Assembly: GCA_964623735.1 (NCBI GenBank)
Contig: CAZUVE010000001.1
Location: 1 to 54,274, forward strand
DNA length: 54,274 nt
Direction: 5' to 3'
Source: an uncultured Halobacteriales archaeon
GTDB lineage: Archaea; Halobacteriota; Halobacteria; Halobacteriales; Haloarculaceae
Part shown: in pieces, positions 1 to 54,274 of the stretch
Layout of the letters: the number at the start of each line of letters is the position of its first letter
Position numbering within the stretch: position 1 is the stretch's first letter
The notes under the pieces: generated by a model
Seen by the model: the letters and a program-made list of their open reading frames with translations, nothing else
Databases searched by the model: none
What the model was told of the DNA's origin: nothing
Program-made: the position numbers and the translations under genes

Positions 1-80
1 CCCGGGACTACTCTGCTGGAAGTGCCACGTGAACGGCGGATCCCGCGAGGGACTCGGGTAGGCCACCGTAGCGCCGGCGT

Positions 81-464
81 TCACCGCTGTAGCGACCGCG
101 TCAGGCTGAAGACGAAGACAGCGAGCATGAACACGCCGAGCAACGCCTCAATCTCCGAGAGCAACTGTACGACCGTGGCGGCTTCCTGTGTTCCCACGTC
201 CCCGCCCGCTCCCGATGTGAGCGGTGACGTCGGCAGGAGTGTGGCAAACGACCCGACGCTGAACACGAGTAGCTCCACCGCACCCGCACCGGACAGCACG
301 TCCAGGGACTGCTGTGCGAGCCAGTAGAAGCCGGTCCAGGCAGCGACGGTGCCGACCGACCAGCCGATGACCCGCTGTGGGCGTTCGCCGTAGCCAGTGA
401 GCCAGCGGAGGCCGACGTTCTCGAGCACTGCCCGCACTCGGCGGTCGAGTTTGTGCAGCTGCAA
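81..464 (-). CDS. membrane protein with ion-channel-like C-terminal helix pair (start uncertain)
   Basis: Only the 3' ~120 codons of ORF 81..878 look protein-like (GWSVGTVAAWTGFYW, LLGVFMLAVFVFSL). The upstream part overlaps opposite-strand gene 637..1284. Candidate starts are TTG at 464 or GTG at 437. Confidence 0.4.
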   Translation of the reverse strand: MQLHKLDRRVRAVLENVGLRWLTGYGERPQRVIGWSVGTVAAWTGFYWLAQQSLDVLSGAGAVELLVFSVGSFATLLPTSPLTSGAGGDVGTQEAATVVQLLSEIEALLGVFMLAVFVFSLTRSLQR

Positions 465-636
465 ACCGTAGTGCCGTTCGGAGAAGTGAAACCGGACGAG
501 ATTCGGCGCCGCGAGGGGGCTATCAAATCCGAGGGGTTTTGATGCGGCAGTGCCTACTGAAAAACGATGAAACGCGTCTGTCGGTGCTGGACGAGGGAAA
601 CAGCCAGAGACGGACTGCCGCCCGAGCGGAGCAGCC

Positions 637-1284
637 GTGTCAAGTGAATTCGTCGGGGTTGTTGACCGCGCCCACCGATCAGGTGTCGCTCTGTCGCGGT
701 ACTTCCGGCGGCTGTTGACTCCGCCGCTCCCGGGCGACGGACTGCTGTTGTTCGGCTTCCTCGAAGGGGTGCTCGGCTGGGGGCTGTCCTGGCTGTTCGG
801 CCAGAACCCCGGTCTGGCCCCGGTCGGGCTGATCCAGTCGATTGTCGTCCTGTGGGTCGTCCTGACCGGCGGGATCATCTTCGTCGGCGTGACCTACACC
901 GCACCGACCGTCCGCCGGAACCGGGTCTGGCTGGTATGGGGCGGGCTCAACGTGGCTGCGACCGCGGTCAACGTCGCTGCCCTCGCCGGAGCTCTCCCGT
1001 CGGGACTGCTCACGTACGCCTACTGGCACCCGTGGCTGGCGGTGATGGGGATCGGATACCTCGTGACGGGGCTGTACAACTGGGAGAGCCCACAGATCCG
1101 CTCCCAGGAGCGCGGCGTCTACGCCGCCACCGGACTAGTGACACTCGGCCTGCTGGCAGCGAGTCTCGGACCGCTGACGGGGTTCGTGACTGCCAACATC
1201 TTCCTGCTCGGCGGGGTGCTCCAGCTCGTCCCGATCGGTCACGACGTGCTCGCTGACGCAGTGCTCATCGCCCGCCAACAGTAG
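637..1284 (+). CDS. polytopic membrane protein, unknown function
   Basis: 215-aa ORF with 6-7 hydrophobic helices and GC3-rich codons. GTG start as listed in the ORF track. Confidence 0.6.
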   Translation: MSSEFVGVVDRAHRSGVALSRYFRRLLTPPLPGDGLLLFGFLEGVLGWGLSWLFGQNPGLAPVGLIQSIVVLWVVLTGGIIFVGVTYTAPTVRRNRVWLVWGGLNVAATAVNVAALAGALPSGLLTYAYWHPWLAVMGIGYLVTGLYNWESPQIRSQERGVYAATGLVTLGLLAASLGPLTGFVTANIFLLGGVLQLVPIGHDVLADAVLIARQQ

Positions 1285-1348
1285 CCCCCGGAGTGATCGA
1301 AGTGAGACACATCCCGACCGACCCACGAACCGACCCACGGACTGACTG

Positions 1349-1771
1349 ATGTACGACACCATCCTACTTCCGACAGACGGTAGCGAGGCGACGACCGACG
1401 CCGCGTCCCACGCATTCAGCCACGCCGAGCAGTACGACGCCACGGTACACGTGCTGTCGATTGTCGAACTCTCCAGCGGTCTCGGAACCGCCGGCCGTGA
1501 CGAGGAGAAACTCGACCGGCGGCGGCGCGAGCGGATGGCAGCGGCCGAGCGACTCGTCGAGGAACACGCCCCCGGGGGCGTCGACGCGATTATCGCCGTC
1601 GAGTTCGGCAGTCCCGCCAGGGTCATCTCGGAGTACGTAACGGAAATCGGGGCCGACCTCGCGGTCATGAGTACCCGCGCCCGGGGCGGGGCCGAGCGGT
1701 TCATCTTCGGTAGCATCACTGAACAGGTCATCCAGGCCGGTGACACGCCCGTTCTGGCGGTCCAGCGCTGA
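1349..1771 (+). CDS. universal stress protein (UspA family)
   Basis: MYDTILLPTDGSE N-terminus and a C-terminal GSITEQVIQ...PVLAV motif. The 140-aa length is typical. Confidence 0.9.
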   Translation: MYDTILLPTDGSEATTDAASHAFSHAEQYDATVHVLSIVELSSGLGTAGRDEEKLDRRRRERMAAAERLVEEHAPGGVDAIIAVEFGSPARVISEYVTEIGADLAVMSTRARGGAERFIFGSITEQVIQAGDTPVLAVQR

Positions 1772-1887
1772 CCGTTCGCGACCTGCTTGCGGGTCTGGAA
1801 CGGGATGAACTCAGTACGGTCCGACAGAACACGGGGATGTGCTGTCGTCCGACAGTGGTCCGGGCCTTGGATACAACCACAGGGACA

Positions 1888-1963
1888 GTGATTGCTGTAA
1901 GTCAGTGCCGGATCGACCGCACGACGGCGTACGGTCGGACCGGGAAACAGTCACAACAATCAC
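1888..1963 (+). repeat. family-B palindromic MITE-like repeat
   Basis: GTGATTGCTGTAAGTCAGTGCCGGATCGACCGCACGACGGCGTACGGTCGGACCGGGAAACAGTCACAACAATCAC. Termini are inverted, and the same unit recurs about a dozen times in the window. Confidence 0.8.
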
Positions 1964-2181
1964 GATATTTCTACTGTCGAACACCGCGATCTAGCGGCAA
2001 TCCTGAGATTGCTAGAACCAACACCTACTATAGTCGGGCACGACAACATAGGTAATGAAAAGGCAGGATCTACTTCGACTCTCTCTCTACAGGCGGGACA
2101 GGCCGAGTGCCTCGGGGCTTGTCCCCGAGGTACTTCACGTGTTTCGACCGGCCACTACTGGACTCGCTGAGTTCCTATCGG

Positions 2182-3246
2182 ATGACAAGAGGACATGCTC
2201 GAATGTGTAGCAAAAAAGAAGCAGAGGACCGAGAGACAGTGCCCCTTGAGGCGATTCCCGCGCCAGTCATTCACTACACTGTTCGTAACGGGACACCAGT
2301 TGTAAAAAACACTAACCAGGCGTTTGCGTCGGCGTTCCGGGGGTGTGAGTCGGGCACACCGGTTCGCCAGTGTTTGGCCACGTTCGACGTGTCCGGCGAC
2401 AGCACCGTCGACGAACTGTGTGCGACACTCGCTGCCGGCGAGCAGGTCGACGCAGAGCACCCCCGCTGCGACGACGAGACCGGCGCGGAACGGCAGGCGT
2501 ACCAGATTCGATCGCGTTCCTACGCGGCGACACACGGTCACGACGGCTGTCTCGTGGTGACGCCAGTCGAGTCGGATTCCGTCGACTCGGTCGACGTAGA
2601 CCAGATCGCGAGTGTCATTAGCCACGAACTCCGCAACCCGCTTGACGTTGCCAAGGCACACCTGCAAGCTGCCCGCGAACGGGGTGACGAGGAACACTTC
2701 GAACAGCTCGCAGACGCACACGACCGGATGGAACGGATCATTCAGGACGTCCTCACGCTGGCACGCAAGGAGAACGCCATCGCTCCGTCCCCGGGAGTCG
2801 AGCTCGGCTCAGTGGCCTCGGGTGCCTGGGACAGCGTCGAAACCGAGAGCGCGTCGCTGGTCGTGGACGACGACCTCCCCACGATCGAGGCCGACTCGAA
2901 CCGGTTGCAGCGGCTGTTCGAGAACCTGTTCCGGAACAGCGTCGAACACGCCCGGCCGGGCGGTGACGCGGACACGGGTGGTTCGGACGCCGACACACGA
3001 GTGACGGTCCGAGTCGGCACCACGGACGACAGCGGTTTCTTCGTGTCTGACAACGGCACTGGCATCCCTCCCGGGGAACGCGGCCGGGTCTTCGAGCCGG
3101 GGTACACGTCTGCCGAGACCGGCCTCGGACTCGGTCTCGCGATTGTCGAGCAGATTGCAGAGGCTCACGGATGGACCGCCTCCGTCACGTCCGGATCGGG
3201 CGGCGGTGCACGGTTCGAGTTTCGGGGACTCGACACTGCCGGGTAG
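2182..3246 (+). CDS. sensor histidine kinase (HisKA + HATPase_c)
   Basis: H-box SHELRNPL, N-box FRNSVEHA and G-boxes DNGTGIP / GLGLGLAIV. Start chosen at ATG 2182 inside ORF 2107..3246. Confidence 0.85.
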   Translation: MTRGHARMCSKKEAEDRETVPLEAIPAPVIHYTVRNGTPVVKNTNQAFASAFRGCESGTPVRQCLATFDVSGDSTVDELCATLAAGEQVDAEHPRCDDETGAERQAYQIRSRSYAATHGHDGCLVVTPVESDSVDSVDVDQIASVISHELRNPLDVAKAHLQAARERGDEEHFEQLADAHDRMERIIQDVLTLARKENAIAPSPGVELGSVASGAWDSVETESASLVVDDDLPTIEADSNRLQRLFENLFRNSVEHARPGGDADTGGSDADTRVTVRVGTTDDSGFFVSDNGTGIPPGERGRVFEPGYTSAETGLGLGLAIVEQIAEAHGWTASVTSGSGGGARFEFRGLDTAG

Positions 3247-3306
3247 CACAATTATAATGCGTCGGCCGTGGCTTTGTCTAGCCGGATCAGACAGTAGTGT
3301 TCCCGT

Positions 3307-4887
3307 ATGAACGATCACTTGCGACACGCTCCGATAGGAGTCATCGAAGTAACGCCGGCCGGGACCATCTCGGCGGCGAACCAGACCGCCGCCGAGACAC
3401 TCGACACACAGCGGGAGACACTCCGGGAGGTATCGATCGACGACGGATTTCCGGATTCGACTGCCGGAACCCTGTGTGACGCGTTTCGTGATGGTACGCC
3501 CGAGGAGCGATCGTTCGAGGAGTACTACCCGAGAATCGACCGCTGGCTCGGGGTCGACATCGTTCCGGGCGACGAGCAGGTGTTCGTGTACGTCCGTGAC
3601 AGAAGCTCGCGTCGCGAACAGCGACAGCGAATCGACCGGCTCGAACACCGTCTCGACCGGCTGGAGACGATCGACACGACGATGGCGACCGTCCTCCAGC
3701 AGGTGATCGACGCGTCGGCGCCCGAGGAGGTGTTACAGACGGTCTGCAACCGACTGGGACAGACAGATCTCTACGAATTCACCTGGGTCGGAGAGCGGGA
3801 TCTCACCGACGACACTCTGCAGGTCGTCGCTTCGGCGGGTGACGCACCAGAGATGCTCGAACGGATAGGCGAGTCGCTGACAGACGCTCGGCCACTCCCG
3901 GAACGGGAGGCCGTGACGGCCGGGGAGACACAGGTCGTCCAGCGCCTCGCCGAGGACGATTCGGTTCCCCGTCCCGTCCGCCTCGCCGGCTTCGGCCGCG
4001 GACTCCAGTCGTGCATCGCCATCCCGCTGGCCTACCGGAAGACCGTGTACGGCGTCCTCTGTGTGTACGCAGCCCGCGAGCACGGCTTCGAGGACCAGGA
4101 GCGCGCGAGTCTCGAGACGCTGGGCGCCATCGCCGGGTTCGCGATCAACGCTATCCGGCAGGAAGATCTGCTGTTCGCCGATACGGTGACGGAACTGACC
4201 GTCGAGATCCGGGATTCGACGGTGCCGTTCGTCGACGCAGCAGGAAGCGGTGGCTGCCAGTTGTTCCTGACTGGGGCGGTCCCACGGGACGACGATACCC
4301 TGGTTTGTTACGTACAGCCGGCAGACAGCGTCGGCGCGGTCACGCGCGCTCTCAGTGAGCACGACGCCGTTCTCGACGTGCGAACGGTTGGAGAGGACGC
4401 TGACGACGACACGGACACGGACTCACTGCTGGAAGTGACAGTGACCAGCGAGACGCCCGTCGCCACGTTCGCGGCGTGGGGCACGACGATTCTCACCGCG
4501 GAGTATCGTGACGGCGTGGCCCGGATCTCCGCACAGGTTTCCTCGGAGACTGACCTCCGACAGCTGGTGAGTGCTGTCGATACCGACGTGGCAGACACCG
4601 AGGTCGTGGCGAAACGGGAGACCGAACGCGAACCCGAGACGGTGGGTGCGTTCCAGGACACACTCGCGGACGAACTCACCGACAAACAGCGACGCGTCCT
4701 CAGGACGGCGTACCTCTCGGATTACTTTGCGTCGCCGCGGGGCAGTACGTCCGAGGAAGTGGCGGACGCTCTCGACGTGACCGGCCCGACCATCCTCTAT
4801 CACCTGCGGCGCGGACAGCGGAAACTGCTGGAGGCGTTTTTCGAGGCGAGTCAGGGGACGACCACGGTCGCTAGACAGCGGGACTGA
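3307..4887 (+). CDS. Bat-like transcription regulator (PAS/GAF + C-terminal HTH_10)
   Basis: Central GAF-like region. C-terminal LTDKQRRVLRTAYLSDYFASPR...TILYHLRRGQRKLL is the haloarchaeal HTH_10 signature. Confidence 0.85.
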   Translation: MNDHLRHAPIGVIEVTPAGTISAANQTAAETLDTQRETLREVSIDDGFPDSTAGTLCDAFRDGTPEERSFEEYYPRIDRWLGVDIVPGDEQVFVYVRDRSSRREQRQRIDRLEHRLDRLETIDTTMATVLQQVIDASAPEEVLQTVCNRLGQTDLYEFTWVGERDLTDDTLQVVASAGDAPEMLERIGESLTDARPLPEREAVTAGETQVVQRLAEDDSVPRPVRLAGFGRGLQSCIAIPLAYRKTVYGVLCVYAAREHGFEDQERASLETLGAIAGFAINAIRQEDLLFADTVTELTVEIRDSTVPFVDAAGSGGCQLFLTGAVPRDDDTLVCYVQPADSVGAVTRALSEHDAVLDVRTVGEDADDDTDTDSLLEVTVTSETPVATFAAWGTTILTAEYRDGVARISAQVSSETDLRQLVSAVDTDVADTEVVAKRETEREPETVGAFQDTLADELTDKQRRVLRTAYLSDYFASPRGSTSEEVADALDVTGPTILYHLRRGQRKLLEAFFEASQGTTTVARQRD

Positions 4888-4995
4888 TCGGCTGCTCGGG
4901 CGCGGTCGGCGGTGTCACGCTATCACCCGTCCCCTCGAGAGGAGACGCGACGCCCCGGAGTATCGAGATTCCCAACGGAGTTACAACCGACTCTA

Positions 4996-5580
4996 TCAGT
5001 ATCCCTCGCGGTCGATGCCGGAGAACGACGTCAGCAGGTCGTCCGCCTCGGGCAGGAGAGCACGGACGCGATCCGCAGTTGTCGCGGTCTGCTCCTCGAG
5101 ACCGGCGAACTCCTCGTGGTCCTGTAACTGCTCGTCCGGCACCTCTGCTTCGATCACGGCCCGCTTGGATTCGAGTCGGAAGTACTCGCCGAGCAGTTCG
5201 TACGCGAGGACCTGGCACTGTTGATCGACGGCAGTCCGCAGATCCTCGCGTTCGACTGGCTTGGACAGATAGTCGTCGAAGGGTAAATCGAGAATACCGA
5301 GGTTGGGATCGATCGCGGTGACCATGATGATCTGCGTTCGGAGATCCATCTCGCGTATGTCTGCGAGAATCTCGTCCCCGGATTTTCCGGGCATGTGTCG
5401 ATCAAGTAGCACCACATCCGGAGTCAGGCCCTCCTCCAGTGTGGCCAGTGCTGCCCCTCCGCTGTACTCGACAGTGACCTCGGCAACGCCCTCGAGACGG
5501 AGGGCGTACGCGTCGGCTACCTCCTTCTCGTCGTCGACCATCAGTACCACTGGGTTGTCCACACGCATGTTGTCCGCCAT
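4996..5580 (-). CDS. response regulator, receiver + HalX domain
   Basis: VLMVDDE ... LLDRHMPGKSG ... VTA receiver motifs, followed by a helical HalX-like C-terminus. ATG at 5580 is preferred over the ORF-track start at 5607. Confidence 0.9.
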   Translation of the reverse strand: MADNMRVDNPVVLMVDDEKEVADAYALRLEGVAEVTVEYSGGAALATLEEGLTPDVVLLDRHMPGKSGDEILADIREMDLRTQIIMVTAIDPNLGILDLPFDDYLSKPVEREDLRTAVDQQCQVLAYELLGEYFRLESKRAVIEAEVPDEQLQDHEEFAGLEEQTATTADRVRALLPEADDLLTSFSGIDREGY

Positions 5581-5729
5581 AACGGCGTCCCGTCTCTTAC
5601 CTATCACTGTTCTGTACTTAGTAGTGGCTACTCCGGCTGTCTGTATAACTAGAGCCGGCGTTGCGAGTGTGTCACGATTGATAGCGTCGTGTTACAGGGG
5701 ATAGGAGTTACAACGTATGACTGTCAACG

Positions 5730-6104
5730 ATGTCCAAGTCAGCATTCGGGAACGGTGGGAAACCGGGAGCCGCCCCGTCGAGCAGTCATCCAGCCCTCTC
5801 CGACGAGAGTCAACCCTCGATCAATCCTGAAGAGTTGTTGTCGCTGTTGAGCGACGAGTACGGCCGGGAGGTACTGAAACTCATCAGCGAGACGGCGTTA
5901 CCGGCCAGGGAGATCGCCGACCAGATCGACGCGTCCCGGGCGACGGTGTACCGCCGCCTCGACCGGCTCGAAGAGGCCGGAGTGGTCGAAACCTCGATGA
6001 CAGTCCACTCGGAAGGCCACCACAGACAGCGCTTCCACGCGTCACTCGACGAGGTGTCGCTTTCCTTCGAAGAGGAGGGCATCAGGGTCGAGCACGCGGC
6101 GTGA
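5730..6104 (+). CDS. winged-helix (ArsR/TrmB-like) transcription regulator
   Basis: LPAREIADQIDASRATVYRRLDRLEEAGVVE helix-turn-helix segment. Divergent from the response regulator. Confidence 0.8.
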   Translation: MSKSAFGNGGKPGAAPSSSHPALSDESQPSINPEELLSLLSDEYGREVLKLISETALPAREIADQIDASRATVYRRLDRLEEAGVVETSMTVHSEGHHRQRFHASLDEVSLSFEEEGIRVEHAA

Positions 6105-6161
6105 CCGGGGGACAGGACGAGTCGACGTCACGTCGCGGCGAACCGTCCCCGCCCCACGAAG

Positions 6162-6329
6162 TCACAGGTCGTGTGTCATGACCGTCGAGCGGTCGTTGGC
6201 CTCGGCACGCCGGGCCGCCTCTTCGACGAGTTCCTCGACCTCTTCGTCGAGCGCCTCGAAAAAGTCGGCAGATACCTGGTAGTCGTCGAGCGCTTCTCTG
6301 ACGCCGGTTTTGACGACGAGATCGGTCAT
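6162..6329 (-). CDS. small acidic protein, DUF1931-like (55 aa; below ORF-track cutoff)
   Basis: Hand translation gives MTDLVVKTGVREALDDYQVSADFFEALDEEVEELVEEAARRAEANDRSTVMTHDL*. ATG at 6329, TGA at 6162-6164, GC3-rich codons. Confidence 0.55.
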   Translation of the reverse strand: MTDLVVKTGVREALDDYQVSADFFEALDEEVEELVEEAARRAEANDRSTVMTHDL

Positions 6330-6393
6330 CCATCCCGTAGTGTTCGGGTGAGTGTAAAGAGGCTGTCGGATTACGTACCTGCCGACCGAGACA

Positions 6394-6464
6394 GATTGCT
6401 GTCACCGGGTTCCCGGTCCGATCGTACTGTCGCGCGGTCAGGCCGGCGATGACGTACAGCGATC
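6394..6464 (-). repeat. family-B repeat (diverged copy)
   Basis: GATTGCTGTCACCGGGTTCCCGGTCCGATCGTACTGTCGCGCGGTCAGGCCGGCGATGACGTACAGCGATC aligns to the B unit. Confidence 0.6.
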
Positions 6465-6512
6465 CGTGTGAGACTGTCGGCTGCACTCCAGCGAGAGTCG
6501 ACAGCGTGGCGG

Positions 6513-6965
6513 TCACGGCTGATCGTATCCCGAGTACTGGATTTCGGTGTAGCGGACCACGAAGTACGCGACCACGAGTCCGACGAGAAGAATGCCCAGT
6601 CCGCCGGCAGCGGTCAGGGCCTCGGTTGCCGTATCGAAGTCCCTGATGCGGAACGTGATTATCTCACGGGCAATCGCGATAATCGCAGCACCGACCACGA
6701 TCCGTACGACCGGTTCGTCACGGGCGTACGCAATCAGCGTCCGGTGGACCTCGACAATGATCAGTAACAGAAGCACAGTGTTGAGGAGTCCGACCACGGC
6801 AACCGGATCGGTGAAGCTCCCACTCGTCAGGAGGTCAAACAGGCTGAGCACCAGATCGAACACGCCAATGAGAAACAGTATGAGTGTAAAGTATGCGGCA
6901 CCGAGCACGAGCCATCGCATCACGAGCACCGAGGGCTCTGTGAACCGCGACAGATCGGTATTCAT
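6513..6965 (-). CDS. PsiE-like (phosphate-starvation-inducible E family) membrane protein
   Basis: 150 aa with four helices. The LLLLIIVEVHRTL...ARE motif arrangement is typical of PsiE-family proteins. Confidence 0.65.
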   Translation of the reverse strand: MNTDLSRFTEPSVLVMRWLVLGAAYFTLILFLIGVFDLVLSLFDLLTSGSFTDPVAVVGLLNTVLLLLIIVEVHRTLIAYARDEPVVRIVVGAAIIAIAREIITFRIRDFDTATEALTAAGGLGILLVGLVVAYFVVRYTEIQYSGYDQP

Positions 6966-7086
6966 CGGTATATTGGCATCACTACCGCTGGGAGTATATA
7001 TCTATCAATCCTGCCCGCCCGAGCGGGTGCGTCTCGTCGCCTCTCGCGTTCCCGAGAGCGGGACACTTCACGCTGTGGCTGGTGTG

Positions 7087-7244
7087 ATACTGTCGGCTAT
7101 ATAGTGATTGCTGTAACTGTGTACCGGTCTGACCGTACGCTGTCGTGCGGTCGATCCGGTAATGACTTACATCAATCACTATACCGACGTGAAGAGAGCC
7201 GCCACGGGGTGCGACAGTGCGCACGCGCGGAGAGCCGACAGTAT
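7087..7244 (+). repeat. family-A MITE-like repeat with a family-B copy (about 7103..7181) nested inside
   Basis: ATACTGTCGGCTATA | B unit | TACCGACGTGAAGAGAGCCGCCACGGGGTGCGACAGTGCGCACGCGCGGAGAGCCGACAGTAT. Confidence 0.8.
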
Positions 7245-7289
7245 CAGAATACTGTGGTTTAGGGCTCTCGAGCACGTACAAGTAATTCA

Positions 7290-9593
7290 ATGTCTGACGA
7301 AGAGCTGGAGCGGAGTCTGGGGCTTCCCGCGACCATCGCCATCTCCATGGGATCGATGATCGGGAGCGGGATCTTCATTCTCCCCGGCGTGGCGTATCTG
7401 GAGGCAGGAGAGAGCGCCAGCGTGGTGTTGGCCTTCCTGCTGGGTGGCGTCTTGACGGTACCGGCGGCGTTGAGCGCGGCAGAACTTGCAACGGCGATTC
7501 CGGAGTCCGGGGGCAGTTACACCTACATCCAACGCGGGATGGGACCGGTCATCGGGACCGTCGCCGGCGTCGGGAACTGGATGGTTCTGAACTTCAAGAC
7601 GGCGCTGGCCCTGATCGGTGGACTGCCCTATCTCGTCTTCCTCGTTCCACGGATTGCAGACTTCGGTCTGTCGGTCGGCCCGGTGGAGTTGTCGGCTGTT
7701 GTCGTGTTGTCGGTCGTCTTGACGATAGGGTTCACCGCAGTAAACGTAGCGAGCTCGGACGGCGCGGGACAGGCCCAGAACGTAATCGTGGTGGTGATGA
7801 TGGCGGTTCTGGGGCTGGTAATCCTGGTCAGCCTCCCGGATGTCGCCCGGTCGGATCCCAGCGGCGTCGTCGACATTCAGACCGATGGCTTCTTTGCGGC
7901 GACGTCGCTGGTATTCGTCGCGTACGCTGGCGTCATCAAGGTGACCAGCGTCGCCGAGGAGATCGAACGCCCCGACCGCAACATCCCCCTCGGGATCATC
8001 ATCTCTCTCGCCGTCACGACTCTCGTATACGTCGCCATCACCTACATTGCCGTCGTCACAGTCGACATCAGCGGACTGGTCGAGAGTGCCGTCCCGGTGA
8101 GTCAGGGCGGACTGGAGTCCGACGGCGAGGGGGCGATCATCGCTATTGCCGCCGAGAACATCGTCGGCACTTGGGGAGCAGTCCTGATCGTAGCCGCCGC
8201 GCTCCTCGCGCTGGCCTCGACGGCGAACTCGGGAATTCTCTCCGCGTCCCGGTACCCGTTCGCGATGGCCAAGGACGGCCTCGCGAACCGCGAGTTCGGC
8301 CAGCTCAACGCACAGACCGGCACACCCGTCGTCTCGATTCTCGCCACCGGCGGTGCGGTGATATTCATGGTGGTGTTCCTCCCGATCGACAGCGTCGCCC
8401 GCTTTGGTGCTGCCTTCCAGATAGTCGTCTTCATACTCGTCAGCGGCGCCGTCATCGGCTTCCGGGAGGCCGATCCAACCGAGTACTCCCCGTCGTATCT
8501 CGCCCCCGCGTACCCATACCTCCAGTTGTTCGGTGTCGTCAGCGGCGTCGCCCTCCTCACACAGCTGAGTGCCCTCGCGTTCGTCGGCGCTGTCACCATC
8601 ACCATCCTCTCGGTCGTCTACTACTACGCCTACGCCCGGTTGCAACCCGCGACCGAGGGCGTGGTCAAGACCGAACTCCGGGAGGAACTCGTCGACGCCG
8701 CGGCGAACCAGACACGGTCTCTCCTCAACCGTGAAGGCGAGTACCGCATCCTGATCGCGCTCTGGAACCCGGGCGGCGGCGACGACCGCAGCAGCGGGCA
8801 GGACAATCTCATCGACATCGTCTCCACACTCGACAGTCACAGCCTCGACCTCAGTATCGACGTGGTCGAGTTCGAGCAGTCCCGCAAGACGACGTTCGAC
8901 GAGGAACACCCCGATATCAACGCCGACGATCCGCCGTGGGTCCAGACCTACGACGATGTCTCGTACCGCCACGTCAGCGCCCGCAACGTGCGGGAGTCCA
9001 TCGTCGAATACGCGACGTACAACGGTATCGACATGATTGCCCACGGGTTCGCTTCCGACACCGGACGGATCGGTTTCGTCGCAGACGACCTGGAGTGGGC
9101 CCTGGAGAACGCCCACTGTGACAGCGTCGTCCTCACCGGCAGTTCTCCCGACACCGTAGAGAAGGTCACTCTCCTGTCGAGCGGCCCGACGTACGTCCCG
9201 ACGAAGTTGCTCCTCGGCGACGCTATCGCGGCCGCTCACACGGCCCATCTCGAAATCGTGCACCTCGTCAAGGAGGACGCTTCCGAGGAACACCGTCACG
9301 CAGAGTCGTATCTCGACGCCGTCCTTGATGAGTTGATTGCTCCCACCACGACGCGGATTGTCGAGACTGCCGACCCGGCGACAGAGGCCACCCGCCTCAG
9401 CCGGGACGCCGACATCGTGCTGACGGAGTTGGATCTCAGTACCGTCTGGCGGCGAGTCCGACCCGTTCCCACGGTCACTGCCGGACTCGACAGCGCCGTT
9501 CCTGGCGTGTTCGTCTACTCCGACAACCTCCTCAACTACCAGACGATTTACAAGCGGGTCCTGATGCGGTACGTGTTCCGCGGCCTCCGGTGA
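7290..9593 (+). CDS. APC-family amino-acid permease fused to C-terminal tandem Usp domains
   Basis: The N-terminal ~470 aa has 12 helices with GSGIFILPG and GGSYTY motifs. The C-terminal ~280 aa is Usp-like (YRILIALWNPG, VEKVTLLSSGP). Confidence 0.9.
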   Translation: MSDEELERSLGLPATIAISMGSMIGSGIFILPGVAYLEAGESASVVLAFLLGGVLTVPAALSAAELATAIPESGGSYTYIQRGMGPVIGTVAGVGNWMVLNFKTALALIGGLPYLVFLVPRIADFGLSVGPVELSAVVVLSVVLTIGFTAVNVASSDGAGQAQNVIVVVMMAVLGLVILVSLPDVARSDPSGVVDIQTDGFFAATSLVFVAYAGVIKVTSVAEEIERPDRNIPLGIIISLAVTTLVYVAITYIAVVTVDISGLVESAVPVSQGGLESDGEGAIIAIAAENIVGTWGAVLIVAAALLALASTANSGILSASRYPFAMAKDGLANREFGQLNAQTGTPVVSILATGGAVIFMVVFLPIDSVARFGAAFQIVVFILVSGAVIGFREADPTEYSPSYLAPAYPYLQLFGVVSGVALLTQLSALAFVGAVTITILSVVYYYAYARLQPATEGVVKTELREELVDAAANQTRSLLNREGEYRILIALWNPGGGDDRSSGQDNLIDIVSTLDSHSLDLSIDVVEFEQSRKTTFDEEHPDINADDPPWVQTYDDVSYRHVSARNVRESIVEYATYNGIDMIAHGFASDTGRIGFVADDLEWALENAHCDSVVLTGSSPDTVEKVTLLSSGPTYVPTKLLLGDAIAAAHTAHLEIVHLVKEDASEEHRHAESYLDAVLDELIAPTTTRIVETADPATEATRLSRDADIVLTELDLSTVWRRVRPVPTVTAGLDSAVPGVFVYSDNLLNYQTIYKRVLMRYVFRGLR

Positions 9594-9595
9594 TA

Positions 9596-9655
9596 CAGGA
9601 TCGACCGCAAGAAGGCATTCGGTCGACCTGATAAACGCTTTCGAACATCCCTATA
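9596..9655 (+). repeat. truncated family-C repeat (right two-thirds only), abutting the permease stop codon
   Basis: ACAGGATCGACCGCAAGAAGGCATTCGGTCGACCTGATAAACGCTTTCGAACATCCCTATA. The left terminal inverted repeat is missing. Confidence 0.7.
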
Positions 9656-9731
9656 CTGTCGGCTATACCGACGTGGAGATAGCCGCCACCTCGGGGTGCG
9701 ACAGTGCGCACACGCGGAGAGCCGACAGTAT
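9654..9731 (+). repeat. family-A repeat
   Basis: ATACTGTCGGCTATACCGACGTGGAGATAGCCGCCACCTCGGGGTGCGACAGTGCGCACACGCGGAGAGCCGACAGTAT. Confidence 0.8.
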
Positions 9732-9758
9732 ATATGAACGACCGCCGCATCCCCCGAC

Positions 9759-10796
9759 ATGGAAGGCCGACCCGAACCGCCCGCATGGCTCGTCAGACAA
9801 CCCGGACTGACCGCACTCGCGTTGCTGGGCAGTCTCCTCGCGCTACTCGTCCTTCTGCCGTATCTCCAGTTCGTCCTGTTCGGCGTGGTTCTCGCGTACA
9901 TCCTGTTTCCCATCCAGCAACGGGCTGAACGGTACGTCAGGCCCACGGTCGCGGCGCTCGCCCTCGTCGTGGCTTCGTTACTCGTCGTACTGCTCCCACT
10001 CATCTACCTCCTCGCGATCGCCGTCCAACAGTCACTCAGGGTGGTGAGCGCCATCAGGAGCGGACAACTCGATGTCGCCTCGGTCGAGGAATTACTCGGA
10101 GCTGCCGGGTACTCTGTCGATCTTGCCGCTCTCTACCGTTCGAACCAGGAGCGGATCGCGTCGGCACTTCAGGAGATCACGTCAGCGGCGGTCGATCTCG
10201 CCGGCAGTTTGCCGGGGCTGTTCATCGGACTGAGCGTCACGCTGTTCGTGCTCTTCGCCCTGCTGCGCGACGGGGAACGGCTCGTGGGGTGGATCCAGTG
10301 GGTGGTGCCGGTCGAGGAGACGGTTCTGGAGGAACTCCGCGAGGGCCTTGACCAACTCATGTGGGCGTCGGTCGTCGGGAACGTCGCTGTCGCGGCCATC
10401 CAGGCGGTGTTGATCGGCGTCGGGCTAGCGATTGTCGGTCTTCCCTCGGTGATCTTTCTCACCGTCGCCACCTTCGTCCTGACACTGCTCCCGCTCGTCG
10501 GCGCGTTCGGAGTCTGGCTTCCGGCCGCAGTCTATCTCCTCGCAGTCGGGCGGCCGGCCGCCGGCGCGGCGATAGCCGTGTACGGCCTGCTCGTCACCTT
10601 CTCGGACGCGTACTTCCGGCCGGCACTGATCGGTCGGACCGGCACACTCAACTCCGCTATCATCGTCATCGGCATCTTCGGCGGGATCGTCGTGTTCGGT
10701 GCCGTCGGTCTGTTCATCGGCCCTGTCGTTCTCGGCGGTACGAAACTCGTGTTCGATTGCTTCGCGCGGGCACACACCGGGGAGTCGACTACCTGA
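9759..10796 (+). CDS. AI-2E family transporter (PerM-like permease)
   Basis: 345 aa with about 8 helices. The layout and the FGxVGLFIGPV C-terminal motif are typical of AI-2E/UPF0118. Confidence 0.85.
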   Translation: MEGRPEPPAWLVRQPGLTALALLGSLLALLVLLPYLQFVLFGVVLAYILFPIQQRAERYVRPTVAALALVVASLLVVLLPLIYLLAIAVQQSLRVVSAIRSGQLDVASVEELLGAAGYSVDLAALYRSNQERIASALQEITSAAVDLAGSLPGLFIGLSVTLFVLFALLRDGERLVGWIQWVVPVEETVLEELREGLDQLMWASVVGNVAVAAIQAVLIGVGLAIVGLPSVIFLTVATFVLTLLPLVGAFGVWLPAAVYLLAVGRPAAGAAIAVYGLLVTFSDAYFRPALIGRTGTLNSAIIVIGIFGGIVVFGAVGLFIGPVVLGGTKLVFDCFARAHTGESTT

Positions 10797-10868
10797 CACT
10801 GTCGGCTCTCCGCGCGTACGCACTGTCGTACCCCGGGGTGGCGAATACCACTACGAAGCCGTAAGTAA
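10797..10868 (-). repeat. family-A repeat, partial, reverse orientation
   Basis: ACACTGTCGGCTCTCCGCGCGTACGCACTGTCGTACCCCGGGGTGGCGAATACC.... The distal arm is degenerate. Confidence 0.6.
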
Positions 10869-10876
10869 TAGAATCA

Positions 10877-10895
10877 TAACACGAAACCCGTGTTA
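10877..10895. terminator. 7-bp stem hairpin between convergent genes
   Basis: TAACACG-aaacc-CGTGTTA. Confidence 0.25.
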
Positions 10896-10915
10896 CAACT
10901 GAGCGATCGTGGGGG

Positions 10916-11370
10916 CTACAGTACGAACAGCGCCCCGAGTCCGGTTGCGGCGAGCAGCGCCAGCACGTACTTCAGGGCCCGCCACCACAGTTGTCGGGTG
11001 AACCCCTCGCGTCCTGTCTCGGAGACGAGAAGCGGTGTCTCGTCAGTGCCAACGATGGTGTACTCACCGTTCTTCACGCGCACTTCGCCGTGGACGAAGA
11101 GTCGTTGTCCGGGAACCACGCGCGCCAGAGATACGCACCGACCGTCCCGACCCCGGAGTCGAACAGTCTGTCGGCTACAACAGCAGGTTCGTCGACGAAC
11201 ACGGGCCCTTCGACGGCTACTGTTTGTCCGTCTGTGAAGCGTGTCGTTCCGTTTGTCGGTACTCCTCGAAGTGCGAGAACTGCGTTCGCAACCACCGACA
11301 GTCGGTGGGCAGCCCAGACCACGACCACGGCGAACACTCCGCCCAGAAGTGCTTCGCCAATCCCAACCAT
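10916..11370 (-). pseudogene. membrane protein gene with an apparent -1/+1 frameshift near 11110-11130
   Basis: The N-terminal half lies in frame 11074..11370 (MVGIGEALLGGVFAVVVVWAAH...AYLWRAWFPDND). The C-terminal half lies in frame 10916.. (VVPGQRLFVHGEVRVKNGEYTIVGTDETPLLVSETGREGFTRQLWWRALKYVLALLAATGLGALFVL). Both halves look protein-like. Confidence 0.5.
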
Positions 11371-11379
11371 CGTGGTTGC

Positions 11380-11586
11380 CTACTGTGAGAAATCGGCGTA
11401 CAGTCGAGTCTGGCCACAATCTGGACACAGAAACGCGTGAAGCGGGGCGTGAGCCCCGACCCCGAGACGGTCGAGTACACCGCCGTCTCTCTCCGTTTCG
11501 ACGTACAGGTCTCCGATCCCCTCTGCGGTCACATCTGTCCGCTCCATTGCAACATCGCAGTCCGAACAGTGACGTTGGTCGGTCAT
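11380..11586 (-). CDS. small zinc-ribbon protein
   Basis: 68 aa with CSDC ... CPDC pairs. Lies immediately upstream of the frameshifted membrane gene. Confidence 0.6.
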   Translation of the reverse strand: MTDQRHCSDCDVAMERTDVTAEGIGDLYVETERDGGVLDRLGVGAHAPLHAFLCPDCGQTRLYADFSQ

Positions 11587-11654
11587 TTCTCAGTGCTACG
11601 TTTGCTGGCGCTGTAAAAAAATCACCGTCGCAGTGTCAAGAGTAGAGACGCCTC

Positions 11655-11734
11655 ATACTCCCGGCTGTAAGTCTTTGAAGAATTTCGCCACCCCGGGGTG
11701 GCGAATCTCTTTTCTCAGTTACAGCCGACAGTAT
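11655..11734 (+). repeat. family-A variant (A') repeat
   Basis: ATACTCCCGGCTGTAAGTCTTTGAAGAATTTCGCCACCCCGGGGTGGCGAATCTCTTTTCTCAGTTACAGCCGACAGTAT. A solitary arm CTACAGCCGACAGTGT follows at 11791..11806. Confidence 0.75.
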
Positions 11735-11911
11735 CACTTCCGGATCCCGCACTTTGCCACGAGCCAGATGGGTCGAATCGCTCGTCCCAGCTACAGCCGA
11801 CAGTGTCAGCGCCAGACCCGGGCCGGACCGCCAACCGAACCGGTCCGACAACAGCGGTGGCCCGCCGACCCTCGGTCACGGTACGACGCTGTCCGGATCT
11901 CTCGCTGGCGC

Positions 11912-12026
11912 TATACACCCGGAGGTGACGCTGTCAGGTGCCACGACACCTGATCAGTGAGTTCAGCCCGCGATACTCCGAGTTTGTGACCGGCGGAGTT
12001 GAGCGAATCACCTCCGGGTGGACATC
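11912..12026 (+). repeat. family-D repeat (~115 bp)
   Basis: TATACACCCGGAGGTGA...TCACCTCCGGGTGGACATC with 13-bp inverted termini. There are four near-identical copies in the window. Confidence 0.8.
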
Positions 12027-12093
12027 CTGTGGCAGAGGGCACCGACGACAGCGGCATCGAGAGGCTGATGTGGCTGTCGCCGAATACATCGCT

Positions 12094-12786
12094 ATGACAG
12101 TCGAAGAGTGGACGCCGGCGAGAATCCGCGAACTCCACGAGGCACTGGCTTCGCTGCACGGTCCGGTTGAGCGCGACGGCGGACACGGCACTGACGCTGC
12201 GCCCGGCGACGGGGTTAGACAGCTCCTGACGACCATCCTCTCGCAGAACGTCGCCGACGAGAACACACGTCGCGCGGCTGCAAGCCTCTTCGAGACCTAC
12301 CCCGACTTCGCCGCAATCGAGGAGACGACAGTCGAGGAACTTGCCGATGTGATCCGCGTCGCCGGCCTCCCGGAGACGAAGGCAGAACGGATCCAGCGCG
12401 CCCTCGATGCGGTCCGCGAGGAGACGGACGGCGCCTACTCGCTGGCCTTCCTCGACGCGATGGACACCGACGACGCCAAGACCTGGCTCACCGACATCAA
12501 GGGAATCGGCCCGAAAACCGCGAGCGTCGTCCTGAACTTCCACTTCGGGAAGCCGACGATGGCTGTCGATACGCACGTCGAACGGGTTTCGAAACGGTTC
12601 GGTCTCGTCTCCGAGTCAGCGTCGAACGCTCGTACACACGACGAACTCGGCGTACTCGTGCCCGACGAACTGACCTACCCGCTGCACGTTCTGCTCATTC
12701 GCCACGGCCGGGCCTACTGTAGCGCCCGTGATCCCGACTGTGGCAACCCTGTCTGCGATGTGTACTGCGACTGCGAGGGCTGCTGA
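12094..12786 (+). CDS. nth: endonuclease III (HhH-GPD DNA glycosylase with 4Fe-4S cluster)
   Basis: HhH motif LTDIKGIGPKTASVVL, catalytic-region VDTHVERV, and a C-terminal CxxxxxxCxxCxxxxxC-type Cys cluster. ATG at 12094 lies just outside the D repeat. Confidence 0.9.
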   Translation: MTVEEWTPARIRELHEALASLHGPVERDGGHGTDAAPGDGVRQLLTTILSQNVADENTRRAAASLFETYPDFAAIEETTVEELADVIRVAGLPETKAERIQRALDAVREETDGAYSLAFLDAMDTDDAKTWLTDIKGIGPKTASVVLNFHFGKPTMAVDTHVERVSKRFGLVSESASNARTHDELGVLVPDELTYPLHVLLIRHGRAYCSARDPDCGNPVCDVYCDCEGC

Positions 12787-12916
12787 TACTGCCGGCTCTC
12801 CGCGCGTGAGCACTGTCGGCACCCCGGGGTACCGGATGTACTGATTGCTGTAAGTCACTGCCGGATCGACCGCACGACAGCGTACGGTCGTACCGGTACA
12901 CAGGTACAGCAATCAG
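12786..12916. repeat. partial family-A repeat (12786..12838) joined to a family-B repeat (12841..12916)
   Basis: (TG)ATACTGCCGGCTCTCCGCGCGTGAGCACTGTCGGCACCCCGGGGTACC..., then CTGATTGCTGTAAGTCACTGCCGGATCGACCGCACGACAGCGTACGGTCGTACCGGTACACAGGTACAGCAATCAG. The A arm overlaps the nth stop codon by 1 nt. Confidence 0.7.
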
Positions 12917-13039
12917 TATGACAGGGTCGGTTGTAGCTGTTTGCTGTCGGATCCAGCACAGAACGACAGCAGTCCGTACCGGGGCGTTCCTCCCTCGGTA
13001 CACGCAAACTGTTTCACGTCTACGGCATAATGTATCGGC

Positions 13040-13162
13040 ATGGACGACATCGACCCCGATACAGTGATGATCGCCGCCGGCGTCGTACTCAGTCTGATCG
13101 CCGTCCTGGAGTTCTACCCGGCCTGGAAGAACGCGCGAAAGCCGTCAGCTACCGACGACTAA
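13040..13162 (+). CDS. possible 40-aa single-helix membrane peptide
   Basis: Hand translation gives MDDIDPDTVMIAAGVVLSLIAVLEFYPAWKNARKPSATDD*. The codon bias is good, but it is very short. Confidence 0.3.
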   Translation: MDDIDPDTVMIAAGVVLSLIAVLEFYPAWKNARKPSATDD

Positions 13163-13435
13163 TACTGTCGGCTGTAACTGAAAAAAGAGATTCGCCACCC
13201 CGGGGTGGGGGCATATACACCCGGAGGTGACGCTGTCAGGTGCCACGACACCAGATCAGTGAGTTCAGCCCGCGATACTCCGAGTTTGTGACCGGCGGAG
13301 TCGAGCGACTCACCTCCGGGTGGACATCTTCACGTCGGGATATAGGGATGTTCGAAAGTCATTACAGGATCGACCGCAAGAAGGCGTGCGGTCGACCTGG
13401 TAAACGCTTTCGAACATCCCTATAGCCGGCAGTAT
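13162..13435 (+). repeat. composite: family-A' repeat carrying nested family-D (13214..13328) and family-C (13341..13424) copies
   Basis: AATACTGTCGGCTGTAACTG...CCACCCCGGGGTGG | D unit | CTTCACGTCGGGA | C unit | GCCGGCAGTAT. The right end overlaps the stop codon of the oxygenase gene by 1 nt. Confidence 0.8.
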
Positions 13436-14922
13436 CACTCCGCCGGTTTCGCCCGGAGTTCGGGGAAATACCGGCCGTGGAAATCGAACGGGGCCGCGTG
13501 CGGGAGCGTGACGCGCGCCCGCTCCTCGAAGCGCTCGCCGTCGAGGACGAGCAGTCGAGAGCGGTCGGCCTCGGCGTCCAGGGCAACCGTCAGTACGACA
13601 CCGGCGTCCTCGGCGTCGTCCGGTCCCGGCACGAAAATCGGCTCGCCGAAGTAATCACCACCCCGGTCGACCTCGGCCACGCCGCCGGTCTCCGTGTCGT
13701 ACTTCAGTACGCCGGTTGCCCACTCGGTCGCTGGCTGCTCCATGCTCATCGCGTAGACGTACCGGTGTGGCCGGCACCACCGCGCCGGCGAGACGGTCGG
13801 CAGTGCGGTGCCGTCGTCGTACAGCATCTCCCGGCTCACAGTCGCGTCGTCGGTGTCGTATCGGGCTTTCCGCGTCGCCCCACCGAGGTCGATTGTGAAC
13901 CGTTCGAGGCGCCCGGCGATGGCGTCCAGGTTCCCGTTCCGGAGGCTGTCGAGAGAGAGCTCGGTGATGGCCGTCGCGTCCGGGATGGTCTCGATATCGA
14001 GGACCACCTCCGTGCCGCCGTCGCGCTCGAAGGCGTTGACGTGGTGAAATCCGAACACCGCGTCCGTGACCGCGTCGGCTCTCACCTCACCGCTCGTCCG
14101 GTCGACGACGATCATCCGCGTCCCGCGGTCGGGCTGCCACTCGAACTGCTCGATGAACGGGCCCTGTCGCCCCGGTTTGAGGAAGTTCAGTGGGTCGACC
14201 CGGAGCGGGAACTCCGTGAGGCCGACGTACCGCGGTGTCAGTGCGAAACTGTGCATGTACGCCGGCCTGTCCGTCTCGACGCTGCCGATGTGTCGTCGCT
14301 CGCCGTCGTCTTTCAGCGCGTGGACGTGGTACCTGCTGGTTCGACCGAAAGACGTCTCGACGTTGAACAGCGTTCCGGTCGCGGGGTCGCGTTTCAGGTG
14401 TGCACAGGCCAGCTGGCCGGCAGGCTCCGACCCGTCGTACTGGAAATGTCCCTCGACTGCGAAACTGTTCGGGTCCACCACGACCGCTCGCGGCGACTCG
14501 GTCAGCGCGAGATAGCGCTCTCCCACCCGTTCGACGATGATGTTGGTATTGTCGTACGGTGCGGTCAACAACCCTGCGAGTCGCTCCCGGAGTGTCGTCT
14601 CGCCGGTCGCGAACCCGCCGTCGAACTTCCCTCTCTGTGCCTCCTCGTAGGCGTCGGTCCTGAGGAACGCGTTCCGGTAGTGGACGGCGTCGTCGGCCCC
14701 GCTGACGTCGCCACCTGCCCGATTTCCGGGATCGAACGTCGACCGGTAACACATTGCCAGCCCGTCGAACCAGTGGTCGACACTGTCTCCGTCGGAAAGC
14801 GAGAAACTTCCGGGGCCGTTGCGTATGAGACTGCCAGTCAGCCACTCGGGCAACGATCCCTCGACCGCGAGTGACGCCGTTCGCTCCTCGTCCAGCGAGT
14901 GAAACCCGTGGGCAGATGCCAT
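13435..14922 (-). CDS. carotenoid cleavage oxygenase (RPE65/CCD family)
   Basis: 495 aa from MASAHGFHSL. Contains GSLPEWLTGSLIRNGPG, DHWFDG, FGFHHVNAFE and FHGRYF motifs of the family. The ORF-track start 15225 runs into a repeat, so it was trimmed to ATG 14922. Confidence 0.85.
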   Translation of the reverse strand: MASAHGFHSLDEERTASLAVEGSLPEWLTGSLIRNGPGSFSLSDGDSVDHWFDGLAMCYRSTFDPGNRAGGDVSGADDAVHYRNAFLRTDAYEEAQRGKFDGGFATGETTLRERLAGLLTAPYDNTNIIVERVGERYLALTESPRAVVVDPNSFAVEGHFQYDGSEPAGQLACAHLKRDPATGTLFNVETSFGRTSRYHVHALKDDGERRHIGSVETDRPAYMHSFALTPRYVGLTEFPLRVDPLNFLKPGRQGPFIEQFEWQPDRGTRMIVVDRTSGEVRADAVTDAVFGFHHVNAFERDGGTEVVLDIETIPDATAITELSLDSLRNGNLDAIAGRLERFTIDLGGATRKARYDTDDATVSREMLYDDGTALPTVSPARWCRPHRYVYAMSMEQPATEWATGVLKYDTETGGVAEVDRGGDYFGEPIFVPGPDDAEDAGVVLTVALDAEADRSRLLVLDGERFEERARVTLPHAAPFDFHGRYFPELRAKPAE

Positions 14923-14997
14923 ACCCGTACCGAAGGGAGCGAGGAATAAATCATACTGGCTCGAGACATCGCACACCCACGGACGGACGCCCCGATA

Positions 14998-15067
14998 CAG
15001 AGTGCCGTACGTCAGTTCCGGATCGACCACACGCAGTCGTTCGTACCGGGACACAGTTACAGCAATC
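14998..15067 (+). repeat. family-B repeat (diverged)
   Basis: CAGAGTGCCGTACGTCAGTTCCGGATCGACCACACGCAGTCGTTCGTACCGGGACACAGTTACAGCAATC. Confidence 0.65.
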
Positions 15068-15264
15068 CGTCTTCGCACGGCTGGTCTACCGGGCCCGACT
15101 CCGGAGAGTGGCCCTGCGGCACGCTCTATACCTGTCGTATCGTTTTTCGGGCCGGTCACCCGTGTCTGGTGATCGGTCCCGTAGAGAACGACAACGGTCC
15201 GCACATTCCGGGAGGACAGTCGCATTTCGAACCTATTTTACTCGACAGCGCTGTACCCTCACAC

Positions 15265-15531
15265 GTGGCAGAGACAACCGAACTCGAAACCGAGACCAGA
15301 CAGTCCCCCGAACAGGCCGCACAGATGCTCCGCGACGTCGCCGACGAGATCAGTTCCGGCGAGGACATCACTGTCGAGGGGAACAACGCCTCGATCACCG
15401 TTCCCGGGACGATCGACGAGATCAAGACAGAACTCGAAGCCGAACACGAGATCAAAGGAGAGTACGACCAGGTCGAAATCGAGGTCGAACTCGAGTGGAC
15501 AATCGTCCCTGATGAGAGTGCCCAGGGGTAG
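15265..15531 (+). CDS. amphi-Trp domain protein
   Basis: (V)AETTELETETRQSPEQAAQMLRDVADEISSGEDITVEG...EIEVELEW, an acidic beta-rich pattern typical of amphi-Trp proteins. GTG start at 15265. Confidence 0.65.
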   Translation: MAETTELETETRQSPEQAAQMLRDVADEISSGEDITVEGNNASITVPGTIDEIKTELEAEHEIKGEYDQVEIEVELEWTIVPDESAQG

Positions 15532-15608
15532 CCAGGTCCCTCCCATCGGGCTGTAGTCGGGGGCCGACACGACACACCTCGAGTGTCGGTGCGGTCACCG
15601 TTCTACAC

Positions 15609-15692
15609 TATAGGGATGTTCGAAAGCGTTCACCAGGTCGACCGTACGCCTTCTTGCGGTCGATCCTGTAATGACTTTCGAACATCCCTATA
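15609..15692 (-). repeat. family-C repeat (84 bp, 18-bp perfect inverted termini)
   Basis: TATAGGGATGTTCGAAAG...CTTTCGAACATCCCTATA, flanked by TA on both sides. Confidence 0.85.
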
Positions 15693-15852
15693 GTCTCCGG
15701 AGAACGAACGACCGCGTCCCGGCACACACGCGGCGCAACGTCCCCGGTCACAGAATCAGCCGGGTTCCGGTTCTGTTGAGTCACGTGAAACGCCGCCACG
15801 CCGGACCCGACCAGCACGAACGTCTCGGCCAGCCCACCGCCAGAGAACACGA

Positions 15853-16004
15853 CACTGGTCGTCAGTTCCGGATTGCCGACGACAGTGTGCGGTCGTACCG
15901 GGGGACAGTCACAGCACTCCGTATCATACTGTCGGCTATAAGCGCGTGAGCACTGTCGGCACCCCGGGTGGGGAATATCTTCACGTCGGTATAGCCGACA
16001 GTAT
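15853..16004. repeat. family-B (15853..15923) followed by family-A (15926..16004)
   Basis: The A copy is ATACTGTCGGCTATAAGCGCGTGAGCACTGTCGGCACCCCGGGTGGGGAATATCTTCACGTCGGTATAGCCGACAGTAT. Its end touches the stop codon of gene 16004..16879. Confidence 0.8.
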
Positions 16005-16879
16005 CAGTAGCGACTCGCGGCCAGGAGCGCGCCGATCAGCGTCCCGAGCACGACAACTCCCACGAGGACGACGACGCTCTCGAGGGCGGTGAACTGCGTC
16101 CAGAAGCCAGTCGCCGTCCCGCCGACCCCGGGCGCCACGCCGGGTCCCGAGCCGACAACCGAGGAGAGCACCGTGTCGCGACTCTGGAGGGCGAGCCAGC
16201 CCTGGTGGGCGACGACCACTGCCGCGGAGAACCCGCCGGCAAACCGCACGTACCGGCGGAGTGGGAACGACTCACGCCGGGACTCGCGACCGACTCCGCG
16301 GCCGGCACCCGCCGCTCCGCCCGTCTGTGTGCTGCCCCCAAGCGGGCCGGTGACGAGGTACCGCCAGGCGGCCCGTGCGGCCGGATATCTCCCGTAGTGC
16401 GTTCCGCCGACCGCGAGAAGCACAATCCCGAGCAGTGCGAGCGCTCCCCGTTTGTCCGCGACGTCGCGCGGCCGGCGGAGTCCACGCAGGAGGAGCGAAA
16501 CCGCCCCGACGGTCACGGCGACGACGCCGCTGACGGCGAGCCAGATGGAGGCGACTGTCGCGGTGAGTCCGGTCGACGACCCGAACAGGACTCCAGAGAG
16601 AACGAACACCCCGAGCGCGACGGCGGTCACGGTCCGGGTCCGGGACCGGATCTGCTCCAGATTACCCGCACTCTCCCACTCCTCGAGGAGTTCCACCGCC
16701 CGCTGGCGAACGGCCTGCGTGTCGAGTTGTACGTCGGGTTCGTCGCCGGACGTATCGACCGAAACGAGATCGGGGCGCGTGTCGTCTCCGTCCCCGTGTT
16801 CTCTCTCCCGGCGCGCTGTGTGTTCGCCGGTACCTCGCCTCCCTCTGCCGGTCACTGTCCCGTCGTCTCGGGTGTCCAT
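16004..16879 (-). CDS. membrane protein, unknown function
   Basis: 291 aa from MDTRDDG. It has a charged N-terminus followed by several helices. The longer ORF-track form overlaps uvdE and was rejected. Confidence 0.55.
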   Translation of the reverse strand: MDTRDDGTVTGRGRRGTGEHTARREREHGDGDDTRPDLVSVDTSGDEPDVQLDTQAVRQRAVELLEEWESAGNLEQIRSRTRTVTAVALGVFVLSGVLFGSSTGLTATVASIWLAVSGVVAVTVGAVSLLLRGLRRPRDVADKRGALALLGIVLLAVGGTHYGRYPAARAAWRYLVTGPLGGSTQTGGAAGAGRGVGRESRRESFPLRRYVRFAGGFSAAVVVAHQGWLALQSRDTVLSSVVGSGPGVAPGVGGTATGFWTQFTALESVVVLVGVVVLGTLIGALLAASRY

Positions 16880-16977
16880 GTAAGTAACTGTTGGGGCCCA
16901 GCGGCGATTAAACCCGTCGCCGCTCCCACCAGGCGAGTCCCGACGCAGTGGTTGCAACGTCGGCGGCGGGCCCCGGA

Positions 16978-17877
16978 TCACTGAGCCTCGCGGACGCGCA
17001 GAAGCGACTGCTCTTTGCCGTGGGACTCGATCATCACGTCCGATTCGCGGCACAGCCACTCCGGGACGTTCGCGACGTACTCCGCGTGATCCTGTGGACG
17101 AGCGTCCATCTCGCCGTGCAGGCGCGCTGGCTCCGAGTAGTGTGTGATCGGCCGGATGTCCCCCCACGTGTCGCGGGCCAACTCGAATCCCTCGCGGTAC
17201 GTGAGCCCGCGGTCGGTGAAACTGTGATGGTGGTAGTCGAAGGTCACCGGGATGTCCGCCCGAGTCGCCACGCTGTCGACGAGTTCCTGCACACTCCACA
17301 GCGAGTCGGTATCGTCGTTCTCGACTGTCAGCCGGTCCCGTGCGCGCGGCGGCAGGTCCCCGACAACGTCACAGAACCGGTCGGCCGTGGCCGCTTTGTC
17401 GCCGTAGTGGGCACCGATGTGGACGTTGATGGCGCATCGTGGTGAGCGCGGCAACTCCATCAGGTCCAGCCACCGGCCGTGGTGTGTGACCGATTCGACG
17501 GAACGGGCGACGGTGTCCCCGGATTCACTGGCGAGTTTACACCAGTGGCTCGGGTGGAAGGTGAGACGCATACCGTTGGCTGTGACGAGCGTCCCACACT
17601 CGCGGGCCAGCGAGCGGATCCGCTCGAAGTTCGGGAGGTCAGTGATGTCGAACTGCGAGTTCCACGGCACGAGCGCGGAGCTACAACGGTAGAACCGGAT
17701 ACCGTGATCGAGATTCCACTGGAGTATCGCCCGGAGATCCGCAAAGTTCTGCGCTGCCAGTTCGCCAGCGTACGGGAGGCCGTTAGACTCCCACGTCTGC
17801 TTGCGCATGTCGCGGTTACACCGCCGGACAGGGTCGTGCGCACGGAGCGTGTGGTTCATCGCCGGGTACCCGAGCAT
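16978..17877 (-). CDS. uvdE: UV damage endonuclease
   Basis: MLGYPAMN..., IRFYRCSS, TFHP, NVHIG, LTVENDD, FDYHHH and IESHGKE blocks match the UvdE TIM-barrel family. Confidence 0.9.
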   Translation of the reverse strand: MLGYPAMNHTLRAHDPVRRCNRDMRKQTWESNGLPYAGELAAQNFADLRAILQWNLDHGIRFYRCSSALVPWNSQFDITDLPNFERIRSLARECGTLVTANGMRLTFHPSHWCKLASESGDTVARSVESVTHHGRWLDLMELPRSPRCAINVHIGAHYGDKAATADRFCDVVGDLPPRARDRLTVENDDTDSLWSVQELVDSVATRADIPVTFDYHHHSFTDRGLTYREGFELARDTWGDIRPITHYSEPARLHGEMDARPQDHAEYVANVPEWLCRESDVMIESHGKEQSLLRVREAQ

Positions 17878-17987
17878 GGTCGTCGTTCGTATCTGGACAC
17901 GTAGATGGTCACCGATACCGCGCACAGCGACACCCGAACACGAACTGTGCCTGGTGCTGCCGGGTCTCGCCGACTGACGTGCCCTCT

Positions 17988-18186
17988 GATATCCACCCGG
18001 ACGTAATTCGCTCGACTCCGCCGGTCACAAACTCGGAGTATCGCGGGCTGAACTCACTGATCTGGTGTTGTGGCACCTGGCAGCGTCACCTCCGGGTGTA
18101 TAGGGTCGGTTGCAAGCCATTTTCCGATCAACCGCACGACAGTGTGCGGCCTACGGGGACACAGGCACCGGCAAACAGTCACACTA
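17988..18186 (-). repeat. family-D repeat (17988..18102) plus adjoining B-like unit (18103..18186)
   Basis: Near-identical to 18676..18876. Together the two form a ~200-bp direct repeat. Confidence 0.8.
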
Positions 18187-18193
18187 AACACTG

Positions 18194-18367
18194 TCAGTCT
18201 CTGGCGAAGTAACTGGTAAAGAAGCCCGACAGGAACGCCGAGACGGCAACCGCCAGTACCATGTCGGTCGTATCGTACGGTTCGTCGTCGTCTGCCATGG
18301 CAATCGTCGCGGCGACACTGATGACGAGTGAGACACTCCCGTTGAGGAGATCCGTGCCGAATCCCAT
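18194..18367 (-). CDS. possible 57-aa two-helix membrane protein
   Basis: Hand translation gives MGFGTDLLNGSVSLVISVAATIAMADDDEPYDTTDMVLAVAVSAFLSGFFTSYFARD*. Confidence 0.4.
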   Translation of the reverse strand: MGFGTDLLNGSVSLVISVAATIAMADDDEPYDTTDMVLAVAVSAFLSGFFTSYFARD

Positions 18368-18675
18368 GCCGGATGTTTCTCGCGGCTCGGATATAGGGGT
18401 TTGCCTCCTGTTCCGATCACAGTGCGGTGAACCGGAGTGACGGCGACCGAGGCTCCGGCCGGCCCTGACTTACAGCACTCAGTATCAGGCTGTCGTGCGA
18501 AGTGGTATGTACACGTCCCCCCAAAGTGTTGGCAAGCCATGACAGTTACACGAGAAGAAGGCGACAGCGAGGCGACGTTCGCCGTTCTCATGATCGTTCT
18601 GTCGTTGCTCGTCTTCCTCGCAGTTCGCAAAAGCGAGCGACGGGGGTCGGAGTAGCCAGGTCCCGCTGGGGGCTC

Positions 18676-18876
18676 ATATCCACCCGGACGTGATTCGCTC
18701 AACTCCGCCGGTCACAAACTCGGAGTATCGCGGCTGAACTCACTGATCTGGTGTCGTGGCACCTGGCAGCGTCACCTCCGGGTGTATAGGGTCGGTTGTA
18801 AGCCATTTCCGGTACGACCGCACCGCAGTTGTGCAGTTGTATCGGTACACAGGGACAGCAACCCGTACAGTATAGG
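18676..18876 (-). repeat. family-D repeat (18676..18788) plus adjoining B-like unit (18789..18876)
   Basis: Second copy of the D + B-like composite. Confidence 0.8.
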
Positions 18877-18909
18877 AAGTGCTTTGTGTGTACGGACTGA
18901 ATATTAACT

Positions 18910-19149
18910 ATGAGTGACGCAGTAGAAGAGACGGCAGTGGAAACCGCGGAAGAAATCGACACCGATGGTCTCACCCCTGCCGTACTGGCGTCGGTCGGTT
19001 CGGTCGCACTCGCCCTGTATTTCTATTACGTGCGCGGTGACAAACAGCGTGGCCAGTTCGTCGGCTTCTGGCCTGTCACGATACTCGCCCTCGCAACGTA
19101 CTTCAAGCTACAGGAGATAGCGCAGATGCTATCGGAAGGCAGCGAGTAA
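18910..19149 (+). CDS. small membrane protein (79 aa)
   Basis: Acidic N-terminus followed by two helices (VLASVGSVALALYFYY, FWPVTILALATYF). Confidence 0.5.
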   Translation: MSDAVEETAVETAEEIDTDGLTPAVLASVGSVALALYFYYVRGDKQRGQFVGFWPVTILALATYFKLQEIAQMLSEGSE

Positions 19150-19226
19150 TCCTGTCGGCTATAACTATTTGAAGATATTCCCCACCCGGGGTGCCGACAG
19201 TGCTCACGCGCTTATAGCCGACAGTA
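19150..19226 (+). repeat. family-A repeat, directly after the stop codon of 18910..19149
   Basis: TCCTGTCGGCTATAACTATTTGAAGATATTCCCCACCCGGGGTGCCGACAGTGCTCACGCGCTTATAGCCGACAGTA. Confidence 0.8.
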
Positions 19227-19304
19227 CGACAGCCGGGTGTACCACGCGGGGACGCCCGGCGGCGAACGGCTCGCATATAAGTGGGCGCCGGCGTTACCGG
19301 GGGT

Positions 19305-19517
19305 ATGGACGACGACGTGTTGCGGAGCGCGCGCAACGCCTACCTCGTGGTGTTGCTGTTGCTGGTCGCGATCAGCGCGTACCAGTTCTTCGCGATCGGG
19401 GGCATCACCCGGCCAGTGGCGGCCATCTGGGTGACTGCCGCCGGCGTCTTCTATCTCTCGAAGTGGTACTACGGGCGCCAGGGCGGGAGGGCGTCGCCCG
19501 GGACCGGAAAGGGTTAA
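19305..19517 (+). CDS. small membrane protein (70 aa)
   Basis: MDDDVLRSARNAYLVVLLLLVAISAYQFFAIGG...AIWVTAAGVFYLSKWYY, two helices, 24 bp upstream of atpD. Confidence 0.5.
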   Translation: MDDDVLRSARNAYLVVLLLLVAISAYQFFAIGGITRPVAAIWVTAAGVFYLSKWYYGRQGGRASPGTGKG

Positions 19518-19541
19518 CTGAGTGGGTCCGGAATTCACCCC

Positions 19542-20243
19542 ATGGCCGAGGACGTCAAGCCGACGCGCAAGAACCTCATGCACATCGAGGAGCGCATCGA
19601 GCTCTCAGAGCGGGGCCACGACACCCTCGAAAAGAAGCGCGACGGCCTCATCATGGAGTTCATGGACATCCTGGACCAGGCCAGGGACGTCCGGGAGGAC
19701 CTGGAAGCCAGCTACGACCGCGCCCAGCGCAGCATGGACATGGCGCGGGCGATGGAGGGCGACGTCGCGGTCCGCGGGGCCGCCGCGGCACTCAAGGACC
19801 ATCCCGAACTCACCACGCAGTCGAAAAACATCATGGGCGTCGTCGTCCCGCAGATCGAGTCCTCGAAGGTCAGGAAAGACCTGGACGAGCGAGGGTACGG
19901 TGTGCTCGGGACGAGTGCGCGCATCGACGAGGCCGCCGGGGCCTACGAGGACCTGCTCGAGAAAATCATCCTCGCGGCGGAGGTCGAGACCGCGATGAAG
20001 AAGCTCCTGGACGAGATCGAGACCACAAAGCGCCGCGTCAACGCCCTCGAGTTCAAGCTCCTGCCCGAACTGCACGACAACAAGGAGTACATCGAGCAGA
20101 AACTCGAGGAACAGGAGCGCGAGGAGATCTTCCGCATGAAGAAGATCAAGGACATGTTAGATTCCGAGACAAGTGAATGGGCTGAAGAAGAGGAAGAGAA
20201 AGAGAGAGAGGAAGAAGAGATAGCTGTCGGTGCTGACGACTGA
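19542..20243 (+). CDS. atpD: A-type (V-type) ATP synthase subunit D, with its last ~29 codons supplied by the integrated element
   Basis: PTRKNLM...LERRVNALE-type coiled-coil pattern ([16 protein letters not shown]) and [11 protein letters not shown]. Codon usage switches to A/T-ending codons after 20156. Confidence 0.95.
20142..20156 (+). repeat. attL core (15-bp direct repeat AAGATCAAGGACATG)
   Basis: An identical 15-mer occurs at 35272..35286, and both are in the atpD reading frame (KIKDM). Confidence 0.8.
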
Positions 20244-20519
20244 TTCACTGATATTCCTTCTCGAAACCGAATTGGGCCGTGTGGCCCCTGGTTTGCACCA
20301 GGTCGCGGCACCTCCGGATCAGTAAGACTGACCAAGGCTTCTTGAACCTGGTGCAGTCTTGAGCGGTAGAGCTCACATCCCTGACCCAGTCCAGTCTGGA
20401 ACCACAGGAGTTCACGAACTGACGCCTATAATAACCTATACCGTTCAGTTCGCGAACTTGATTCCCGGCTACTACCGTATCGATCTCGGTGGCGAATCCA
20501 CCAGCTCGGATGCATTCTC

Positions 20520-21400
20520 CGGGTAGTGCAGCGGCGTCGTCAAGATCCTCACAAACGTCCTCATCGACCTGGTCCGGACTGACCTGCCTACCCGCGACCC
20601 CCCGGCCGCCCAGGGCAGGAGAAACCTTGGCCGGCCTTGTGCGGCCGCGGTTTCCCCGCCGGGAGAGACCTGATCCCCCACTTGGGGATGGACCTGGGGG
20701 GCGGACCTGACGCGCGCGTCAAGCCTGACCTCGGGTCTGCGCGCCCGCGGTGACACCTCGCACGAATCGTAACGTCGGAGGTATCATTCCGGTCTGCAGA
20801 ACGCGAGGATTCCCTACGAGGTGGGGGTGTGGACTTCCTCATCATCGATGAGAGTGCATCGGTGCCGGAACGTGCTTGGACAGAGGAACTCCACCCAACG
20901 CTGTCCGATTCCCAGGGCAAGATGATTGCCATCGGCACACCTAAGAGCCGAAACTGGTTCCATCGCTGGTTCAAACGTGGCCAGTCCACCGATTATACTG
21001 GTCGACGGAGTCCCTGATAGATATTCGCCGGGTCGTGACGCGGCGAATTGTCTCAACCGTTCCGTCGACCAGTATACCCCGAGGTTACGAGCTTCCAGGC
21101 CCCTACATATCAGAATCCGCATATCGCCGACTCGGAGATTGATTCCGCCCGCGACGACATGCCGGACCGTGTATTTGAACAGGAGTATCTGGCGAAGTTC
21201 GTCGATGATGCCAGTGGCGTCTTCCGGAACGTTCGTGAGCGGAATGTCGAGTCGTATACCCTGTCCGTGAGTGCCGCCGAGAGTACTGGTCCCTATTCAA
21301 TCGGTGTCGACTTCGCCCGGGTGGAAGGCACGCTGGATTCGCGTCGGTGGTTAGCTGCGCTATTCGGGTTCAGAGGAGTTCGACACTCTCTCCCCTGAGA
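20520..21400 (+). pseudogene. phage terminase large subunit, multiply frameshifted and truncated
   Basis: The fragments are ALCGRGFPAGR (decayed Walker A), VSFRSAEREDSLRGGGVDFLIIDESASVP (Walker B), MIAIGTPKSRNWFHRWF, then in another frame FQAPTYQNPHI...FEQEYLAKFVDDASGVF...YSIGVDFAR. Confidence 0.65.
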
Positions 21401-21636
21401 ACGCTGCTGACTTCCGATCACGACCCGATCCAACTACGCATTGTCGGCTTCCTGCGTCATTGTCTCACCACTTCAGACAGAATCTCACCCTGCCAGAGAG
21501 AAGTTAGCCTAGAACGGATGAGGATAGGGGGTGTCCGGTCGATTGATTCTCGCACATTCAAGCAACCGTGGGTCGGTGTGCTTGACCTCTGAGAACTCCC
21601 GGGAACAGTGTACCCGGCGATGTTTCGGTTGTGCTC

Positions 21637-21716
21637 ATACTGTCGGTTATAACTACGTGAAGATATTCTGCACCCCGGAGTGCCGACAGTGCTCACGCGC
21701 TTATAGCCGACAGTAT
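21637..21716 (+). repeat. family-A repeat
   Basis: ATACTGTCGGTTATAACTACGTGAAGATATTCTGCACCCCGGAGTGCCGACAGTGCTCACGCGCTTATAGCCGACAGTAT. Confidence 0.85.
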
Positions 21717-22084
21717 CAGTAGTCGCAAGGTTGCGGTGGATTCATTCTACGAATAGCTGAATTAACTGACGTGATATCCGTTGAAATTTACTGCACGGAT
21801 GCGGGTTCTGGATGAGAAAGAGATATTATAGCAGACGGACTGGAAGCGACCTGTTCGAAGTCTGAGAACGCCGTTGAGGTGAAATTGGATATACAATCGG
21901 TCGATAGTCGCATGATGAGAGAAACTATCATAATGCTGGCCAACATGCACAAATATATCACACATAGTATCATGGAAAAGCGTACAGTCAACGTGATATT
22001 GGACACGTCGCTCGCCGAACCACGCTCATCCTCGAATGGTACAAGTACGATCACGTGATACGTGTCAACCGGAGGGACGAATAA

Positions 22085-23041
22085 ATGAGTACACGTAGTG
22101 GGCCACTCGCTTCGACGAGGTCCGCCACCCTAGCTCAGCGCCTGCGGCCAATCTTGGAGACACTGTTCGATTGGCTCACGCTTGAGCCCATCTGGCGGGC
22201 GTACCGCCGTGCGGGGACCAGAGGAGCCGTTGCGGTGGCGGTCGGGCTATGGTTTATCTGGCTGATGATCGTGTCCGTGCCGCTGGCCGTCGTCGGCGGG
22301 TTGCTCGAATTAGCCGGTGTCGTTCAGAGTGCCGGTGATGCCATTGTGGCACCGGTGGTTTTATTGGCAACTGCAATTACATTATACGGCGCGTACAACG
22401 CCTACCGGTTCATCGACGATCGGGGGACGGTGTACGAGTACCGCCAGAATCTCGATACACAGAAGGCCGGCGACTGTTTCGACTATCTAGATTCGGGGGA
22501 TGCCGTCACACGCGGGATTGCCTCGGCGGCCATCGCCGATGCGATGGGACAGATTGACGACGTAGACCCAGTATTGAAACAGGCCGGGTTGGACAAGGAA
22601 GCGGTTGCATTCAAACTGGTCGATCTATTCCATGATGATAACGATGACGTACGGCGCAACGCCAGCGAGGCAGTCGCATACTTATCTCGTGACTACCCGC
22701 TGACCATCGCCCCGTACCGCGACGATGTCTTTGCGGCCATGACCTACCCCGACTCGGTGATTCAGACGAACGCAGCCATCGTCGGGGGAAACATGGCTGC
22801 TATCGAGCCCCGATTGTCTGATGAAGTCGTCGACAATCTCGAGCCGCTCATCGCTGATGAGGACCCAGAGGTCCGGCAGGGGATGGCGATGGCACTAAGC
22901 CTGATTCACACAGACCGGGCCCGGAAGCTGTTAGAACAGCTCGCCAGCGACTCCAACGCCGATGTCCGCAACACGGCGACCGAGGCCCGCGAACAGCAGG
23001 AGCAAGGACGCCCCCTTGACATTGACGTCGAATCCGCATGA
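22085..23041 (+). CDS. membrane-anchored HEAT-repeat protein (paralog 1)
   Basis: Two N-terminal helices (AVAVAVGLWFIWLMIVSVPLAVVGG, VAPVVLLATAITLYGAY). HEAT/PBS-lyase-like repeats follow (DDNDDVRRNASEAVAYLSRDYP, DEDPEVRQGMAMALS, SDSNADVRNTATEA). Confidence 0.75.
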   Translation: MSTRSGPLASTRSATLAQRLRPILETLFDWLTLEPIWRAYRRAGTRGAVAVAVGLWFIWLMIVSVPLAVVGGLLELAGVVQSAGDAIVAPVVLLATAITLYGAYNAYRFIDDRGTVYEYRQNLDTQKAGDCFDYLDSGDAVTRGIASAAIADAMGQIDDVDPVLKQAGLDKEAVAFKLVDLFHDDNDDVRRNASEAVAYLSRDYPLTIAPYRDDVFAAMTYPDSVIQTNAAIVGGNMAAIEPRLSDEVVDNLEPLIADEDPEVRQGMAMALSLIHTDRARKLLEQLASDSNADVRNTATEAREQQEQGRPLDIDVESA

Positions 23042-23122
23042 GGTTGATGTTCAGACATCACACCCAACCAACCGGTCGGTTGCATCGTGCGCTAAGTAGT
23101 TGCGCCGCCACTCAACCCAGTC

Positions 23123-23983
23123 ATGGATGAGCGTATCGCCCGGCTGGCCGCCGTCGAAAGCGACACCGGTCGGGGCCGTGCCACCGACATCCTCATCGAC
23201 ATCGTCAAAGAGGCCCGCGACCAGGTCGGTGTTGCTGGAATCGCAGTGTCAGTTGCGGTGTTGTATTTCGGCTCGTACTTTCTGTTGGCAGCCATGTTCG
23301 GCGTGGCCAGCAGCGTCATCGGCGAGACGGTGGGACTTCTCGCCGGACTGGTTGCACTTGCATACACGAGTTGGGTAGGGTTCACCGCCTACGAGGAATC
23401 GACTGACAGAGAGCGAGCCCGCATCATCCAGTCCCGGCCATCGATCGACACCATCGAGGAAGCGTTCGACCTGCTGACGAGTCCGGACCCGGAGGCTCGT
23501 GAGCACGCGGCCGCATGCGTCCGTGAGGTCACCGCCCTCGGGCCACAGAAGGTGATCTCGATATTGGGCGCCTCTGCAGAGGACGTGGTGTCGTATCTTA
23601 TTCCGCGACTGGATTCCGACCAGGAAGCCGTCCGGGCGAGCATCGCCAGCGCCATCGCGTTCTTCGCTCGTGACTACCCGGCAGCGGTTGTCCCACACCG
23701 GGAGACACTGCTGTCGCGGGTCACTGCCGACGGCATCAGCCCAGAGGTCCGGGGGGAACTCGCGATGACCGTTGGGTACCTCTCGCTGACCCGCGGCGGC
23801 GAGACCGAGACACTCGAGGAGGTCGGATTCGAACTCGCCGATCACTCCACTCCTCAGGTGCGAATCGGGGCCTGCTACATGCTGGCGGGCGCCCAGACCG
23901 ATAGAGCGCGGGAACGGATCCGCAAGATTGCCGAGGACGACCCTGATACGGAGGTGCGAAACCATGCTGAGGAGCTGTACTGA
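23123..23983 (+). CDS. membrane-anchored HEAT-repeat protein (paralog 2)
   Basis: Same architecture as paralog 1, and shares the ARDYP and TDRAR...DDPDTEVRNHA blocks with 22085..23041. Confidence 0.75.
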   Translation: MDERIARLAAVESDTGRGRATDILIDIVKEARDQVGVAGIAVSVAVLYFGSYFLLAAMFGVASSVIGETVGLLAGLVALAYTSWVGFTAYEESTDRERARIIQSRPSIDTIEEAFDLLTSPDPEAREHAAACVREVTALGPQKVISILGASAEDVVSYLIPRLDSDQEAVRASIASAIAFFARDYPAAVVPHRETLLSRVTADGISPEVRGELAMTVGYLSLTRGGETETLEEVGFELADHSTPQVRIGACYMLAGAQTDRARERIRKIAEDDPDTEVRNHAEELY

Positions 23984-24022
23984 CCACACGCAGTGTTCCG
24001 AGAGGCCCGAGGAGGTGACAAA

Positions 24023-25330
24023 ATGAGCACTGCCGGGGAGTTCTCGTCACCGAACGTCGAAGCCAAAGACTACTACGAGCGGCTCGGGGTCCCTGAGGAC
24101 GCCAGCGCTGAGGACGTCGCCAACCACACCAAAAAATACGTCGCGCAATTCAAACCGGAGCTGTCGGACCACGACAACGCCGACGAACGGTGGGATCGGT
24201 TCAACGACGCTCGCCAAACGCTCAACGGGGCCGAGACCAAAGAGGAGTACGACACGTTTCGTGAGCGGTTCGGGCCACAGGATGGGGCCGAGGCGTACGA
24301 GGCCTGGGAGGCCCGTGACAGACCTGGGGACCCGGCGACACTTGACCCTGCCCGCCAACTCGACCGGCCGTCGATCGGTAAAGAGGGTACTGCCACCTCC
24401 GATGAGGAGCCGGCCGAGAGCCAGACATCCAGCAGACAGAGTGATGACCGCCAGCAGCGCCGGTCCCGAGAGCGCACACGGCAGACGTCCGAGGCCGAAC
24501 GCGAGCGCCGCCGCAGAGAGCGCCAGCGGCGTCGTCGCGAAGCCGACATCGACCTCGACTCCTCGAAGGCCCACTCGACCCGTAACGTCGACAGGGACGA
24601 TGAGGAAGACGACGAGGCCACCGAGGAACCGGCCAGCCAGTCGACGGCACGGCAGGTGCTCAGCCACTTCCGGGAGTCCGGCCGGGTCGCGACGCGCGAG
24701 GCCGCGACCGCTCTCGAGGTGCTGGAACTGGCGGTCGTCGGCTACATCATATACGCCCTCATCGTCCAGTTCGGCGCAGCCAGCGTGGCCGACGCGGCCG
24801 GAACCGTCATCGTCCAAGACATCGCGACTGTCGGCGTGGTTCTCGGCGTCGGGTTCGTCCTCGTCAGCCGGTATCTTCAGCGGTTCGGGACTGATCCGGC
24901 CAACCCAGACGGTCGGCCGTCGCCGGGCCGGCAACTTATTCGCGACAGCGACACCCCGACGTGGTTCGTGTACGGCCCGGCAGTCGCTGGTGTACTGTTC
25001 GCCGGTCTGCTCCCGCTGGGCGGGGGCGGTACGACGCTGTTGTTCGTCGGACTGGCAATGCTGTTCACATACGGACGGTACCGGGTGGTGGCCGAACTGG
25101 TACCCACGCCGGACTGGAGCGAGTACGTCGACATCGCCGGTGGAGCCGGCGCCGCAGTACTGTTCATCGCTATCTTTGTGCTGTCGGCGCCCGGCGCAGG
25201 GGTTGAGGCAGATGTCGCGACCTCCGGGCCGGCGGTCGCCATTGTCGTGGTTGCGCTCATAGCCGCCATCGTTGCCATCCCATCGGTCGCTCTCTGGTTG
25301 GGCGCTCGGGAGGAGGCCGAGGCCGCTTGA
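24023..25330 (+). CDS. polytopic membrane protein with N-terminal J-like domain (HPD replaced by KPE)
   Basis: DYYERLGVPEDASAEDV...KKYVAQFKPELSDHDNADERWDRFNDARQTL...EYD aligns with J-domain helices I-IV. An R/E/D-rich linker and about 5 C-terminal helices follow. GGAGGTGA lies 5 nt upstream of ATG 24023. Confidence 0.75.
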   Translation: MSTAGEFSSPNVEAKDYYERLGVPEDASAEDVANHTKKYVAQFKPELSDHDNADERWDRFNDARQTLNGAETKEEYDTFRERFGPQDGAEAYEAWEARDRPGDPATLDPARQLDRPSIGKEGTATSDEEPAESQTSSRQSDDRQQRRSRERTRQTSEAERERRRRERQRRRREADIDLDSSKAHSTRNVDRDDEEDDEATEEPASQSTARQVLSHFRESGRVATREAATALEVLELAVVGYIIYALIVQFGAASVADAAGTVIVQDIATVGVVLGVGFVLVSRYLQRFGTDPANPDGRPSPGRQLIRDSDTPTWFVYGPAVAGVLFAGLLPLGGGGTTLLFVGLAMLFTYGRYRVVAELVPTPDWSEYVDIAGGAGAAVLFIAIFVLSAPGAGVEADVATSGPAVAIVVVALIAAIVAIPSVALWLGAREEAEAA

Positions 25331-25439
25331 GAGTCTGCCCATCCAGAGGACCAGAGACTCTACTGGCACAACAGTTAATCTAACCAATACCGTATGAAAT
25401 AAAAAATGCCGGACCGGAAATCGTCACGGACGAAACGGA

Positions 25440-25790
25440 ACGTGCCTGCAGGGAATCACCCAACTCGAGGCCTCCTACGACGAAGGGCTAGCCGACGCCA
25501 TCGTCGCTGGGGCGACACAGGAGATCCTCATGCGGCCGGGGGACAACGAATCACTCGAGCATATCCAGCAGGCGATCGGCTCTACTATCATCGAACATGA
25601 AGAGGAAGCCCCGGGGTTCGGTCAGCGCAACGTCAAACAGGAGGAACAGGACTACCTTTCGGATCGCGAGATCCGTCAGTTCCAGACCGGTGAGGCAATC
25701 GTCCGATCGCCGGACGGGTTCGCTCACGGCCGAGTCAAGCCCTGGGAGCATCTCTCCAGCCGCGAGAAAGCCAAACTCACCGGTGACTGA
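25440..25790 (+). pseudogene. C-terminal remnant of a TraD/VirD4-like (type IV coupling protein) gene
   Basis: LQGITQLEASYDEGLADAIVAGATQEILMRPGDNESLEHIQQAIG...DYLSDREIRQFQTGEAIVRSPDG matches the conserved C-terminal blocks of coupling ATPases. No N-terminal ATPase part is present. Confidence 0.55.
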
Positions 25791-25862
25791 CCATCGCATG
25801 ACAGACACTCATCGTGGGCCGACACACCGACACCGGACTGAGAACCACCATCAGCAACACCA

Positions 25863-27224
25863 ATGACATCGGGTACCGACGACCCGGACGACGACGGACC
25901 GAGCAACAATCAATCGGACCGCGCCTCAGAGGACCAGCCCGAGGTTGACCGAGCCGATAGCGCCGAGACAGAGGGGGCGACCGATTCCGATGCCGAGGCG
26001 GCGGACGCTCTGGACGACATCGACGGTCCTCCGGAGTCCAAGACGACAGCCGCAGAACAGGCAGGCTCAGCCGATGATCACCCGACCGACGCGGCCGAGC
26101 AGACGCCCGCCGAGGCGGATATGACAGAGGACATGAGAGAGGCCGAGGCTGCCGAGGAGCCGGCCGCCGAGGCCGACACCGACAGCACGAGCGACGCCGA
26201 AGCCACGGACCCCGAATCTGAGTCTGAGCCCAGCGCTGACTCCGAGGTCACAGCGGTCGACAGTCAGGACACCGAGAGCGGGTCGGGCGAGAAGACCAGC
26301 GCGAGCGATGACGACGCCTCCTCAGTCGATGCTGACGCTGCTGAGGAGGGCGACGGAAAAGAGGAGCCGGCCACAGAGGCCGATACCGACGACGAGGGAA
26401 CCGGCGCCGACCACCGGTCCGAGACGGCGAAGACCGAGGAGCCGGATGCTGCCGATGACGGCGGTGACGACACGATGGCCGGTCGTGACCCGGCGGATCT
26501 AACGCCGGACGAGGTGGAGGTCACTCGTCCCGACGAGTTCGAGTTCAGGTACCTCCCCAAAGACCGCCTCCCTCCGGATCTCCAGTACACCCCGGAGTTC
26601 GATCCCGACTGGGTGTACCCATCCGGAACAAAAGACGGTGGCACGCAGGACGACGTCCCAGTCCAAGGCCTCGAGACCGGCGTGTTGGCAACCGAGGATA
26701 CCCTCGAAGCGATCGTTGAGGCCGTCCTCGAGGCGCTCGAACTGTATCACGACGCTGTCGGAGAGTATCCACGCCACCGCATCGTCGACTCCGCGGCCAC
26801 GTTCCGCGACCTGAACGACGGGAGCGTCGGGCTTGCAGTCGTCTTCCAGCCTCGGCCGGACGACTACGACGGCCTCACAGACCATATGACTGCGCTGACA
26901 GCGGGTGATTCCGGAGCCGTCGACGGGAACTACGACCGAGCCCGCCGCCTCGTACAGTACCTCGTCGGATCGCTCACACACCGTGAACTGGCGGCGCTGC
27001 CGGGCGCAGAGGATGTGGAACTGGAGGCGGTCACCGACTGGGAATCGCCACGACGGGTCGGCACCACCCCCATCGTCGAGCGATACGGCCCGTTGGCTGC
27101 AGAGGAGGTGTACGACCCGACAGCGGGACCGGTCGATATCTCCACCGATGGGGTCGCCAGCGTGACGGAGACCAATATTTCGCCGACGTATCTCGATATC
27201 AACCATGTGGAGGAACTGTTCTGA
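25863..27224 (+). CDS. protein with ~200-aa extremely acidic low-complexity N-terminus and a ~250-aa globular C-terminal domain of unknown family
   Basis: 453-aa ORF. The D/E/A/T-rich region spans about 25863..26470. The C-terminal part has normal composition, and I recognised no motifs in it. Confidence 0.65.
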   Translation: MTSGTDDPDDDGPSNNQSDRASEDQPEVDRADSAETEGATDSDAEAADALDDIDGPPESKTTAAEQAGSADDHPTDAAEQTPAEADMTEDMREAEAAEEPAAEADTDSTSDAEATDPESESEPSADSEVTAVDSQDTESGSGEKTSASDDDASSVDADAAEEGDGKEEPATEADTDDEGTGADHRSETAKTEEPDAADDGGDDTMAGRDPADLTPDEVEVTRPDEFEFRYLPKDRLPPDLQYTPEFDPDWVYPSGTKDGGTQDDVPVQGLETGVLATEDTLEAIVEAVLEALELYHDAVGEYPRHRIVDSAATFRDLNDGSVGLAVVFQPRPDDYDGLTDHMTALTAGDSGAVDGNYDRARRLVQYLVGSLTHRELAALPGAEDVELEAVTDWESPRRVGTTPIVERYGPLAAEEVYDPTAGPVDISTDGVASVTETNISPTYLDINHVEELF

Positions 27225-27305
27225 TCCGCCCCGCCGGACGTCACCACCTGAGGGTCGCCGTCCGGACCCGTGGCAGCGGTCGCCAGCAGCATCGGCACAG
27301 GAACT

Positions 27306-28058
27306 ATGTCTGTCGCCACGGTGGTCCGACCCATGACTGACGACGGCGAGCGGTTCGTCCGGCTCAGCAACCGGGCCAGGGACGGCGAACCGGTCGACGA
27401 AGGGGACATCCGAGCTGTGTTTGACGCTGTCTTAACGGAAGATATGGGGGCCGCTAGAGCGCTGCAGACCATCGCCGAAAACGATCCCGACCGGTTGGCG
27501 GCGTACACCGACGACATCCAGGCGGCGTTCGAGGCGTGTTCGGACGGCACCGTCCGAAGCAATCTGTATACGGTGCTCAAAGAGGTCAGCGCTGTCCGGC
27601 CGACCCTCCCGTTCGAGGTGGCCGACGAACTAGTCAGAACAATCCGTCAGGGCGACCCGCTGCTGGCCGCCGAGGCGATTGCAGCGCTGACGGCGTCGGT
27701 CAAGGCAGGCCAGACCCTCCCGGAGGAGTTCGTCCAAGAGGTGTTCTACCGAGTGGGGCGGTCACCGAACGACTACGTGATGTCCGTCGGCGGGGAGTTC
27801 CTTCGGACGGTCGTCGAAGCCGGTGGTGACAACGCGGTCCCAGCATTCGAGGCGTTCGGCGTCCTCCTCGCGGAAGACCAGTCCGATATGACGATCGTGC
27901 TGGGGCAGGTGCTCGTGGACCTGCTGTTGGAGTCGCCCGAGGCAGTGCCAGCAGACGCCGACACGGACGTGGTGCGGGAGGCACTGGCTCAGCGGCGTGA
28001 GGAAACCGGACTCCCGGACGACGAACTGACGACGGCACTCGAGACGCTCGAGGCGTGA
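27306..28058 (+). CDS. soluble all-helical HEAT/ARM-like repeat protein
   Basis: AENDPDRLAAYTDDIQAAF...DGTVRSNLYTVLKEV...GDPLLAAEAIAALTASV helical-repeat periodicity. The stop overlaps the next start (GTGA at 28055-28058). The start could instead be GTG 27270. Confidence 0.6.
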   Translation: MSVATVVRPMTDDGERFVRLSNRARDGEPVDEGDIRAVFDAVLTEDMGAARALQTIAENDPDRLAAYTDDIQAAFEACSDGTVRSNLYTVLKEVSAVRPTLPFEVADELVRTIRQGDPLLAAEAIAALTASVKAGQTLPEEFVQEVFYRVGRSPNDYVMSVGGEFLRTVVEAGGDNAVPAFEAFGVLLAEDQSDMTIVLGQVLVDLLLESPEAVPADADTDVVREALAQRREETGLPDDELTTALETLEA

Positions 28059-28612
28059 CCACCTGTAGCTGTGGCACCGAACAGAAGGAAGTCGACCGCG
28101 AGAGCACGGTGCGACAGTACGTCGACCGGTTCAGTTTCTCGGACCTCTCGCTGAACAAGAAGACCGAGGTAAAGAACCCGTTCCGTCCGAGCGCGCTCTA
28201 CGAACTGGCTACAGCGCCGAATGCCCGGGCGGACATCGAGGGTCCCAGCCTCGAAATAGAGCGCTCCGAGGACACCTTCTGCCCGAACTTCGCCGAGCAT
28301 CAGGAGGCGTACGACCGACTCGTCGCCCAGGCGGAACTGATCGAGGCCGCGACCCAGAATGTACCCGCCGCGGAGGTCGAGACCGCAGTCGACGTCGAGA
28401 TGGTCCGCTCGAAGATCGAGCACCTCCCCTCGCAGGTGCCCAACCTCTCAGAGGCAGAGCTCGAACAGCTCCAAGACGAGCTGACCGCTATGCAGGCGTC
28501 GCTGTCGGGGCGGCTCGAACAACTCGAGGGCAGCCAACCGGCGACGCTCCGGGAGTCGCTCGGCGGGTCTAACCGAGCCCAGCGACTGATACTGTCGGCT
28601 ATAACTTCGTGA
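28055..28612 (+). CDS. module-1 ORF of the interrupted gene (terminates in MITE-derived ILSAITS*)
   Basis: TTCSCGTEQKEVDRESTVRQY...EDTFCPNFAEHQEAYDRLV...VDVEMVRSKIEHLPSQV...LTAMQASL...NRAQRL, followed by MITE sequence. Confidence 0.6.
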   Translation: MTTCSCGTEQKEVDRESTVRQYVDRFSFSDLSLNKKTEVKNPFRPSALYELATAPNARADIEGPSLEIERSEDTFCPNFAEHQEAYDRLVAQAELIEAATQNVPAAEVETAVDVEMVRSKIEHLPSQVPNLSEAELEQLQDELTAMQASLSGRLEQLEGSQPATLRESLGGSNRAQRLILSAITS

Positions 28613-28668
28613 AGATATTCGCCACCCCGGGGTGCCGACAGTGCTCACGCGCTTATAGCCGACAGTAT
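28589..28668 (+). mobile_element. family-A MITE-like insertion inside the coding sequence
   Basis: AT-ACTGTCGGCTATAACTTCGTGAAGATATTCGCCACCCCGGGGTGCCGACAGTGCTCACGCGCTTATAGCCGACAGT-AT. 28589..28666 is 78 nt (26 codons) with one in-frame TGA at 28610. Confidence 0.85.
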
Positions 28669-29452
28669 GAACAATCTGCAAGAGCAGACACAACGGATCC
28701 TGGACAACCATATCGCCGAGGAGATCGATCTCCGCCAGCAACAGGCCCGGCAGGACGCTCCCGCCAGTCCAGCGGAAGACACCGCACCGGATGGTTCGAA
28801 AGAACAGGTCGACGAGCAACCGACGGCGTCGCCGGCAGAACCGCCGCCGTGTGACACGTGTGGGCGGGAGGAGGTCCGCGTCGAGCGCCAGACCACGGTC
28901 CGACAGGTCCAGTCGGATCTGGAGTTCCGAAAGCTCAGTTTCGCAGGGTCGGTCACCCCCGGACTGTTCGACAACGAGGGGTCGCTTGACCCGAGTCTGG
29001 ATGGCGGCCCGAGCGTCGAGACGACCGCGACACTCAAGGGCAACGAGGACACGTTCTGCGGGAACTTCGCGGGTGACGAAGACGCCTACGAGGCACTCGT
29101 CCACGATATAAAGGCGACCGACAGGCTCGCCGACCGATACGGGCCGGGGGAGCATCTCGAGGACAACATCGACATCGAGATGCTCCGGTCGAAGGTCGAG
29201 CATCTCCGGACGCAGGTGCGAGACCTCTCGACCGAGAAGCTGACTACGCTCAAAGAAGAACTCACAGCGATGCAGGAGTCAGTGGCCGCCCGGGTCGGGG
29301 ACCTCCGGACCAATCAGCGGTGGGCGAAGCTCCGTGACGACCTCGGGGTCTCGTCGCGCATCCAGCGGCTCCGAGACCTGCAGACCCAGGCCCAGAAGTT
29401 CGTGGACAACCACATCACCACTGAACTCATACTGTCGGCTATAACTACGTGA
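28667..29452 (+). CDS. module-2 ORF of the interrupted gene
   Basis: The ATG lies at the MITE/flank junction. Sequence is PPCDTCGREEVRVERQTTVRQV...EDTFCGNFAGDEDAYEALV...IDIEMLRSKVEHLRTQV...LTAMQESV...SRIQRL...NHITTEL, followed by MITE-derived ILSAITT*. Confidence 0.6.
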   Translation: MNNLQEQTQRILDNHIAEEIDLRQQQARQDAPASPAEDTAPDGSKEQVDEQPTASPAEPPPCDTCGREEVRVERQTTVRQVQSDLEFRKLSFAGSVTPGLFDNEGSLDPSLDGGPSVETTATLKGNEDTFCGNFAGDEDAYEALVHDIKATDRLADRYGPGEHLEDNIDIEMLRSKVEHLRTQVRDLSTEKLTTLKEELTAMQESVAARVGDLRTNQRWAKLRDDLGVSSRIQRLRDLQTQAQKFVDNHITTELILSAITT

Positions 29453-29508
29453 AGATATTCCCCAGTCCGGGGTGTCGATACTGCTCACGCGCTTATAGCC
29501 GACAGTAT
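29429..29508 (+). mobile_element. family-A MITE-like insertion inside the coding sequence
   Basis: AT-ACTGTCGGCTATAACTACGTGAAGATATTCCCCAGTCCGGGGTGTCGATACTGCTCACGCGCTTATAGCCGACAGT-AT, with an in-frame TGA at 29450. Confidence 0.85.
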
Positions 29509-29698
29509 CAGCGAGCGCCAGCAGCAGGCACAGCGAGCCCCCGGCGATCAACGACCCGGCCAGGGCGGCACCGACCCCGAGACTAGCCCCACGGCAGTTC
29601 CCGATGAGACCGAACCGGGCCAGCAGGCCCAAGCCAGTCCGGACGCGACCGGGAAAACGGACCAGTCGCCGACCGACTGCGAGCGCTGCGAGGAGGAG

Positions 29699-30805
29699 AT
29701 GGCCCGCGTCCGCCGCGAGGGGCGTGTCCGGCAGTTCGCCGAAGAGATGGAGCTTCGAGAACTCAACGTCGGGGTCTCGGTGGATATCGTCACCCAATCG
29801 CCCACGCCGAAGGCGAACCCGAAGTTCGAGCGCCGGCCCGATCGGTTTTGCAAAAACTTCGACGGCGACGAGAATGCGCTGGATGCACTCAAGCATGACG
29901 TCCAGCGGGTCACCACCGTTGCTCGAAACAACGCAGGCGGGGAATTCGTCGAAGACGTCGTCGACGTCGAGATGGTCCGGTCGAAGCTGGAGACGTTGCC
30001 GGAGTCCGTCGAAGGGCTCTCCGAGCAGAATCTGAGAGACCTCCGAGGATCACTCGCCGAAATGCGCGACCGGCTGGCCGAGCGGATACAGGACCTCCGA
30101 GACAGTCAGCGACGGAAACTGGAGCAGTTACGGGAGAAGCTAAACCTCTCCTTGCGGCTCGAACGTCTCGAGAACCTGAAAGAGCAGGCCGTCGAGGTCA
30201 TCGACCAGCACCTCGATCCCGAACTGGACCGTCGCCAACAGCCGGGTACCAACTCCGACGACGATCCATCGAGCAGTCCGAGCAGCGGTGGGCCAGAGAC
30301 CGGACCCGACAGCAGGCCCAGTTCCGGCTCCGGTACTGAGTCGGGCTCAGACGGTGGCTCGGGTACCGGAAGCAGGAGTGGTAACGATGGGGCCAACGGT
30401 GGCACTGGGGCTACCGGGAGCGATGGAACTAGCGGCGCCAGCGGATCGAGCGGGAGCAGCGACAGTAGCGGTAGCGCCACGACTGACGATGGCACAGGCG
30501 CGGACGGAACGGACAGCGGGGGGACCGGCGAGGATACCGAGCCCGACGCCGATGAGAGCGGTGACGGCTGGGGGACCGGTGAGCAGGACGGCACCCCCGA
30601 CGGTGCGGACTCCGAGCCCGACCGTGACGTCGATGACGAACCCGGCAACGACCGGTCTGAAAAGGAAGAACGAGACCGACGAGGCGAACCCGACGAAGAG
30701 GGTCCCGACGAGGACGAGGACGAGAACGAGCGCGAAGCCGAAGAACCTCATCAGGACGACGAACCCGAGGCGGACACCGAACCAGATCACGGCCCGATGT
30801 TATAA
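29699..30805 (+). CDS. module-3 ORF plus long G/S/D/E-rich tail (first ATG lies after the module's CxxC)
   Basis: The frame is open from 29453 (…ISERQQQ…TDCERCEEEMARVRREGRVRQF…), but no ATG/GTG/TTG precedes 29699. Downstream are RFCKNFDGDENALDAL, VDVEMVRSKLETLPESV and LAEMRDRL. Confidence 0.55.
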   Translation: MARVRREGRVRQFAEEMELRELNVGVSVDIVTQSPTPKANPKFERRPDRFCKNFDGDENALDALKHDVQRVTTVARNNAGGEFVEDVVDVEMVRSKLETLPESVEGLSEQNLRDLRGSLAEMRDRLAERIQDLRDSQRRKLEQLREKLNLSLRLERLENLKEQAVEVIDQHLDPELDRRQQPGTNSDDDPSSSPSSGGPETGPDSRPSSGSGTESGSDGGSGTGSRSGNDGANGGTGATGSDGTSGASGSSGSSDSSGSATTDDGTGADGTDSGGTGEDTEPDADESGDGWGTGEQDGTPDGADSEPDRDVDDEPGNDRSEKEERDRRGEPDEEGPDEDEDENEREAEEPHQDDEPEADTEPDHGPML

Positions 30806-30963
30806 GCAGTCGTATGCTCCTGCCGACGAGAAGCGCCGGGAGTCCGTCACTATGACGCGTCGTTGTTCCCGCCGCCGGTCCGTCACCACCGACTGTGGAT
30901 GCCACACTCGGAGGTGGCCAGAGCCGCTACGACGACACAACAGCGTGGTCGTTCCGATACGGG

Positions 30964-32511
30964 TCAGGCGTCCGGCGGGAGTTGTGCATCGGGGTCGCTG
31001 CCCTCCAGTGCGGACTCGATCTCCGCGGTGACCTCTATCCCGCTCAACATGTCCTCGCCATACACCGCTAGAGTGCCGTCGTTGTTGACCGTGAACTCGA
31101 CGGCAAGCGACCCCTGTCCGGGCTCGCGAGGGTCGATCCCCTCCAAAGTGGCCTGGCCGAGGAACTCGTTGTCAGGGGCCTTGTCTGACTCACCCTGGTA
31201 CACTTCGATGGCGACGGTCGTCTGGTTCGGGTCCGCGACGCTGTAGCCCTCCTGTCGCTCGGTGGTCGGCAGTTGAGTGTCGCGTTCGACGATAGGGTCG
31301 AACCGGTCGCCGGGCTGGACCTTGACCCCGATCGACTGCGGGAGAACGTCGATCAGCACCAGGCCCGCCTCCTCGGTCGATTCACCGCTCGGTAGCGCCG
31401 CCTCATCGGCTTCGTCGTCGAGCACGGCCGCCTGGATGGCCGCGCCCATCGCGACCGCGTGGTCGGGACTAATCTCCTTGGAGGGCTCCATCCCGAAGTA
31501 ATCGGTAACCAGTTCTTCGACCTGTGGCATCCGCGTCGACCCCCCGATGAGCAGTACCTTGTCGATGTCCTCGACCGCGTAGTCCGTCCGGTCGAAGATG
31601 TCGTCCATCGGATCGGTGGTTCGGTCAAGGAGGTCCGCCGTCATGTCCTCGAACTGGGCGCGGGTGACCTCCTCGTCGAGGTTGTACGACTGCTCGGGCA
31701 GGACGAACGGCACCGTGAGATTCACCGACTGCTGCTCTGAGAGCTTGTGCTTGGCCTCCTGAGCGGCTTCGAAGATCCGGCCCCGCTGGTCGGCGTAGTC
31801 GGGGTCATCGCTGATGTCGACGCCGGTATCCTCCTCGATGCTGTCGTATGCGAACTGTACGATCGCCTCGGTCCAGTTCGATCCACCGAGTTCGTTGTCG
31901 CCGTCGGTCGCGACCGTCTCGATATAGTTGAACTCGTACTCGGCCTCGACCAGCGTTGCGTCGAACGTGCCCCCGCCGAGGTCGTACACGAACACTATCT
32001 CGTTGTTCACCTCGCCCAGTTGCTGCTCGCGGAATCCGTAGGCCAGCACTGCCGCGCTGGGTTCGGGAAGCAACTTCTCTACGTTCATGCCGGCAAGTTC
32101 GCCGGCCTCTCGAGTGGCGGTCCGTTCCCGATCGGTGAAATACGCCGGCACGGTGATGACCGCGTTGGTAACGTCGGTGCCCAGTCGGTCCTCGGCGTCG
32201 CCCACTAGCTTCTGGAGAATAAGCCCGGACACCTCTTGTGGAGTAAATTCCTCGTCCCCCATCATGACGGTCTCGTTGGTCCCCATGAGCTTCTTGACCT
32301 CCCGAACCGTCCAGTCGGGTTTCATCATCATGTTGTTTACCGCACTCTCTCCCACCAGCGACTCACCTTCCTCGGTCAGATGCACGACCGAGGGGGTGAT
32401 GCCTTTGCCATCGCTGTTATCGATGACGGTCGGCTCCCCGTCGGTGATGTGCGCCATCGCACTGCGAGTCGTCCCAAGGTCTATGCCAATCGTACGCTCG
32501 CCGTTTGACAT
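30964..32511 (-). CDS. Hsp70-family ATPase, lid-less (paralog A)
   Basis: MSNGERTIGIDLGTTRS, VITVPAYFTDRERTATREAGELAGM, EPSAAVLAYG, YDLGGGTFDAT and LIGGSTRMPQV, with a beta-sandwich SBD (IDVLPQSIGV...). The protein ends about 60 aa after SBD-beta, so there is no helical lid and no EEVD. Start trimmed to ATG 32511. Confidence 0.9.
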   Translation of the reverse strand: MSNGERTIGIDLGTTRSAMAHITDGEPTVIDNSDGKGITPSVVHLTEEGESLVGESAVNNMMMKPDWTVREVKKLMGTNETVMMGDEEFTPQEVSGLILQKLVGDAEDRLGTDVTNAVITVPAYFTDRERTATREAGELAGMNVEKLLPEPSAAVLAYGFREQQLGEVNNEIVFVYDLGGGTFDATLVEAEYEFNYIETVATDGDNELGGSNWTEAIVQFAYDSIEEDTGVDISDDPDYADQRGRIFEAAQEAKHKLSEQQSVNLTVPFVLPEQSYNLDEEVTRAQFEDMTADLLDRTTDPMDDIFDRTDYAVEDIDKVLLIGGSTRMPQVEELVTDYFGMEPSKEISPDHAVAMGAAIQAAVLDDEADEAALPSGESTEEAGLVLIDVLPQSIGVKVQPGDRFDPIVERDTQLPTTERQEGYSVADPNQTTVAIEVYQGESDKAPDNEFLGQATLEGIDPREPGQGSLAVEFTVNNDGTLAVYGEDMLSGIEVTAEIESALEGSDPDAQLPPDA

Positions 32512-32593
32512 CAAGATAATACACAGCGGCAGCCACATTAAATCTTGACACCGCGCTGACGTTGCCGAACATCTTATTTTCGTCGCCTTCACA
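32512..32593. promoter_or_regulatory. 82-bp divergent intergenic region of the two Hsp70 genes
   Basis: Relatively AT-rich (TTAAAT, CTTATTTT as TATA-box candidates). A 7-bp inverted repeat TCAAGAT(32511-17)/ATCTTGA(32542-48) is present. Confidence 0.4.
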
Positions 32594-34180
32594 ATGGCAG
32601 ATATGTCGCCAGCGGACGGCACGACCGTCGGCATTGATTTGGGAACGACCAGAACGGCGGTTGCTCATGTGACGAGGGGCACACCGACGTTGCTCGCGAA
32701 TGCCGGGGGGTACAACCTGACGCCCTCTGTCGTGCACGTCCCCCGTGACGGGCCAGCACTCGTCGGCCGTGAAGCCAGCGACCGGCTGCTGATGGAGCCA
32801 GAGCGGACCATCGCGGAGGTCAAACGCCATATGGGCGATGAGACCGAACTGAGTCTTGGACAGTCGACACGCCGCCCTGAGGAACTATCGGCGCTAATAC
32901 TCGAGAAGGTCGTCAACGATGCCGCCGACCGGACCGACACCACTGTCGAGACGGCAGTCATCACCGTACCGGCGTACTTTACCGGACGGCAGCGGACGGC
33001 GACCCGTAACGCGGGTGAGATTGCGGGTCTTCACGTCGATCAGTTGCTACCCGAGCCCAGCGCGGCGGTGCTGGCCTACGGGTACGAACAGCAGAAGCTC
33101 GGGGAGGTTACCGACGAGACGCTGCTGGTGTACGACCTCGGCGGAGGAACGTTCGACGCGACGCTCGTCGAGGCCGAATACGAGCATAACTACATCGAGA
33201 CGGTGTTCACCGAGGGGGACAGCGGGCTCGGCGGGCACGACTGGACGGCCGAGATCGAGGCGTGGGTGGCCGACGAGATCCGTTCCGACACCGGGATCGA
33301 CGTCACCAGTGGGTCGGCCTACGCCGACCAGCGCAACCGCATCCGGTCGGCTGCTCGTGAGGCCAAACACGAACTCGTCGACCAGCAAAAGACCGTGGTA
33401 AATATTCCGTACGTCGTCCCAGAGGAAAACTACCACTTCGAACGCACGATTGATCGGGCACAGTTCCAAGCGATGACCGAGCACCTGCTCGAACAAACCC
33501 GCAAGACCATCGAGACCGTGTTCCACCAGACGGACTACACCACCGCCGACGTCGACACGGTCCTGCTGGTCGGAGGCGCCTCCCGGATGCCACAAGTGGA
33601 GTCGATGCTCCGGTCGTACTTCGGGATGGCACCCTCCAGAGAGGTCCACCCCGACCACGCCGTCGCGATGGGCGCAGCCGTCCAGGCAGCTGTCCTTGAC
33701 GACAGCGTGACCGGCGTCGGCGAGATGCTGTCACATGCCGAGGACGACGGCGCCGGCGCGCCGAGCGGCATCGTCCTCGTGGACGTGCTCCCCCAGACGC
33801 TCGGGGTGGAATTGGACAACGGGCAATTCTCACCGGTCATCGAGCAGGGCGCTCAACTGCCGACGACTGTCCGCAAGGAAAATTTCCAGACGGTACACCC
33901 TGACCAGACCGCGGTCAAGTGGCCGATCCGCCAAGGCGAATCGCCACAGGCCGTCGACAACGACCTCCTCGGGACGGTCTGGATCCGTGACATCCCCCCG
34001 CGAGACCCGGACCGCGATAGCATCGCCGTCGAGTTCACCATGACCTCCGACGGCACGTTGCAGGTAGAGGTCGAAGACCTGATCACGGGCAGGCTGGTCG
34101 ACGCGACGATCGAGTCCGGCATCCGACTCTCCGATGCCGAGATCACGGAAATGAGCGCTGACATCCCAGGGGTGGAGTGA
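32594..34180 (+). CDS. Hsp70-family ATPase, lid-less (paralog B)
   Basis: TVGIDLGTTRT, VITVPAYFTGRQRTATRNAGEIAGL, EPSAAVLAYG, YDLGGGTFDAT, LVGGASRMPQV and VDVLPQTLGV. It ends shortly after SBD-beta. Confidence 0.9.
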   Translation: MADMSPADGTTVGIDLGTTRTAVAHVTRGTPTLLANAGGYNLTPSVVHVPRDGPALVGREASDRLLMEPERTIAEVKRHMGDETELSLGQSTRRPEELSALILEKVVNDAADRTDTTVETAVITVPAYFTGRQRTATRNAGEIAGLHVDQLLPEPSAAVLAYGYEQQKLGEVTDETLLVYDLGGGTFDATLVEAEYEHNYIETVFTEGDSGLGGHDWTAEIEAWVADEIRSDTGIDVTSGSAYADQRNRIRSAAREAKHELVDQQKTVVNIPYVVPEENYHFERTIDRAQFQAMTEHLLEQTRKTIETVFHQTDYTTADVDTVLLVGGASRMPQVESMLRSYFGMAPSREVHPDHAVAMGAAVQAAVLDDSVTGVGEMLSHAEDDGAGAPSGIVLVDVLPQTLGVELDNGQFSPVIEQGAQLPTTVRKENFQTVHPDQTAVKWPIRQGESPQAVDNDLLGTVWIRDIPPRDPDRDSIAVEFTMTSDGTLQVEVEDLITGRLVDATIESGIRLSDAEITEMSADIPGVE

Positions 34181-34417
34181 CGGCCTCTGTCGAGCTGGTA
34201 TCGGATCTGACCGGGGAGTCGCCGGTAGGTTGGGTAGCCAGGCCGTTGCAGCGACAGAGACGCTGCTTGCCTCTGTCAGTGCAGTTTCGACTGTGACTGT
34301 GGCCGTCTGCTGGGTCAAGCCACCGGCTTGAACACGCACACCGACCACTCTGCGACTCGCTGGACGCGAGAGTTTGCCGAACCGTTCGCAGGCCGGAAAA
34401 CCGCGGCACACGCGCGG

Positions 34418-34657
34418 CTACCGGTCGCACGTCTCACTGAACTCCGCCCGGAGGTATGGCTCCTCTGCCCGGGGTCGTAGCGACACCCATCCCACATGAA
34501 CTGCGGCGAGCGCGGCGAGGAACGCTGACTCGGCTTCCTCGGCGCGAACAGTGACAGAGCGTTCAAGACCGCCGAGATCGCCCGGCAGACGGACCCCGAC
34601 AGCGGGAGCGTGAGTACGGCCCTCTCCCGGTTGGAGCACCGTGACCTCGTGGAACAC
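34418..34657 (-). CDS. hypothetical 79-aa ORF (weak)
   Basis: Composition is reasonable, but I recognised no motif. It may be a gene fragment. Confidence 0.2.
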   Translation of the reverse strand: MFHEVTVLQPGEGRTHAPAVGVRLPGDLGGLERSVTVRAEEAESAFLAALAAVHVGWVSLRPRAEEPYLRAEFSETCDR

Positions 34658-34671
34658 AAGGCTGTCTACTG

Positions 34672-34750
34672 ATACTGTCGGCTATAAGCGCGTGAGCACT
34701 GTCGGCACCCCGGGTGGAGAATATCTTCACGTACTTATAGCCGACAGTAT
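34672..34750 (-). repeat. family-A repeat (reverse orientation)
   Basis: ATACTGTCGGCTATAAGCGCGTGAGCACTGTCGGCACCCCGGGTGGAGAATATCTTCACGTACTTATAGCCGACAGTAT. Confidence 0.85.
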
Positions 34751-34888
34751 GAGCAATCACCGAGGACGACGAGCGGTTGCAGTCGTACGACGACTACAGT
34801 CGTGCGACGGCGCTGTTCAACGACCAGCTCGGCACGGAGGACGGCAGCGAGTGGGCGAAACACGCACCCGAGTCAGCAGGAGGACGAG

Positions 34889-35017
34889 CATCCGGCTTTC
34901 GAACCCGGTGATGTCGTCTTCGGTGCTGGTCCGTTCAAGAGTGCGATCGCTGCCCGGCCGTGGTTGGTCGTCTCGAACGATGTTCCACTTGGAACTGTAG
35001 CACAATTCTTGCTTTGA
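34889..35017 (+). pseudogene. N-terminal fragment of a PemK/MazF-family toxin
   Basis: FEPGDVVFGAGPFKSAIAARPWLVVSNDVP matches the haloarchaeal MazF N-terminus. There is no start codon, and the fragment is truncated at about 34995. Confidence 0.5.
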
Positions 35018-35214
35018 AGAGAAAAAACCGTTCCTGGCACTTCTTTATCAAAGGCGTCCAACAGTTGATAAATCGCGTCAGCGTCGCGTTCCGAGACATC
35101 ACCCCTAAGATTCGGTGGACCGGTTCCACTCTGCTCTGGATCCCCACCAGTCACTTTTTTCAGCCGTTCGCGTGCAGATTCGTACATGCCCCGAGGATCA
35201 TCTCGATGTGGCAT
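35000..35214 (-). pseudogene. N-terminal fragment of a tyrosine-recombinase-type integrase (haloarchaeal provirus type)
   Basis: MPHRDDPRGMYESARERLKKV...GDVSERDADAIYQLLDAFDKE resembles the N-terminal SAM-like region of haloviral integrases. Codons are AT-richer. It lies about 55 bp inside attR, and the catalytic domain is absent. Confidence 0.4.
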
Positions 35215-35271
35215 AGTCAATTTCCGGCTCCGTTGCTTTTATTTCTTAGAACGGAAACTGTACGACAATAA

Positions 35272-35286
35272 AAGATCAAGGACATG
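35272..35286 (+). repeat. attR core (AAGATCAAGGACATG)
   Basis: Identical to 20142..20156. Confidence 0.8.
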
Positions 35287-35370
35287 ATGGAAGAACAGGA
35301 GAACGAGTGGGAGCAGGCCGAAAGCGACGATGAAGAAGCCGAAGAGGAACCGCTCGCGGCCGACGACTGA
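35287..35370 (+). other. displaced native 3' end of atpD (27 codons + stop)
   Basis: Read in frame from the repeat it gives (KIKDM)MEEQENEWEQAESDDEEAEEEPLAADD*, parallel to the atpD tail (KIKDM)[28 protein letters not shown]. Codons are GC3-rich like the atpD body. Confidence 0.7.
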
Positions 35371-35449
35371 TAGTGATTGCTGTACCTGTGTACCGGTACG
35401 ACCGTACGCTGTCGTGCGGTGGATCCGGCACTGACTTACAGCAGTTACT
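35371..35449 (-). repeat. family-B repeat, ending at the start codon of the next gene
   Basis: TAGTGATTGCTGTACCTGTGTACCGGTACGACCGTACGCTGTCGTGCGGTGGATCCGGCACTGACTTACAGCAGTTACTA. Confidence 0.8.
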
Positions 35450-35857
35450 ATGACCCCGGCAGTCACGGACTGTCCGGACTGTGGGGGTGGGACGCTCCCG
35501 TTCCCGGTCCCCGCGGAGTACCAGTCGCTGTTGCCCGGCGAGGACCCGGGCGCGGTGCTGTGCCGGCGGTGTCTGTCGCTGTACCCGGACCCGGACCCGC
35601 CCGGGGAGCCCCCGGAGTTCCGGCGCGTCAGCGACGCGTTCCCGACGAACCCGGACGCGGCCGTCCCGATGGCGCTGGCGGTCGGCCTGCTCGACAGTCT
35701 CGCGCTGTACCGCTCGGAGATTGGCGACCTGCTCGCGGCTGCCGAGCGCGCCGGAACCGACCCGCTGCTGGTTCTCGACCGGCTGGCCCGCGACCCGGAA
35801 CTCGATCCCGCAACCGACCTCGCCGGCCGCCGCCACCAGCTCGAACAGCTCCTCTGA
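35450..35857 (+). CDS. conserved hypothetical protein with N-terminal zinc ribbon
   Basis: CPDC...CRRC pairs followed by a helical C-terminal domain. Codon bias is good. Confidence 0.65.
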   Translation: MTPAVTDCPDCGGGTLPFPVPAEYQSLLPGEDPGAVLCRRCLSLYPDPDPPGEPPEFRRVSDAFPTNPDAAVPMALAVGLLDSLALYRSEIGDLLAAAERAGTDPLLVLDRLARDPELDPATDLAGRRHQLEQLL

Positions 35858-35875
35858 TACGGACTGCTGTAAGTC

Positions 35876-36030
35876 ATACTGTCGGCTATACCGACGTGAA
35901 GATATTCCCCACCCGGGGTGCCGACAGTGCTCACGCGCTTATAACCGACAGTATGAGTGGTGTACCTGTGTCCCGGGACGACCGTACGCTGTCGTGCGGT
36001 GGATCCGGCAGTGACTTACAGCCGGCAGCA
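35876..36030. repeat. family-A repeat (35876..35954) followed by family-B repeat (35955..36030); a solitary B terminus (CTGCTGTAAGTCA) precedes at 35863..35875
   Basis: ATACTGTCGGCTATACCGACGTGAAGATATTCCCCACCCGGGGTGCCGACAGTGCTCACGCGCTTATAACCGACAGTAT followed by ...GTACCTGTGTCCCGGGACGACCGTACGCTGTCGTGCGGTGGATCCGGCAGTGACTTACAGCC. Confidence 0.75.
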
Positions 36031-36301
36031 TCAGGCCACGCTCGATCGTGTGCCAAACTGGTTAGGTACACGTATTTTCCCCTCGAGAGGAGAACCGTGA
36101 GGTGCGGCATCGGCGGAACGATGCCGTGCGACGCTCAGCCACGAGTTGTCGTCTTGCAAGTTACCGTCTCTCCCGAGCCGGTTTCACCGACCCCCGACTA
36201 CATCCCCCCACTCCACCCCACCCCTTCTGTGCTCGCCGTGCGACGGCTCCCAGCCCCAAGTCCGGTGGCTGTTCGTCTGGTTGTCGGAGGCCAGCGGCCG
36301 T

Positions 36302-37546
36302 TTAGACGTTTGTCGCGTACCGCAGGAGACCGGCGACGCCGCCGAAGGCGGTGAGGAGCTGTTCGCCCTTCTCGAAGTCGGTCGAGACGAAGATCGTCTC
36401 GGTGCCGCGCTGGCCGGCAATCTCCATCAGGTGATCGATGGCGTCGTCGCGTTCGCCCCCGGTGACGTCCTCGCCACACCGCGAACAGGTGTGGGTCGGC
36501 GTCTCCGCGCTGCTGTTGACGAGTTCGCGCTCCTCGTGGCCGTCGGTACACCCGTAGGTGACGACGTCCTTGCGGAGGTCCTCGCTTATCAGGAGACGGT
36601 CGACCGATCCCATCACGAGGTTCTCGCGGGTCGCCTCGAACCCGTAGGTCGCGAGGTCTCCGTCGTGGAGTTCCTGGAAGAACTCCTCCATGACCTGCTT
36701 GTCCTCCAGAATTTCGCGTTCGGCCAGCACCTCGCCGGCAGCGTCGACGAGGTCGTACAGCCCCGACTCGTCGGTGTACGAGACGTCGAACTTCCCGAGC
36801 ACGAGGTCTCGGAGTTCGTGGTGGAGGTAGTCGCCGTCGAGGAACTCGTCTTTGGTCGGCGAGGGTCCACCCACGAGCACCCCGTCGAGGTTGTGGCGCT
36901 CGGGGACGAACAGGTCGTTTGCCATCCCGGCGACTTCCTGGTAGAAGTTGTCGATGGCCTCGAGACGGAGGCGAGCGAAGCGCTGTGCGGACTGGCCGCC
37001 CTTGCGCTGTTTGCCCGGGACGAGCGAGGTCGCGGACTTGACGGGATCGACCCGTTTGCCCCGGAGCCACCCGACGTTGGCCTCCCGCCGGTCGAGGACG
37101 ACCAGCCCGAACAGGCCCTTGTCGGCCAACATCTCCGCCAGGGGGTCGGTCAGGAACGCCGAGTCGCAGTGGTAGCGGAACGACTGGACCGGCTCGGGCG
37201 GGTTCTCGAGGACACGTGTTACCATCTCGGTCTGTCCGCCGCCGGCGTCGACTGCCCCCGAGAAGAGGACCATCCCGTTCTCGGGCGGGGTGTCGTAGTA
37301 CTTGAGGCGGTCCTTGATGCTCTTGAGGGCGTCCTGGACGTTCGTGCGGGTGTCCTTGGACTTGATGTTGCTCGCCTCGGAGTGTTCCTGTGTGATGTGT
37401 CCGACGACGTCGCTGACCTGGCGGTCGGGGGGCACGTAGATGGTGACGAGTTGTGTTCCCGACCCGCGGTAGCCTCTGAGTTCCTCGATGAGTTTCCTGA
37501 ACTCGTATTTCTGTCTGTCAGTCTGCTCGGCCTCGACCTCGCTCAT
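36302..37546 (-). CDS. prf1: peptide chain release factor aRF1
   Basis: NIKS motif (EASNIKSKDTR), GGQ motif (KGGQSAQRF) and a YxCxxxF-like RYHCDSAF. 414 aa from MSEVEAEQ. Confidence 0.95.
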   Translation of the reverse strand: MSEVEAEQTDRQKYEFRKLIEELRGYRGSGTQLVTIYVPPDRQVSDVVGHITQEHSEASNIKSKDTRTNVQDALKSIKDRLKYYDTPPENGMVLFSGAVDAGGGQTEMVTRVLENPPEPVQSFRYHCDSAFLTDPLAEMLADKGLFGLVVLDRREANVGWLRGKRVDPVKSATSLVPGKQRKGGQSAQRFARLRLEAIDNFYQEVAGMANDLFVPERHNLDGVLVGGPSPTKDEFLDGDYLHHELRDLVLGKFDVSYTDESGLYDLVDAAGEVLAEREILEDKQVMEEFFQELHDGDLATYGFEATRENLVMGSVDRLLISEDLRKDVVTYGCTDGHEERELVNSSAETPTHTCSRCGEDVTGGERDDAIDHLMEIAGQRGTETIFVSTDFEKGEQLLTAFGGVAGLLRYATNV

Positions 37547-37596
37547 CGGTAGACACTTGGCGAGAACGGCGTATGAATGTGTTGACCGGGCTCCGG

Positions 37597-39351
37597 TCAC
37601 ATCGACTCGGGGGCGGCGACACCCAGCGCGTCGAGGGCGTTCGCGATTGCGTTCCGGGCCGCCACGACGACAGCAAGGCGCGCCTGCCGCGTCTCGCCGC
37701 CGGCGTCGAGGACTGGACACTCCCGGTAGAAGGCGTTGAACGCCTCGGCGAACGCCCGGGTGTAGGTGGCGACGACGTGGGGCCGGAGGTCCTCGGCGGC
37801 CTCCGCTATGGCCGCCGGGAACCGCGCGACGACCCGCACTAACTCGCGTGCTTCCGGCCGCTCGAGCGCCGCGGCGTCGGCTTCGGCCGGGGGGACCTCC
37901 TTGCCGGCCGCCCGCGCCTCCTCGAGGATGCCACACGCACGGGCGTGGGTGTACTGGACGTACGGGGCGCTCTGTGCTTCGAAGTCGAGGGCGTCCTCCC
38001 ACTCGAAGGTGATCGCCTTCGAGGGCTGCTTGGCGACGATGTCGTAGCGGACCGCGCCGACCCCGACCTGGCGGGCGATCCGCTCGACGTCGGCGTCGGC
38101 CAGGTCGTCGTCGCGGATCCGGTCGCCGATCCGGTTCTCGACCTCCCCGCGGGCCCGCTCGACGGCCTCGTCCAGCAACTCGTCGAGGTCGATCCCCGTC
38201 CCCTCGCGGGTGCTCATCCCGCCCTCGGGGAGGTTTACCCACGAGTAGTGGACTGTCCGGAGGCAGTCGGTGTCGTGGCCCAGCGACTCGAGAGCCGACC
38301 GCAACTGCTCGGCCTGGAGCTTGTGGTCCTCGCCGAGGACGGTCACGGCGCGGTCGAAGTTCGCGAACTTCCACTCGTGGTGAGCCAGGTCGCGGGTCGT
38401 ATAGAGGGAGGTGCCGTCGGCCCGCAGGAAGACGAGATTCTTGTCGATGTCCTCGAACTCGAGTTGCCAGGCGCCATCCTCGTAGACCGTGGCCCCGAGG
38501 TCCTGCAGGCGGTCGACGACGTCGTCGGTCGAGCCGTCGCGCACGAAGCGGGTTTCCTTGACGAACTCGTCGAACTCCGCGGGCAACCGCCCGAGGGTCG
38601 CGCGCATCCCCGCCAGCACTGCGTCGACGACCTCGCTCACCCGCTTGTAGACCGCCTCGTCGCCGTTCTCGAGCCCGCGCAGGATGGCGCCGATCTCCTC
38701 CTCGGCTGCCTCGACGTCCGCAGGGTCGCCCTCCTCCAGGTACGCGTTCCCCTTGCGGTAGTACCGCACGAGGTCGTACTCCGGGGAGTCCCGCTCCGGT
38801 TCGGGGAGGTCCGACTCGTCGAAGGTCTCGTAGGCCCAGGTGAACACGGCGATCTGGCGGCCGGCGTCGTTGACGTAGTAGTGACGCTCCACGTCGTGGC
38901 CCGCGTAGTCGAGTACGCGCGCGAGGGCGTCGCCGATGATGGGGTTGCGAGCGCGCCCGACGTGGATGGGACCGGTCGGGTTGGCGCTCGTGTGCTCGAC
39001 GACGACGCTCGTCCCTGTCGGGTCCAGCGTCCCGTAGTCGTCGGCCTGTGCGGCCCCGAGGGTGTCGTCGATGTACCGCTCGCCCGCGAGGAAGTTCACG
39101 TACGGCCCCCGGGTTTCGACGTCGACGACGTACTCGCAGTCCCCGACGTCGAAGGCCTCCGCCACCTGCCCGGCGACGGCTGGGGGCGCGGCCTCCGCCT
39201 CGCTTGCGAGTCGGAAGGCGACGCTCGAGGCCAGCACCGCCTCGACGTCCTCGGGCGGGCGCTCGAGACCGAGGTCGTCGGCCGGGTACCCGACTTCCGC
39301 CAGAGCCCGTCCCAGACCGTTCTCGACCTCTGCGCGCAGTGCCAGGAACAT
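37597..39351 (-). CDS. argS: arginine--tRNA ligase
   Basis: [17 protein letters not shown] (HIGH-type) and MSTREG (KMSKS-like). The C-terminal anticodon-binding domain ends ...APESM. Confidence 0.95.
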
Positions 39352-39721
39352 ACTCCCGTTTTACTAGCGGGGGGCTTAGGGGTAACGGGTTCGGCTCCCC
39401 GGCCCCCTCGGGGCCGCTGTAGCCCCTCTCCGGGTCGGTTGCCCGACGTCTGCTGACTGGTCCTGTGACGATGGCCCCTGTCGTGTCCCTGTCTCCCCGG
39501 ACAGTCTCACTACCTGTTCGAACCCTGTCGTGCAGTCGCCCGACACAGTTACACAGTCCGCACGAACGGTGTGGCCGGGAGTGTGCGGCACGTCGTGGCG
39601 CCGGATACACGTACACGCTCGGGGGAGAAAACCCATCCAGTGCTCTTTCAGAGCCAGAAACTACAGCGCGAGACACGCCCTCGCGTTCCAGGATTGTCCG
39701 GGGATGGGAGTCACACTGATA

Positions 39722-39792
39722 CTGATTGCTGTGGGTTGCCGGATCCACCGCACGACAGCGTACGGTCGGGCCGGGAAACAGTCACAGACACT
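39722..39792 (+). repeat. family-B repeat
   Basis: CTGATTGCTGTGGGTTGCCGGATCCACCGCACGACAGCGTACGGTCGGGCCGGGAAACAGTCACAGACACTG. Confidence 0.7.
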
Positions 39793-40149
39793 GTGACTGG
39801 TGTGCCTGTGTCGGCGGCCGCGTCCGGCCGTCCCGACGGGACAGACACGGGCTGTCACTTCTCTCTGTCACCAGCCGTGTCCTACACGCCTGTGCCGGCG
39901 ATGGTTCCAATATCCGCCACGAGGACGCGCCCTCTACACCCACCCCACTCTCGTGTCGGCCACGGGGACGGCCCCCCGTGATTTCCGGTCTGGCCCTGCA
40001 GGAGCCGTCGGGACAATGGGTTGATACTATTAAATCCTTTGTGGCCGAGAACGTGCGATGAGTCCGAGCGACTCCGGCGGGCCCCCGAAACCAGGATGAC
40101 AGTCCCCCGACGCGTCGGGAGCGTCGGTGCCAGTCGAGTGCGCTGATAC

Positions 40150-40220
40150 GGATCGTTGTACGCCAGTGCCGGATCGACCGTACGACAGCGTGTGGGCTAC
40201 CGGGACACGGTTCCAGTAAT
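40150..40220 (+). repeat. family-B repeat (diverged)
   Basis: GATCGTTGTACGCCAGTGCCGGATCGACCGTACGACAGCGTGTGGGCTACCGGGACACGGTTCCAGTAATC. Confidence 0.65.
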
Positions 40221-40272
40221 CCGTACGACACCACCGCTGGTGTTATTGGTCCGGAAGGCACAACCCCGGGGT

Positions 40273-41250
40273 ATGAGCGACGCCGACGGGCCAAAACAGG
40301 TGGATGACCCGAACTACCACAGCGTGAACCACACCGCTGCCCAGACCTGTGGGTGGACGAAAAACGCCATGCGCGGGGAGGGCAAGTGTTACAAGAACAT
40401 ATTTTACGGAATCGAGTCACACCGCTGCATCCAGATGACGCCGGTAGTGAAGTGCAACGAGCGGTGCGTGTTCTGCTGGCGCGACCACGCGGGTCACGCC
40501 TACGAACTCGACGGCGTCGAGTGGGACGACCCCGGGGCGGTCGTCGACGCCTCCATGGACCTCCAGCGGAAGCTTCTCTCGGGCTTTGGCGGCAACGACG
40601 AGGTGCCCCGCGATCGGTTCGAGGAGGCGATGGAACCCCGCCACGTCGCCATCTCGCTCGACGGCGAACCCACGCTGTACCCGTACCTCCCGGAACTGAT
40701 CGAGGAGTTTCACGACCGCGACATCACCACGTTTCTGGTGTCGAACGGCACCAACCCCGACGTCCTCGCCGACTGCAATCCCACGCAGCTGTACGTCTCG
40801 GTCGACGCTCCCGACCGCGGCACCTTCGAGTCGACGGTGAAGGCTGTCGAGGACGGTGCCTGGGACTCGCTGATCGGGACGCTGGACGTCCTCGCCGCAA
40901 AGGACCGGACACGGTCGGTCGTCCGGACGACGCTGGTGCGGGACCACAACATGCACCACCCCGAGTGGTACGCGGCGATGTGCGACCGCGCGGACGCGGA
41001 CTTCGTCGAACTGAAGGCGTACATGCACGTGGGCCACTCGCAGGGCCGGCTCGACCGCGACTCGATGCCCGACCACGCCGAGGTACGGGCGTTCGCGGAG
41101 TCGATGCGCGAGCACCTCCCCCGCCACGACGTTCTCAAGGAGGTCGAACGCTCCCGCGTGGCGATGCTCGCCCGCGACCCCGACACGTGGGTGCCGAAAC
41201 TCGAGAAGTCCAGCGCGTTCTGGGACCGGGATCCGGTCGCGGGGTCCTGA
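40273..41250 (+). CDS. taw1: 4-demethylwyosine synthase (radical SAM, TYW1/Taw1)
   Basis: N-terminal AAQTCGW...CYK auxiliary-cluster region and radical-SAM CNERCVFCWR. Start trimmed to ATG 40273, outside the repeat. Confidence 0.85.
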   Translation: MSDADGPKQVDDPNYHSVNHTAAQTCGWTKNAMRGEGKCYKNIFYGIESHRCIQMTPVVKCNERCVFCWRDHAGHAYELDGVEWDDPGAVVDASMDLQRKLLSGFGGNDEVPRDRFEEAMEPRHVAISLDGEPTLYPYLPELIEEFHDRDITTFLVSNGTNPDVLADCNPTQLYVSVDAPDRGTFESTVKAVEDGAWDSLIGTLDVLAAKDRTRSVVRTTLVRDHNMHHPEWYAAMCDRADADFVELKAYMHVGHSQGRLDRDSMPDHAEVRAFAESMREHLPRHDVLKEVERSRVAMLARDPDTWVPKLEKSSAFWDRDPVAGS

Positions 41251-41272
41251 CTGCCGCGCGCCACGGCGGCCG

Positions 41273-41788
41273 TCACTGGCCGTCGATCTCGACCGACTCG
41301 AGGGTGACCGGCGACGTCGGGCGGTCGTCCGAGTCTGTCCCGACGCTGCCGATCGCCTCGACGACGTCTATCCCCTCGACAACCTCGCCGAAGACGGCGT
41401 GTTTGTCGTCGAGGTGGGGCTGGGCGCCGAGCGTGATGAAAAACTGCGACCCGTTGGTGTCGGGACCGTGGTTGGCCATCGACACCGTCCCGGCGCTGTC
41501 GTGACGCAGTTCCGGGTGGAACTCGTCGTCGAACGTGTAGCCGGGTCCGCCCCGTCCCGTTCCTGTGGGATCGCCGGTCTGGATCATGAACCCTTCGATG
41601 ACACGGTGGAACGGTACGTCGTCGTACAGCGGTTCATCGACCTGCTCGCCCGTCTCGGGGTCCTGCCAGGTCCGCTCGCCGGTCGACAGACCGACGAAGT
41701 TCTCTACGGTGTTCGGGGCGCGCTCCTCGAAGAGACGGATCCCGATGTCACCCTCGGAGGTGTGCAGGGTTGCGGTCAGGCCACTCAT
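41273..41788 (-). CDS. peptidyl-prolyl cis-trans isomerase, cyclophilin type
   Basis: FHRVIEGFMIQTGDP, GTVSMANHGPDTNGSQFFI and VFGEVVEG. Confidence 0.95.
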   Translation of the reverse strand: MSGLTATLHTSEGDIGIRLFEERAPNTVENFVGLSTGERTWQDPETGEQVDEPLYDDVPFHRVIEGFMIQTGDPTGTGRGGPGYTFDDEFHPELRHDSAGTVSMANHGPDTNGSQFFITLGAQPHLDDKHAVFGEVVEGIDVVEAIGSVGTDSDDRPTSPVTLESVEIDGQ

Positions 41789-41827
41789 GTTCTCGGGGAC
41801 GCCGGCGTCCGGTAAAGGACTGCCGGT

Positions 41828-43093
41828 CTAGAAGGCCGCCGGCTTGTCCATGATCCGCACCACCCGGTCGCGGAGTGCCTCCGGGTTGCCCGCGCGGAAC
41901 TCCCTCGCGTGGCGGCGGGCCGCGAGGAGGTGGGCACAGGCGGTCTCGTAGCGGTCGAGCGCGATGTCCCGCGTACCCAGCATCTGGAACGTGTCCCCCT
42001 CGGACTCGTACCGGTCGGCGAGGCGTCGGCGGTTCTCGATGGCCCTGCCAGCGAGCCACTCGGTCTGCATCCGGAGAGAGTCTGTCTCGCCCGCGAAGCC
42101 GGCGCCGCTCCCCCACCCGGCTGCGAGCGCGTCCCGGTAGCAGACGAGCGCGTGTTCCCAGGCCGCAACCGCCGCGTCGGGCGTCTCGGCGTCGTGGGCG
42201 CGTGCGAGTGCCGCCTCGGCCCGCTCCAGCGGTCGGGTCCGGAGCCGGTCGAGTGCCTCCTCGAGGGCGTCCTGTTCGGCCCGGATGTCCTCGGCCACTG
42301 CGAACCCCTCGTCGGTGGCCAGCGAGAGGGCGGTCTCGAGACGCAACCGGGCCCGCTCGTACGCGGCGTAGGCGGCGTCGAACTGGCTCGCCCCTGTCAG
42401 GTCGGCCCCCTCCTGGCGGAGCGCCCCGGCGCGCTCGAGCAACGCCTCCGTGCGGGTTCGTGCCAGTTCGCGCTCGACCGACACGACACGTTCCTCGACC
42501 GCCTGCCTGACAGGTTCGGGAGCCGCGGCCGCCCGCACTCTCGCCGTCGCGATCTCGTCGCGGGCCGCCTCGCGGGCCTCCGCGGCGGCGTCCATCCCGC
42601 CGGCCTCGACGTGCTCGGACACGTCGGCGATGTGGCCTCTGGCGTCCTGGAGCGCCGCAACGGCGCGCTGCCACGCGTCGCTGGCGTCCGAGACGAACGA
42701 CACGACCTCCTCGACGCCGCTCGCGTCTCCCGACCTGAGCGTGATCGTGCCCCGTCCCCAGACCCTGATTGCGATACCGATCCGCAACAGTCCCCCGCGC
42801 TCCTCGACGGTCTTCAGGTCGGTGTACGGGATGTCGGCCGTCCTCGCGCCCGAGTCGGTGTCGATGACGATCACCAGCTTCCGGTCGGTGACGGCCAGCA
42901 GCGTCCCGCCCTCCCCGCTGCCGCGCTCGGTCGTCTCGTCTTCGTACTCGTGGACGAGGCTGCCGCTGCTCGTGAGCCTGTGGACGACGCTCTCGGTGAC
43001 CTCGAGCCGCGCCTCCAGTGCCTCCACCATCTGCTCGCTCGCGGCCTGGTCTCCGCCCAGGAGCCGGGACCGCAGCCCCCCGTCTCGGGCCAT
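41828..43093 (-). CDS. hypothetical protein: N-terminal PH-like (bPH) segment plus long Ala/Glu/Arg-rich helical region
   Basis: 421 aa from MARDGG (ATG 43093). LLAVTDRKLVIVIDTD...IPYTDLKTVE resembles bacterial PH domains. The ORF-track start 43342 overlaps the upstream ABC gene. Confidence 0.55.
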   Translation of the reverse strand: MARDGGLRSRLLGGDQAASEQMVEALEARLEVTESVVHRLTSSGSLVHEYEDETTERGSGEGGTLLAVTDRKLVIVIDTDSGARTADIPYTDLKTVEERGGLLRIGIAIRVWGRGTITLRSGDASGVEEVVSFVSDASDAWQRAVAALQDARGHIADVSEHVEAGGMDAAAEAREAARDEIATARVRAAAAPEPVRQAVEERVVSVERELARTRTEALLERAGALRQEGADLTGASQFDAAYAAYERARLRLETALSLATDEGFAVAEDIRAEQDALEEALDRLRTRPLERAEAALARAHDAETPDAAVAAWEHALVCYRDALAAGWGSGAGFAGETDSLRMQTEWLAGRAIENRRRLADRYESEGDTFQMLGTRDIALDRYETACAHLLAARRHAREFRAGNPEALRDRVVRIMDKPAAF

Positions 43094-43196
43094 CGCTATC
43101 CCTCGCAGGCCTCCATACGGCACGTTGGTCAGTCCGTGGTATAAGAATTCCTGACCGCCGCCGGCCCCCGGCCCGCGACCAATCGAACGATCAGTA

Positions 43197-44546
43197 TCAG
43201 TGGATCTGGTCCTCGTCGCCCTGGAGGTGACAGGCGACGAAGTGTCGCCCGCCGCCGTGCTCGGTTTCGGCCTCGTAGGCCGGGTCGGCCCGCGCGCAGA
43301 CGCTCTCCCGGACGAACGCCGACGCGAGCTGTGACTCGGCACTCTCCCAGTCGCCCCGCTCGATGGCGTCGATGGCCCCGGCGACTACCTCGCCAGCCTC
43401 GCCCCGGGGGGCCGTGTCGAAGTACCGGTCTCGGACCGCGGCGGCGTCCCCGGCGGCGAACTCCCGGCGGTCGACCGCGCGGACGAACCGCCGGATCGCG
43501 TCCCACTCCTCGGCCGTCAGGTCGTACCTCTCGGGTGCGATGAGGTCGGGACACCGGGTGTGGAACCGACAGCCCGGCGGCGGGTCGACGGGGCTGGGCA
43601 CCTCGCCACCGAGGACGCCCCGCTCGCCCGAGGCGCGCGGGTCCGGCACCGGGATCGACCCGAGTAGCGCCCGCGTGTATGGGTGCTGTGGGTTCTCGAA
43701 CAGTTCCTCCTTGCCGGCCACCTCCACCAGGTTCCCGAGGTACATCACCGCGACGCGGTCGCTGATGTGGCGGACGACCGAGAGGTCGTGGGCGATGAAG
43801 ATGTACGTGAGCCCGAACTCCGCCTGCAGTTCGCGCATCGTGTTCAGCACCTGTGCCTGGACGGAGACGTCCAGCGCCGAGACGGGCTCGTCACAGACGA
43901 CGAGGTCGGGCTGGACCGACAGCGCGCGGGCGAGGTTGATCCGCTGGCGCTGCCCGCCGGAGAAGGCGTGCGGGTAGCGGTTGTAGTGTTGCGGGTCCAG
44001 CCCCACCGTCTCCAGGAGGCCGCGGGCGCGGGCCTCCCGCCCCTCGGCGTCGAGCATCCCGCCGGCGCGCATCGGTTCCTCGACGATCGGGCCGACCTTC
44101 ATCCGCGGGTTCAGTGACGACTGGGGGTCCTGGAAAATGAGCTGTGCGTCCTGACGGACCGTCCGGAGTGCGCCCGTGCCCAGTTCAGCCAGGTTCCGCC
44201 CCTTGAAGTAGACAGCCCCGTCGGTCGGCTCGACCAGCCGGAGGATCGCTCGGGCGAGCGTACTCTTCCCACAGCCCGACTCGCCGACCAGCCCGAGGGT
44301 CTCGCCCCGGTGGACGTCGAAAGAGACGTCGTCGACCGCCTGCACCCGATCGCGCTCCACCGAGAGCGGCAGCCGGCCGTCGCCGCCGAGGTCGACCTGG
44401 AGTCCCCCGAGGGCGCTCCCGGACTCCGCGAAGTGCTTGGTCAGCCCGTCGACCCGGAGGAGCGGCTCGCCGGGATCGGGATCGGCCGGGAGGTCCGGGT
44501 GGCGGTCGGCGCCACCGTCCCCGAACAGGCGGTCCAGCCTACCCAT
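43197..44546 (-). CDS. peptide/nickel ABC transporter ATP-binding protein (OppF/DppF type) with C-terminal extension
   Basis: Walker [10 protein letters not shown], signature FSGGQRQR, Walker B LVVCDEP, and a C-terminal CRFHTRCP oligopeptide-ABC motif. Confidence 0.9.
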
Positions 44547-45666
44547 CGCGCCCCTCCGTCCCCGGGTCGGACCGCTCGAGGTTCTCGATCGGCCGGCTCG
44601 ACCCGTAGTCGACCTCCGGGAACACGTCTCCGTGTTTGAAACACGCAGCGCGCTGGGGCTCGTTCTCCGCGACGGTCCGGCAGGGGGGATTCCGTTCGGT
44701 GCAGACCTCGCGCGCGTCCGGACACCGGGTGTGGAACCGACAGCCCGGCGGCGGGTCGATGGCCTCGGGCATCACGCCGGCGATGGGGTCGAGTCGCTCG
44801 ACGGTCTCGTCGGGCCGGGGCACCGAGTGCAACAGCGCCTCCGTGTACGGGTGTTTCGTGTCGTAGAAGAGGTCGTCGACGCCCGCCTGCTCGACAATCT
44901 CGCCGAGGTACATGACGTTCACGCGGTCACAGATCTCGGCGACGACGCCCATATCGTGGGTCACCCAGACGAAGCTGGTACCGTACCGGTCCTGGAGGTC
45001 CCGGACCAGGTCGAGGATCCCCCCCTCGACGGTCACGTCCAGGGCGGTGGTCGGCTCGTCGGCGATTATCAGGTCGGGTTCGCAGGCCAGCGCCATCGCG
45101 ATGAGGACGCGCTGGCGCATCCCGCCCGAGAACTGGTGGGGGTAGTCGTCGTACCGGCTCTCCGCGTCCGGGATGCCCACCTCCCTGAGCATCCCGATGG
45201 CCTCCTCGCGTGCCTCGGCACCCGCCAGGTCCCTGTTCACCTCGATGAACTCCCGGAGCTGACCGCCCGCCGTGTAGACGGGATTCAGGCTCTCCGTCGG
45301 GTCCTGGAAGATGATGGCGATCCCGTTGCCCCTGACGCGCTCGCGCATCTCGGTCTCCGAGAGGACGTCCTCCCGGGAGGCACGGCCAACAGGGCCGGAC
45401 TGTCCGCCCGTGTCGTCTTCCCGCTCGAAGGCGACGAGCGTCTGGTCGCGAAACCGGACCTCGCCGCCGACGATCTCGCCGGGGTCCTCGACCAGCCGCA
45501 TGATCGAGCGGACGGCGACACTCTTGCCCGCGCCCGACTCGCCCACGAGACCGACAATCTCGCCGGGGTGGACCTCGAAGGAGATCCCGTCGACCGCCCG
45601 GACGACGCCGTCCTCGGTGAAGAAGTACGTCCGCAGGTCCTCGACGCTGAGCAGCGGGTCGTGCAT
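44539..45666 (-). CDS. peptide/nickel ABC transporter ATP-binding protein (OppD/DppD type)
   Basis: [29 protein letters not shown] and CRFHTRCP. Confidence 0.9.
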
Positions 45667-45668
45667 GG

Positions 45669-46739
45669 TCAGTTCTTGAGCCGCGGGTCCAGCGCGTCCC
45701 GGAGGCCGTCGCCGAAGAGGTTGAACCCCACGACGGTGAGCAGTATGGCCAGTCCGGGCCAGACGCTGAACCAGACGTTCTGGATCATGTAGTCGCGCGA
45801 GACCGAGAGCATCCGTCCCCAGGAGGGCGTGGGCGGGTTGACGCCGAAGCCCAGAAAGGAGAGGCCAGCGACCGTGAGGATCGCCGTGCCCACGCGCAGC
45901 GTCCCCTGGACGAGCACGGGCGTGAAGCTGTTGGGGATAACGTGGCGCCGGAGAATCGCGGGCGTGGAGACGCCGGCCGCGCGTGCGGCCTCGACGTAGA
46001 CCTCCTCGCGGACGCTGAACACCCGCGAGCGGATCAGCCGGGCGAACTCCGGGACGTAGACGACGCCGACGACGAGCATGATGATCGTCAGGTTCTCGCG
46101 GGCGCCCAGGACCGCCACCAGCGACAGCACCAGCACGAGGAACGGGATCGAGTACAGCGTCTCCACGAACCGCATCAACACGTCGTCGACGCGGCCCCCG
46201 TAGTAGCCCGCGACGGCGCCGACGGCCGTCCCGCCCAGCAGACCGACGACCGCGGCGACGAACCCGACCTGGATGGCGACCCGCGACCCGTAGATCAGCC
46301 GCAGGAGGATGTCCCGCCCCCGGTGGTCGGTCCCCAGCGGGTGGGCGAGAGTGCCCTCCCCGAACTGGTTCTCGAGGCCGACCGGCGGCAGGAGCCGGGG
46401 TGTGTTCGCCGGCTCGGCGACCGGGCTCGTCCAGACGGCCTTCGCCAGCGCGTACTGTTCGACGCCGAGGCCCGCGAAGAACCCGAACCGGGCGAGGTAG
46501 TCGAAGAGGACGGCGTCGATCCAGGCGACCGCGGCGACCGCGGTGACGACACCCACGACGACCAGCCCGGCGGCGGCGGTCGGGTCCCGGCGGATCTGTG
46601 CCAGCGTGTACCGCCAGCCGTACCGCGCCTCGACGTCCTCCTGCCGGTCCCAGCTACCGGTTCCGTCGCGGTCCGGGGCGAACACGTCTCCCGTTCCGGC
46701 GTCAGCGTCGGTGTCGCCGGTGTGACCCGCCACAATCAC
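45669..46739 (-). CDS. peptide ABC transporter permease (DppC/OppC type)
   Basis: The permease EAA-loop region is present. The GTG start overlaps the upstream stop (GTGTGA). The 947-aa ORF-track form is a read-through artefact. Confidence 0.85.
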   Translation of the reverse strand: MIVAGHTGDTDADAGTGDVFAPDRDGTGSWDRQEDVEARYGWRYTLAQIRRDPTAAAGLVVVGVVTAVAAVAWIDAVLFDYLARFGFFAGLGVEQYALAKAVWTSPVAEPANTPRLLPPVGLENQFGEGTLAHPLGTDHRGRDILLRLIYGSRVAIQVGFVAAVVGLLGGTAVGAVAGYYGGRVDDVLMRFVETLYSIPFLVLVLSLVAVLGARENLTIIMLVVGVVYVPEFARLIRSRVFSVREEVYVEAARAAGVSTPAILRRHVIPNSFTPVLVQGTLRVGTAILTVAGLSFLGFGVNPPTPSWGRMLSVSRDYMIQNVWFSVWPGLAILLTVVGFNLFGDGLRDALDPRLKN

Positions 46740-47737
46740 ACCTCCCTGGCCCCGTAGGACACCCGCGGGTCCACGTACGCGTACGTGATGTCGGTCAGGA
46801 TCACGCCCACGACGAAAAACAGGCTGAAGACCAGCGTCGTTCCCATGATGAGCGGGTAATCGAGGTTGTAGATGGCCGTCAGAATGAGCGTTCCCATCCC
46901 GTTGATGGAGAAGACGGCCTCGATGAGGATGGCGCCGCCGATGGCCGACGCGATCTGGAGGCCGACGACGGTGATGACCGGTAGCTGGGCGTTCCGGAAA
47001 GCGTGTTTCCGGAGGATGGTGCGCTCTCTCACCCCGTAGGCGCGCGCGAGCGTCACGTAGTCCTGTGAGAGGACGTCGAGCATCTCCGAGCGCTCGATGC
47101 GCGTGATGGCGGCCATCTGGAGGGTCCCGAGCGCGACGACCGGGAGGACGAGGTGTGAGAGCGCCGTCCCGAGGACGTCGACGCGGGTCGAGGCGCCCGC
47201 GACACTCGCCGGGTCGGCCCACGGGAGCACGAGGTCGGTCGAGGGGAACCACCCGAGTTCGAACACGAAAAGCAGGATGAGCACGAGCCCGATCCAGAAG
47301 GAGGGGGTGCTGACGCCGACCAGCGAGACGACGCGGGCGGCGTGGTCGGCGGGTTCGTTGCGCCGCTTGGCCGAGAGTACACCCAGCGGAACCGCCACCA
47401 CGACGGCAAAGAGGTAACTCGAGAGCATGAGGAGCATCGTCTTGGGGAACCGCTCGGCAATCTTGGTCCTGACGGGCGTCTCGAAGTAGAGACTCCGGCC
47501 CAGGTCGCCCCGGACGACGTCGGCGAGGTAGGTGACGTAGCGTCTCCACAGCGGCTGGTCGAGGCCGTACTTGGCGCGGATGCTCTCGACCTGTGCCTGG
47601 CTGGGCGAGGGGCCGAGCATGGTCTGGACCGGGTCGCCGGGGATGGCGTTCGCGAGCAGGAACGTGACCGTGACGACCCCGAACAGTACCGGGACGGCCT
47701 GGACCAACCGCCAGACCGCATACCGCGCGACTCCCAT
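46736..47737 (-). CDS. peptide ABC transporter permease (DppB/OppB type)
   Basis: MGVARYAVWRLVQAVPVLFGVVTVTFLL N-terminus is typical of the family. 333 aa. Confidence 0.9.
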   Translation of the reverse strand: MGVARYAVWRLVQAVPVLFGVVTVTFLLANAIPGDPVQTMLGPSPSQAQVESIRAKYGLDQPLWRRYVTYLADVVRGDLGRSLYFETPVRTKIAERFPKTMLLMLSSYLFAVVVAVPLGVLSAKRRNEPADHAARVVSLVGVSTPSFWIGLVLILLFVFELGWFPSTDLVLPWADPASVAGASTRVDVLGTALSHLVLPVVALGTLQMAAITRIERSEMLDVLSQDYVTLARAYGVRERTILRKHAFRNAQLPVITVVGLQIASAIGGAILIEAVFSINGMGTLILTAIYNLDYPLIMGTTLVFSLFFVVGVILTDITYAYVDPRVSYGAREV

Positions 47738-47748
47738 GGCCGGGGACG

Positions 47749-49386
47749 CTACTCCACCGAGACGCTGCTTCCCTCGGCGACCAGCCGGAACTGGGCGGTC
47801 GGGTGAGCCGCGAAATCACGGACGCGGTCCCGTACGCCGAAGCTGTTCCTGAGGTTGTACGAAGGGATGTGGACCCGCTGTTCGAGGATGGTGGTGATGG
47901 CGTCGACGTACCGCGAGCGTCGCTCCTCGCGGTCGGTCGCCAGCCGGGCCTGCGTGATGTCCCTGTCCACCTGGTCGTTCCGGTAGAACGTCCCGTTCGT
48001 GACCCCCTCCTGCTCCTGGGCGAACAGGAAGTACATGAACGTGTCCGGGTCGGGCGATCCGGCCCACCCCAGCGTGTACATGTTGTAGTCGTCGGCGCTA
48101 CCGGTGTTGTACTGTTCGAGAAACTGGGACCAGTCGAGGCGTGTGACGTTCGCGCTGTAGCCGGCGGCCTCGATGCCGTTTCCGACGGAGACGCCGATGT
48201 TCTCGCGCTTGTTGTCCGGTGGGACGATGATCTCGGCCGTCCAGTCGTCCGGGACCGCCTCGGCGTCGTCGAGCAGCGACTTCGCCCTGTCGACGTCCCT
48301 CTCGCGTGGGATGTCGGCCCACTCCTCGACCGGGAAGTCCCACTGTTCGGAGAGGACGCTCGGGACCGGCGCGTACTGGCGGACACCGGTGGGTTCGACG
48401 AACTGTTCGACGGCGTCGTCCATCGAGAACGCGTAGTCGACGGCCTCGCGGACCTGCGGATCGGCCGTCGCCCCCTCGTTGCAGTTGAACGCGAGGTAGA
48501 AGTAGCCGACACCCTCGACGGCCTCGACGCTCGCGTTCGACATGTTCTCGATGGTCTGCCAGGACTGGGGCGGGATGCCCTTCACGACGTCGTTCTCGCC
48601 GGTCTCGAGCGTGGTGATGCGGGTCGTCCCCTCCTCGACCGGGGTGAACTCGACGGTCGAGAGGTCCGGCACCGGTTCCCCCCAGTAGTCGTCCCACCGG
48701 GAGAGTTCGACGAACTCGCCCTCGTTCCAGTCCCCGAAGGTGAACGGTCCCGATCCGACGGGAGCCTCCTTGTTGAACGCGTCCTTGTCCGCCTCGCGGA
48801 CCGACTCGGGGACGACGCTGCGCGAGAGGTACCACTTGAACGCGCCGAACTCGAACCTGAGGTCGTACTGGACGGCCGTCTCGTCGACCGGTTCGACCGT
48901 CTCGATCATGTTGACCTCGCCCGCGTTCTCGGTCTCTTCCTCCAGGGGGGCGGTGTACGAGTAGGCGACGTCCGAGGCGGTCACGGGGTCGCCGTTCTGG
49001 AAGGTCGCGTCGCCGTTCAGCGGGACGATCCACCGCTGGCCACCCCGCTCGATTTCGGGCTGGCCGCTGGCCAGTTCCGGCACCAGTTCGAGGTCCTGGC
49101 TGAACTGGTAGGGTGCCTCGAAGATCTGGTCGGCCACCTCCGCCGACGGGACGTCGTTCAGGACCACCGGGTCGAACTCGATCGGCGATTTCGCCTGTGC
49201 CAGCTGCAGGCGGCCGCCGCTCCCGTCGCCGTCGCCGCTGTTGTCGCCGTCGCTGCCACCGTCGCCGTCACCGTCGCTGCCCCCGCCGACGCAGCCGGCT
49301 AGCGCGAGAGTCGTCGCGCCACCCACCCCGCGGAGGAGGACCCGTCGCGGAACTCTACGGTCGTTGCTGGGACCTGTCCCTGTCAT
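47749..49386 (-). CDS. ABC transporter substrate-binding protein, family 5, Tat/lipobox signal
   Basis: RRVLLRGVGGATTLALAGC twin-arginine plus lipobox, a G/D/S linker, then an SBP_bac_5-like body. Confidence 0.9.
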   Translation of the reverse strand: MTGTGPSNDRRVPRRVLLRGVGGATTLALAGCVGGGSDGDGDGGSDGDNSGDGDGSGGRLQLAQAKSPIEFDPVVLNDVPSAEVADQIFEAPYQFSQDLELVPELASGQPEIERGGQRWIVPLNGDATFQNGDPVTASDVAYSYTAPLEEETENAGEVNMIETVEPVDETAVQYDLRFEFGAFKWYLSRSVVPESVREADKDAFNKEAPVGSGPFTFGDWNEGEFVELSRWDDYWGEPVPDLSTVEFTPVEEGTTRITTLETGENDVVKGIPPQSWQTIENMSNASVEAVEGVGYFYLAFNCNEGATADPQVREAVDYAFSMDDAVEQFVEPTGVRQYAPVPSVLSEQWDFPVEEWADIPRERDVDRAKSLLDDAEAVPDDWTAEIIVPPDNKRENIGVSVGNGIEAAGYSANVTRLDWSQFLEQYNTGSADDYNMYTLGWAGSPDPDTFMYFLFAQEQEGVTNGTFYRNDQVDRDITQARLATDREERRSRYVDAITTILEQRVHIPSYNLRNSFGVRDRVRDFAAHPTAQFRLVAEGSSVSVE

Positions 49387-49638
49387 GGATGCTCACTCGC
49401 CGCGCACGGTTCGCACTACCTGCCGGCCAACAAAAATATTTGCAAACGTGTCATACGGACACAGTCCCCTGGCCCGGGTAGTGGTCGTTTCTGGGCAATA
49501 GTGGTCAGGTCTGTACACGTCTCCGCGGCCGGAACCCGGGCTCTCCGCTGGTCAGTCCGGGGATGTCGACGGAGGCTCCGTCGCGCGCGCAACAGGGAAC
49601 CGAAAGCGACATTCGACAGTGGAGCCCACTCACAGGTG

Positions 49639-49723
49639 TGCGAGGGTGGCTGAGCCAGGCCAAAGGCGGCGGGCTTAAGACCCGCTCCCGTAGGGGTTCC
49701 TGGGTTCGAATCCCAGCCCTCGC
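49639..49723 (+). tRNA. tRNA-Leu (anticodon UAA)
   Basis: Acceptor GCGAGGG/CCCTCGC, anticodon stem GCGGG/CCCGC with loop CUUAAGA, a long variable arm, T arm CTGGG-TTCGAAT-CCCAG and discriminator A. Confidence 0.9.
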
Positions 49724-49726
49724 AGT

Positions 49727-50227
49727 ATGACAGACGAGTTGCCAGCCGCAATCGACCGGGCGTTCGCGCGCCACGACGCGTTCGAGCGGGACGGCGACGG
49801 GTTCGTCGTCGGGACGACGGTCTTCGAGGGCCGGGTCACAGCCGTCGACGGGGGCGGGCGGGCCGTCTACACGGTCACCGTCCCTGTCCCCTCGATCAGG
49901 GCGACGACGGCCGACGAGGTGGGCCAGGCGGTCGCAGAGGGGTGGCTCGACACACTGCGGCGGCGCCTCGAGGAGGCGCCCAAGGCCACCCGCTCGGACG
50001 TCGACCTGGAGACGTTCGACGTCGAGCGCGACGGCGAGGACGTGTACGTCACCTACGGCTTCGAGTGGGACGACCCGGGTCGCGCGGCCGACATCGCCAA
50101 GACGTTGATCGAGTACGTCGAGGGGACCTACGTGGAGGGGGTCATCCCGGGCTACGAGTACGAGTCACCGGTGGCGGACCTCCTCGACCGCGCCAGCCAG
50201 GGGGAGGGCGGCGGGACGCCGCTGTAG
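49727..50227 (+). CDS. conserved haloarchaeal hypothetical protein (166 aa, acidic)
   Basis: Good codon bias. The ATG begins 4 nt after the tRNA 3' end. Confidence 0.65.
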   Translation: MTDELPAAIDRAFARHDAFERDGDGFVVGTTVFEGRVTAVDGGGRAVYTVTVPVPSIRATTADEVGQAVAEGWLDTLRRRLEEAPKATRSDVDLETFDVERDGEDVYVTYGFEWDDPGRAADIAKTLIEYVEGTYVEGVIPGYEYESPVADLLDRASQGEGGGTPL

Positions 50228-50294
50228 GCGAGGGTGGAATCGACTGCAGGACAATCGGACCGACCGGGAACGCGGTCGACAGGGAGGCGGGCCG

Positions 50295-50525
50295 CTACTC
50301 CATCGCGACGTAGGTCTGTGTAGTGTCGACGCCCTGGATGTTCTGGACGTGGGTGGCGGCGACGTCCTTCACGGCACCGGGGGAGTCGACGTCGACGACG
50401 GCGATGAGGTCGATGTCGCCGGCGACGATGTGGGCGCGCTCGACGCCGTCGACGGCCTCGATGTCGTCCCGGAGCCGGTCGGCGTCGCCGGTTCGGGCCT
50501 TGATTGTGACGTACGCGCGGACCAT
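50295..50525 (-). CDS. stand-alone Lrp/AsnC ligand-binding (RAM) domain protein
   Basis: 76 aa: MVRAYVTIKARTGDADRL...VERAHIVAGDIDLIAVVDV. It follows the trkA stop with no gap. Confidence 0.8.
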   Translation of the reverse strand: MVRAYVTIKARTGDADRLRDDIEAVDGVERAHIVAGDIDLIAVVDVDSPGAVKDVAATHVQNIQGVDTTQTYVAME

Positions 50526-51209
50526 TCAGTTCCCCCTCGCGGTCGCACGTTCGGTGTCGCCGACGACGACGCTCCGGACGGCGCCGAGCTTGTCGAAGGC
50601 AGCGAGGATGACGAGTTCGTCACCCTCCTCGAGCGTATCGTCGGGGTCGGGTACGCGCAGCGAGCCGTCGGCCTTGCCGAACGCGAGCAGCCGCGACTCG
50701 CCCGGAAGTTCGAGTTCGGCCAGCGTGTATCCGCGGACCGGCGAGGAGCGGGTGACGGTGAACTCGACGAGCTGGAGGTTCTGTGCGATGTCGGCGATGG
50801 CACGGATATTCCCGCCCAGCAGCGCGTTCTTGGCGACAATCGCGCCCAGACGCTCGGGATAGATGACCTCGTCGACCTCGTCTGCGTACTGCCGGTAGAT
50901 GTCCTCGCGGTAGTCCTCGTCGATGCGCATGACCGTCCGGCAACTGTACTGGTTGGCGATCATACACGACGCGAAGTTGTCGTTGAGGTCGCTCGTCAGC
51001 GCCCCGAGCGCGTCCGCGGCCTCGACGCCGGCCCGCTTCAGGGTCTCCTCGATGGAACCGTCGCCCTGGACGATATCGAACCCCTCCTTGCGGGCGCGGT
51101 CGACCGCCGACTCGCGGCTCTCGACGAGCACTACCTCGTGCCCGCTGTCCTCGAGGGCGCGCGCCGTCCGGAGCCCCACGCGCCCTGCACCGACGATAAC
51201 GAATCGCAT
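50526..51209 (-). CDS. trkA: TrkA-type K+ transport NAD-binding protein (TrkA-N + TrkA-C)
   Basis: MRFVIVGAGRVGLRTARAL Rossmann motif and a C-terminal RCK_C segment (GYTLAELELP). Confidence 0.9.
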   Translation of the reverse strand: MRFVIVGAGRVGLRTARALEDSGHEVVLVESRESAVDRARKEGFDIVQGDGSIEETLKRAGVEAADALGALTSDLNDNFASCMIANQYSCRTVMRIDEDYREDIYRQYADEVDEVIYPERLGAIVAKNALLGGNIRAIADIAQNLQLVEFTVTRSSPVRGYTLAELELPGESRLLAFGKADGSLRVPDPDDTLEEGDELVILAAFDKLGAVRSVVVGDTERATARGN

Positions 51210-51292
51210 ACTCGTCCGTACGGCGAGAGGCGTAAATAATCTTGTCACGGCCAGGGGAAGGCTTTTGCCATGCTACCCGGTACCACGAACTG

Positions 51293-51523
51293 ATGGTCCG
51301 TGCGTTCATCATGGCGAAGACGGCAGCGGGCAAATCCACTGTGCTCCTGGACCAGATCAGGGCAACCGAGGGTATCACCGAGGCACGCGTCGTCGCGGGA
51401 CAGTACGACATCATCGCCGAGGCGACCGGCGGGGAGGTGTACGACGTCATCCACAGCGTCGCTACGAGCGTACGCAACCTCGACGGCGTCGTCGACACGC
51501 GTACCTACATCTGCCTGGAGTGA
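51293..51523 (+). CDS. stand-alone Lrp/AsnC ligand-binding (RAM) domain protein
   Basis: MVRAFIMAKTAAGKS...EARVVAGQYDIIAEA. It is a paralog of 50295..50525 and divergent from trkA. Confidence 0.8.
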   Translation: MVRAFIMAKTAAGKSTVLLDQIRATEGITEARVVAGQYDIIAEATGGEVYDVIHSVATSVRNLDGVVDTRTYICLE

Positions 51524-51592
51524 GCTCCGCCCCGATGACCGCCCGCAGACGCCGTCCGACACCCCGAAGGTCGTCCGGTCCGTACAACAGGT

Positions 51593-51919
51593 ATGGTTGA
51601 CGCTGCCGACGCGCTCGGACTCGCCCTCCTGGTGTTGATAAACAGCGGGGCCGCCGCACTCCTGACGCGGTTCTTTCGCGTACGCCTCGAAACCCGCTGG
51701 GGGAGTCTCGCGTACACCGCCTTTGCCGTCCCCGTCGCACTGTTCGTCTCGACGCTCCTGCTGGGGACGGCGCTCGGCCCCGACCTCGGTAGCTCCGCGG
51801 CGGTCGTCGGCGTGACGATCCTGTTCCCCTTCTCGCTGGGCGTCTCCTTCGACTACTTCTGGATGCCCGCCCCCGAGGAAGTCGACCTGCCCGAGCGCCG
51901 GAACGCCCGGCGCAACTAG
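51593..51919 (+). CDS. small membrane protein (3 helices)
   Basis: 108 aa with hydrophobic segments and good codon bias. Confidence 0.55.
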
Positions 51920-52500
51920 AGCAACGCCGCGAGGCGCTCCCGTACCTCCGTGCGGACAGCCTCCCTGGACTGTGTGGCGTCGATCCGCACGAACCGGTCG
52001 GGCTCGGCCGCGACGAGGCGTTCGTAGTTCTCGCGAACGTGCGCGAGGTAGTCGACCGTCTCGAACTTGTCGGACGCGCCGCTCCGTTCGGCGGCGGTTT
52101 CGGGGTCGACGTCCAGGTAGAGGGTCGCGTCCGGGGGGCGCGTCCAGGGCCGGTGAATCCCGCGGACGAACCCCACGGGGTCCTCGAACCGCCCGGCCAG
52201 GGAGGCGCCCTGGTAGGCGTACCGGGAGTCGGAGTACCGGTCTGAGACGACGACCCGGCCGCGCTCCAGGGCCGGCCGGATCGTGTCCGCGAGGTGTGCG
52301 GCGTGGTCGGCCGTGTAGAGGAACAGTTCCGCGAGGGGATCGGCCCCGTGATCTGCGACCGAGCGGCCGACGGCCTCCCCGTACCAGGTGTCGGTGGGCT
52401 CGCGCGTGAAGATTGCGTCACCGAGCACGTCGGCCTCCGCGAGCGCGTCCACGCACGTCGTCTTCCCGGCCCCGTCGAGTCCCTCCAGCGTCACGAGCAT
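51916..52500 (-). CDS. tmk: dTMP (thymidylate) kinase
   Basis: [16 protein letters not shown]-loop, DRY motif (SDRYSDS), and a lid region. An alternative start is at 52524. Confidence 0.9.
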
Positions 52501-52638
52501 ACCCCTCCTCGGCGCGGAGGCCACCTAAACCCACCCCTGCCGCTGCCCGCAGTCACGCCCCCGGATCGACGCGATCCGGGCGAGTATAACTGGCTAATAG
52601 TAGTAACTTATATTTCCGGGGACGTGCGACCATCGGGT

Positions 52639-53304
52639 ATGCGTTTCACGGAGGAACTCGAGCCGGTTGCGGAGCCGATCTGGGAGGCGATCCTCGAACA
52701 TCCGATGGTCACCCGGCTCGGCGAGGGGACCCTCGACGAGGCGCCGTTCAGCTACTGGGTCAGGCAGGACTACGTCTACCTGGTCGAGTACTCGCGGGTG
52801 TTCGCGCTCGGCGCGGCCAACGCACCCGACCTGGAGCGGATGGGGACGTTCGCGGAGTTGCTCGACGCGACAATCAACACCGAGATGGACCTCCACCGGG
52901 AGTACGCCGCGGAGTTCGGAATCGGCGAGGCGAAACTGGAGGCGACCGAGCCGTCGCCGACGACCCGGGCGTACACGGACTTCCTCGTACGGGTGGCCGC
53001 GACGGGGACGTTCGGCGACCTCGTGGCCGCACTCCTCCCCTGCATGTGGGGGTTCAACGAGACCGGCAAACGCCTCGACGCGCGGAGGCGGCCCGACCAC
53101 GAGCAGTACACAGCCTGGATCGAGATGTACTCGGGCGAGGAGTTCACCGAACTCGCGGAGTGGTGCAAGGGCCTGATGGACGAGGTCGCGGCCGACGCCT
53201 CGGAGACGGAGCGCGAGCGCTACACCGACCTGTTCCGGACGTCGGCCCGCTACGAGTACCGCTTCTGGGACGCCGCCTGGCGCCAGGAGGAGTGGTCGGT
53301 GTGA
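52639..53304 (+). CDS. tenA: TenA-family thiaminase II / aminopyrimidine aminohydrolase
   Basis: FSYWVRQDYVYL, LLPCMWGFNE and RYEYRFWDAAW are characteristic TenA blocks, including the catalytic Cys. Confidence 0.85.
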   Translation: MRFTEELEPVAEPIWEAILEHPMVTRLGEGTLDEAPFSYWVRQDYVYLVEYSRVFALGAANAPDLERMGTFAELLDATINTEMDLHREYAAEFGIGEAKLEATEPSPTTRAYTDFLVRVAATGTFGDLVAALLPCMWGFNETGKRLDARRRPDHEQYTAWIEMYSGEEFTELAEWCKGLMDEVAADASETERERYTDLFRTSARYEYRFWDAAWRQEEWSV

Positions 53305-54068
53305 GTGGCGCCGGCCCGGGGGTCCCCGGCGACTACGAGTCGTACGCCGAGGGGCGCACGGACCCGCGGTTCACCGACTGGCTCCGCGGGCGCGCCAGCC
53401 CGGACTGGACCGCGGCCACCGGACACAGGTTCACCCGCGAACTCGGCGCCGGGGACCTGGCGGACGCGGTCTTCCGGCGGTACCTCGTCCAGGACTACGC
53501 CTTCGTCGACGACCTCGTCGGCCTGTTCGGTCACGCCGTCGGCGAGGCGCCGACGATGGCGGCCAGGTCGCGGCTCGTGGACTTCCTCGGGACGCTGACC
53601 GCCGACGAGAACGACTACTTCGAGCGATCCTTCGACGCGCTCGGCGTCCCCGAGTCCGGGTACCGGGACCCGGAAACGACGGCGACGACGCGGGCCTTCC
53701 TGGACCTGCTCGGGCGCGCCGCCCGCGAGGGCGGGTACGCCGAGACGCTGGCAGTTTTGGTGCCTGCCGAGTGGCTCTACCTGGAGTGGGCAACCGCGGT
53801 CGAGGGCCGCCCCGACCGCTTCTATCTCGCGGAGTGGGTCGACCTCCACGCCAGCCCCGGCTTCGAGGACTTCGTGGGGTGGCTCCGGGGCGAACTCGAC
53901 CGGGAGGGGACGGCCGCGGCCCCGCGGCGCCAGCGCCGGCTTGCCTCCCTCTTCGGGCGCACGGTCGAACTCGAGGTCGCATTCTTCGAGGCCGCCTTCG
54001 ATCCCGAGGTCGGCGTCGCGAGAGCCACGGCGCCGGACCCGGCCGGCGGGAGCGACGGGGGTGGCTGA
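53301..54068 (+). CDS. TenA-like protein (second copy; active-site Cys position reads VPAEW)
   Basis: FRRYLVQDYAFV, LVPAEWLYLEW and LEVAFFEAAF. The GTG start overlaps the tenA stop (GTGA). Confidence 0.75.
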   Translation: MSGAGPGVPGDYESYAEGRTDPRFTDWLRGRASPDWTAATGHRFTRELGAGDLADAVFRRYLVQDYAFVDDLVGLFGHAVGEAPTMAARSRLVDFLGTLTADENDYFERSFDALGVPESGYRDPETTATTRAFLDLLGRAAREGGYAETLAVLVPAEWLYLEWATAVEGRPDRFYLAEWVDLHASPGFEDFVGWLRGELDREGTAAAPRRQRRLASLFGRTVELEVAFFEAAFDPEVGVARATAPDPAGGSDGGG

Positions 54069-54071
54069 CCC

Positions 54072-54274
54072 GTGGTGACCACGGCGACGGCCCTCGGGCT
54101 CACGGTGGCTGTGCTGGTCGCGTTCACCGGTCTCGGGATGTGGTACTCGCGGGGCCGGGTCGGGTCGGCAGAGGACCTCATCACGGCCCGCGACTCGGCC
54201 GGCCAGGGGCGGCTGACGGCGACGCTGGTCGCGTCGGTGATGGGCGTGTGGATCCTCCTCTCGGCGCCGGAGGC
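54072..54274 (+). CDS. 5' part of a sodium:solute symporter-like membrane protein (runs off window)
   Basis: (V)VTTATALGLTVAVLVAFTGLGMWYSRGR...DLITARDS...ATLVASVMGVWILLSAPE is a typical SSS N-terminus. Confidence 0.55.
   Translation, partial: MVTTATALGLTVAVLVAFTGLGMWYSRGRVGSAEDLITARDSAGQGRLTATLVASVMGVWILLSAPE

Follow-up and report, generated by a model that had tools for sequence, protein, structure and literature searches.

The non-coding DNA of a 54,274-nucleotide segment of a haloarchaeal chromosome (the whole stretch analysed, hereafter the window) contains 35 repeat matches, together ~2.7 kb, that are most probably genuine non-autonomous MITEs mobilised in trans. This reading, already put forward in the first-pass annotation, follows from their defined ends, target duplications, insertion in random orientation, spread over genomes and genera, the presence of identical copies at many loci and the differing content of orthologous spacers. 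All matches are in non-coding DNA before position 40,300 (Table 1) and chance explains none of them: the A terminus TACTGTCGGCTATA, with up to two mismatches, occurs 22 times in the window against 0.05 expected. The families are new, previously unannotated MITEs, although the kind itself is already known.

The four families first described (A to D) are all present where they had been placed, but their lengths and number change. Family A, first given as ~80 bp, is a 78-nt unit with exact ends, TACTGTCGGCTATAAC...GTTATAGCCGACAGTA; the window has nine complete copies (the eight compared all differ), two split by nested insertions and four fragments. Families B (previously ~72-78 bp; about 14 matches, two of them weak) and C (previously 84 bp; two complete copies and one truncated) have the common core reported before and an 80-nt unit with exact ends, TA-S-K-G ... 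C-M-S-TA. C is a subfamily of B and the two form one superfamily; A, B and C have the terminus signature TA-S-K-G ... Y-T-R-T-A in common. Family D (114 nt, close to the ~115 bp first estimated) has 13-nt terminal repeats and a non-palindromic interior; it stands apart as a classical MITE and, as far as seen, occurs in the source lineage only. Two of its four copies are joined to a B-like element at an identical junction. A fifth family, E, had been missed and was first recognised in this analysis (20996-21074); a second copy is present in L013, and the family reaches ~115x unique depth in metagenome X1. Every element starts and ends with TA.

Table 1. Repeat copies in the window
Element	Position	Strand	Context and flanks	Evidence
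Family B, 80 nt	1886..1965	+	between Usp and histidine-kinase genes	nhmmer E=1.5e-22, alignment
Degenerate family A fragment	4934..4991	-	directly past Bat-type regulator gene	nhmmer E=1.2e-6
Diverged family B	6390..6468	-		nhmmer E=2e-10
Family A split by nested B	7088..7243	+	halves 7088-7101, 7182-7243; outer flanks TGA, TCA	sequence, solo termini
Family B nested in A	7102..7181	-	TA of A's CTATAC as target, TA duplicated	nhmmer E=2.6e-23
Family C, 5'-truncated	9594..9653	+	starts directly past permease stop codon; abuts A at 9654	alignment, nhmmer
Family A, 77 nt	9654..9730	+		alignment, flanks, nhmmer
Family A, one arm degenerate	10797..10866	-	directly 3' of AI-2E transporter stop TGA (10794-10796)	nhmmer
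Family A, symmetric variant	11656..11733	-	TCA/TCA duplication	nhmmer
Family A right-arm fragment	11774..11819	+		A terminus match
Family D, 114 nt	11912..12025	+		nhmmer E=5e-41, alignment
Family A, truncated by B at 12839	12787..12840	-	TNA 12784-12786 = TGA stop of HhH-GPD glycosylase gene	nhmmer
Family B, 80 nt	12839..12918	+		nhmmer E=1.2e-23
Family A variant with nested D and C	13163..13434	+	outer flanks TAA, TCA	sequence, termini
Family D nested in A	13214..13327	+		alignment, sequence, nhmmer
Family C nested in A	13343..13422	+	TA either side	sequence, nhmmer
Family B	14996..15071	+	in N-terminal extension of RPE65-type ORF	nhmmer
Family C	15611..15690	-	TA either side	nhmmer
Family B, degenerate 5' arm	15846..15923	+	abuts TCA duplication of A at 15927	nhmmer
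Family A	15927..16003	-	TCA/TCA duplication	nhmmer
Family D joined to B-like copy	17989..18102	-		alignment, nhmmer
B-like copy adjoining D	18101..18182	+	terminus TAGGGTCGGTTG	nhmmer
Family D, second D + B-like composite	18676..18788	-		alignment, nhmmer
B-like copy adjoining D	18787..18867	+		nhmmer
Family A	19150..19226	+	upstream of A-type ATPase subunit D gene	nhmmer
Family E, 79-nt hairpin TACTGGTCGACGGAG...CTCCGTCGACCAGTA	20996..21074	+	A-like centre, TA either side	sequence, metagenome depth, L013 copy
Family A	21638..21715	+	TCA/TCA	nhmmer
Family A	28590..28667	+	between tandem paralogous genes, TGA/TGA	nhmmer
Family A	29430..29507	+	between tandem paralogous genes, TCA/TCA	nhmmer
Family A	34673..34749	-	TGA/TGA	nhmmer
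Family B	35371..35450	-	TGA/TGA	nhmmer
Composite	35857..36031	.	B left-arm fragment 35857-35876, A 35877-35953 (flanks TCA, TGA), B 35955-36031	nhmmer
Family B, degenerate 3' arm	39720..39789	+		nhmmer
Family B	40147..40225	+	start of Tyw1-like ORF, flanks TGA, CGA	nhmmer

The elements insert into one another, and the sequence bears out both nests outlined before (there 7087..7244 and 13162..13435, here 7088-7243 and 13163-13434), the B insertion at 7102 being read by comparison with the uninterrupted A variant at 9654. The B copy at 14996 is probably upstream of the real RPE65-type start, since the extension that contains it has no Pfam match and lies beyond the stretch aligned with L029. The uneven density remarked on earlier was also recovered (33 matches lie in the first 36.1 kb, one each at 39.7 kb and 40.1 kb, and none past 40.3 kb), mostly because of the non-coding space available, which is 24-33% of 1-40.3 kb versus 6.6% of 40.3-54.3 kb. 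To call the intergenic DNA saturated, as was done then, is too strong, as MITEs make up 21-29% of the non-coding DNA in the part of the chromosome carrying repeats, although the spacers 9594-9758, 12787-13434 and 15611-16003 are repeat over most or nearly all of their length.

Beyond the window, the elements are widespread among haloarchaea: scanning genomes recovered over 105 stretches from 12 or more of them, and unannotated plasmid copies are present in Haloarcula, Halomicrobium, Haloferax, Halobellus, Haloplanus, Natrinema, Natribaculum, Halococcus and Halapricum; no viral copies were found. Identical copies reveal lineage-specific bursts: they account for 20 of the 37 copies of Halobellus salinus and for 15 of the 21 of a single MAG. 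One orthologous spacer measures 150 bp without elements in L029 and ~650 bp with 4-5 elements in the window, and the L029 site orthologous to the A copy at 12787 is a single TGA without an element. The source population yielded no allele with an empty site.

Aligning many copies gave sharp ends and a target-site feature: on insertion, A and B/C truly duplicate a 3-bp target, TNA, as a direct repeat, and the triplet is usually TGA or TCA. Identical triplets flank 115 of 137 A copies (TGA 58, TCA 46, TTA 7, TAA 4) and inverted-identical triplets only three, within a genome scan that fixed an A before TACTG and a T after CAGTA, which imposes one base per flank and limits what is inferable about variation of the A terminus. 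Among 45 independent B/C copies, chosen by the core alone, 33 have identical TNA flanks and none has inverted-identical flanks. Of the 20 sequence-identical Halobellus salinus copies, read in element orientation, 10 have TGA on both sides and 10 have TCA, which shows that the triplet is derived from the target and is not part of the element. Insertion occurs in either orientation at random, and about a quarter of the A copies (34/137) exactly occupy a stop codon, which the duplication regenerates; tolerated TNA sites would be expected to yield about this share. TA flanks are a minority, seen in C-type copies (as first described), one nested B copy and family E; since TA is its own reverse complement and these copies are few, a TA duplication is indistinguishable there from part of the terminal repeat.

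The TNA duplication favours an IS5/PIF-Harbinger-like enzyme over an IS630/Tc1 type. The enzyme would be a DDE-type transposase that cuts T(N)A with a stagger of 3 nt or, at times, 2 nt; its best fit, tentatively, is the IS5 superfamily (IS1031/ISL2/IS427-type). The IS1031, ISL2 and IS427 groups are relatives of PIF/Harbinger, the movers of Tourist MITEs, and their terminal repeats are known to begin with GG or GAG and not known to begin with TA; the single IS5-like element inspected has ends unrelated to the MITE ends. An IS630/Tc1/Zator-like enzyme is the next-best fit and an unlikely one; otherwise, the enzyme would be one not yet linked to such ends. The 50 window ORFs scanned against Pfam include no transposase, in agreement with the first-pass annotation. 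The autonomous partner with matching ends that it had envisaged was found neither in the window nor among genomic and plasmid loci totalling 0.86 Mb or metagenome contigs totalling 0.77 Mb, and the transposase family is therefore judged from the duplication alone.

It is improbable that all families are Stowaway-like MITEs moved by a TA-targeting IS630/Tc1-mariner-type transposase, the mechanism first suggested by the C flanks. The xTA-element-TAx arrangement at C copies, the nested B at 7102 and family E fits it, as do the TA at both ends of every element, the link of an 80-bp archaeal MITE, Sulfolobus SM1, to an IS630-family element, and the 3-bp duplications given by the Zator branch of the superfamily. 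However, the variable middle base matches directly in A and B/C (115/137 and 33/45, with three and zero inverted), a pure TA duplication would need an implausible direct-repeat target, TSA-TA-TSA, and none of the loci examined showed an IS630-like gene.

Full-length hairpins are stable (z = -4.5 to -9.9), and both-sided changes occur in 18 of 37 pairs of the A stem and 12 of 16 pairs of the B/C terminal helix; for most measures the observed value is matched or exceeded by only 0-1 of 500 shuffles, and slid controls are all far lower. The two arms thus evolve in concert, so that the whole unit stays a hairpin. The covariation proposed as a check on the B/C hairpin is strong in the arms, and the B/C apical core (GGATCGACCGCA-N10-CGGTCG) varies less than the termini. 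MITEs do not usually combine a conserved centre with variable ends. Positions 1, 2, 5 and 10-14 and the apical core would be the likely enzyme contacts, and the remaining stem could be kept complementary by hairpin selection or by arm-to-arm correction during palindrome extrusion.

Stable hairpins with compensatory stem changes and a conserved apical core would also be expected of units that are primarily functional (RNA hairpins, terminators or stabilisers, or protein-binding DNA sites) and under selection, with mobility secondary or past; G-U pairs at fixed positions in A, retention across genera and frequent placement right at gene ends point the same way. We nevertheless consider this quite improbable, given that no Rfam family matches the elements, that orientation shows no bias with respect to the upstream gene (15 sense, 19 antisense, p = 0.61), that orthologous spacers differ in copy content, that nesting and bursts of identical copies are how selfish elements behave, and that stop-codon placement is near that given by tolerated TNA sites. 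The exapted RNA or protein-binding elements offered earlier as an alternative found no backing in the Rfam and orientation results; covariation would still allow a structural role.

Transposition by Y1 enzymes does not duplicate the target, and it places the element beside a fixed short sequence in a single orientation. REP/BIME-like or PATE-like palindromes moved by a RAYT or IS200/IS605-type Y1 transposase via single-stranded hairpins would account for palindromic, intergenic, high-copy elements whose hairpin is maintained by covariation, and haloarchaea commonly carry IS200/IS605 genes (one pair was seen in L110). Yet the elements have true duplications with a variable middle base, both orientations, full terminal inverted repeats and units of 78-80 rather than 20-40 nt; the duplication data largely refute this origin, to which we give very little weight. 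Local duplication confined to the window region, which two D copies in like D + B-like composites 686 bp apart might suggest, is refuted for A, B, C and E, the A, B/C and E elements being present in other genomes, and has next to no probability overall, since in the source metagenomes the repeat bins of all families, including D, stand at 16-735x unique depth and have a wide variety of flanks.

The elements resemble the Tourist MITEs of the IS5 superfamily in being small and non-coding, with terminal inverted repeats and a 3-bp TNA (TWA) duplication; the ISL2 and IS427 groups duplicate 2-3 or 2-4 bp, a range that matches the minority TA flanks. They differ in their ends (TA-S-K-G versus GG or GAG), in the whole-unit hairpin with a centre more conserved than the ends, and in that the partner element was not found. 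The Sulfolobus SM1 MITE (79-80 bp), compared by its description, is likewise archaeal, similar in size and ends at a TA-containing target; unlike the elements here, it is crenarchaeal, with a 2-bp (TA) duplication and a known partner, the IS630-family ISC1048. The Correia elements of Neisseria (CREE/NEMIS), which duplicate TA, are also orphan hairpin MITEs at high copy near genes, but are bacterial and longer (roughly 100-150 bp). When the TA flank is included, family B (TATAGTGATTGCTG...CCGGTACG) resembles the start of the published Correia repeat, TATAGTGGATTAA...CCGGTACGG (PMC5039591). This likeness of sequence, over ~11 bases, may be due to chance and is a lead only.

Closer in host are the SMR-A and SMR-B elements (e.g. 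the 80-bp HqIRS41) and MITEs of Haloquadratum walsbyi, which are 80-110 bp long, have prominent terminal inverted repeats that resemble no known transposon, far outnumber transposons, lack a known mobilising enzyme and are often inserted in other mobile elements (PMC3119063). These features and the haloarchaeal host are shared with the elements here. The SMRs are described as lacking a target duplication, and SMR-A as targeting IS605-type palindromes (PMC3119063); by these descriptions alone, the TNA duplications and mutual nesting set the elements here apart. Finally, a census of prokaryotic MITEs lists Halobacteriales/Haloarculaceae genomes with as many as 251 MITEs each (about 100 per Mb), without family description, target site or structure (PMC11602168), and these MITE-rich genomes are the kind that carries families A and B.

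Repeat finding and profile searches returned 35 repeat matches in the window, amounting to ~2.7 kb and all located before position 40,300. The four MITE-like families that the first-pass annotation had described were all recovered at their places, as were its two nests: a complete B interrupts one A copy behind GGCTA-TA, with TA repeated on the far side, and an A variant houses D followed by C (see table). The unit lengths (78 nt for A, 80 nt for B and C, 79 nt for E and 114 nt for D) are MITE-like and too short for any gene, and the ends are sharp, as in MITEs, in an alignment of 137 A and ~100 B/C copies. The 14-nt A terminus, with up to 2 mismatches, occurs 22 times (0.05 expected from shuffles), and D has 13-nt terminal repeats around a non-palindromic interior. 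The core proposed to be shared by B and C takes the form GGATCGACCGCA-N10-CGGTCG; the two also have the 80-nt length and the first five bases in common and, by sequence, belong as subfamilies to a single superfamily in which many further terminus variants occur. A variant of A, TACTGTCGGCTGTAAG, found also on Haloferax and Haloarcula plasmids, is identical to TAGTGATTGCTGTAAG of B at positions 1, 2, 5 and 10-14, and a terminus signature is common to A and B. Family E, missed on first pass, is a hairpin present once in the window (ends TACTGGTCGACGGAG) and once as a relative in another MAG (L013); its A-like centre joins it to A. D stands apart from the other families.

Positions of repeat elements and other features in the window and in related loci
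Feature	Sequence	Positions	Strand	Remark
A copy split by B	window	7088-7243		
A copies at a gene's TGA stop	window	begin at 10797 and 12787		
A variant holding D and C	window	13163-13434		
D + B-like composites	window	17986-18143; 18673-18829		686 bp apart, 91-95% identity
Low-G+C stretch	window	20250-22080		55% G+C, lowest in window
Family E copy	window	20996-21074		79 nt
Mildly raised metagenome depth	window	21312-21379; 21482-21549		within low-G+C stretch
HEAT/DnaJ/Hsp70-like gene cluster	window	22085-34180		
ORFs without Pfam match	window	27270-30805		within gene cluster
1148-aa ORF	window	36302-39748	-	high-G+C artefact
eRF1 gene	window	36302-37552	-	last 416 codons of 1148-aa ORF
Arginyl-tRNA synthetase gene	window	37597-39351	-	another frame
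tRNA-Leu (anticodon TAA)	window	49639-49725		sole Rfam or ARAGORN match
C/B chimera	L077	1865-1944		80 nt
B/C-type element inside another	L144	6601-6772; 8191-8362		1590 bp apart, 95% identity
B/C-type element inside another	L204	~985		
Longer A-ended element	L106 (Haloferax mediterranei pHM100)	4001-4111		
Longer A-ended element	L109 (Haloarcula sp. JP-L23)	3501-3610		TCA duplication

Composite and chimeric elements were also seen. The two D + B-like composites of the window have an identical junction and differing outer flanks on the D side; they either moved as a unit or were duplicated locally. The element in the related locus L077 joins a left arm of C type (TAGGGATGTTCGAAAG) to a right arm of B type (...ACAGTAATCACTA), which suggests recombination between subfamilies. 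In the loci L144 and L204, one B/C-type element lies inside another at TGA, and the two nested pairs of L144 bracket a 491-aa ORF without a clear Pfam match, with which they may form a composite unit. The longer A-ended elements of 107-108 nt have unrelated interiors, and the copy in Haloarcula sp. JP-L23 appears to interrupt an ORF.

In the aligned A copies of the window, the middle base of the T-A flanking triplet agrees as a direct, not an inverted, repeat. A scan of one genome per species with both termini exact gave more than 105 stretches among the matches listed, and these loci together with the window form a sample of 137 A copies; the length is exactly 78 nt in 115. With one base per flank imposed by the scan pattern (A before TACTG and T after CAGTA) and the two remaining flank positions per side free, the matching middle base included, the two flanking triplets agree in 115 of the 137 (TGA 58, TCA 46, TTA 7, TAA 4) and are arranged as an inverted repeat in only 3. 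When copies are oriented by their asymmetric interior, TGA and TCA are equally frequent, and twenty sequence-identical copies in Halobellus salinus divide 10 and 10 between the two. The triplet therefore derives from the target, and is a genuine 3-bp TNA duplication made by insertion in random orientation. For B/C, a metagenome scan keyed on the core alone, with unconstrained flanks, yielded 59 genuine 80-nt elements; the core pattern is loose, and many chance matches in soil and marine contigs were removed by profile. Identical TNA flanks are found in 33 of the best 45 of these 59 copies (TCA 17, TGA 15, TAA 1) and inverted-identical flanks in none. A and B/C have in this respect the fixed-length target-site duplication of MITEs, and on the same counts (115/137 and 33/45) a duplication of TA only is rejected for A and B. 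A minority is flanked by xTA and TAx, which suggests a 2-bp duplication: every C-type copy, the B nested in A and the two E copies. Since TA is its own reverse complement and these copies are so few, such a duplication is indistinguishable from part of the terminal repeat, and the same holds for the palindromic AT that adjoins D.

Repeat bases in the window fall essentially all outside curated genes. Two A copies use the upstream gene's TGA stop codon as their TNA and begin directly behind it, and for 34 of the 137 sampled copies the site is precisely a gene-like ORF's stop codon, whereas such stops make up only 3.2% of all TGA/TCA triplets. Assuming a non-coding share of ~15% and loss of intragenic insertions, stop codons are estimated to provide ~18% of the tolerated TGA/TCA sites; the observed 25% is close to this value, and special targeting of stop codons is rejected. 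We read the occupancy as tolerance, not targeting, because the duplication restores the stop. A strand-specific function at gene ends is rejected, given the random orientation of the copies relative to the gene (15 sense, 19 antisense, p=0.61). The density contrast along the window noted on first pass is real. The first 40.3 kb are unusually rich in non-coding DNA (24-33%, depending on the treatment of uncertain ORFs), of which repeats occupy 21-29%; the last 14 kb hold zero copies and only 6.6% non-coding DNA, so the contrast largely reflects room. The spacer between the glycosylase and RPE65-type genes measures 150 bp without any element in the related MAG vs ~650 bp with four or five elements here. 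No empty-site alleles were seen in the source metagenomes.

The repeats are not confined to this region, as local duplications would be. In Halobellus salinus, 272 kb of sampled sequence contain at least 37 copies of A, which also occurs in two Halobacteriales MAGs and, among the matches listed, in one or few copies in Halapricum, Halorhabdus, Haloplanus, Natronomonas and other MAGs. BLAST against plasmids detected relatives of A on replicons of Haloarcula hispanica, Halomicrobium, Halobellus ramosii and Haloplanus, relatives of B on those of Haloarcula marismortui, Halococcus, Natrinema, Natribaculum and Halapricum, and none of D. Almost every full-length haloarchaeal plasmid match is without a listed feature, in a plasmid feature table that is incomplete, and one lies under a universal stress protein CDS. 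Relative to the unique baseline (~15 in run X1), depth in the source metagenomes is ~130-fold for an A segment, 430-fold for B, 735-fold for the B/C core and 16-70-fold for D, and E reaches ~115 times unique sequence in X1; many contigs in the source metagenomes carry differing flanks around the repeats. These depths and flanks indicate that all families are dispersed. Every lineage carries a subfamily of its own, with recent bursts of identical A copies in some (20 of 37 in Halobellus salinus, 15 of 21 in one MAG); the eight complete A copies of the window all differ from one another. Viral contigs yielded neither A nor B copies.

All families fold into long hairpins, their z-scores ranging between -4.5 (D) and -9.9. 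Among 66 distinct A copies, both-sided changes occur in 18 of the 37 pairs of the full palindrome; none of 500 shuffles reaches the observed value for four of five covariation measures, and the fifth, a count of further pair types, does not exceed the shuffles, 434 of which attain it. Pairing in A is 81% and falls to 32-45% when the partner is slid by 1-3 columns. The covariation analysis proposed for the B/C core gave, in 41 copies, 89% pairing and compensatory change in 12 of 16 terminal pairs around a nearly invariant apical core; this pattern comes partly from sampling, with termini fixed for A and the core fixed for the metagenome B/C set, and an earlier profile-based B/C set gives the same picture. 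The covarying pairs show that the arms evolve in concert, either because the hairpin is selected or because arm mismatches are corrected when the palindrome extrudes. The centre is better conserved than the ends, which is not typical of MITEs. None of the repeats matches a curated RNA family in Rfam 15 at gathering score.

The enzyme that moves these elements was sought by several routes. As had been stated on first pass, none of the 50 ORFs scanned in the window encodes a transposase (Pfam). The search suggested there for an autonomous partner with the same ends came up empty in the window and in ~1.6 Mb of related loci: wherever ends with identical TNA flanks lie 300-5000 bp apart, they belong to two separate MITEs around ordinary host genes (e.g., an AAA ATPase, CcdA/thioredoxin or a PCMT methyltransferase). 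All-against-all BLAST of 0.86 Mb of loci from MITE-rich genomes detected no multi-copy element longer than 300 bp, tblastn with four haloarchaeal transposases retrieved only IS4, IS5 and IS605 remnants, and browsing the annotation of haloarchaeal plasmids gave nothing. The one intact IS5-like element inspected, on a Halobellus ramosii plasmid (L110), has unrelated ends (GGAGCGTGTCATAGAAA).

The reading of these repeats as MITEs is upheld by their short length, lack of coding capacity, sharp ends, TNA duplication and many dispersed copies. They move in trans by DNA transposition of cut-and-paste or copy type, with a 3-nt stagger at TNA. The IS630/Tc1-like mechanism suggested by the first-pass annotation is not the best fit, as A and B/C duplicate TNA and TA flanks are limited to C, E and one B copy. 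Duplication of 3 bp at TNA, in some cases of 2 bp, is the characteristic mark of the IS1031, ISL2 and IS427 groups within the IS5 family and likewise of the eukaryotic PIF/Harbinger elements, from which Tourist MITEs derive, whereas IS630/Tc1-mariner elements duplicate TA and their Zator relatives give 3 bp. The 3-bp TNA/TWA duplication of the IS5 superfamily and PIF/Harbinger (Tourist-like) is the one found here, and not the TA target with 2-bp duplication of IS630/Tc1-mariner (Stowaway-like). Given what is established about the duplications of IS families, we put an IS5-like enzyme at a little under an even chance and consider an IS630/Zator-like one unlikely; an enzyme not linked to these ends takes the remaining probability.

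The setting of the repeats is that of an ordinary haloarchaeal chromosome. The window has a G+C of 62-70%, and its long ORFs encode acidic proteins. Pfam matches include Usp, a histidine kinase, a Bat-type regulator, a HalX response regulator, an amino-acid permease, UvdE endonuclease, A-type ATPase subunit D, HEAT-repeat, DnaJ-like and Hsp70-like proteins, eRF1, arginyl-tRNA synthetase, a Tyw1-like enzyme, cyclophilin, a Dpp-type ABC transporter, thymidylate kinase and TenA. Four sediment metagenomes contain 95-96% of the window's sampled words, and the closest genome among species representatives is the uncultured Halobacteriales MAG SRP185896_co2_171, with which three syntenic gene segments are common (80-88% nucleotide identity).

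Several other features of the window were observed. In the gene cluster in its middle, two genes code for HEAT-repeat proteins and one each for a DnaJ-domain protein and an acidic repeat protein; two Hsp70-like genes are placed divergently, and the cluster looks like a non-canonical chaperone-type module. Three of its ORFs without Pfam match share a 45-nt motif (76-82% alike, ~780-bp spacing) and look like tandem paralogues. The low-G+C stretch contains no gene-like ORF and no Pfam match, with families E and A inside. At the third codon position, gene-like ORFs have a G+C of 0.72-0.86 in the MITE-rich part (1-36000) vs 0.85-0.93 in 37000-54274, and the two parts may have different histories. 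Only the eRF1 portion of the 1148-aa ORF is a gene; the remainder overlaps the arginyl-tRNA synthetase gene.

In short-read assemblies each copy of these repeats, which here account for a fifth or more of non-coding DNA, causes a break. With exact ends and the TNA target known, they can be annotated cleanly, improving assembly and binning of hypersaline metagenomes, and their insertion sites can be used as strain markers. They provide an example of a MITE living harmlessly on stop codons and a clear case of concerted hairpin-arm evolution around a conserved centre. For specialists, the three features of note are the TNA target with its stop-codon occupancy, the concerted arms around a conserved core, and the missing transposase; which enzyme moves the elements is a concrete question, approachable in genetically tractable haloarchaea.

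MITEs are already known as a kind, and a census from 2024 found Halobacteriales MAGs to contain as many as 251 unnamed MITEs each (PMC11602168), among which elements like these were probably tallied without description. The elements are unannotated in the public records inspected, including plasmids of Haloarcula hispanica, Haloarcula marismortui and Haloferax mediterranei, and searching the literature for their sequence strings returned nothing relevant. Read with its TA flank (TATAGTGATTGCTG...CCGGTACG), B resembles the Correia repeat of Neisseria, which begins TATAGTGGATTAA...CCGGTACGG (PMC5039591); this likeness of the ends is a lead and may be due to chance. A wider reading, which we regard as a long shot, is that A, B, C and E would form one orphan superfamily of hairpin-dependent mobile elements throughout Halobacteria, recognised by the hairpin, a few fixed positions and the apical core instead of a conventional terminal repeat. 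Such elements would be moved by a transposase not yet recognised as such, perhaps single-copy or domesticated, as RAYTs serve REPs, and possibly related to the mover of the equally orphan Correia elements, whose ends look similar. Identity with REP/BIME (RAYT) or IS200/IS605-derived PATE elements, which make no duplication and have a fixed flanking tetra- or pentanucleotide and subterminal palindromes, is contradicted by the true duplications, variable middle base and both orientations seen here. The closest haloarchaeal category is that of the small mobile repeats of Haloquadratum, elements of 80-110 bp that nest in other elements and have prominent terminal repeats unrelated to any transposon and no known mobiliser (PMC3119063). 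By description, the size and apparent orphan status of A and B fit this category; the Haloquadratum repeats, however, are reported without target duplication, whereas A and B/C duplicate TNA.

Follow-up and report, generated by a model that had tools for sequence, protein, structure and literature searches.

The closest analogue of the locus described here is the cryptic prophage e14 of Escherichia coli K-12, together with phage 21. Its insertion site is the 3' end of icd, an essential metabolic gene, which thereby reads into a replacement C-terminus encoded by the element, while the original C-terminal piece persists at the opposite junction as the pseudogene icdC. The size given for e14 is also about 15.1 kb (PMC13626634, from Hill et al. 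1989). A comparable arrangement is found in the window, by which we mean the complete analysed stretch of 54,274 nucleotides (contig CAZUVE010000001.1 of an uncultured Halobacteriales archaeon), where an island of 15.1 kb (20142-35286) interrupts the 3' end of atpD. The e14 element is bacterial and targets icd, whereas the element in the window is archaeal and targets the gene for subunit D of the A-type ATP synthase. The surrogate end provided by e14 differs from the native one by just two substitutions, whereas in the window the match is limited to 15 bp and the 28-residue tail has a different sequence; e14 still excises, whereas the island has lost its integrase. The principle of surrogate-tail integration is already known from bacteria; the novelty lies in the target gene, and our literature search retrieved no report of atpD as an integration target.

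Insertion into a protein gene rather than a tRNA gene, regarded as unusual in the initial annotation of this DNA, is indeed uncommon in archaea but already documented. BJ1 (HMG-CoA reductase gene), Msmi-Pro1 and NitGar-E6 are proviruses with attB inside protein genes (PMC8371274, section 19), and 'Intragenic' entries are present among the tailed haloviruses (PMC8651126, Table S7). Like the element in the window, these are tyrosine-integrase elements; none of the intragenic targets and cores listed in that section and that table is atpD or AAGATCAAGGACATG, no surrogate C-terminus is mentioned there, and recombination at such sites is putative.

The 15-mer AAGATCAAGGACATG occurs exactly twice in the window, at 20142-20156 and 35272-35286, in both cases on the forward strand and in the frame encoding KIKDM (AtpD residues 201-205). 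No additional copies were obtained with up to one mismatch (none in 100 shuffles), and up to three mismatches yielded just two unrelated extra sites; therefore, there is no internal att site, and the island interior contains neither an internal att copy nor a partial tail. The atpD gene (19542-20243, forward strand, 233 residues) is chimeric. Host residues 1-205, which comprise the subunit D domain (PF01813, E 4e-59, residues 11-204), are followed by an element-encoded tail of 28 residues and a stop codon (20157-20243), and the body of the gene shares 97-98.7% nucleotide identity with the alleles at empty sites. After the right copy, the same frame continues as MEEQENEWEQAESDDEEAEEEPLAADD up to a stop codon ending at 35370. 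This stretch (35287-35370, forward strand; 27 codons plus stop, no start codon) is the stranded native atpD tail, identical in 80-81 of 84 nucleotides to the intact tails of four closely related strains and free of frameshifts and stops. The A/T-ending codons originally noticed in the left tail are reflected in a GC3 of 0.39, below that of the atpD body (0.92) and of the right tail (0.70).

In those four strains (metagenome contigs L081 and L085-L087; 95-98% identity in atpD), atpD, the right-hand tail and a gene for a DUF6276 protein are contiguous. The first alignment with the window stops at 20156, the next starts at 35272, and on the contig they have exactly these 15 bp in common. This overlap, which delimits the attL core (20142-20156) and the attR core (35272-35286), is that of an attB to its attL and attR. 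The same contiguity is seen in related species (L001, L003, L004 and L005), and the empty sites read ...KIKDM-MEEQE[SN]EW...[AT]ADD, a stop codon and then directly the sequence from 35371 onwards, just as had been predicted. DUF6276 (35450-35857, forward strand; PF19792, E 2.5e-47) is ancestrally the gene directly downstream of atpD: 48 of 76 haloarchaeal loci have it at a distance of 0-400 bp from the atpD stop codon. Crossover must have occurred somewhere within the 15 bp common to both sites, most likely in the AARATCAAR part that codes for the invariant K-I-K. The shared stretch is 15 bp only, and its surroundings revealed no convincing dyad symmetry.

Had the left tail been native, island-free relatives should carry it; the closest of them carry the right-hand tail. 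Among the proteins, P0003 and P0004 combine the right-hand tail with a near-identical AtpD body, and P0002 has the left-hand tail on a 97%-identical body. The left tail recurs, with a 6-nt in-frame indel, in L082, and GATTCCGAGACAAGT / GAGACAAG are common to the left tail of the window, L084, attL of L088 and the native tail of L083, in which GAT GCC GAG ACA AGC GAG TGG stands against GAT TCC GAG ACA AGT GAA TGG in the window. Together with the low GC3, these matches show that the left tail is foreign and homologous to the tail with which atpD natively ends in a different haloarchaeal lineage. The native D[AS]ETSEW-like tail in the more distant L083 lineage does not refute integration and points to the source of the element tail. 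Surrogate and native tails alike are strongly acidic and have an EW motif and a terminal ADD; because these features are retained, subunit D should stay functional.

The integrase-like fragment reported about 55 bp inside the right repeat starts 57 nt inside it, points inward (35023-35214, reverse strand) and covers about 64 residues of a tyrosine integrase N-terminus. It was assigned indirectly, by phmmer matches to P0122-P0126 and P0130 (E 1e-7 to 1e-9) and by tblastn of P0125 and P0131 against the window (E 5e-12 and 9e-10). In L152, P0131 forms the N-terminal part of a near-complete integrase (PF00589 Phage_integrase, E 2.7e-17; phrog_1, E 1.4e-30). Similarity stops where a MazF fragment begins on the opposite strand, and the window holds no other pieces of an L152-type integrase. 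In L152, the integrase gene lies 58 nt from AAGATCAAAGCG..., an atpD-type tail of the AAGATCAA... kind coding for KIKAKKESGYREEREAEEDEDEQEIPA and a stop; in the decayed copy of L088 the spacing is 26 nt. The intervening 57 nt of the window (35215-35271), the P arm of the former attP, contain TTATTTCTTAG at 35239-35249, and L152 has the same motif and a matching distance of integrase start to AAGATCAA. At the other end, 20244-20280 (forward strand) is probably the attP P' arm, a short post-stop stretch shared with the L082 element. L088, which originates from another genus, carries a complete island in atpD with the layout of the window, the order being atpD, surrogate tail, 3.1-kb insert, integrase remnant, stranded native tail and DUF6276. 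As L152 and L088 resemble the window in anatomy, the three elements form one family aimed at the invariant KKIK codons of atpD. All integrase copies found are defective (64 residues in the window, 172 in L088, an in-frame TAA in L152). The search for relatives suggested at the outset returned the elements of L082, L088 and L152, but cultured phages, IMG/VR and JGI metagenome contigs yielded no free or circular attP form of the window element.

The closest cultured match of the L152 integrase is gp36 of Halorubrum tailed virus 27 (HRTV-27, Hafunaviridae; full-length identity 33.5%, E 5e-40). As in L152, its gene is divergent from a host-gene 3' fragment, with gp35, 137 bp away, representing the C-terminal ~70 residues of a Peptidase_M3 protein. 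The two differ in that identity is only 33%, gp36 has an extra zinc-ribbon C-terminus, and the fragment stems from a peptidase gene and not from atpD. Judged by this integrase match and by the terminase pseudogene described below, at least part of the element derives from a tailed halovirus.

We therefore consider it highly probable that a circular mobile element integrated site-specifically into the 3' end of atpD, leaving its surrogate tail at attL and the native tail at attR; the empty sites, the 15-bp alignment overlap and the foreign tail all agree with the proposal that the element restored the reading frame. Its attP would have consisted of a tyrosine-integrase gene, the 57-nt P arm and a captured atpD 3' end from codon K201 (AAGATCAA...), and the integrase would have recombined it with the matching codons of chromosomal atpD. 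As a result, the conserved domain (residues 1-205) reads into the acidic element tail, and the native tail is stranded promoterless ahead of DUF6276. Later, a deletion may have left only the first ~64 integrase codons, stop codons would have built up in the terminase gene, and host-type palindromic repeats would have been inserted, the present interior being a cluster of Hsp70, J-domain and HEAT genes.

The terminase large-subunit pseudogene (20595-21392, forward strand) occupies a single frame with four in-frame stops and is truncated at both ends (phrog_2, E 1e-8 and 4e-6; PF03237 Terminase_6N, 32.7 bits against a cutoff of 22 bits); it is 39-44% identical to residues ~55-326 of 405-471-residue ORFs with a terminase match from IMG/VR (L090-L093). 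An HTH-antitoxin/MazF-toxin pair is equally fragmentary (34529-34980, forward strand): the HTH part (~34529-34662) matches haloarchaeal plasmid HTH genes in blastn, the MazF part (~34880-34980) matches PemK/MazF toxins in tblastn (58-62% identity), and a palindromic repeat (34666-34752) lies between them. Of the fragments initially named, terminase and MazF were thus recovered, but Pfam, PHROGs and blast-type searches of the island yielded no coupling protein. With its truncated integrase, terminase pseudogene and broken HTH/MazF pair the island is immobilised and no longer capable of self-excision. The decay of integrase and terminase was read correctly at first, but not the conclusion that the island is fixed: near-identical strains hold both allele types (L087 empty, L082 occupied), so that immobilisation concerns this genome only.

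A refinement of this explanation, rather than its opposite, is that a small integrase/att module used the site and the present interior arrived separately, possibly through later insertions, through tandem integration followed by deletion, or through recombination of different module-sharing elements; we give this about even chances. L082 has the same core and tail and ~35 nt past the stop, and then an unrelated interior; therefore, the 15.1 kb may not be one original element. L088 combines the same module with other cargo of just 3.1 kb, a single terminase fragment is the only viral remnant in the window, and KB651408.1 (L089) carries both Hsp70-like genes (85% nucleotide identity), followed past the hsp70b stop by sequence unlike the window. 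SNJ2-type integrase/att modules are likewise exchanged among otherwise unrelated haloarchaeal elements (PMC5861418), a pattern also seen in the window, L082 and L088. The SNJ2-type modules differ in targeting tRNA genes or intergenic sites, in requiring Orf2 and Orf3 and in having the int 3' end beside att, whereas in the window the int 5' end faces att. Against a composite origin, the interior contains no further att copy or incomplete tail and, its GC being host-like throughout, shows no internal seams.

Site-specific integration by the element's own integrase also has to be weighed against Campbell-type insertion of a circular DNA with an atpD fragment by host homologous or microhomology recombination. 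Haloarchaea recombine readily, the element does carry an atpD-derived segment, and no active integrase is present now. Yet 15 bp only are identical and the remaining tail is too diverged for homologous recombination, the first base of atpD homology (AAGATC) is common to the window, L088 and L152, and both the position of the integrase gene and the P-arm motif are conserved between the window and L152, which makes this origin very unlikely. Even less likely is an assembly artefact that wrongly placed the island between atpD and its tail. In its favour, the window comes from a metagenome and is probably one assembled contig, and L002, from another assembly, breaks off precisely where the 15-mer ends. 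Against it, repeats of 15 bp are shorter than the usual assembly k-mer. L082 reproduces the attL junction independently, and L088 shows the same two-junction anatomy on a single 3.9-kb contig; the attR junction of the window is without a second independent assembly. Least credible is a transposon or casposon with a 15-bp target-site duplication and chance read-through into the left tail: casposons do produce duplications of ~14-15 bp and prefer gene 3' ends, but this reading is already contradicted by the lack of terminal inverted repeats in the island, by the lack of Cas1, PolB and transposase domains (Pfam; ten main genes plus selected small end-region ORFs and fragments) and by the homology of the left tail to atpD tails and its conservation in L082, where the indel keeps the reading frame.

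The cargo genes begin with two HEAT-repeat proteins (22085-23041 and 23123-23983, forward strand; both PF13646 HEAT_2, E 1e-12; weak HEAT matches alone in PADLOC), whose N-terminal stretches are hydrophobic and putatively transmembrane as judged by eye from the translations. A J-domain protein (23993-25330, forward strand; PF00226 DnaJ, E 1.6e-7, residues 26-87) has, by the same inspection, a hydrophobic, putative membrane region at its C-terminus. An acidic 453-residue protein (25863-27224) and a 262-residue protein (27270-28058), both encoded on the forward strand, gave no match in Pfam, PHROGs, PADLOC or NCBIfam. The three related genes that follow on the same strand (28055-28612, 28667-29452 and 29699-30805) are connected by direct-repeat family D14 and probably encode coiled-coil proteins, judging from leucine-zipper and apolipoprotein matches that are all sub-threshold; the first two terminate within palindromic repeats (28583-28668 and 29423-29508). 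Two divergent Hsp70-like paralogues complete the set. Paralogue 1 (30964-32634, reverse strand; PF00012, E 2e-132), whose real start is probably near 32508, matches the first ~500 DnaK profile positions only and reaches 460 bits in NCBIfam DnaK, under the cutoff of 648 bits. Paralogue 2 (32594-34180, forward strand; PF00012, E 1e-116) is 37% identical to plasmid-borne DnaK genes, and an inverted repeat (I1) between both genes is 72% complementary.

The atpD gene for subunit D of the A-type ATP synthase (19542-20243; PF01813 at E 4e-59 over residues 11-204) contains the 15-bp core AAGATCAAGGACATG, of which the whole window contains just two copies, even if one mismatch is allowed, at 20142-20156 and 35272-35286, identical at 15/15 nt and in direct orientation. 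Allowing up to three mismatches added just two further sites in the window, both unrelated, and a shuffled sequence yielded no match. The core encodes K201-M205 of AtpD, which means that the conserved domain of the protein ends at the core. On the left of the island, AAGATCAAGGACATG is followed by a tail of 28 residues, and the frame remains open to 20243; on the right, the same frame continues beyond the core copy as MEEQENEWEQAESDDEEAEEEPLAADD and a stop codon. GC3 is 0.92 in the atpD body, 0.39 in the left tail and 0.70 in the right tail. The two tails have net charges of about -13 and -15, and EW and a terminal ADD are present in both. With these features retained, the chimeric AtpD is presumably expressed and functional.

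A scan at one genome per species provided 80 haloarchaeal atpD loci, among which sequence and length of the tail vary freely. The three closest (L001, L003, and L004) end KIKDM[ML]EE[QK]EAEW...PLAADD, resembling the right tail of the window, and at the DNA level their alignment with the window stops at 20156, restarts at 35272 and runs on into the DUF6276 gene (35450-35857). The stretch from atpD to the right flank is likewise contiguous in L005. Of the 76 loci with a locatable atpD stop, 48 have DUF6276 at a distance of 0-400 bp from it, and the atpD-DUF6276 neighbourhood is therefore ancestral. A protein search retrieved three proteins (P0003, P0004, and P0005) that combine an identical or nearly identical AtpD body with the tail MMEEQES[EQ]WEQA[EG]SDDEEAEEEPL[AT]ADD. 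On the contigs of these proteins (L081, L085, L086, and L087), identity to the window amounts to 95-98% for atpD and 92-97% for the right flank, and in all of them the two stretches aligned to the window share precisely the 15 bp of the core, i.e., they contain an uninterrupted attB with a single core copy. One or two synonymous base changes separate the core of the window from its counterparts in the empty alleles, and the stranded tail is identical to their intact tails at 80-81 of 84 nt, without frameshift or stop. The initial annotation regarded the island as fixed. This is appropriate for the copy in the window, which is an immobilised relic, but not for the site as such, because occupied and empty alleles are found side by side in near-identical strains. 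The atpD/DUF6276 junction can serve as a practical marker of a variable island in hypersaline metagenomes.

Neither a second atpD tail nor this integrase was encountered within 10 kb at any of the 80 GTDB loci, and no stranded tail lies inside the gaps of 0.4-4.2 kb that separate atpD and DUF6276 in 11 of them. A metagenome-assembled contig of a related species (L002) breaks off precisely at the final base of AAGATCAAGGACATG (10601-10615), and the contigs of L012 and L078 terminate at most about 20 bp upstream of the core; such breaks would agree with differences between strains at the junction. For the region upstream of 19177, no alignment to L081, one of the empty-site contigs, was obtained.

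Where does the left tail come from? A separate assembly (contig L082) encodes an AtpD (P0002) that is 97% identical to that of the window and carries a left-type tail of 26 residues. L082 shares 95.6% nucleotide identity with window positions 19432-20264, and a single in-frame indel of 6 nt distinguishes the two left tails. About 35 nt past the stop the similarity fades out, and the interiors are unrelated thereafter. In L083, which represents a more distant lineage, a similar tail (KIKDKKDAETSEW...) is native and DUF6276 follows directly 3'; its codons GAT GCC GAG ACA AGC GAG TGG correspond to GAT TCC GAG ACA AGT GAA TGG in the window. The likeness to L082 and L083 identifies the left tail as the 3' end of an atpD gene that was taken over from a different host lineage and has since drifted to A/T-ending codons. 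The element thus supplies a surrogate end that keeps the frame open and has its homologues in the L083 lineage, among the tails of atpD; even the indel of L082 preserves the frame. A related tail with a GC3 of 0.45, compared with 0.93 in the body, terminates atpD of L084; DUF6276 is absent from the 576 bp downstream of atpD on this short contig, which is probably a further occupied site. The interior of L082 opens with an ORF (MSRESQQASAASSTDIPAILNTCAPRDDVVDGELTDEKFAADLGDVVYG..., 1018-1166) that is unrelated to the window island and without Pfam match, so different cargo stands behind the same attL.

A second complete arrangement is present on a single contig of 3.9 kb (L088), which contains in this order the 3' end of atpD, a surrogate tail (KIKAKKEAETREEREREQEAKEQVSAED and stop), 3.1 kb of cargo, an integrase remnant of 172 aa, the stranded native tail (...KKEAAERAEAEAVNEEREDTETVAADD and stop), and DUF6276. 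Homology between its attL and attR begins at AAGATC and extends over about 25 bp, a stretch in which attR lacks 5 bp and is mismatched at one position.

The recombinase gene beside one att site of the window survives as a remnant of about 64 residues only (35023-35214), starting at 35214 on the - strand, 57 nt from the core. This ORF matched nothing in Pfam, PHROGs, NCBIfam, a word-indexed protein search, or plasmids (tblastn), the PDB provided nothing useful, and the protein P0125 by itself had phrog_1 at E 0.02 as its sole match. Its identity was established via an exhaustive phmmer search, which returned six short relatives aligning to 35023-35214 (E-values between 7e-4 and 2e-9, with five no higher than 3e-7), and by subsequently reading the contigs of the matched proteins. 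On one of these contigs, L152, the ORF that starts as P0131 runs on, after a single TAA in its frame, to a catalytic domain. The conceptual product matches PF00589 with 63.5 bits against a cutoff of 27.1 (E 2.7e-17) and phrog_1 with E 1.4e-30, and the R...HxxR...Y signature is readable as TGQRIRA, HPHIFRHYF, and TTYRH. On the opposite strand, 58 nt upstream of the integrase ATG, L152 carries AAGATCAAAGCGAAAAAAGAATCC..., coding for KIKAKKESGYREEREAEEDEDEQEIPA and a stop, and TTATTTCTTAG is common to the intervening arm and to the arm in the window (35239-35249). L152 may represent the attP of a relative. The contigs of the relatives (L152 and L088) establish that the window ORF is the N-terminal portion, ~64 residues long, of a tyrosine integrase, and their layouts show that this integrase family recurrently adjoins atpD tails. 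The catalytic domain and the remainder of the gene are absent from the window, the similarity stopping where a MazF fragment starts on the opposite strand. In the metagenome protein P0124, a VTT/DedA membrane domain precedes the integrase N-terminal motif (residues 168-235) in one frame, a fusion that could reflect either an artefact of gene calling or a further arrangement of the family.

Integrase-mediated recombination between attP and attB fits these data. In this reading, attP consisted of the integrase gene with its 57-nt arm and the core, followed by the surrogate tail and about 35 nt more. The first base of homology (AAGATC) is common to the window, L088, and L152, and the homology stops where host and element tails diverge; given this shared start and variable end, the exchange most likely occurs in AARATCAAR, the invariant K-I-K codons of the atpD alignment. 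The exact crossover and the order of later decay are inferred. The att site has an invariant recognition sequence on one side and a freely varying tail on the other, which explains how a short foreign tail can restore atpD. With attB, attL, and attR at base-pair resolution and a candidate integrase at hand, recombination is directly testable. The attP or excised-circle form of this element was not found in cultured phages, IMG/VR, or JGI metagenomes. Searches with a 21-nt tail pattern in IMG/VR and JGI metagenomes, with the junction DNA in cultured phages, and with AtpD (single protein and profile) and the integrase N-terminal profile in IMG/VR did not produce any match.

The 15.1 kb may be one element or an att module with replaced cargo; L082 and L088 favour modularity. 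Homologous recombination is contradicted by the tails, which beyond the 15 identical bp are too diverged for it. A transposon or casposon is contradicted as well, because the island has no terminal inverted repeats and neither Cas1 nor transposase domains were found in those of its ORFs that were scanned against Pfam. Mis-assembly is contradicted by the junctions in L082 and L088.

Site-specific integration into the 3' end of atpD with restoration of the reading frame by the element, as the initial annotation had proposed, is thus both correctly observed and correctly interpreted, and it extends to a small family of elements for which the atpD target is new while the kind of system is known. 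The nearest analogue in mechanism is provided by e14 and phage 21 at icd of Escherichia coli, where, in the account given in PMC13626634, icd reads into the prophage and a C-terminal pseudogene, icdC, remains at the far end. Archaeal attB sites in protein genes are documented but few, and atpD is not listed in section 19 of PMC8371274 or Table S7 of PMC8651126; full-text literature searches did not reveal any report of atpD as an att site. A bioenergetic housekeeping gene is thereby added to the short list of archaeal protein-coding integration targets.

The nearest cultured relative of the L152 integrase is gp36 of Halorubrum tailed virus 27 (HRTV-27, MZ334522.1; 33.5% identity). The genes for gp36 (2501-3847) and gp35 (2109-2363) are divergent and 137 bp apart, and gp35 corresponds to the last ~70 residues of a protein of the Peptidase_M3 family (E 2.8e-9 to PF01432, of whose 457 positions it matches 388-456). 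As in the atpD elements, an integrase resides beside a host-gene 3' fragment, albeit of a peptidase gene instead of atpD, which suggests that HRTV-27 follows the same strategy at a different gene, with integration into a pepF-type gene. On balance we lean towards a dedicated haloarchaeal integrase lineage that uses the invariant KKIK codons of atpD as attB in several genera (the species of the window, the L088 host, and the low-GC background of L152), each element with its own acidic tail captured from a host atpD, and that belongs to a wider clade including HRTV-27 which favours 3' ends of protein genes over tRNA genes. If this is true, the ATP synthase of lysogens would carry a virus-supplied subunit D tail. 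The att site occupies the boundary of an invariant coding stretch, whose recognition sequence is stable from one genus to the next, with an acidic tail that is hypervariable and cheap to replace; this position may explain why such sites are usable.

Close to its left end the island contains a pseudogene for a terminase large subunit (20595-21392) in one frame with four in-frame stops. It spans residues ~55-326 of homologues of 405-471 aa from IMG/VR viral contigs (39-44% identity) and matches Terminase_6N above the Pfam cutoff. From the morphogenesis set of tailed viruses (terminase, portal, capsid, tail) this truncated pseudogene alone is present, the other ORFs having no structural matches in PHROGs. 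At the right end, fragments of an HTH-antitoxin/MazF pair are located with a palindromic repeat in between. The coupling-protein fragment mentioned in the initial annotation could not be recovered in either end region. Two of the proteins encoded in the interior (22085-34180) contain HEAT repeats and are hydrophobic in a stretch at the N-terminus, and one has a J-domain together with a C-terminal region that is hydrophobic. Two others match no family, three are related to each other and probably coiled-coil, and two are Hsp70 proteins. The latter are divergent paralogues, about 37% identical to DnaK, that both score under the NCBIfam DnaK cutoffs and match just the first ~500 profile positions; the pair recurs in KB651408.1 at 85% nucleotide identity. 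PADLOC did not assign the cargo to a defence system.

Palindromic intergenic repeats of ~80-90 bp fall into two families with at least 20 copies in the window; four copies of these host repeats lie in the island. They are located at 1885-1966, 7101-7244, 9594-9733, 11649-11747, 12780-12919, 13156-13424, 15610-16011, 19133-19229, 21631-21716, 28583-28668, 29423-29508, 34666-34752, 35370-35451, 35860-36031, 39737-39786, and 40167-40216. Rfam holds no family for them, and they look like MITEs. Copies occur in L001 at 90-95% identity, more diverged in L005 and L081, and at ~75% identity on a Haloarcula hispanica replicon. Among the three related cargo genes, two have their last codons (...ILSAIT[ST] and stop) inside the repeat, at 28583-28612 and 29423-29452, which thus provides the C-termini and stops of both. 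Upstream of atpD, another repeat family of ~100-115 bp occurs in direct and inverted copies with 91-97% identity (18046-18143, 18732-18829, 11911-12026, 13214-13328, and 17988-18103).

Follow-up and report, generated by a model that had tools for sequence, protein, structure and literature searches.

A conserved, previously undescribed haloarchaeal gene set with two lidless Hsp70 paralogs, found as a partly decayed copy on mobile DNA

Introduction

Positions 22085-34180 of the window (the whole stretch of 54,274 nucleotides analysed here, from an uncultured Halobacteriales archaeon) hold two lidless Hsp70 paralogs together with a J-like protein, two HEAT proteins with transmembrane hairpins, an armadillo-like protein, an acidic protein and a three-module coiled-coil gene. 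The original prediction took these genes for an intact, self-contained Hsp70 module carried by a mobile island. Whether they belong to one system, and what such a system would do, is the question raised by the locus. We found that the gene set in this haloarchaeon is conserved and previously undescribed and that this copy of it is partly decayed. The whole set seems to form a new, specialised chaperone machine.

Results

Lidless Hsp70 paralogs

Hsp70A (30964..32511, minus strand, 515 aa) and Hsp70B (32594..34180, plus strand, 528 aa) are transcribed divergently and are about 52% identical. Their Pfam HSP70 matches (E values of 1.6e-132 and 1.2e-116) run no further than position 504 and position 513, respectively, of the 599 in the profile, which indicates that the helical lid is absent from both, as had been proposed; in the alignment with E. 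coli DnaK, both proteins stop inside helix A. The same comparison shows that K70, E171, D194 and T199 are kept along with the hydrophobic interdomain linker, and with their catalytic residues intact the two ATPases are predicted to be ATP-competent. The claim that every ATPase motif is preserved holds for these residues, but the motif given as GGSTRMPQ is GGASRMPQ in Hsp70B. The lack of an EEVD tail, also pointed out originally, is uninformative, since to our knowledge prokaryotic Hsp70s do not carry one.

In the phylogenetic tree, A and B are sister clades within a haloarchaeal short-Hsp70 family of about 70 members (507-536 aa), the whole of which is missing the lid, and for which LLPEPSAA, present in Hsp70A, is a signature. 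Canonical haloarchaeal DnaK (~635 aa, ~43% identity) is separate in the tree and HscC is a distant outgroup, so the paralogs form a clade apart from both. Hsp70A falls below the DnaK equivalog cut-offs, and the two window proteins score 357 and 316 bits against an HscA cut-off of 708 bits. Neither GrpE nor canonical DnaK was detected in the window by tblastn, in agreement with the earlier reading for GrpE, and no GrpE was present in the clusters surveyed. Canonical DnaK and GrpE do coexist with the system in the same genomes (L016), and the Hsp70s here could be serviced by host DnaJ and GrpE encoded outside the window.

Membrane J-like protein and HEAT proteins

The J-type partner (24023..25330, plus strand) has an N-terminal J domain, scoring 31.7 bits with Pfam DnaJ against a cut-off of 27.8, followed by a charged linker and five to six C-terminal transmembrane segments by hydropathy. 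Alignments confirm the predicted KPE at the HPD position. This replacement is not a general feature of the system: HPD is retained in 10/10 loci without the pair of membrane-anchored HEAT genes, whereas all 11 loci with the pair have lost it (KPE in 10, MPQ in one). Judging from these alignments, loss of HPD goes with the HEAT pair.

The pair itself consists of TM-HEAT1 (22085..23041, plus strand; Pfam HEAT_2, 1.6e-12) and TM-HEAT2 (23123..23983, plus strand; HEAT_2, 8.7e-13), which share one architecture, an N-terminal two-helix membrane hairpin and a C-terminal HEAT domain. The domain matches and the hydrophobic segments (approximately residues 44-105 in TM-HEAT1 and residues 35-80 in TM-HEAT2, by hydropathy) bear out the original assignment, and with such transmembrane anchors the proposed recruitment of the system to the membrane is plausible. 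TM-HEAT2 is a paralog of TM-HEAT1 (~26% identity) and adjoins it wherever it is found. TM-HEAT1 orthologs occur in L001, L002, L012, L017, L024, L025 and L029-L032, and the pair is present in 11 distinct loci when the window is included and L025/L034 are counted as one.

The soluble protein at 27306..28058 (plus strand) has no Pfam match. A single-sequence AF2 model (pLDDT 75.6) contains about 14 stacked helices and resembles designed armadillo repeats and importin-alpha in Foldseek, consistent with the HEAT/ARM-like alpha-solenoid proposed from the sequence. Its gene, found in the window and L002 only, is a lineage-specific accessory and has the noted 4-nt overlap (GTGA) with the modular gene downstream.

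Protein X, a conserved lyase-fold partner

The acidic protein, here called protein X (25863..27224, plus strand), is not featureless. It comprises an acidic disordered N-terminus (25863-26465) and a conserved C-terminal domain (26466-27224), and these C-terminal 250 aa turn out to be the most conserved partner of Hsp70. In approximately 20/20 informative loci, i.e. those with enough sequence around X, X adjoins a J protein and a short Hsp70 of the A type, and of the two paralogs it is Hsp70A whose linkage with X is the tightest; at least 12 further pairs of X and Hsp70 agree in the length of their longest contig. The 53 X homologs are all without a name, and in a set of 1.84 billion proteins the family amounts to no more than 25 representative clusters.

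The AF2 model of X (pLDDT 77, pTM 0.77) matches in Foldseek (E 1e-4, probability 1.0) the lyase domains of the class III lanthipeptide synthetases CuvL, ThurKC and PneKC, as well as LxmY, SpvC and OspF, with modest TM-scores of 0.37-0.5. There is no direct Pfam RamC_N match, but a profile search with X finds two Pfam RamC_N proteins, and hhalign gives a probability of 95-96% over ~215 columns for this relation. The motifs P-x-Q-G, H-[KR]-[FI]-I and R-Y-[GA]-P are common to X and these proteins. The likeness to the phospho-Ser/Thr lyases (the RamC_N domain of class III/IV lanthipeptide synthetases; OspF/SpvC/HopAI1) lies in the fold, the profile-level link and the common motifs, whereas, in contrast to the lanthipeptide synthetases, X is without a kinase/cyclase domain and no precursor peptide gene accompanies it. 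The catalytic K-x-H...K of the lyases is replaced by E-x-G...R in X (K to E70, H to G72 and the base Lys to R105), and these substitutions are invariant across 26 X sequences. On the basis of the model, X is predicted to have the phospho-Ser/Thr-lyase fold with its catalytic residues substituted. It should be mentioned that E70 and R105, together with H104, do not vary within the X family, so that an enzymatic activity of another chemistry is still conceivable for X. X also has a conserved segment, LPPxVQYTPEFD.

Decayed genes and mobile surroundings

The region is not as intact and self-contained as described; most genes are retained, but a coupling-ATPase remnant is present and the modular gene is broken by MITEs. 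The remnant (25446..25790, plus strand), recovered by tblastn with the L002 protein, is a pseudogene fragment of a TrwB/VirD4-type type IV coupling ATPase, the C-terminal 114 aa, of which the 86-aa ORF at 25530-25790 is the C-terminal part. The intact L002 protein has 556 aa (TrwB_AAD_bind, 9.7e-47), and the window matches its residues 443-556 only, with 85% identity. The ATPase is intact in L002, L024 and L025, is a remnant in the window and L001, and is absent from L012, L017 and L029-L032. Its neighbours stay under selection where it is absent or dead, so the core can do without this ATPase.

The three-module Cys/coiled-coil gene with an acidic Gly/Ser-rich tail (28055..30805, plus strand) is a pseudogene or three fragments, with internal repeats ~780-790 nt apart; an intact 823-aa ortholog exists in L002. 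Two insertions of one palindromic MITE were found in it (85 nt at 28586..28670, and a second copy at 29425..29512) where a single one had been described, and the junction sequence indicates that clean excision of the former would restore ...RAQRL-NNLQEQ.... A search of 5.8 billion proteins found no homolog of the modular protein but itself. Both this protein and the acidic protein had been named as candidate client or scaffold; the lyase-fold domain of the latter is the conserved partner, while the former is a disrupted, lineage-specific orphan.

A terminase fragment and six MITE copies lie in the island, and elsewhere the extended form adjoins integrase, Orc1/Cdc6, IS or provirus debris, which upholds the view that it is cargo on mobile DNA. 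An integrase and Orc1/Cdc6 are near L017, Orc1/Cdc6 and IS605 OrfB near L025, and helicases, HNH, UDG and DprA genes surround L012.

Synteny and selection

The invariant core of the system, in the ~20 informative loci, is an A-type lidless Hsp70, its own J protein and the X C-terminal domain. The derived form adds the two membrane-anchored HEAT proteins, usually Hsp70B, and often a VirD4-type coupling ATPase and a variable cassette, which in the window is the armadillo-like and coiled-coil proteins and elsewhere an MBL-fold, nuclease-like protein. Hsp70B is present in L001, L002, L017, L024 and L025 and absent from L012 and from L032, where 3.2 kb follows Hsp70A; contigs L029-L031, which end soon after Hsp70A, were left out of this count.

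Across the syntenic haloarchaeal loci, identity to the window proteins is 37-96%. The six retained genes have dN/dS values of 0.07-0.20, indicating purifying selection: 0.07 for Hsp70A, 0.17 for Hsp70B, 0.12 for TM-HEAT1 (against L001), 0.19 for TM-HEAT2, 0.20 for the J-like protein and 0.12 for the C-terminal domain of X, the N-terminus of which has 0.44. Purifying selection thus still acts on the six core genes of a copy in which two other genes, those for the coupling ATPase and the coiled-coil protein, are dead. The terminase fragment, MITEs, ATPase remnant and broken gene could be read as a dead mobile island in which decaying genes are mixed by chance and the Hsp70s are truncated DnaK pseudogenes. 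We consider this highly improbable and rejected it, because the gene order is kept in 11 loci down to 37% identity, the genes are under selection, KPE is strictly conserved, and the short Hsp70s form a family of uniform length with a signature and intact catalytic residues. Neither PADLOC systems nor other characterised operons match the gene set.

Discussion

Comparison with known systems

The E. coli HscC locus (ybeQ-ybeR-djlB-ybeT-ybeU-djlC-hscC) resembles the window in placing a specialised, reduced-lid Hsp70 beside its own membrane-anchored J proteins, there DjlB and DjlC, of which DjlC also departs from HPD (HPE). The two loci have one grammar, which in E. coli consists of a Sel1-repeat protein, a DUF1266 protein, a membrane J protein and a short-lid Hsp70; both loci have alpha-solenoid repeats (Sel1 there, HEAT here) and small proteins without known function. 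However, HscC (556 aa) keeps a short lid, whereas the window Hsp70s end in helix A. The partners, DUF1266 and Sel1 proteins against lyase-fold X and TM-HEAT proteins, are not homologous, and two Hsp70 paralogs and a coupling ATPase belong to the window system, not to that of HscC.

In the HscA/HscB-IscU system, as in the window, an Hsp70 is co-encoded with its own J protein and with a single dedicated partner. IscU is recognised through the motif LPPVK, which the LPPxVQY of X recalls, as a resemblance only; X is unrelated to IscU and there are no Fe-S assembly genes in the window. Unlike the lidless Hsp70s and the KPE-bearing J-like protein here, HscA carries a complete lid and HscB the HPD motif. 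In the mitochondrial import motor, Pam16/Tim16 is J-like without HPD, and Sec63 and Pam18 are membrane J proteins. A membrane-anchored J or J-like domain positions Hsp70 at the membrane, and HPD loss fits a regulatory or tethering role. In contrast to these cases, no HPD-bearing J partner is co-encoded in the window, the Hsp70s would act on the cytoplasmic (cis) side, and homology is limited to the J fold.

Hsp70-containing conflict systems, mainly actinobacterial, were predicted by Kaur et al. 2020 (PMC7159879), with DO-GTPases and tubulin, or GAP1-N2 with GrpE and FNIII-DnaJ fusions. They and the window alike have Hsp70 in multi-gene NTP-dependent sets with 'superstructure-forming' repeat or coiled-coil proteins and variable effectors. 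However, no GTPase, tubulin or GrpE domain was found in the proteins of the cluster.

Possible roles of the gene set

The coupling ATPase adjoins X directly upstream in L002 and lies at most three genes from it in L024 and L025, and a distant RamC_N-type X relative in L022 is directly downstream of VirB4-like (AAA_10) and TrbL/VirB6-like genes. OspF and SpvC, which have the same fold, are secreted effectors and are described as such in their PDB entries. Extended-type X has a long disordered acidic N-terminus that is missing from the minimal chromosomal triads. The set could thus be an accessory of type IV secretion or conjugation, in which the ATPase recruits an effector-like X and the Hsp70s and J-like protein act as membrane secretion chaperones that keep X translocation-competent. 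Such a role is unlikely, given that no channel genes (VirB4, VirB6 etc.) are within 10 kb of any of the 11 extended loci, that in most loci the ATPase is missing or dead with the other genes still selected, and that the minimal triads are without any membrane or secretion component. X might alternatively be a co-chaperone, e.g. one that promotes nucleotide exchange or that serves in trans as the missing lid, within an alternative general proteostasis for membrane or high-salt stress. Its strict 1:1 linkage with the lidless A-type Hsp70 and J protein, housekeeping contexts included, would fit, as would the lack of GrpE in every cluster and the loss of catalytic residues with invariant surface motifs kept. 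Yet other short haloarchaeal Hsp70 clades (L013, L018) are equally lidless without X, canonical DnaK and GrpE are in the same genomes, and we know of no lyase-fold exchange factor; we find this quite unlikely.

An anti-virus or anti-plasmid defence of the abortive-infection type seems to us possible though rather doubtful. In it, membrane-tethered Hsp70s would sense foreign or unfolded proteins and would thereupon set free or switch on an output, be it X, the coupling ATPase or a variable effector, for example the coiled-coil protein or the nuclease with the MBL fold. The extended form lies in mobile or variable regions, and its cassette varies between conserved genes; the MBL-fold protein of L024 and L025 matches effector regions of PADLOC LmuA (8.6e-17), Avs1a and PDC-M48B, and the coupling ATPase matches PADLOC mad8 (3.9e-14). 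Distribution is patchy, the inactivating lesion differs in each of three close relatives, and there are computational predictions of other conflict systems with an Hsp70. Against this, the six core proteins gave nothing but weak generic HEAT matches to PADLOC models, the window copy has no recognisable effector, with X lacking the lyase residues and the modular gene broken, and neither structure nor sequence searches turned up a homolog of X in viruses. The core triad is also present at housekeeping sites on the chromosome, as in L027 amid PheRS, Pelota and FtsY, so that its role could be physiological and unrelated to conflict. The specialised Hsp70 system originally predicted stands, being a family apart from DnaK, but its purely defensive reading is weakened by these triads.

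We propose that the locus belongs to a haloarchaea-specific Hsp70 system dedicated to a client, of which it is an extended, partly decayed version borne on mobile DNA; our confidence in this account is evenly balanced. Together with the two HEAT domains, the membrane J-like domain would keep the ATP-competent Hsp70A/B at the cytoplasmic face of the membrane, and the HEAT proteins and/or an Hsp110-like Hsp70B may stand in for HPD-driven stimulation and GrpE-type exchange. Without lids, the Hsp70s would bind and release extended segments rapidly, serving X as one dedicated partner much as HscA/HscB serve IscU, with contact possibly at the LPPxVQYTPEFD segment or the acidic tail. X itself would be a peptide-binding adaptor or regulated output, not a lyase. 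It is gene linkage that points to X as a client, to the HEAT proteins as putative exchange factors or scaffolds, and to coupling with the ATPase. In intact copies, the coupling ATPase and the variable cassette may be linked to the output of X, which would suggest a role of this haloarchaeal system in inter-element conflict or transfer.

Two lidless Hsp70s belong to a haloarchaeal family apart from DnaK

The divergently transcribed genes of Hsp70A (30964..32511, minus strand) and Hsp70B (32594..34180, plus strand) encode proteins that match Pfam HSP70 (PF00012) at 1.6e-132 and 1.2e-116, respectively. The matches end at profile positions 504 and 513 of 599, and in the alignment with DnaK both proteins stop inside helix A of the lid, in agreement with the original prediction that neither paralog has a lid. 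Intact ATPase motifs had also been claimed, and K70, E171, D194 and T199 (DnaK numbering) are indeed all kept in both proteins as well as in about 70 relatives, together with the hydrophobic interdomain linker. Both proteins belong to the Hsp70 superfamily, with its actin-like nucleotide-binding domain and β-sandwich substrate-binding domain. Against the DnaK equivalogs, Hsp70A and Hsp70B score 443 and 400 bits (TIGR02350, cut-off 822.55) and 460 and 419 bits (NF001413, cut-off 648); their scores are also far beneath the HscA equivalog cut-off. With these scores, no C-terminal α-helical lid and a clade of their own, the two proteins are not canonical DnaK.

A database search collected about 70 haloarchaeal short Hsp70s of 507-536 aa, which carry LLPEPSAA instead of I(I/V)NEPTAA and are only about 43% identical to the canonical haloarchaeal DnaK of about 635 aa. 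In a neighbour-joining tree built without bootstrap or other support values, the A and B paralogs are sister clades inside this short Hsp70 family, and the family lies apart from the DnaK clade. E. coli HscC, the single HscC sequence in the tree, is an outgroup on a long branch, and the haloarchaeal short Hsp70s are nearer to DnaK. A phylogeny had been suggested to see whether the paralogs stand outside both canonical DnaK and HscC; within the limits of such a tree, they do. Hsp70A and Hsp70B are active-looking, specialised Hsp70s, not truncated DnaK genes. Neither GrpE nor canonical DnaK is encoded in the window, as had been reported for GrpE, and a search of plasmids with Hsp70A returned ordinary dnaK only, at ≤43% identity.

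The gene set recurs in three nested architectures

A neighbourhood survey of genomes and hypersaline metagenomes recovered twenty-odd loci in three nested forms, so that the gene set is syntenic beyond this genome. The minimal triad consists of a short Hsp70, a J protein and X, the acidic protein encoded at 25863..27224 in the window. It is found in eight loci (L015, L016, L026, L027, L035, L037, L039 and L040), several of them in ordinary chromosomal contexts: the L027 triad lies among the genes for PheRS, Pelota and FtsY, and the L016 triad is 4 kb from canonical DnaK/GrpE. The five-gene form, with TM-HEAT1, TM-HEAT2, the membrane J protein (TM-J), X and Hsp70A in the order seen in the window, occurs in Haloarcula nitratireducens (L012) and in L029-L032. 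The extended form adds Hsp70B and, variably, a coupling ATPase and a cassette (the window, L001, L002, L017, L024 and L025); these loci adjoin integrase, Orc1/Cdc6 or IS605 genes. In every informative locus X lies beside an A-type Hsp70 and a J protein. In short Hsp70 clades further removed (L013 and L018), a large J-like protein is the sole partner. Between the window and L001, a Halorientalis MAG that is its closest relative, dN/dS is 0.07-0.20 for the six retained genes. Chance juxtaposition and pseudogenes were discarded as explanations on the synteny and these dN/dS values.

It should be mentioned that the gene call for the second Hsp70 of L026 (12275-14179) gives 621 aa, of which about 100 aa extend the N-terminus, and that its start is overlapped on the opposite strand by a second short J-like stretch containing HPD. 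A wrongly called start or the decay of a J gene could explain this.

The coupling ATPase and the exchangeable cassette

A TrwB/VirD4-type coupling ATPase of 556 aa is represented in the window by the ORF at 25530-25790, which corresponds to its last 114 residues at 85% identity. The gene is intact in L002, where the product matches TrwB_AAD_bind (9.7e-47) and has two N-terminal TM segments. A full-length P-loop ATPase with TM segments, as in a type IV coupling protein, is encoded in L002, L024 and L025; the window retains residues 443-556 only. In L001 the gene carries an internal deletion, and the armadillo-like and modular genes have been lost, leaving a 160-nt scar.

These two genes form the cassette in the window and L002. 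The product of 27306-28058, described originally as a soluble HEAT/ARM protein, has no Pfam match, and its single-sequence model (250 aa, 14 helices, pLDDT 75.6) is predicted to be helical and armadillo-like, resembling designed armadillo repeats and importin-α. The modular gene (28055..30805) had been described as split by a MITE. The split stands, but there are two insertions rather than one (28586-28670 and 29425-29512). They preserve the frame and introduce stop codons, and excising both in silico restores the reading frame of the intact 823-aa L002 ortholog. In each of the three repeats of the modular protein, CxC/CxxC and TFCxNF motifs are combined with a coiled coil; the tail at the end of the protein is acidic and rich in Gly/Ser. 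Among 5.8 billion proteins the query matched itself alone, with no homolog outside the lineage, and inference on this protein is thus limited to its repeat structure.

In L024 and L025, MBL-fold proteins of about 430 aa (13614-14915 and 17109-18401, respectively) are the cassette proteins, encoded between the genes of the coupling ATPase and X; their matches are to the PADLOC LmuA/Avs1a/PDC-M48B/RT-associated MBL effector regions (8.6e-17) and, weakly, to Pfam Anti-Pycsar_Apyc1.

The HPD motif of the J-like protein is replaced where two membrane HEAT proteins are present

TM-HEAT1 (22085..23041) and TM-HEAT2 (23123..23983) each match Pfam HEAT_2 at about 1e-12 and have a TM hairpin, in line with the N-terminal hairpins proposed for two of the HEAT/ARM-like proteins; all TM segments were called by hydropathy only. 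The J-like gene (24023..25330) encodes a polytopic membrane protein whose N-terminal J domain matches PF00226 over profile positions 1-63 of 63 with 31.7 bits (gathering score 27.8). Between helices II and III, the HPD tripeptide of this domain reads KPE, and the alignments confirm the replacement noted originally.

The motif follows the architecture of the locus. Where the TM-HEAT pair is present, it is KPE in 10 of 11 loci (the window and 9 others) and MPQ in the remaining one (L017); in all ten X-containing loci that lack the pair, it is the canonical HPD. HPD loss therefore coincides with the gain of two HEAT proteins. KPE has been kept while the rest of the J-like protein diverged to about 40% identity, which indicates that the HPD-to-KPE substitution was selected. 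The switch points to an alternative, non-HPD control of an Hsp70. In DnaK, R167 contacts the Asp of HPD. Co-variation at this position was considered and rejected: A-clade members beside KPE J proteins have K or R (R in the Hsp70 P0004 and in that of L012), and no compensating change was found at the R167 position of the Hsp70s.

Protein X is predicted to adopt a phospho-lyase fold with altered catalytic residues

The C-terminal 250 aa of X (26466-27224) have 53 homologs, all unnamed; a search of 1.84 billion proteins gave just 25 representative clusters. An AlphaFold model from 26 sequences (pLDDT 77, pTM 0.77) was compared with known structures by Foldseek. The top 20 matches are all lyase domains or OspF/SpvC, the best with an E-value of 1.2e-4 and a probability of 1.0, and the target-normalised TM-score reaches 0.5. 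They include the lyase domains of the class III lanthipeptide synthetases CuvL, ThurKC and PneKC, LxmY, and the phosphothreonine-lyase effectors SpvC and OspF. No direct RamC_N match was obtained in the Pfam search, and sequence matches of X to solved structures are at chance level, so that the link to the lyases needed structure and profile-profile methods. In a profile search of 1.84 billion proteins the two weakest matches are Pfam RamC_N proteins (E 2.6e-5 and 8e-5), and hhalign aligns both to X over about 215 columns with 95-96% probability, one of them aligning to the ‘QGWKIH’ region of ThurKC. The model places X in the predicted phospho-Ser/Thr lyase fold (RamC_N/OspF/SpvC), and X may belong to these lyases at the level of sequence profiles too.

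The lyase catalytic residues, whose roles we take to be those described in the SpvC and VenL literature, are a Lys-x-His pair and a general-base Lys. In X these are replaced by E70-x-G72 and by R105, with little or no variation across the family and with R105 inside the invariant YPRHR motif. X retains P-x-Q-G, H104 and R206-Y207. With the canonical set replaced in a lyase fold, X would be either a pseudoenzyme or an enzyme of new chemistry. The X family is likely a pseudoenzyme branch of the OspF/lanthipeptide-lyase superfamily. Searches for X in plasmids (PLSDB), viral contigs (IMG/VR) and viral structures (BFVD) gave zero matches.

The other of the two RamC_N relatives is a stand-alone protein in L022 (1-9029), encoded just 3' of a VirB4-like AAA_10 gene and the gene of a 2145-aa TrbL_3 protein. 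ADP-ribosylglycohydrolase, AAA, helicase and primase-polymerase genes come next, and the whole apparently belongs to a T4SS-like conjugative element in an archaeon from a hypersaline lake.

The window holds a partly decayed copy in a mobile island

The window is haloarchaeal chromosome, and a stretch of lower GC content (0.55 at 20-23 kb) separates the A-type ATPase subunit D gene, which ends at 20243, from the aRF1 gene at about 36302-37550. A terminase large subunit fragment at 21048-21398 (phrog_2, 1.4e-8, profile positions 422-490 of 807) is tailed-provirus debris and marks the island's left edge. A MITE of about 85 nt and of perfect-palindrome type (ATACTGTCGGCTATAA...CCCGGGG...TTATAGCCGACAGTAT) is present in six copies, at 19149-19229, 21632-21722, 34668-34753 and 35874-35958 in addition to the two in the modular gene.

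All reported genes, namely the TM-HEAT pair, TM-J, the acidic protein, the protein without a Pfam match, the Cys/coiled-coil protein and the two Hsp70s, are found where they had been placed. The claim of an intact cluster does not hold: with the ATPase gene reduced to a remnant and the modular gene broken by two MITEs, the window copy is partly decayed. Nor is the cluster the only non-decayed content of the island region, since an intact DUF6276 gene (35450-35857, 2.5e-47) lies there between two MITE copies.

Two pairs of direct repeats border the island region, one of about 145 nt (18000-18143 and 18687-18829, 91-96% identity, 687 nt apart) and one of 69 nt (35374-35442 and 35954-36022, 93% identity, 580 nt apart); they may be parts of other small mobile elements or duplicated intergenic regions. 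A GC-rich hairpin of about 50 nt (…GAGTGCCTCGGGGCTTGTCCCCGAGGTACTTCAC…) occurs at 2086-2139 in the window, 12814-12854 in L001 and 16150-16202 in L017, near the Hsp70 clusters in the latter two but distant from that of the window, and is probably a dispersed repeat or a terminator-like element. An Rfam scan of the window gave nothing but one tRNA.

Comparison with known systems and possible mechanism

The E. coli hscC locus is the best functional analogue of the archaeal set. Both combine a reduced-lid Hsp70 with dedicated nearby membrane-anchored J proteins (DjlB and DjlC in E. coli), and the hscC locus also encodes solenoid (Sel1) and small unknown (DUF1266) proteins, a parallel in grammar; the partners are, however, non-homologous, and HscC is no close relative. 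In E. coli K-12 (676000-683400, L019), hscC adjoins a tandem duplication of a three-gene unit of Sel1-repeat, DUF1266 and membrane J proteins (ybeQ-ybeR-djlB and ybeT-ybeU-djlC), a grammar that parallels the archaeal locus.

Beyond what was directly observed (gene linkage, membrane anchors, intact ATPase sites, lid absence and the J-motif switch, with the predicted fold of X), a mechanism may be proposed. The J-like and HEAT domains would keep Hsp70A and Hsp70B at the membrane, on its cytoplasmic side. HPD stimulation and GrpE-type exchange could be taken over by the HEAT proteins or by the second Hsp70, for which HspBP1/Fes1 and Hsp110, respectively, are precedents. The lidless Hsp70s may act on one dedicated partner, X, much as HscA/HscB do on IscU, and in intact mobile-element copies the output of X would be tied to the coupling ATPase and the swappable cassette.

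It is conceivable, though in our judgement unlikely, that the whole constitutes a hitherto unrecognised archaeal conflict/transfer machine at the membrane, driven by Hsp70. An HPD-less J-like membrane protein and the TM-HEAT pair would dock the lidless Hsp70s and control their cycle; the Hsp70s would gate a pseudo-phospholyase adaptor, X, and X would be coupled to the VirD4-type ATPase and to effectors that can be exchanged (an MBL-fold nuclease, or the armadillo-like and coiled-coil proteins). Three rival readings are possible. A defence role of the gene set would fit the accessory genes of other loci, which match PADLOC mad8 and LmuA/Avs1a-type MBL regions; the core proteins returned no system-specific model from PADLOC-DB v2, giving weak generic HEAT matches only, and the partner genes are to that extent outside any characterised operon. 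The conflict systems with Hsp70 that Kaur et al. (2020, PMC7159879) predicted combine a DO-GTPase with tubulin, or GAP1-N2 with GrpE. Their cores differ from the archaeal set, as none of the DO-GTPase, tubulin, GAP1-N2 and GrpE domains was found in the cluster proteins.

A T4SS-substrate role would suit the loci with an intact coupling ATPase, a gene that belongs, variably, to the extended form. A co-chaperone role for X would be compatible with its constant place beside an A-type Hsp70 and a J protein. The conflict/transfer machine, if true, would give archaea their first immune or transfer system centred on chaperones.

This Hsp70-centred gene system is real and conserved and, by the databases searched and PMC7159879, previously unannotated, with an earlier description possible. 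It extends the theme of a dedicated Hsp70 plus J protein, and the window holds a partly decayed mobile-island copy of it. Dedicated Hsp70/J pairs (HscA/HscB and HscC/DjlC) are rare views of how the Hsp70 cycle is re-purposed. The archaeal loci offer a natural experiment, in which the J partner of the simple form has HPD and a conserved KPE takes its place precisely where the two membrane HEAT proteins are present. They also give the orphan family X a predicted fold and a partner, and connect Hsp70s with the VirD4-type ATPases of archaeal mobile elements. Should the conflict/transfer reading be true, the gene set would represent a class of system new to archaea; otherwise it would still be a tractable model of how a minimal Hsp70 works at high salt.

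Follow-up and report, generated by a model that had tools for sequence, protein, structure and literature searches.

A modular haloarchaeal gene interrupted by two copies of a 78-nt MITE, very probably a recent inactivation in a decaying gene cluster

Three open reading frames on the plus strand of a haloarchaeal contig (28055-28612, 28667-29452 and 29699-30805) are the pieces of one gene into which a non-autonomous 78-nt MITE has inserted twice. The case is very probably one of ordinary, recent gene inactivation within a decaying cluster, and not of a split gene maintained by selection. Throughout, "the window" is the whole stretch of DNA that was analyzed, 54,274 nt in length.

One gene and two insertions

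The sequence-only reading had proposed a single ancestral multi-module gene cut by two MITEs, and both the four uninterrupted homologues and an empty insertion site in a related contig bear this out. The three ORFs lie in a common frame, as it had stated (start coordinates all equal to 2 modulo 3), and the parts of the interrupted gene are as follows.

28055-28589, plus strand: fragment 1 of the ancestral gene, carrying module 1 as far as ...NRAQRL
28587-28589, plus strand: left target-site duplication (TSD) copy of insertion 1, TGA, out of frame, the last 3 nt of fragment 1
28590-28667, plus strand: MITE copy 1, 78 nt, source of the in-frame TGA at 28610-28612
28668-28670, plus strand: right TSD copy of insertion 1, TGA; with the A at 28667 that ends MITE copy 1 it makes ATG 28667-28669, the start of the second ORF
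28671-29429, plus strand: fragment 2 of the ancestral gene, comprising the final helix of module 1 (NNLQEQTQRILDNHI...RQQQ), a linker and module 2
29427-29429, plus strand: left TSD copy of insertion 2, TCA, the last 3 nt of fragment 2
29430-29507, plus strand: MITE copy 2, 78 nt, in the same orientation as copy 1, with an in-frame TGA at 29450-29452
29508-29510, plus strand: right TSD copy of insertion 2, TCA
29511-30805, plus strand: fragment 3 of the ancestral gene, the end of module 2 (SERQQQ), a linker, module 3 and an acidic tail

The GTG start of fragment 1 overlaps the stop codon of the upstream gene (GTGA), and the N-terminus of this fragment, MTTCSCGTEQKE, matches the homologue P0001. 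Within fragment 2, module 2 begins at 28841 and runs up to ...DNHITTEL; module 3 occupies 29669-30247 with its CxxC at 29678-29689, and the acidic tail, rich in Gly, Ser, Asp and Glu, ends in GPML before the stop codon at 30803-30805. The insert-derived peptides, each with one TGA as had been read from the DNA, are I-LSAITS, stop, RYSPPRGADSAHALIADS-M for copy 1 and I-LSAITT, stop, RYSPVRGVDTAHALIADS-I for copy 2. After the second TGA, 82 codons of the third piece go by without a start codon; the earliest is ATG 29699, which lies, as previously observed, downstream of the CxxC of module 3.

Excision of both MITEs in silico gives an ORF of 862 codons with no further stop or frameshift. Removing 81 nt at each site joins QRL to NNLQEQ and TTEL to SERQQQ in the register seen in the other modules and in the homologues, and it is only by removing 81 nt that the exact module register and the homologue length are restored. 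A 683-aa query comprising the three modules, with the acidic tail left out, aligned over 99-100% of its length to P0001, P0002 and P0003 (45-64% identity; single uninterrupted ORFs of 823-1138 aa). An exhaustive profile search added P0004 (789 aa) and, beyond these four proteins, returned nothing but the window's own 261-aa fragment; the MITE inserts are absent from all four homologues, each of which is one uninterrupted ORF (789-1138 aa), as the earlier reading would have it. The contig L001, about 80% identical in DNA to the window at 22.6-32 kb, supplies the empty site for insertion 2: it reads GAACTCA followed directly by GCACC where the window has GAACTCA[78 nt]TCAGCG, so that a single TCA is present and the gap is exactly 81 nt.

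The 78-nt element and its family

The 78-nt repeat is a true MITE: it is short, has terminal inverted repeats (TIRs) and a fixed TSD, leaves an empty site in a relative and occurs in many copies. Its TIRs (TACTGTCGGCTATAA / TTATAGCCGACAGTA) are complementary at 15/15 nt in copies 1 and 2, copy 1 folds into a hairpin (dG -39.4 kcal/mol, z -5.7), and the element lacks a transposase gene, the longest possible reading frame being 25-26 codons. Of the initial description of a 78-nt repeat flanked by AT, the length stands and the flanks do not, the latter being 3-bp TSDs (TGA and TCA). The net gain per insertion is the element plus its TNA duplication, 81 nt; every insertion of the 78-nt form therefore keeps the frame, and the argument that a 1-in-9 chance of two frame-preserving insertions hints at selection falls.

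The 14-nt end of the MITE is matched 22 times in the window against 0.07 expected, and at least 11 copies or variants of the family are present. Those outside the gene span 7088-35953, and every one of them lies between genes:

~7088-7243, intergenic: MITE variant, composite
9654-9730, intergenic: MITE copy or variant
11656-11733, intergenic: MITE copy or variant
13163-13434, intergenic: MITE variant, composite
15927-16003, intergenic: MITE copy or variant
19150-19226, intergenic: MITE copy or variant
21638-21715, intergenic: MITE copy or variant
34673-34749, intergenic: MITE copy or variant
35877-35953, intergenic: MITE copy or variant

Beyond the window, 94 MITE stretches were found in metagenomes, and 71 of the 85 paired copies are 78 nt long. 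A perfect TNA duplication accompanies 78 of these 85, with TGA (43 copies) and TCA (26) prevailing over TAA (5) and TTA (4); of the roughly 89 copies whose duplication is perfect, just one more was found to lie clearly inside a gene. Related copies, with 72-80% identity over the full element, are carried on plasmids of Haloarcula, Halomicrobium, Natribaculum, Halobellus and Haloplanus.

Prokaryotic MITEs include SM1-SM4 of Sulfolobus, those of Haloquadratum and other haloarchaea, and the Correia elements of Neisseria; the 78-nt element resembles them in being short, non-coding and multicopy, with perfect TIRs, a hairpin and a fixed TSD, and in being mostly intergenic and occasionally gene-disrupting. 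Correia and IS630-type elements duplicate TA, whereas the element described here duplicates a 3-bp TNA, mostly TGA or TCA. Duplications of 3-bp TNA are a property of the IS1031 group of the IS5 family (the related PIF/Harbinger elements duplicate TWA), and with its TSD of this type and TIRs of about 15 nt the MITE may, as a lead only, be related to that group; in contrast to IS1031-group elements, no autonomous transposon or transposase gene with the MITE ends turned up in the window, in viral contigs or at any of about 100 metagenomic copies.

The Rickettsia palindromic elements (RPEs) are palindromic repeats inserted in frame in protein genes and translated. Like them, the MITE gives a net insertion that is a multiple of three, and it keeps an open frame in each direction (115 of 122 translations of unique copies), more often than shuffled controls predict. 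On the metagenome contig L101, moreover, an intact XPB-like helicase ORF runs through a MITE copy in its open frame; the copy is translated as a 27-aa insert. When the peptide encoded by the element was used in a profile search, only hypothetical ORFs of 41-88 aa and no large proteins were retrieved, so that translated copies look rare and not a habit of the family. Unlike RPEs, both copies in the modular gene sit in a stop-containing frame and shorten the protein where an RPE would lengthen it; an RPE-like translated repeat was consequently rejected for this gene, since both copies introduce a TGA.

A rare modular protein and a cluster with a second lesion

The protein consists of three tandem modules of ~200 aa followed by the acidic tail. 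Each module has a Cx1-2C...FCxNF part and then a predicted helical bundle, and it is within the last helix of this bundle that both insertion breaks lie. That the modules are homologous, as had been claimed from the letters, holds under alignment statistics (module 3 against module 2, BLASTP E = 4e-38 and 35% identity; against module 1, E = 2e-22), with a module length of about 190-220 aa and not the ~170 aa first estimated. In an alignment of 14 modules the invariant positions are C4, C7, R16, R21, F60, C61, N63, F64, K106, R166, L167, L170 and H181. The protein is rare, and no curated family of sequences or structures matched it significantly: Pfam gave sub-threshold coiled-coil noise only, NCBIfam no match, PADLOC weak coiled-coil matches only, and Foldseek against the PDB no fold match (best E = 0.35).

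The gene belongs to a conserved cluster that encodes two HEAT proteins, a DnaJ-like protein, a TraG/VirD4-like ATPase, two further proteins, the modular protein and two Hsp70s. In the window its other members are:

22085-23041, plus strand: HEAT-repeat protein, apparently intact
23123-23983, plus strand: HEAT-repeat protein, apparently intact
23993-25330, plus strand: DnaJ-domain protein, apparently intact (Pfam DnaJ, 1.6e-07)
25406-25790, plus strand: TraG/TrwB/VirD4-like ATPase remnant with a base-level junction
25863-27224, plus strand: acidic 453-aa conserved partner
27270-28058, plus strand: 262-aa conserved partner, with a 4-nt overlap with the start of the modular gene, as in relatives
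30964-32634, minus strand: Hsp70-family gene of a divergent pair
32594-34180, plus strand: Hsp70-family gene of a divergent pair

Each of the four contigs that encode a homologue has the same partner genes, with another order on L007. The Hsp70 pair adjoins the modular gene in L002 too, the only one of these contigs on which the second Hsp70 gene is seen, because the others end too early. As in Hsp70/DnaJ systems and TraG/VirD4 coupling ATPases, the neighbours match HSP70 (Pfam E 1e-116 to 1e-132 for the window genes), DnaJ and TrwB/TraG-D_C; by contrast with such systems, the window Hsp70s fall below the NCBIfam DnaK cut-offs, which makes them paralogues, and the modular protein is without a family match.

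The ATPase gene is the second casualty. An out-of-frame junction now joins its original start and 13 codons (25406-25444) to its last 114 codons (25446-25790), and ~1.3 kb present in relatives, whose ATPase matches TraD/VirD4 models, has been deleted in the window; the remnant still matches TraG-D_C and TrwB.

Inactivation weighed against continued use

We propose that one ancestral gene encoded the protein of three modules and an acidic tail, and that the MITE entered it twice, mobilized by a transposase that would have been supplied in trans and would cut and duplicate a TNA target, each event adding 81 nt. As the frame hit here carries one TGA, translation of the ancestral protein would stop at 28610-28612, and any downstream restart would stop again at 29450-29452, leaving a recent pseudogene. 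The ATPase may have been lost first, by the out-of-frame 1.3-kb deletion, and the two intragenic copies were probably retained because selection had thereby been relaxed. Several observations count against this account: the remaining cluster genes (both HEAT proteins, the DnaJ-like protein, the two further proteins and both Hsp70s) are intact, the search for an autonomous transposon with the MITE ends came up empty, and the MITE-excised ORF is otherwise free of decay, which would be equally expected if the pieces were still used. Of the three options that the sequence-only reading had offered, recent inactivation is favoured, in part by the loss of the ATPase and the lack of a start over 82 codons, and neither a split gene nor readthrough is.

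It is improbable that the gene is still used as two or three polypeptides restarting at 28667 and 29699, with the split tolerated or selected. The in-frame ATG at 28667, only 55 nt past the first TGA, would suit such use, as would the absence of any other lesion across the 862 codons and a dN/dS of 0.20-0.37 against L001 in all three fragments. The position of this ATG at the MITE boundary had been correctly reported, but it is an automatic by-product of the element's final A and a TGA duplication, the latter shared by 43 metagenomic copies, just as the frame is kept automatically by an insertion of 81 nt. The dN/dS values mostly reflect the time before insertion, and fit an inactivation that is recent relative to the divergence of the window from L001. 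Moreover, the first break takes the last helix off the predicted bundle of module 1, the third piece would lose its CxxC, four of four homologues are single ORFs and the cluster ATPase is destroyed. Haloarchaea are often able to initiate translation without a Shine-Dalgarno sequence, and the boundary ATG may yield some re-initiation product. A broader form of the same idea, in which the MITE family is built to survive inside genes in the manner of RPEs and the modular gene is still expressed as split polypeptides restarted at the MITE-borne ATG, draws on the 81-nt net gain, the excess of stop-free frames and the helicase with its translated 27-residue insert; we regard it as similarly improbable.

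That the insertions are assembly artefacts, i.e. repeat-induced mis-joins, is very unlikely. That the window makes up a whole NCBI contig points to a draft or metagenome-assembled genome, and the element is multicopy within the same genome; however, the flanks of each copy run on collinear with the orthologous gene, a perfect 3-bp duplication of local sequence accompanies each copy (TGA and TCA, respectively), and the copies differ from one another at 7/78 positions and from every other copy found at 5 or more. Least probable of all is readthrough or bypass of the TGA codons to give a single long protein that would contain both inserts of 27 residues: for all that there is one stop per insert, that the frame is preserved and that the L101 helicase carries a translated insert, the L101 copy sits in a different frame without any stop, no recoding signal was identified and Rfam finds nothing in the region, ribosome hopping would find no matched pair of take-off and landing codons in the sequence, and the use of selenocysteine or pyrrolysine is not known in haloarchaea.

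Given recent inactivation as the preferred reading, annotation should merge the three ORFs into one MITE-disrupted pseudogene and record the TraG-like remnant as a second, without calling any of them a new small gene. None of these findings overturns current understanding; the rule of the MITE family (78 nt, TNA duplication, net 81 nt) explains why reading frames continue across its copies, and it makes such disruptions recognizable, and open to repair in silico, in other genomes of haloarchaea. The work also uncovers a very rare conserved cluster, in which two Hsp70s, a DnaJ-like protein, two HEAT proteins and a VirD4-like ATPase accompany a modular Cys/helical-bundle protein.

A three-module gene interrupted twice

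Three ORFs in one reading frame make up the interrupted modular gene:

28055-28612, + strand: fragment 1, in the same frame as fragments 2 and 3
28667-29452, + strand: fragment 2, in the same frame as fragments 1 and 3
29699-30805, + strand: fragment 3, in the same frame as fragments 1 and 2

The module in each ORF is marked by the motifs Cx1-2C, RQ, FCxNF, (V/I)D(V/I)E(M/R)(V/L)RSK, L(T/A)(A/E)M, RLxxL and (N/Q)H(I/L). The sequence-only reading had placed a homologous module in each of three same-frame ORFs; the frame was confirmed, and the similarity between modules stands under alignment statistics (BLASTP E = 4e-38 and 2e-22). It had also taken both breaks for copies of one repeat, and these are indeed identical at 71 of 78 positions, with unrelated flanks. 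Excising each copy together with one copy of its flanking duplication (81 nt) gives an uninterrupted ORF of 862 codons with no further lesion, and the module motifs come into register only with an 81-nt excision: the joints then read QRL-NNLQEQ and TTEL-SERQQQ, and uninterrupted modules have QRL-RDLQTQ and PEL-DRRQQ at the matching positions.

The three-module part (683 aa) was used as the query against 5.8 billion proteins, and three homologues cover 99-100% of it:

P0001: 1138 aa, 64% identity, contig L001
P0002: 1103 aa
P0003: 823 aa, 'Candidatus Halobonum' MAG

Profile searching with HMMER, run exhaustively over 1.84 billion representatives, turned up P0004 (789 aa) as the only further homologue besides the 261-aa fragment of the window itself; scans with the module profile returned only the 'Candidatus Halobonum' MAG already found (L002) from the genome collection, and no relative from the JGI metagenomes. 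All four homologues are single ORFs of three or four modules without an insert. L001 shares ~80% DNA identity with the window over the surrounding gene cluster, and where the window has the second insertion, L001 shows one TCA and lacks exactly 81 nt, a classical empty site. The proposal of one ancestral gene cut by two insertions is thus borne out by the 862-codon ORF, by the four uninterrupted homologues and by the empty site.

Module number across the family is 3 to 4. Module 1 of the window (28055-28744) is chimeric when compared with residues 1-485 of the four-module P0001, its N-terminal half resembling P0001 module 1 and its C-terminal half module 2; the two halves meet at the conserved VD(I/V)EMVR(S/T)K motif, which indicates that one module was lost through in-frame recombination between the repeats. 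The AlphaFold model of one module (mean pLDDT 70) has a confident helical bundle at residues 60-190 and an unconfident N-terminal part containing the CxxC cysteines. We could not identify a significant neighbor of this model in the PDB, nor any real match for the modular protein in Pfam, NCBIfam or PADLOC, the last giving no defense-system assignment.

The window is a haloarchaeal chromosome fragment, given its high G+C content (55-72% in 2-kb windows; ~62-66% around the modular gene), its acidic proteins and its typical chromosomal genes, which include those for A-type ATP synthase subunit D, arginyl-tRNA synthetase, UvdE, and bacterio-opsin-activator-like and HalX regulators. Among the PLSDB plasmids, megablast found nothing that matched the locus. 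Rfam returned a single tRNA and nothing else for the whole window, and the inserted repeat is without an Rfam match.

The inserted repeat is a MITE

The ends of the repeat were defined by comparing the flanks of all full window copies, two plasmid copies and 85 paired metagenomic copies. Its first bases are TACTGTCGGCTATAA and its last TTATAGCCGACAGTA, and 71 of the 85 paired metagenomic copies have a length of 78 nt. On either side lies a directly duplicated 3-base target, which conforms to TNA in 78 of the 85 (TGA 43, TCA 26, TAA 5, TTA 4). The target duplications in the modular gene are:

28587-89 and 28668-70: TGA, flanking copy 1 (28590-28667)
29427-29 and 29508-10: TCA, flanking copy 2 (29430-29507)

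The predicted fold of the repeat is an almost perfect hairpin (dG -36 to -43 kcal/mol, z ~-6), its 14-nt end has 22 matches in the window against 0.07 expected, and relatives with 72-80% identity over the full element are found on plasmids of Haloarcula, Halomicrobium, Natribaculum, Halobellus and Haloplanus. Inverted-repeat ends, the 3-bp TNA duplication, the hairpin and the dispersed copies make it a MITE on every testable criterion. A bulge-helix-bulge intron was ruled out, the fold showing no such motif but an unbroken 15-bp stem that has a symmetric 3x3 loop, as was a 2-bp TA duplication, which is incompatible with the 81-nt gap at the empty site.

No autonomous insertion sequence with MITE ends was found in a scan of viral contigs for the MITE end or among metagenomic copies without an apparent right end. 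The viral scan gave 22 single matches, none with a convincing partner end, and 20 of them, on contigs of 28-47% G+C, looked like chance. Of the ten metagenomic copies seemingly without a right end, eight are MITEs of the ordinary kind whose ends have degenerated, and two had no candidate right end. Judging by the 3-bp TNA duplication, the MITE may be moved by an IS5-type (IS1031-group) transposase.

The nine other copies or variants in the window all lie between genes, and among ~89 copies with perfect duplications we found one other that is clearly intragenic; selection evidently removes intragenic insertions. Copies in the window all lie within its first 36 kb (~55-67% G+C), and the last 18 kb (~66-72% G+C, housekeeping genes) are free of them. 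Two elements are composite, at 7088-7243 (154 nt) and 13163-13434 (270 nt), which suggests that MITEs from more than one family are nested or combined as hybrids there. Twice a copy coincides exactly with the TGA stop of a gene, the stop being the duplicated target: at window 13163-13437, where a minus-strand RPE65-like gene ends at 13435, and at L008:1501-1586 on a Halomicrobium urmianum plasmid, where a universal stress protein CDS ends at L008:1504. Insertion on stop codons may explain both the bias toward TGA and TCA targets and the harmlessness of most copies. Dating the insertions by copy divergence was dropped; the copies form a diverse set, with a median of 8 differences from the consensus, and their private differences have no timing value.

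Reading frames across the inserted copies

In each orientation the MITE has one open frame, one with one stop and one with two, and both copies in the modular gene fall in the one-stop frame, each supplying one TGA (28610-12 and 29450-52) at which translation would end. That the gene now yields functional split polypeptides is unlikely. The sequence-only reading had set the odds of two frame-preserving insertions at 1 in 9 and saw in this a hint of tolerance or selection; the coincidence vanishes because the 78-nt form nets 81 nt and always keeps the frame. The ATG that it placed at the MITE boundary is present (28667), formed by the MITE's last A and the TG of the TGA duplication, but it arises with any right-hand TGA duplication and is no sign of selection. 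Further against split products, break 1 cuts off the last helix of the helical bundle predicted for module 1, break 2 falls where the last helix of module 2 ends (AlphaFold model), and the first start codon downstream of the second TGA comes only after 82 codons.

It is equally improbable that genes would tolerate this MITE family as they do the Rickettsia palindromic elements. In favor of this, one copy, flanked by a TCA duplication, is found within the gene for an XPB/Rad25-like helicase on a metagenome contig (L101:1893-1970; Ga0207797_1026193), and the ORF (497 aa) stays intact because the MITE sits in it in the open frame, adding 27 residues to the Helicase_C domain (element peptide TVGYKRVKSFDTPWCRNPLRSYSQQ). 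The metagenomes and the window together supplied 80 copies of 78 nt, of which 61 are unique; frame +1 contains no stop in 115 of the 122 translations that the unique copies give, both orientations counted, against 96 +/- 4 under substitution resampling and 110 +/- 2 under column shuffling (p ~0.016), controls that model neither hairpin constraints nor the common ancestry of the copies; selection against stops in this frame is a weak hint, confounded by both. Against it, a profile search with the encoded peptide, doubled to meet a 40-aa minimum, yielded only hypothetical ORFs of 41-88 aa. An assembly artefact is highly unlikely as the source of the insertions, and readthrough or bypass of their TGA codons is less likely still.

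The gene cluster and the loss of its ATPase

The homologues lie in a conserved cluster encoding two HEAT-repeat proteins, a DnaJ-domain protein, a TraG/TrwB/VirD4-like ATPase, the modular protein and Hsp70-family proteins, as well as an acidic ~400-aa protein and a ~240-aa protein, the stop of the latter gene overlapping the start of the modular gene. Both Hsp70-family genes are visible only on L002; the contigs L001 and L003 break off within the first one, and gene order on L007 is different. The cluster is very rare, with five loci in all the collections searched (window 22085-34180, L001, L002, L003 and L007). In the window the ATPase gene, whose relatives encode 556-572 aa, has a ~1.3-kb internal deletion and, as its sequence reads, is destroyed:

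25406-25790: ATPase remnant, start codon plus 13 codons (25406-25444) joined out of frame to the last 114 codons (25446-25790)

We consider it very probable that the modular gene was recently inactivated by two MITE insertions in this decaying cluster. Loss of the ATPase may have come first and relaxed selection on the modular gene; a transposase acting in trans would then have put the MITE into the TGA and TCA targets whose duplications it left, and at best truncated pieces with broken modules would be made. The dN/dS values against L001 are 0.20-0.37 in all three fragments; these values and the lack of any additional lesion indicate that inactivation is recent relative to the divergence from L001. 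Gene disruption by a MITE is a known kind of event, and two insertions in one 2.6-kb gene beside a deleted partner gene are as expected of a cluster that would no longer be needed.
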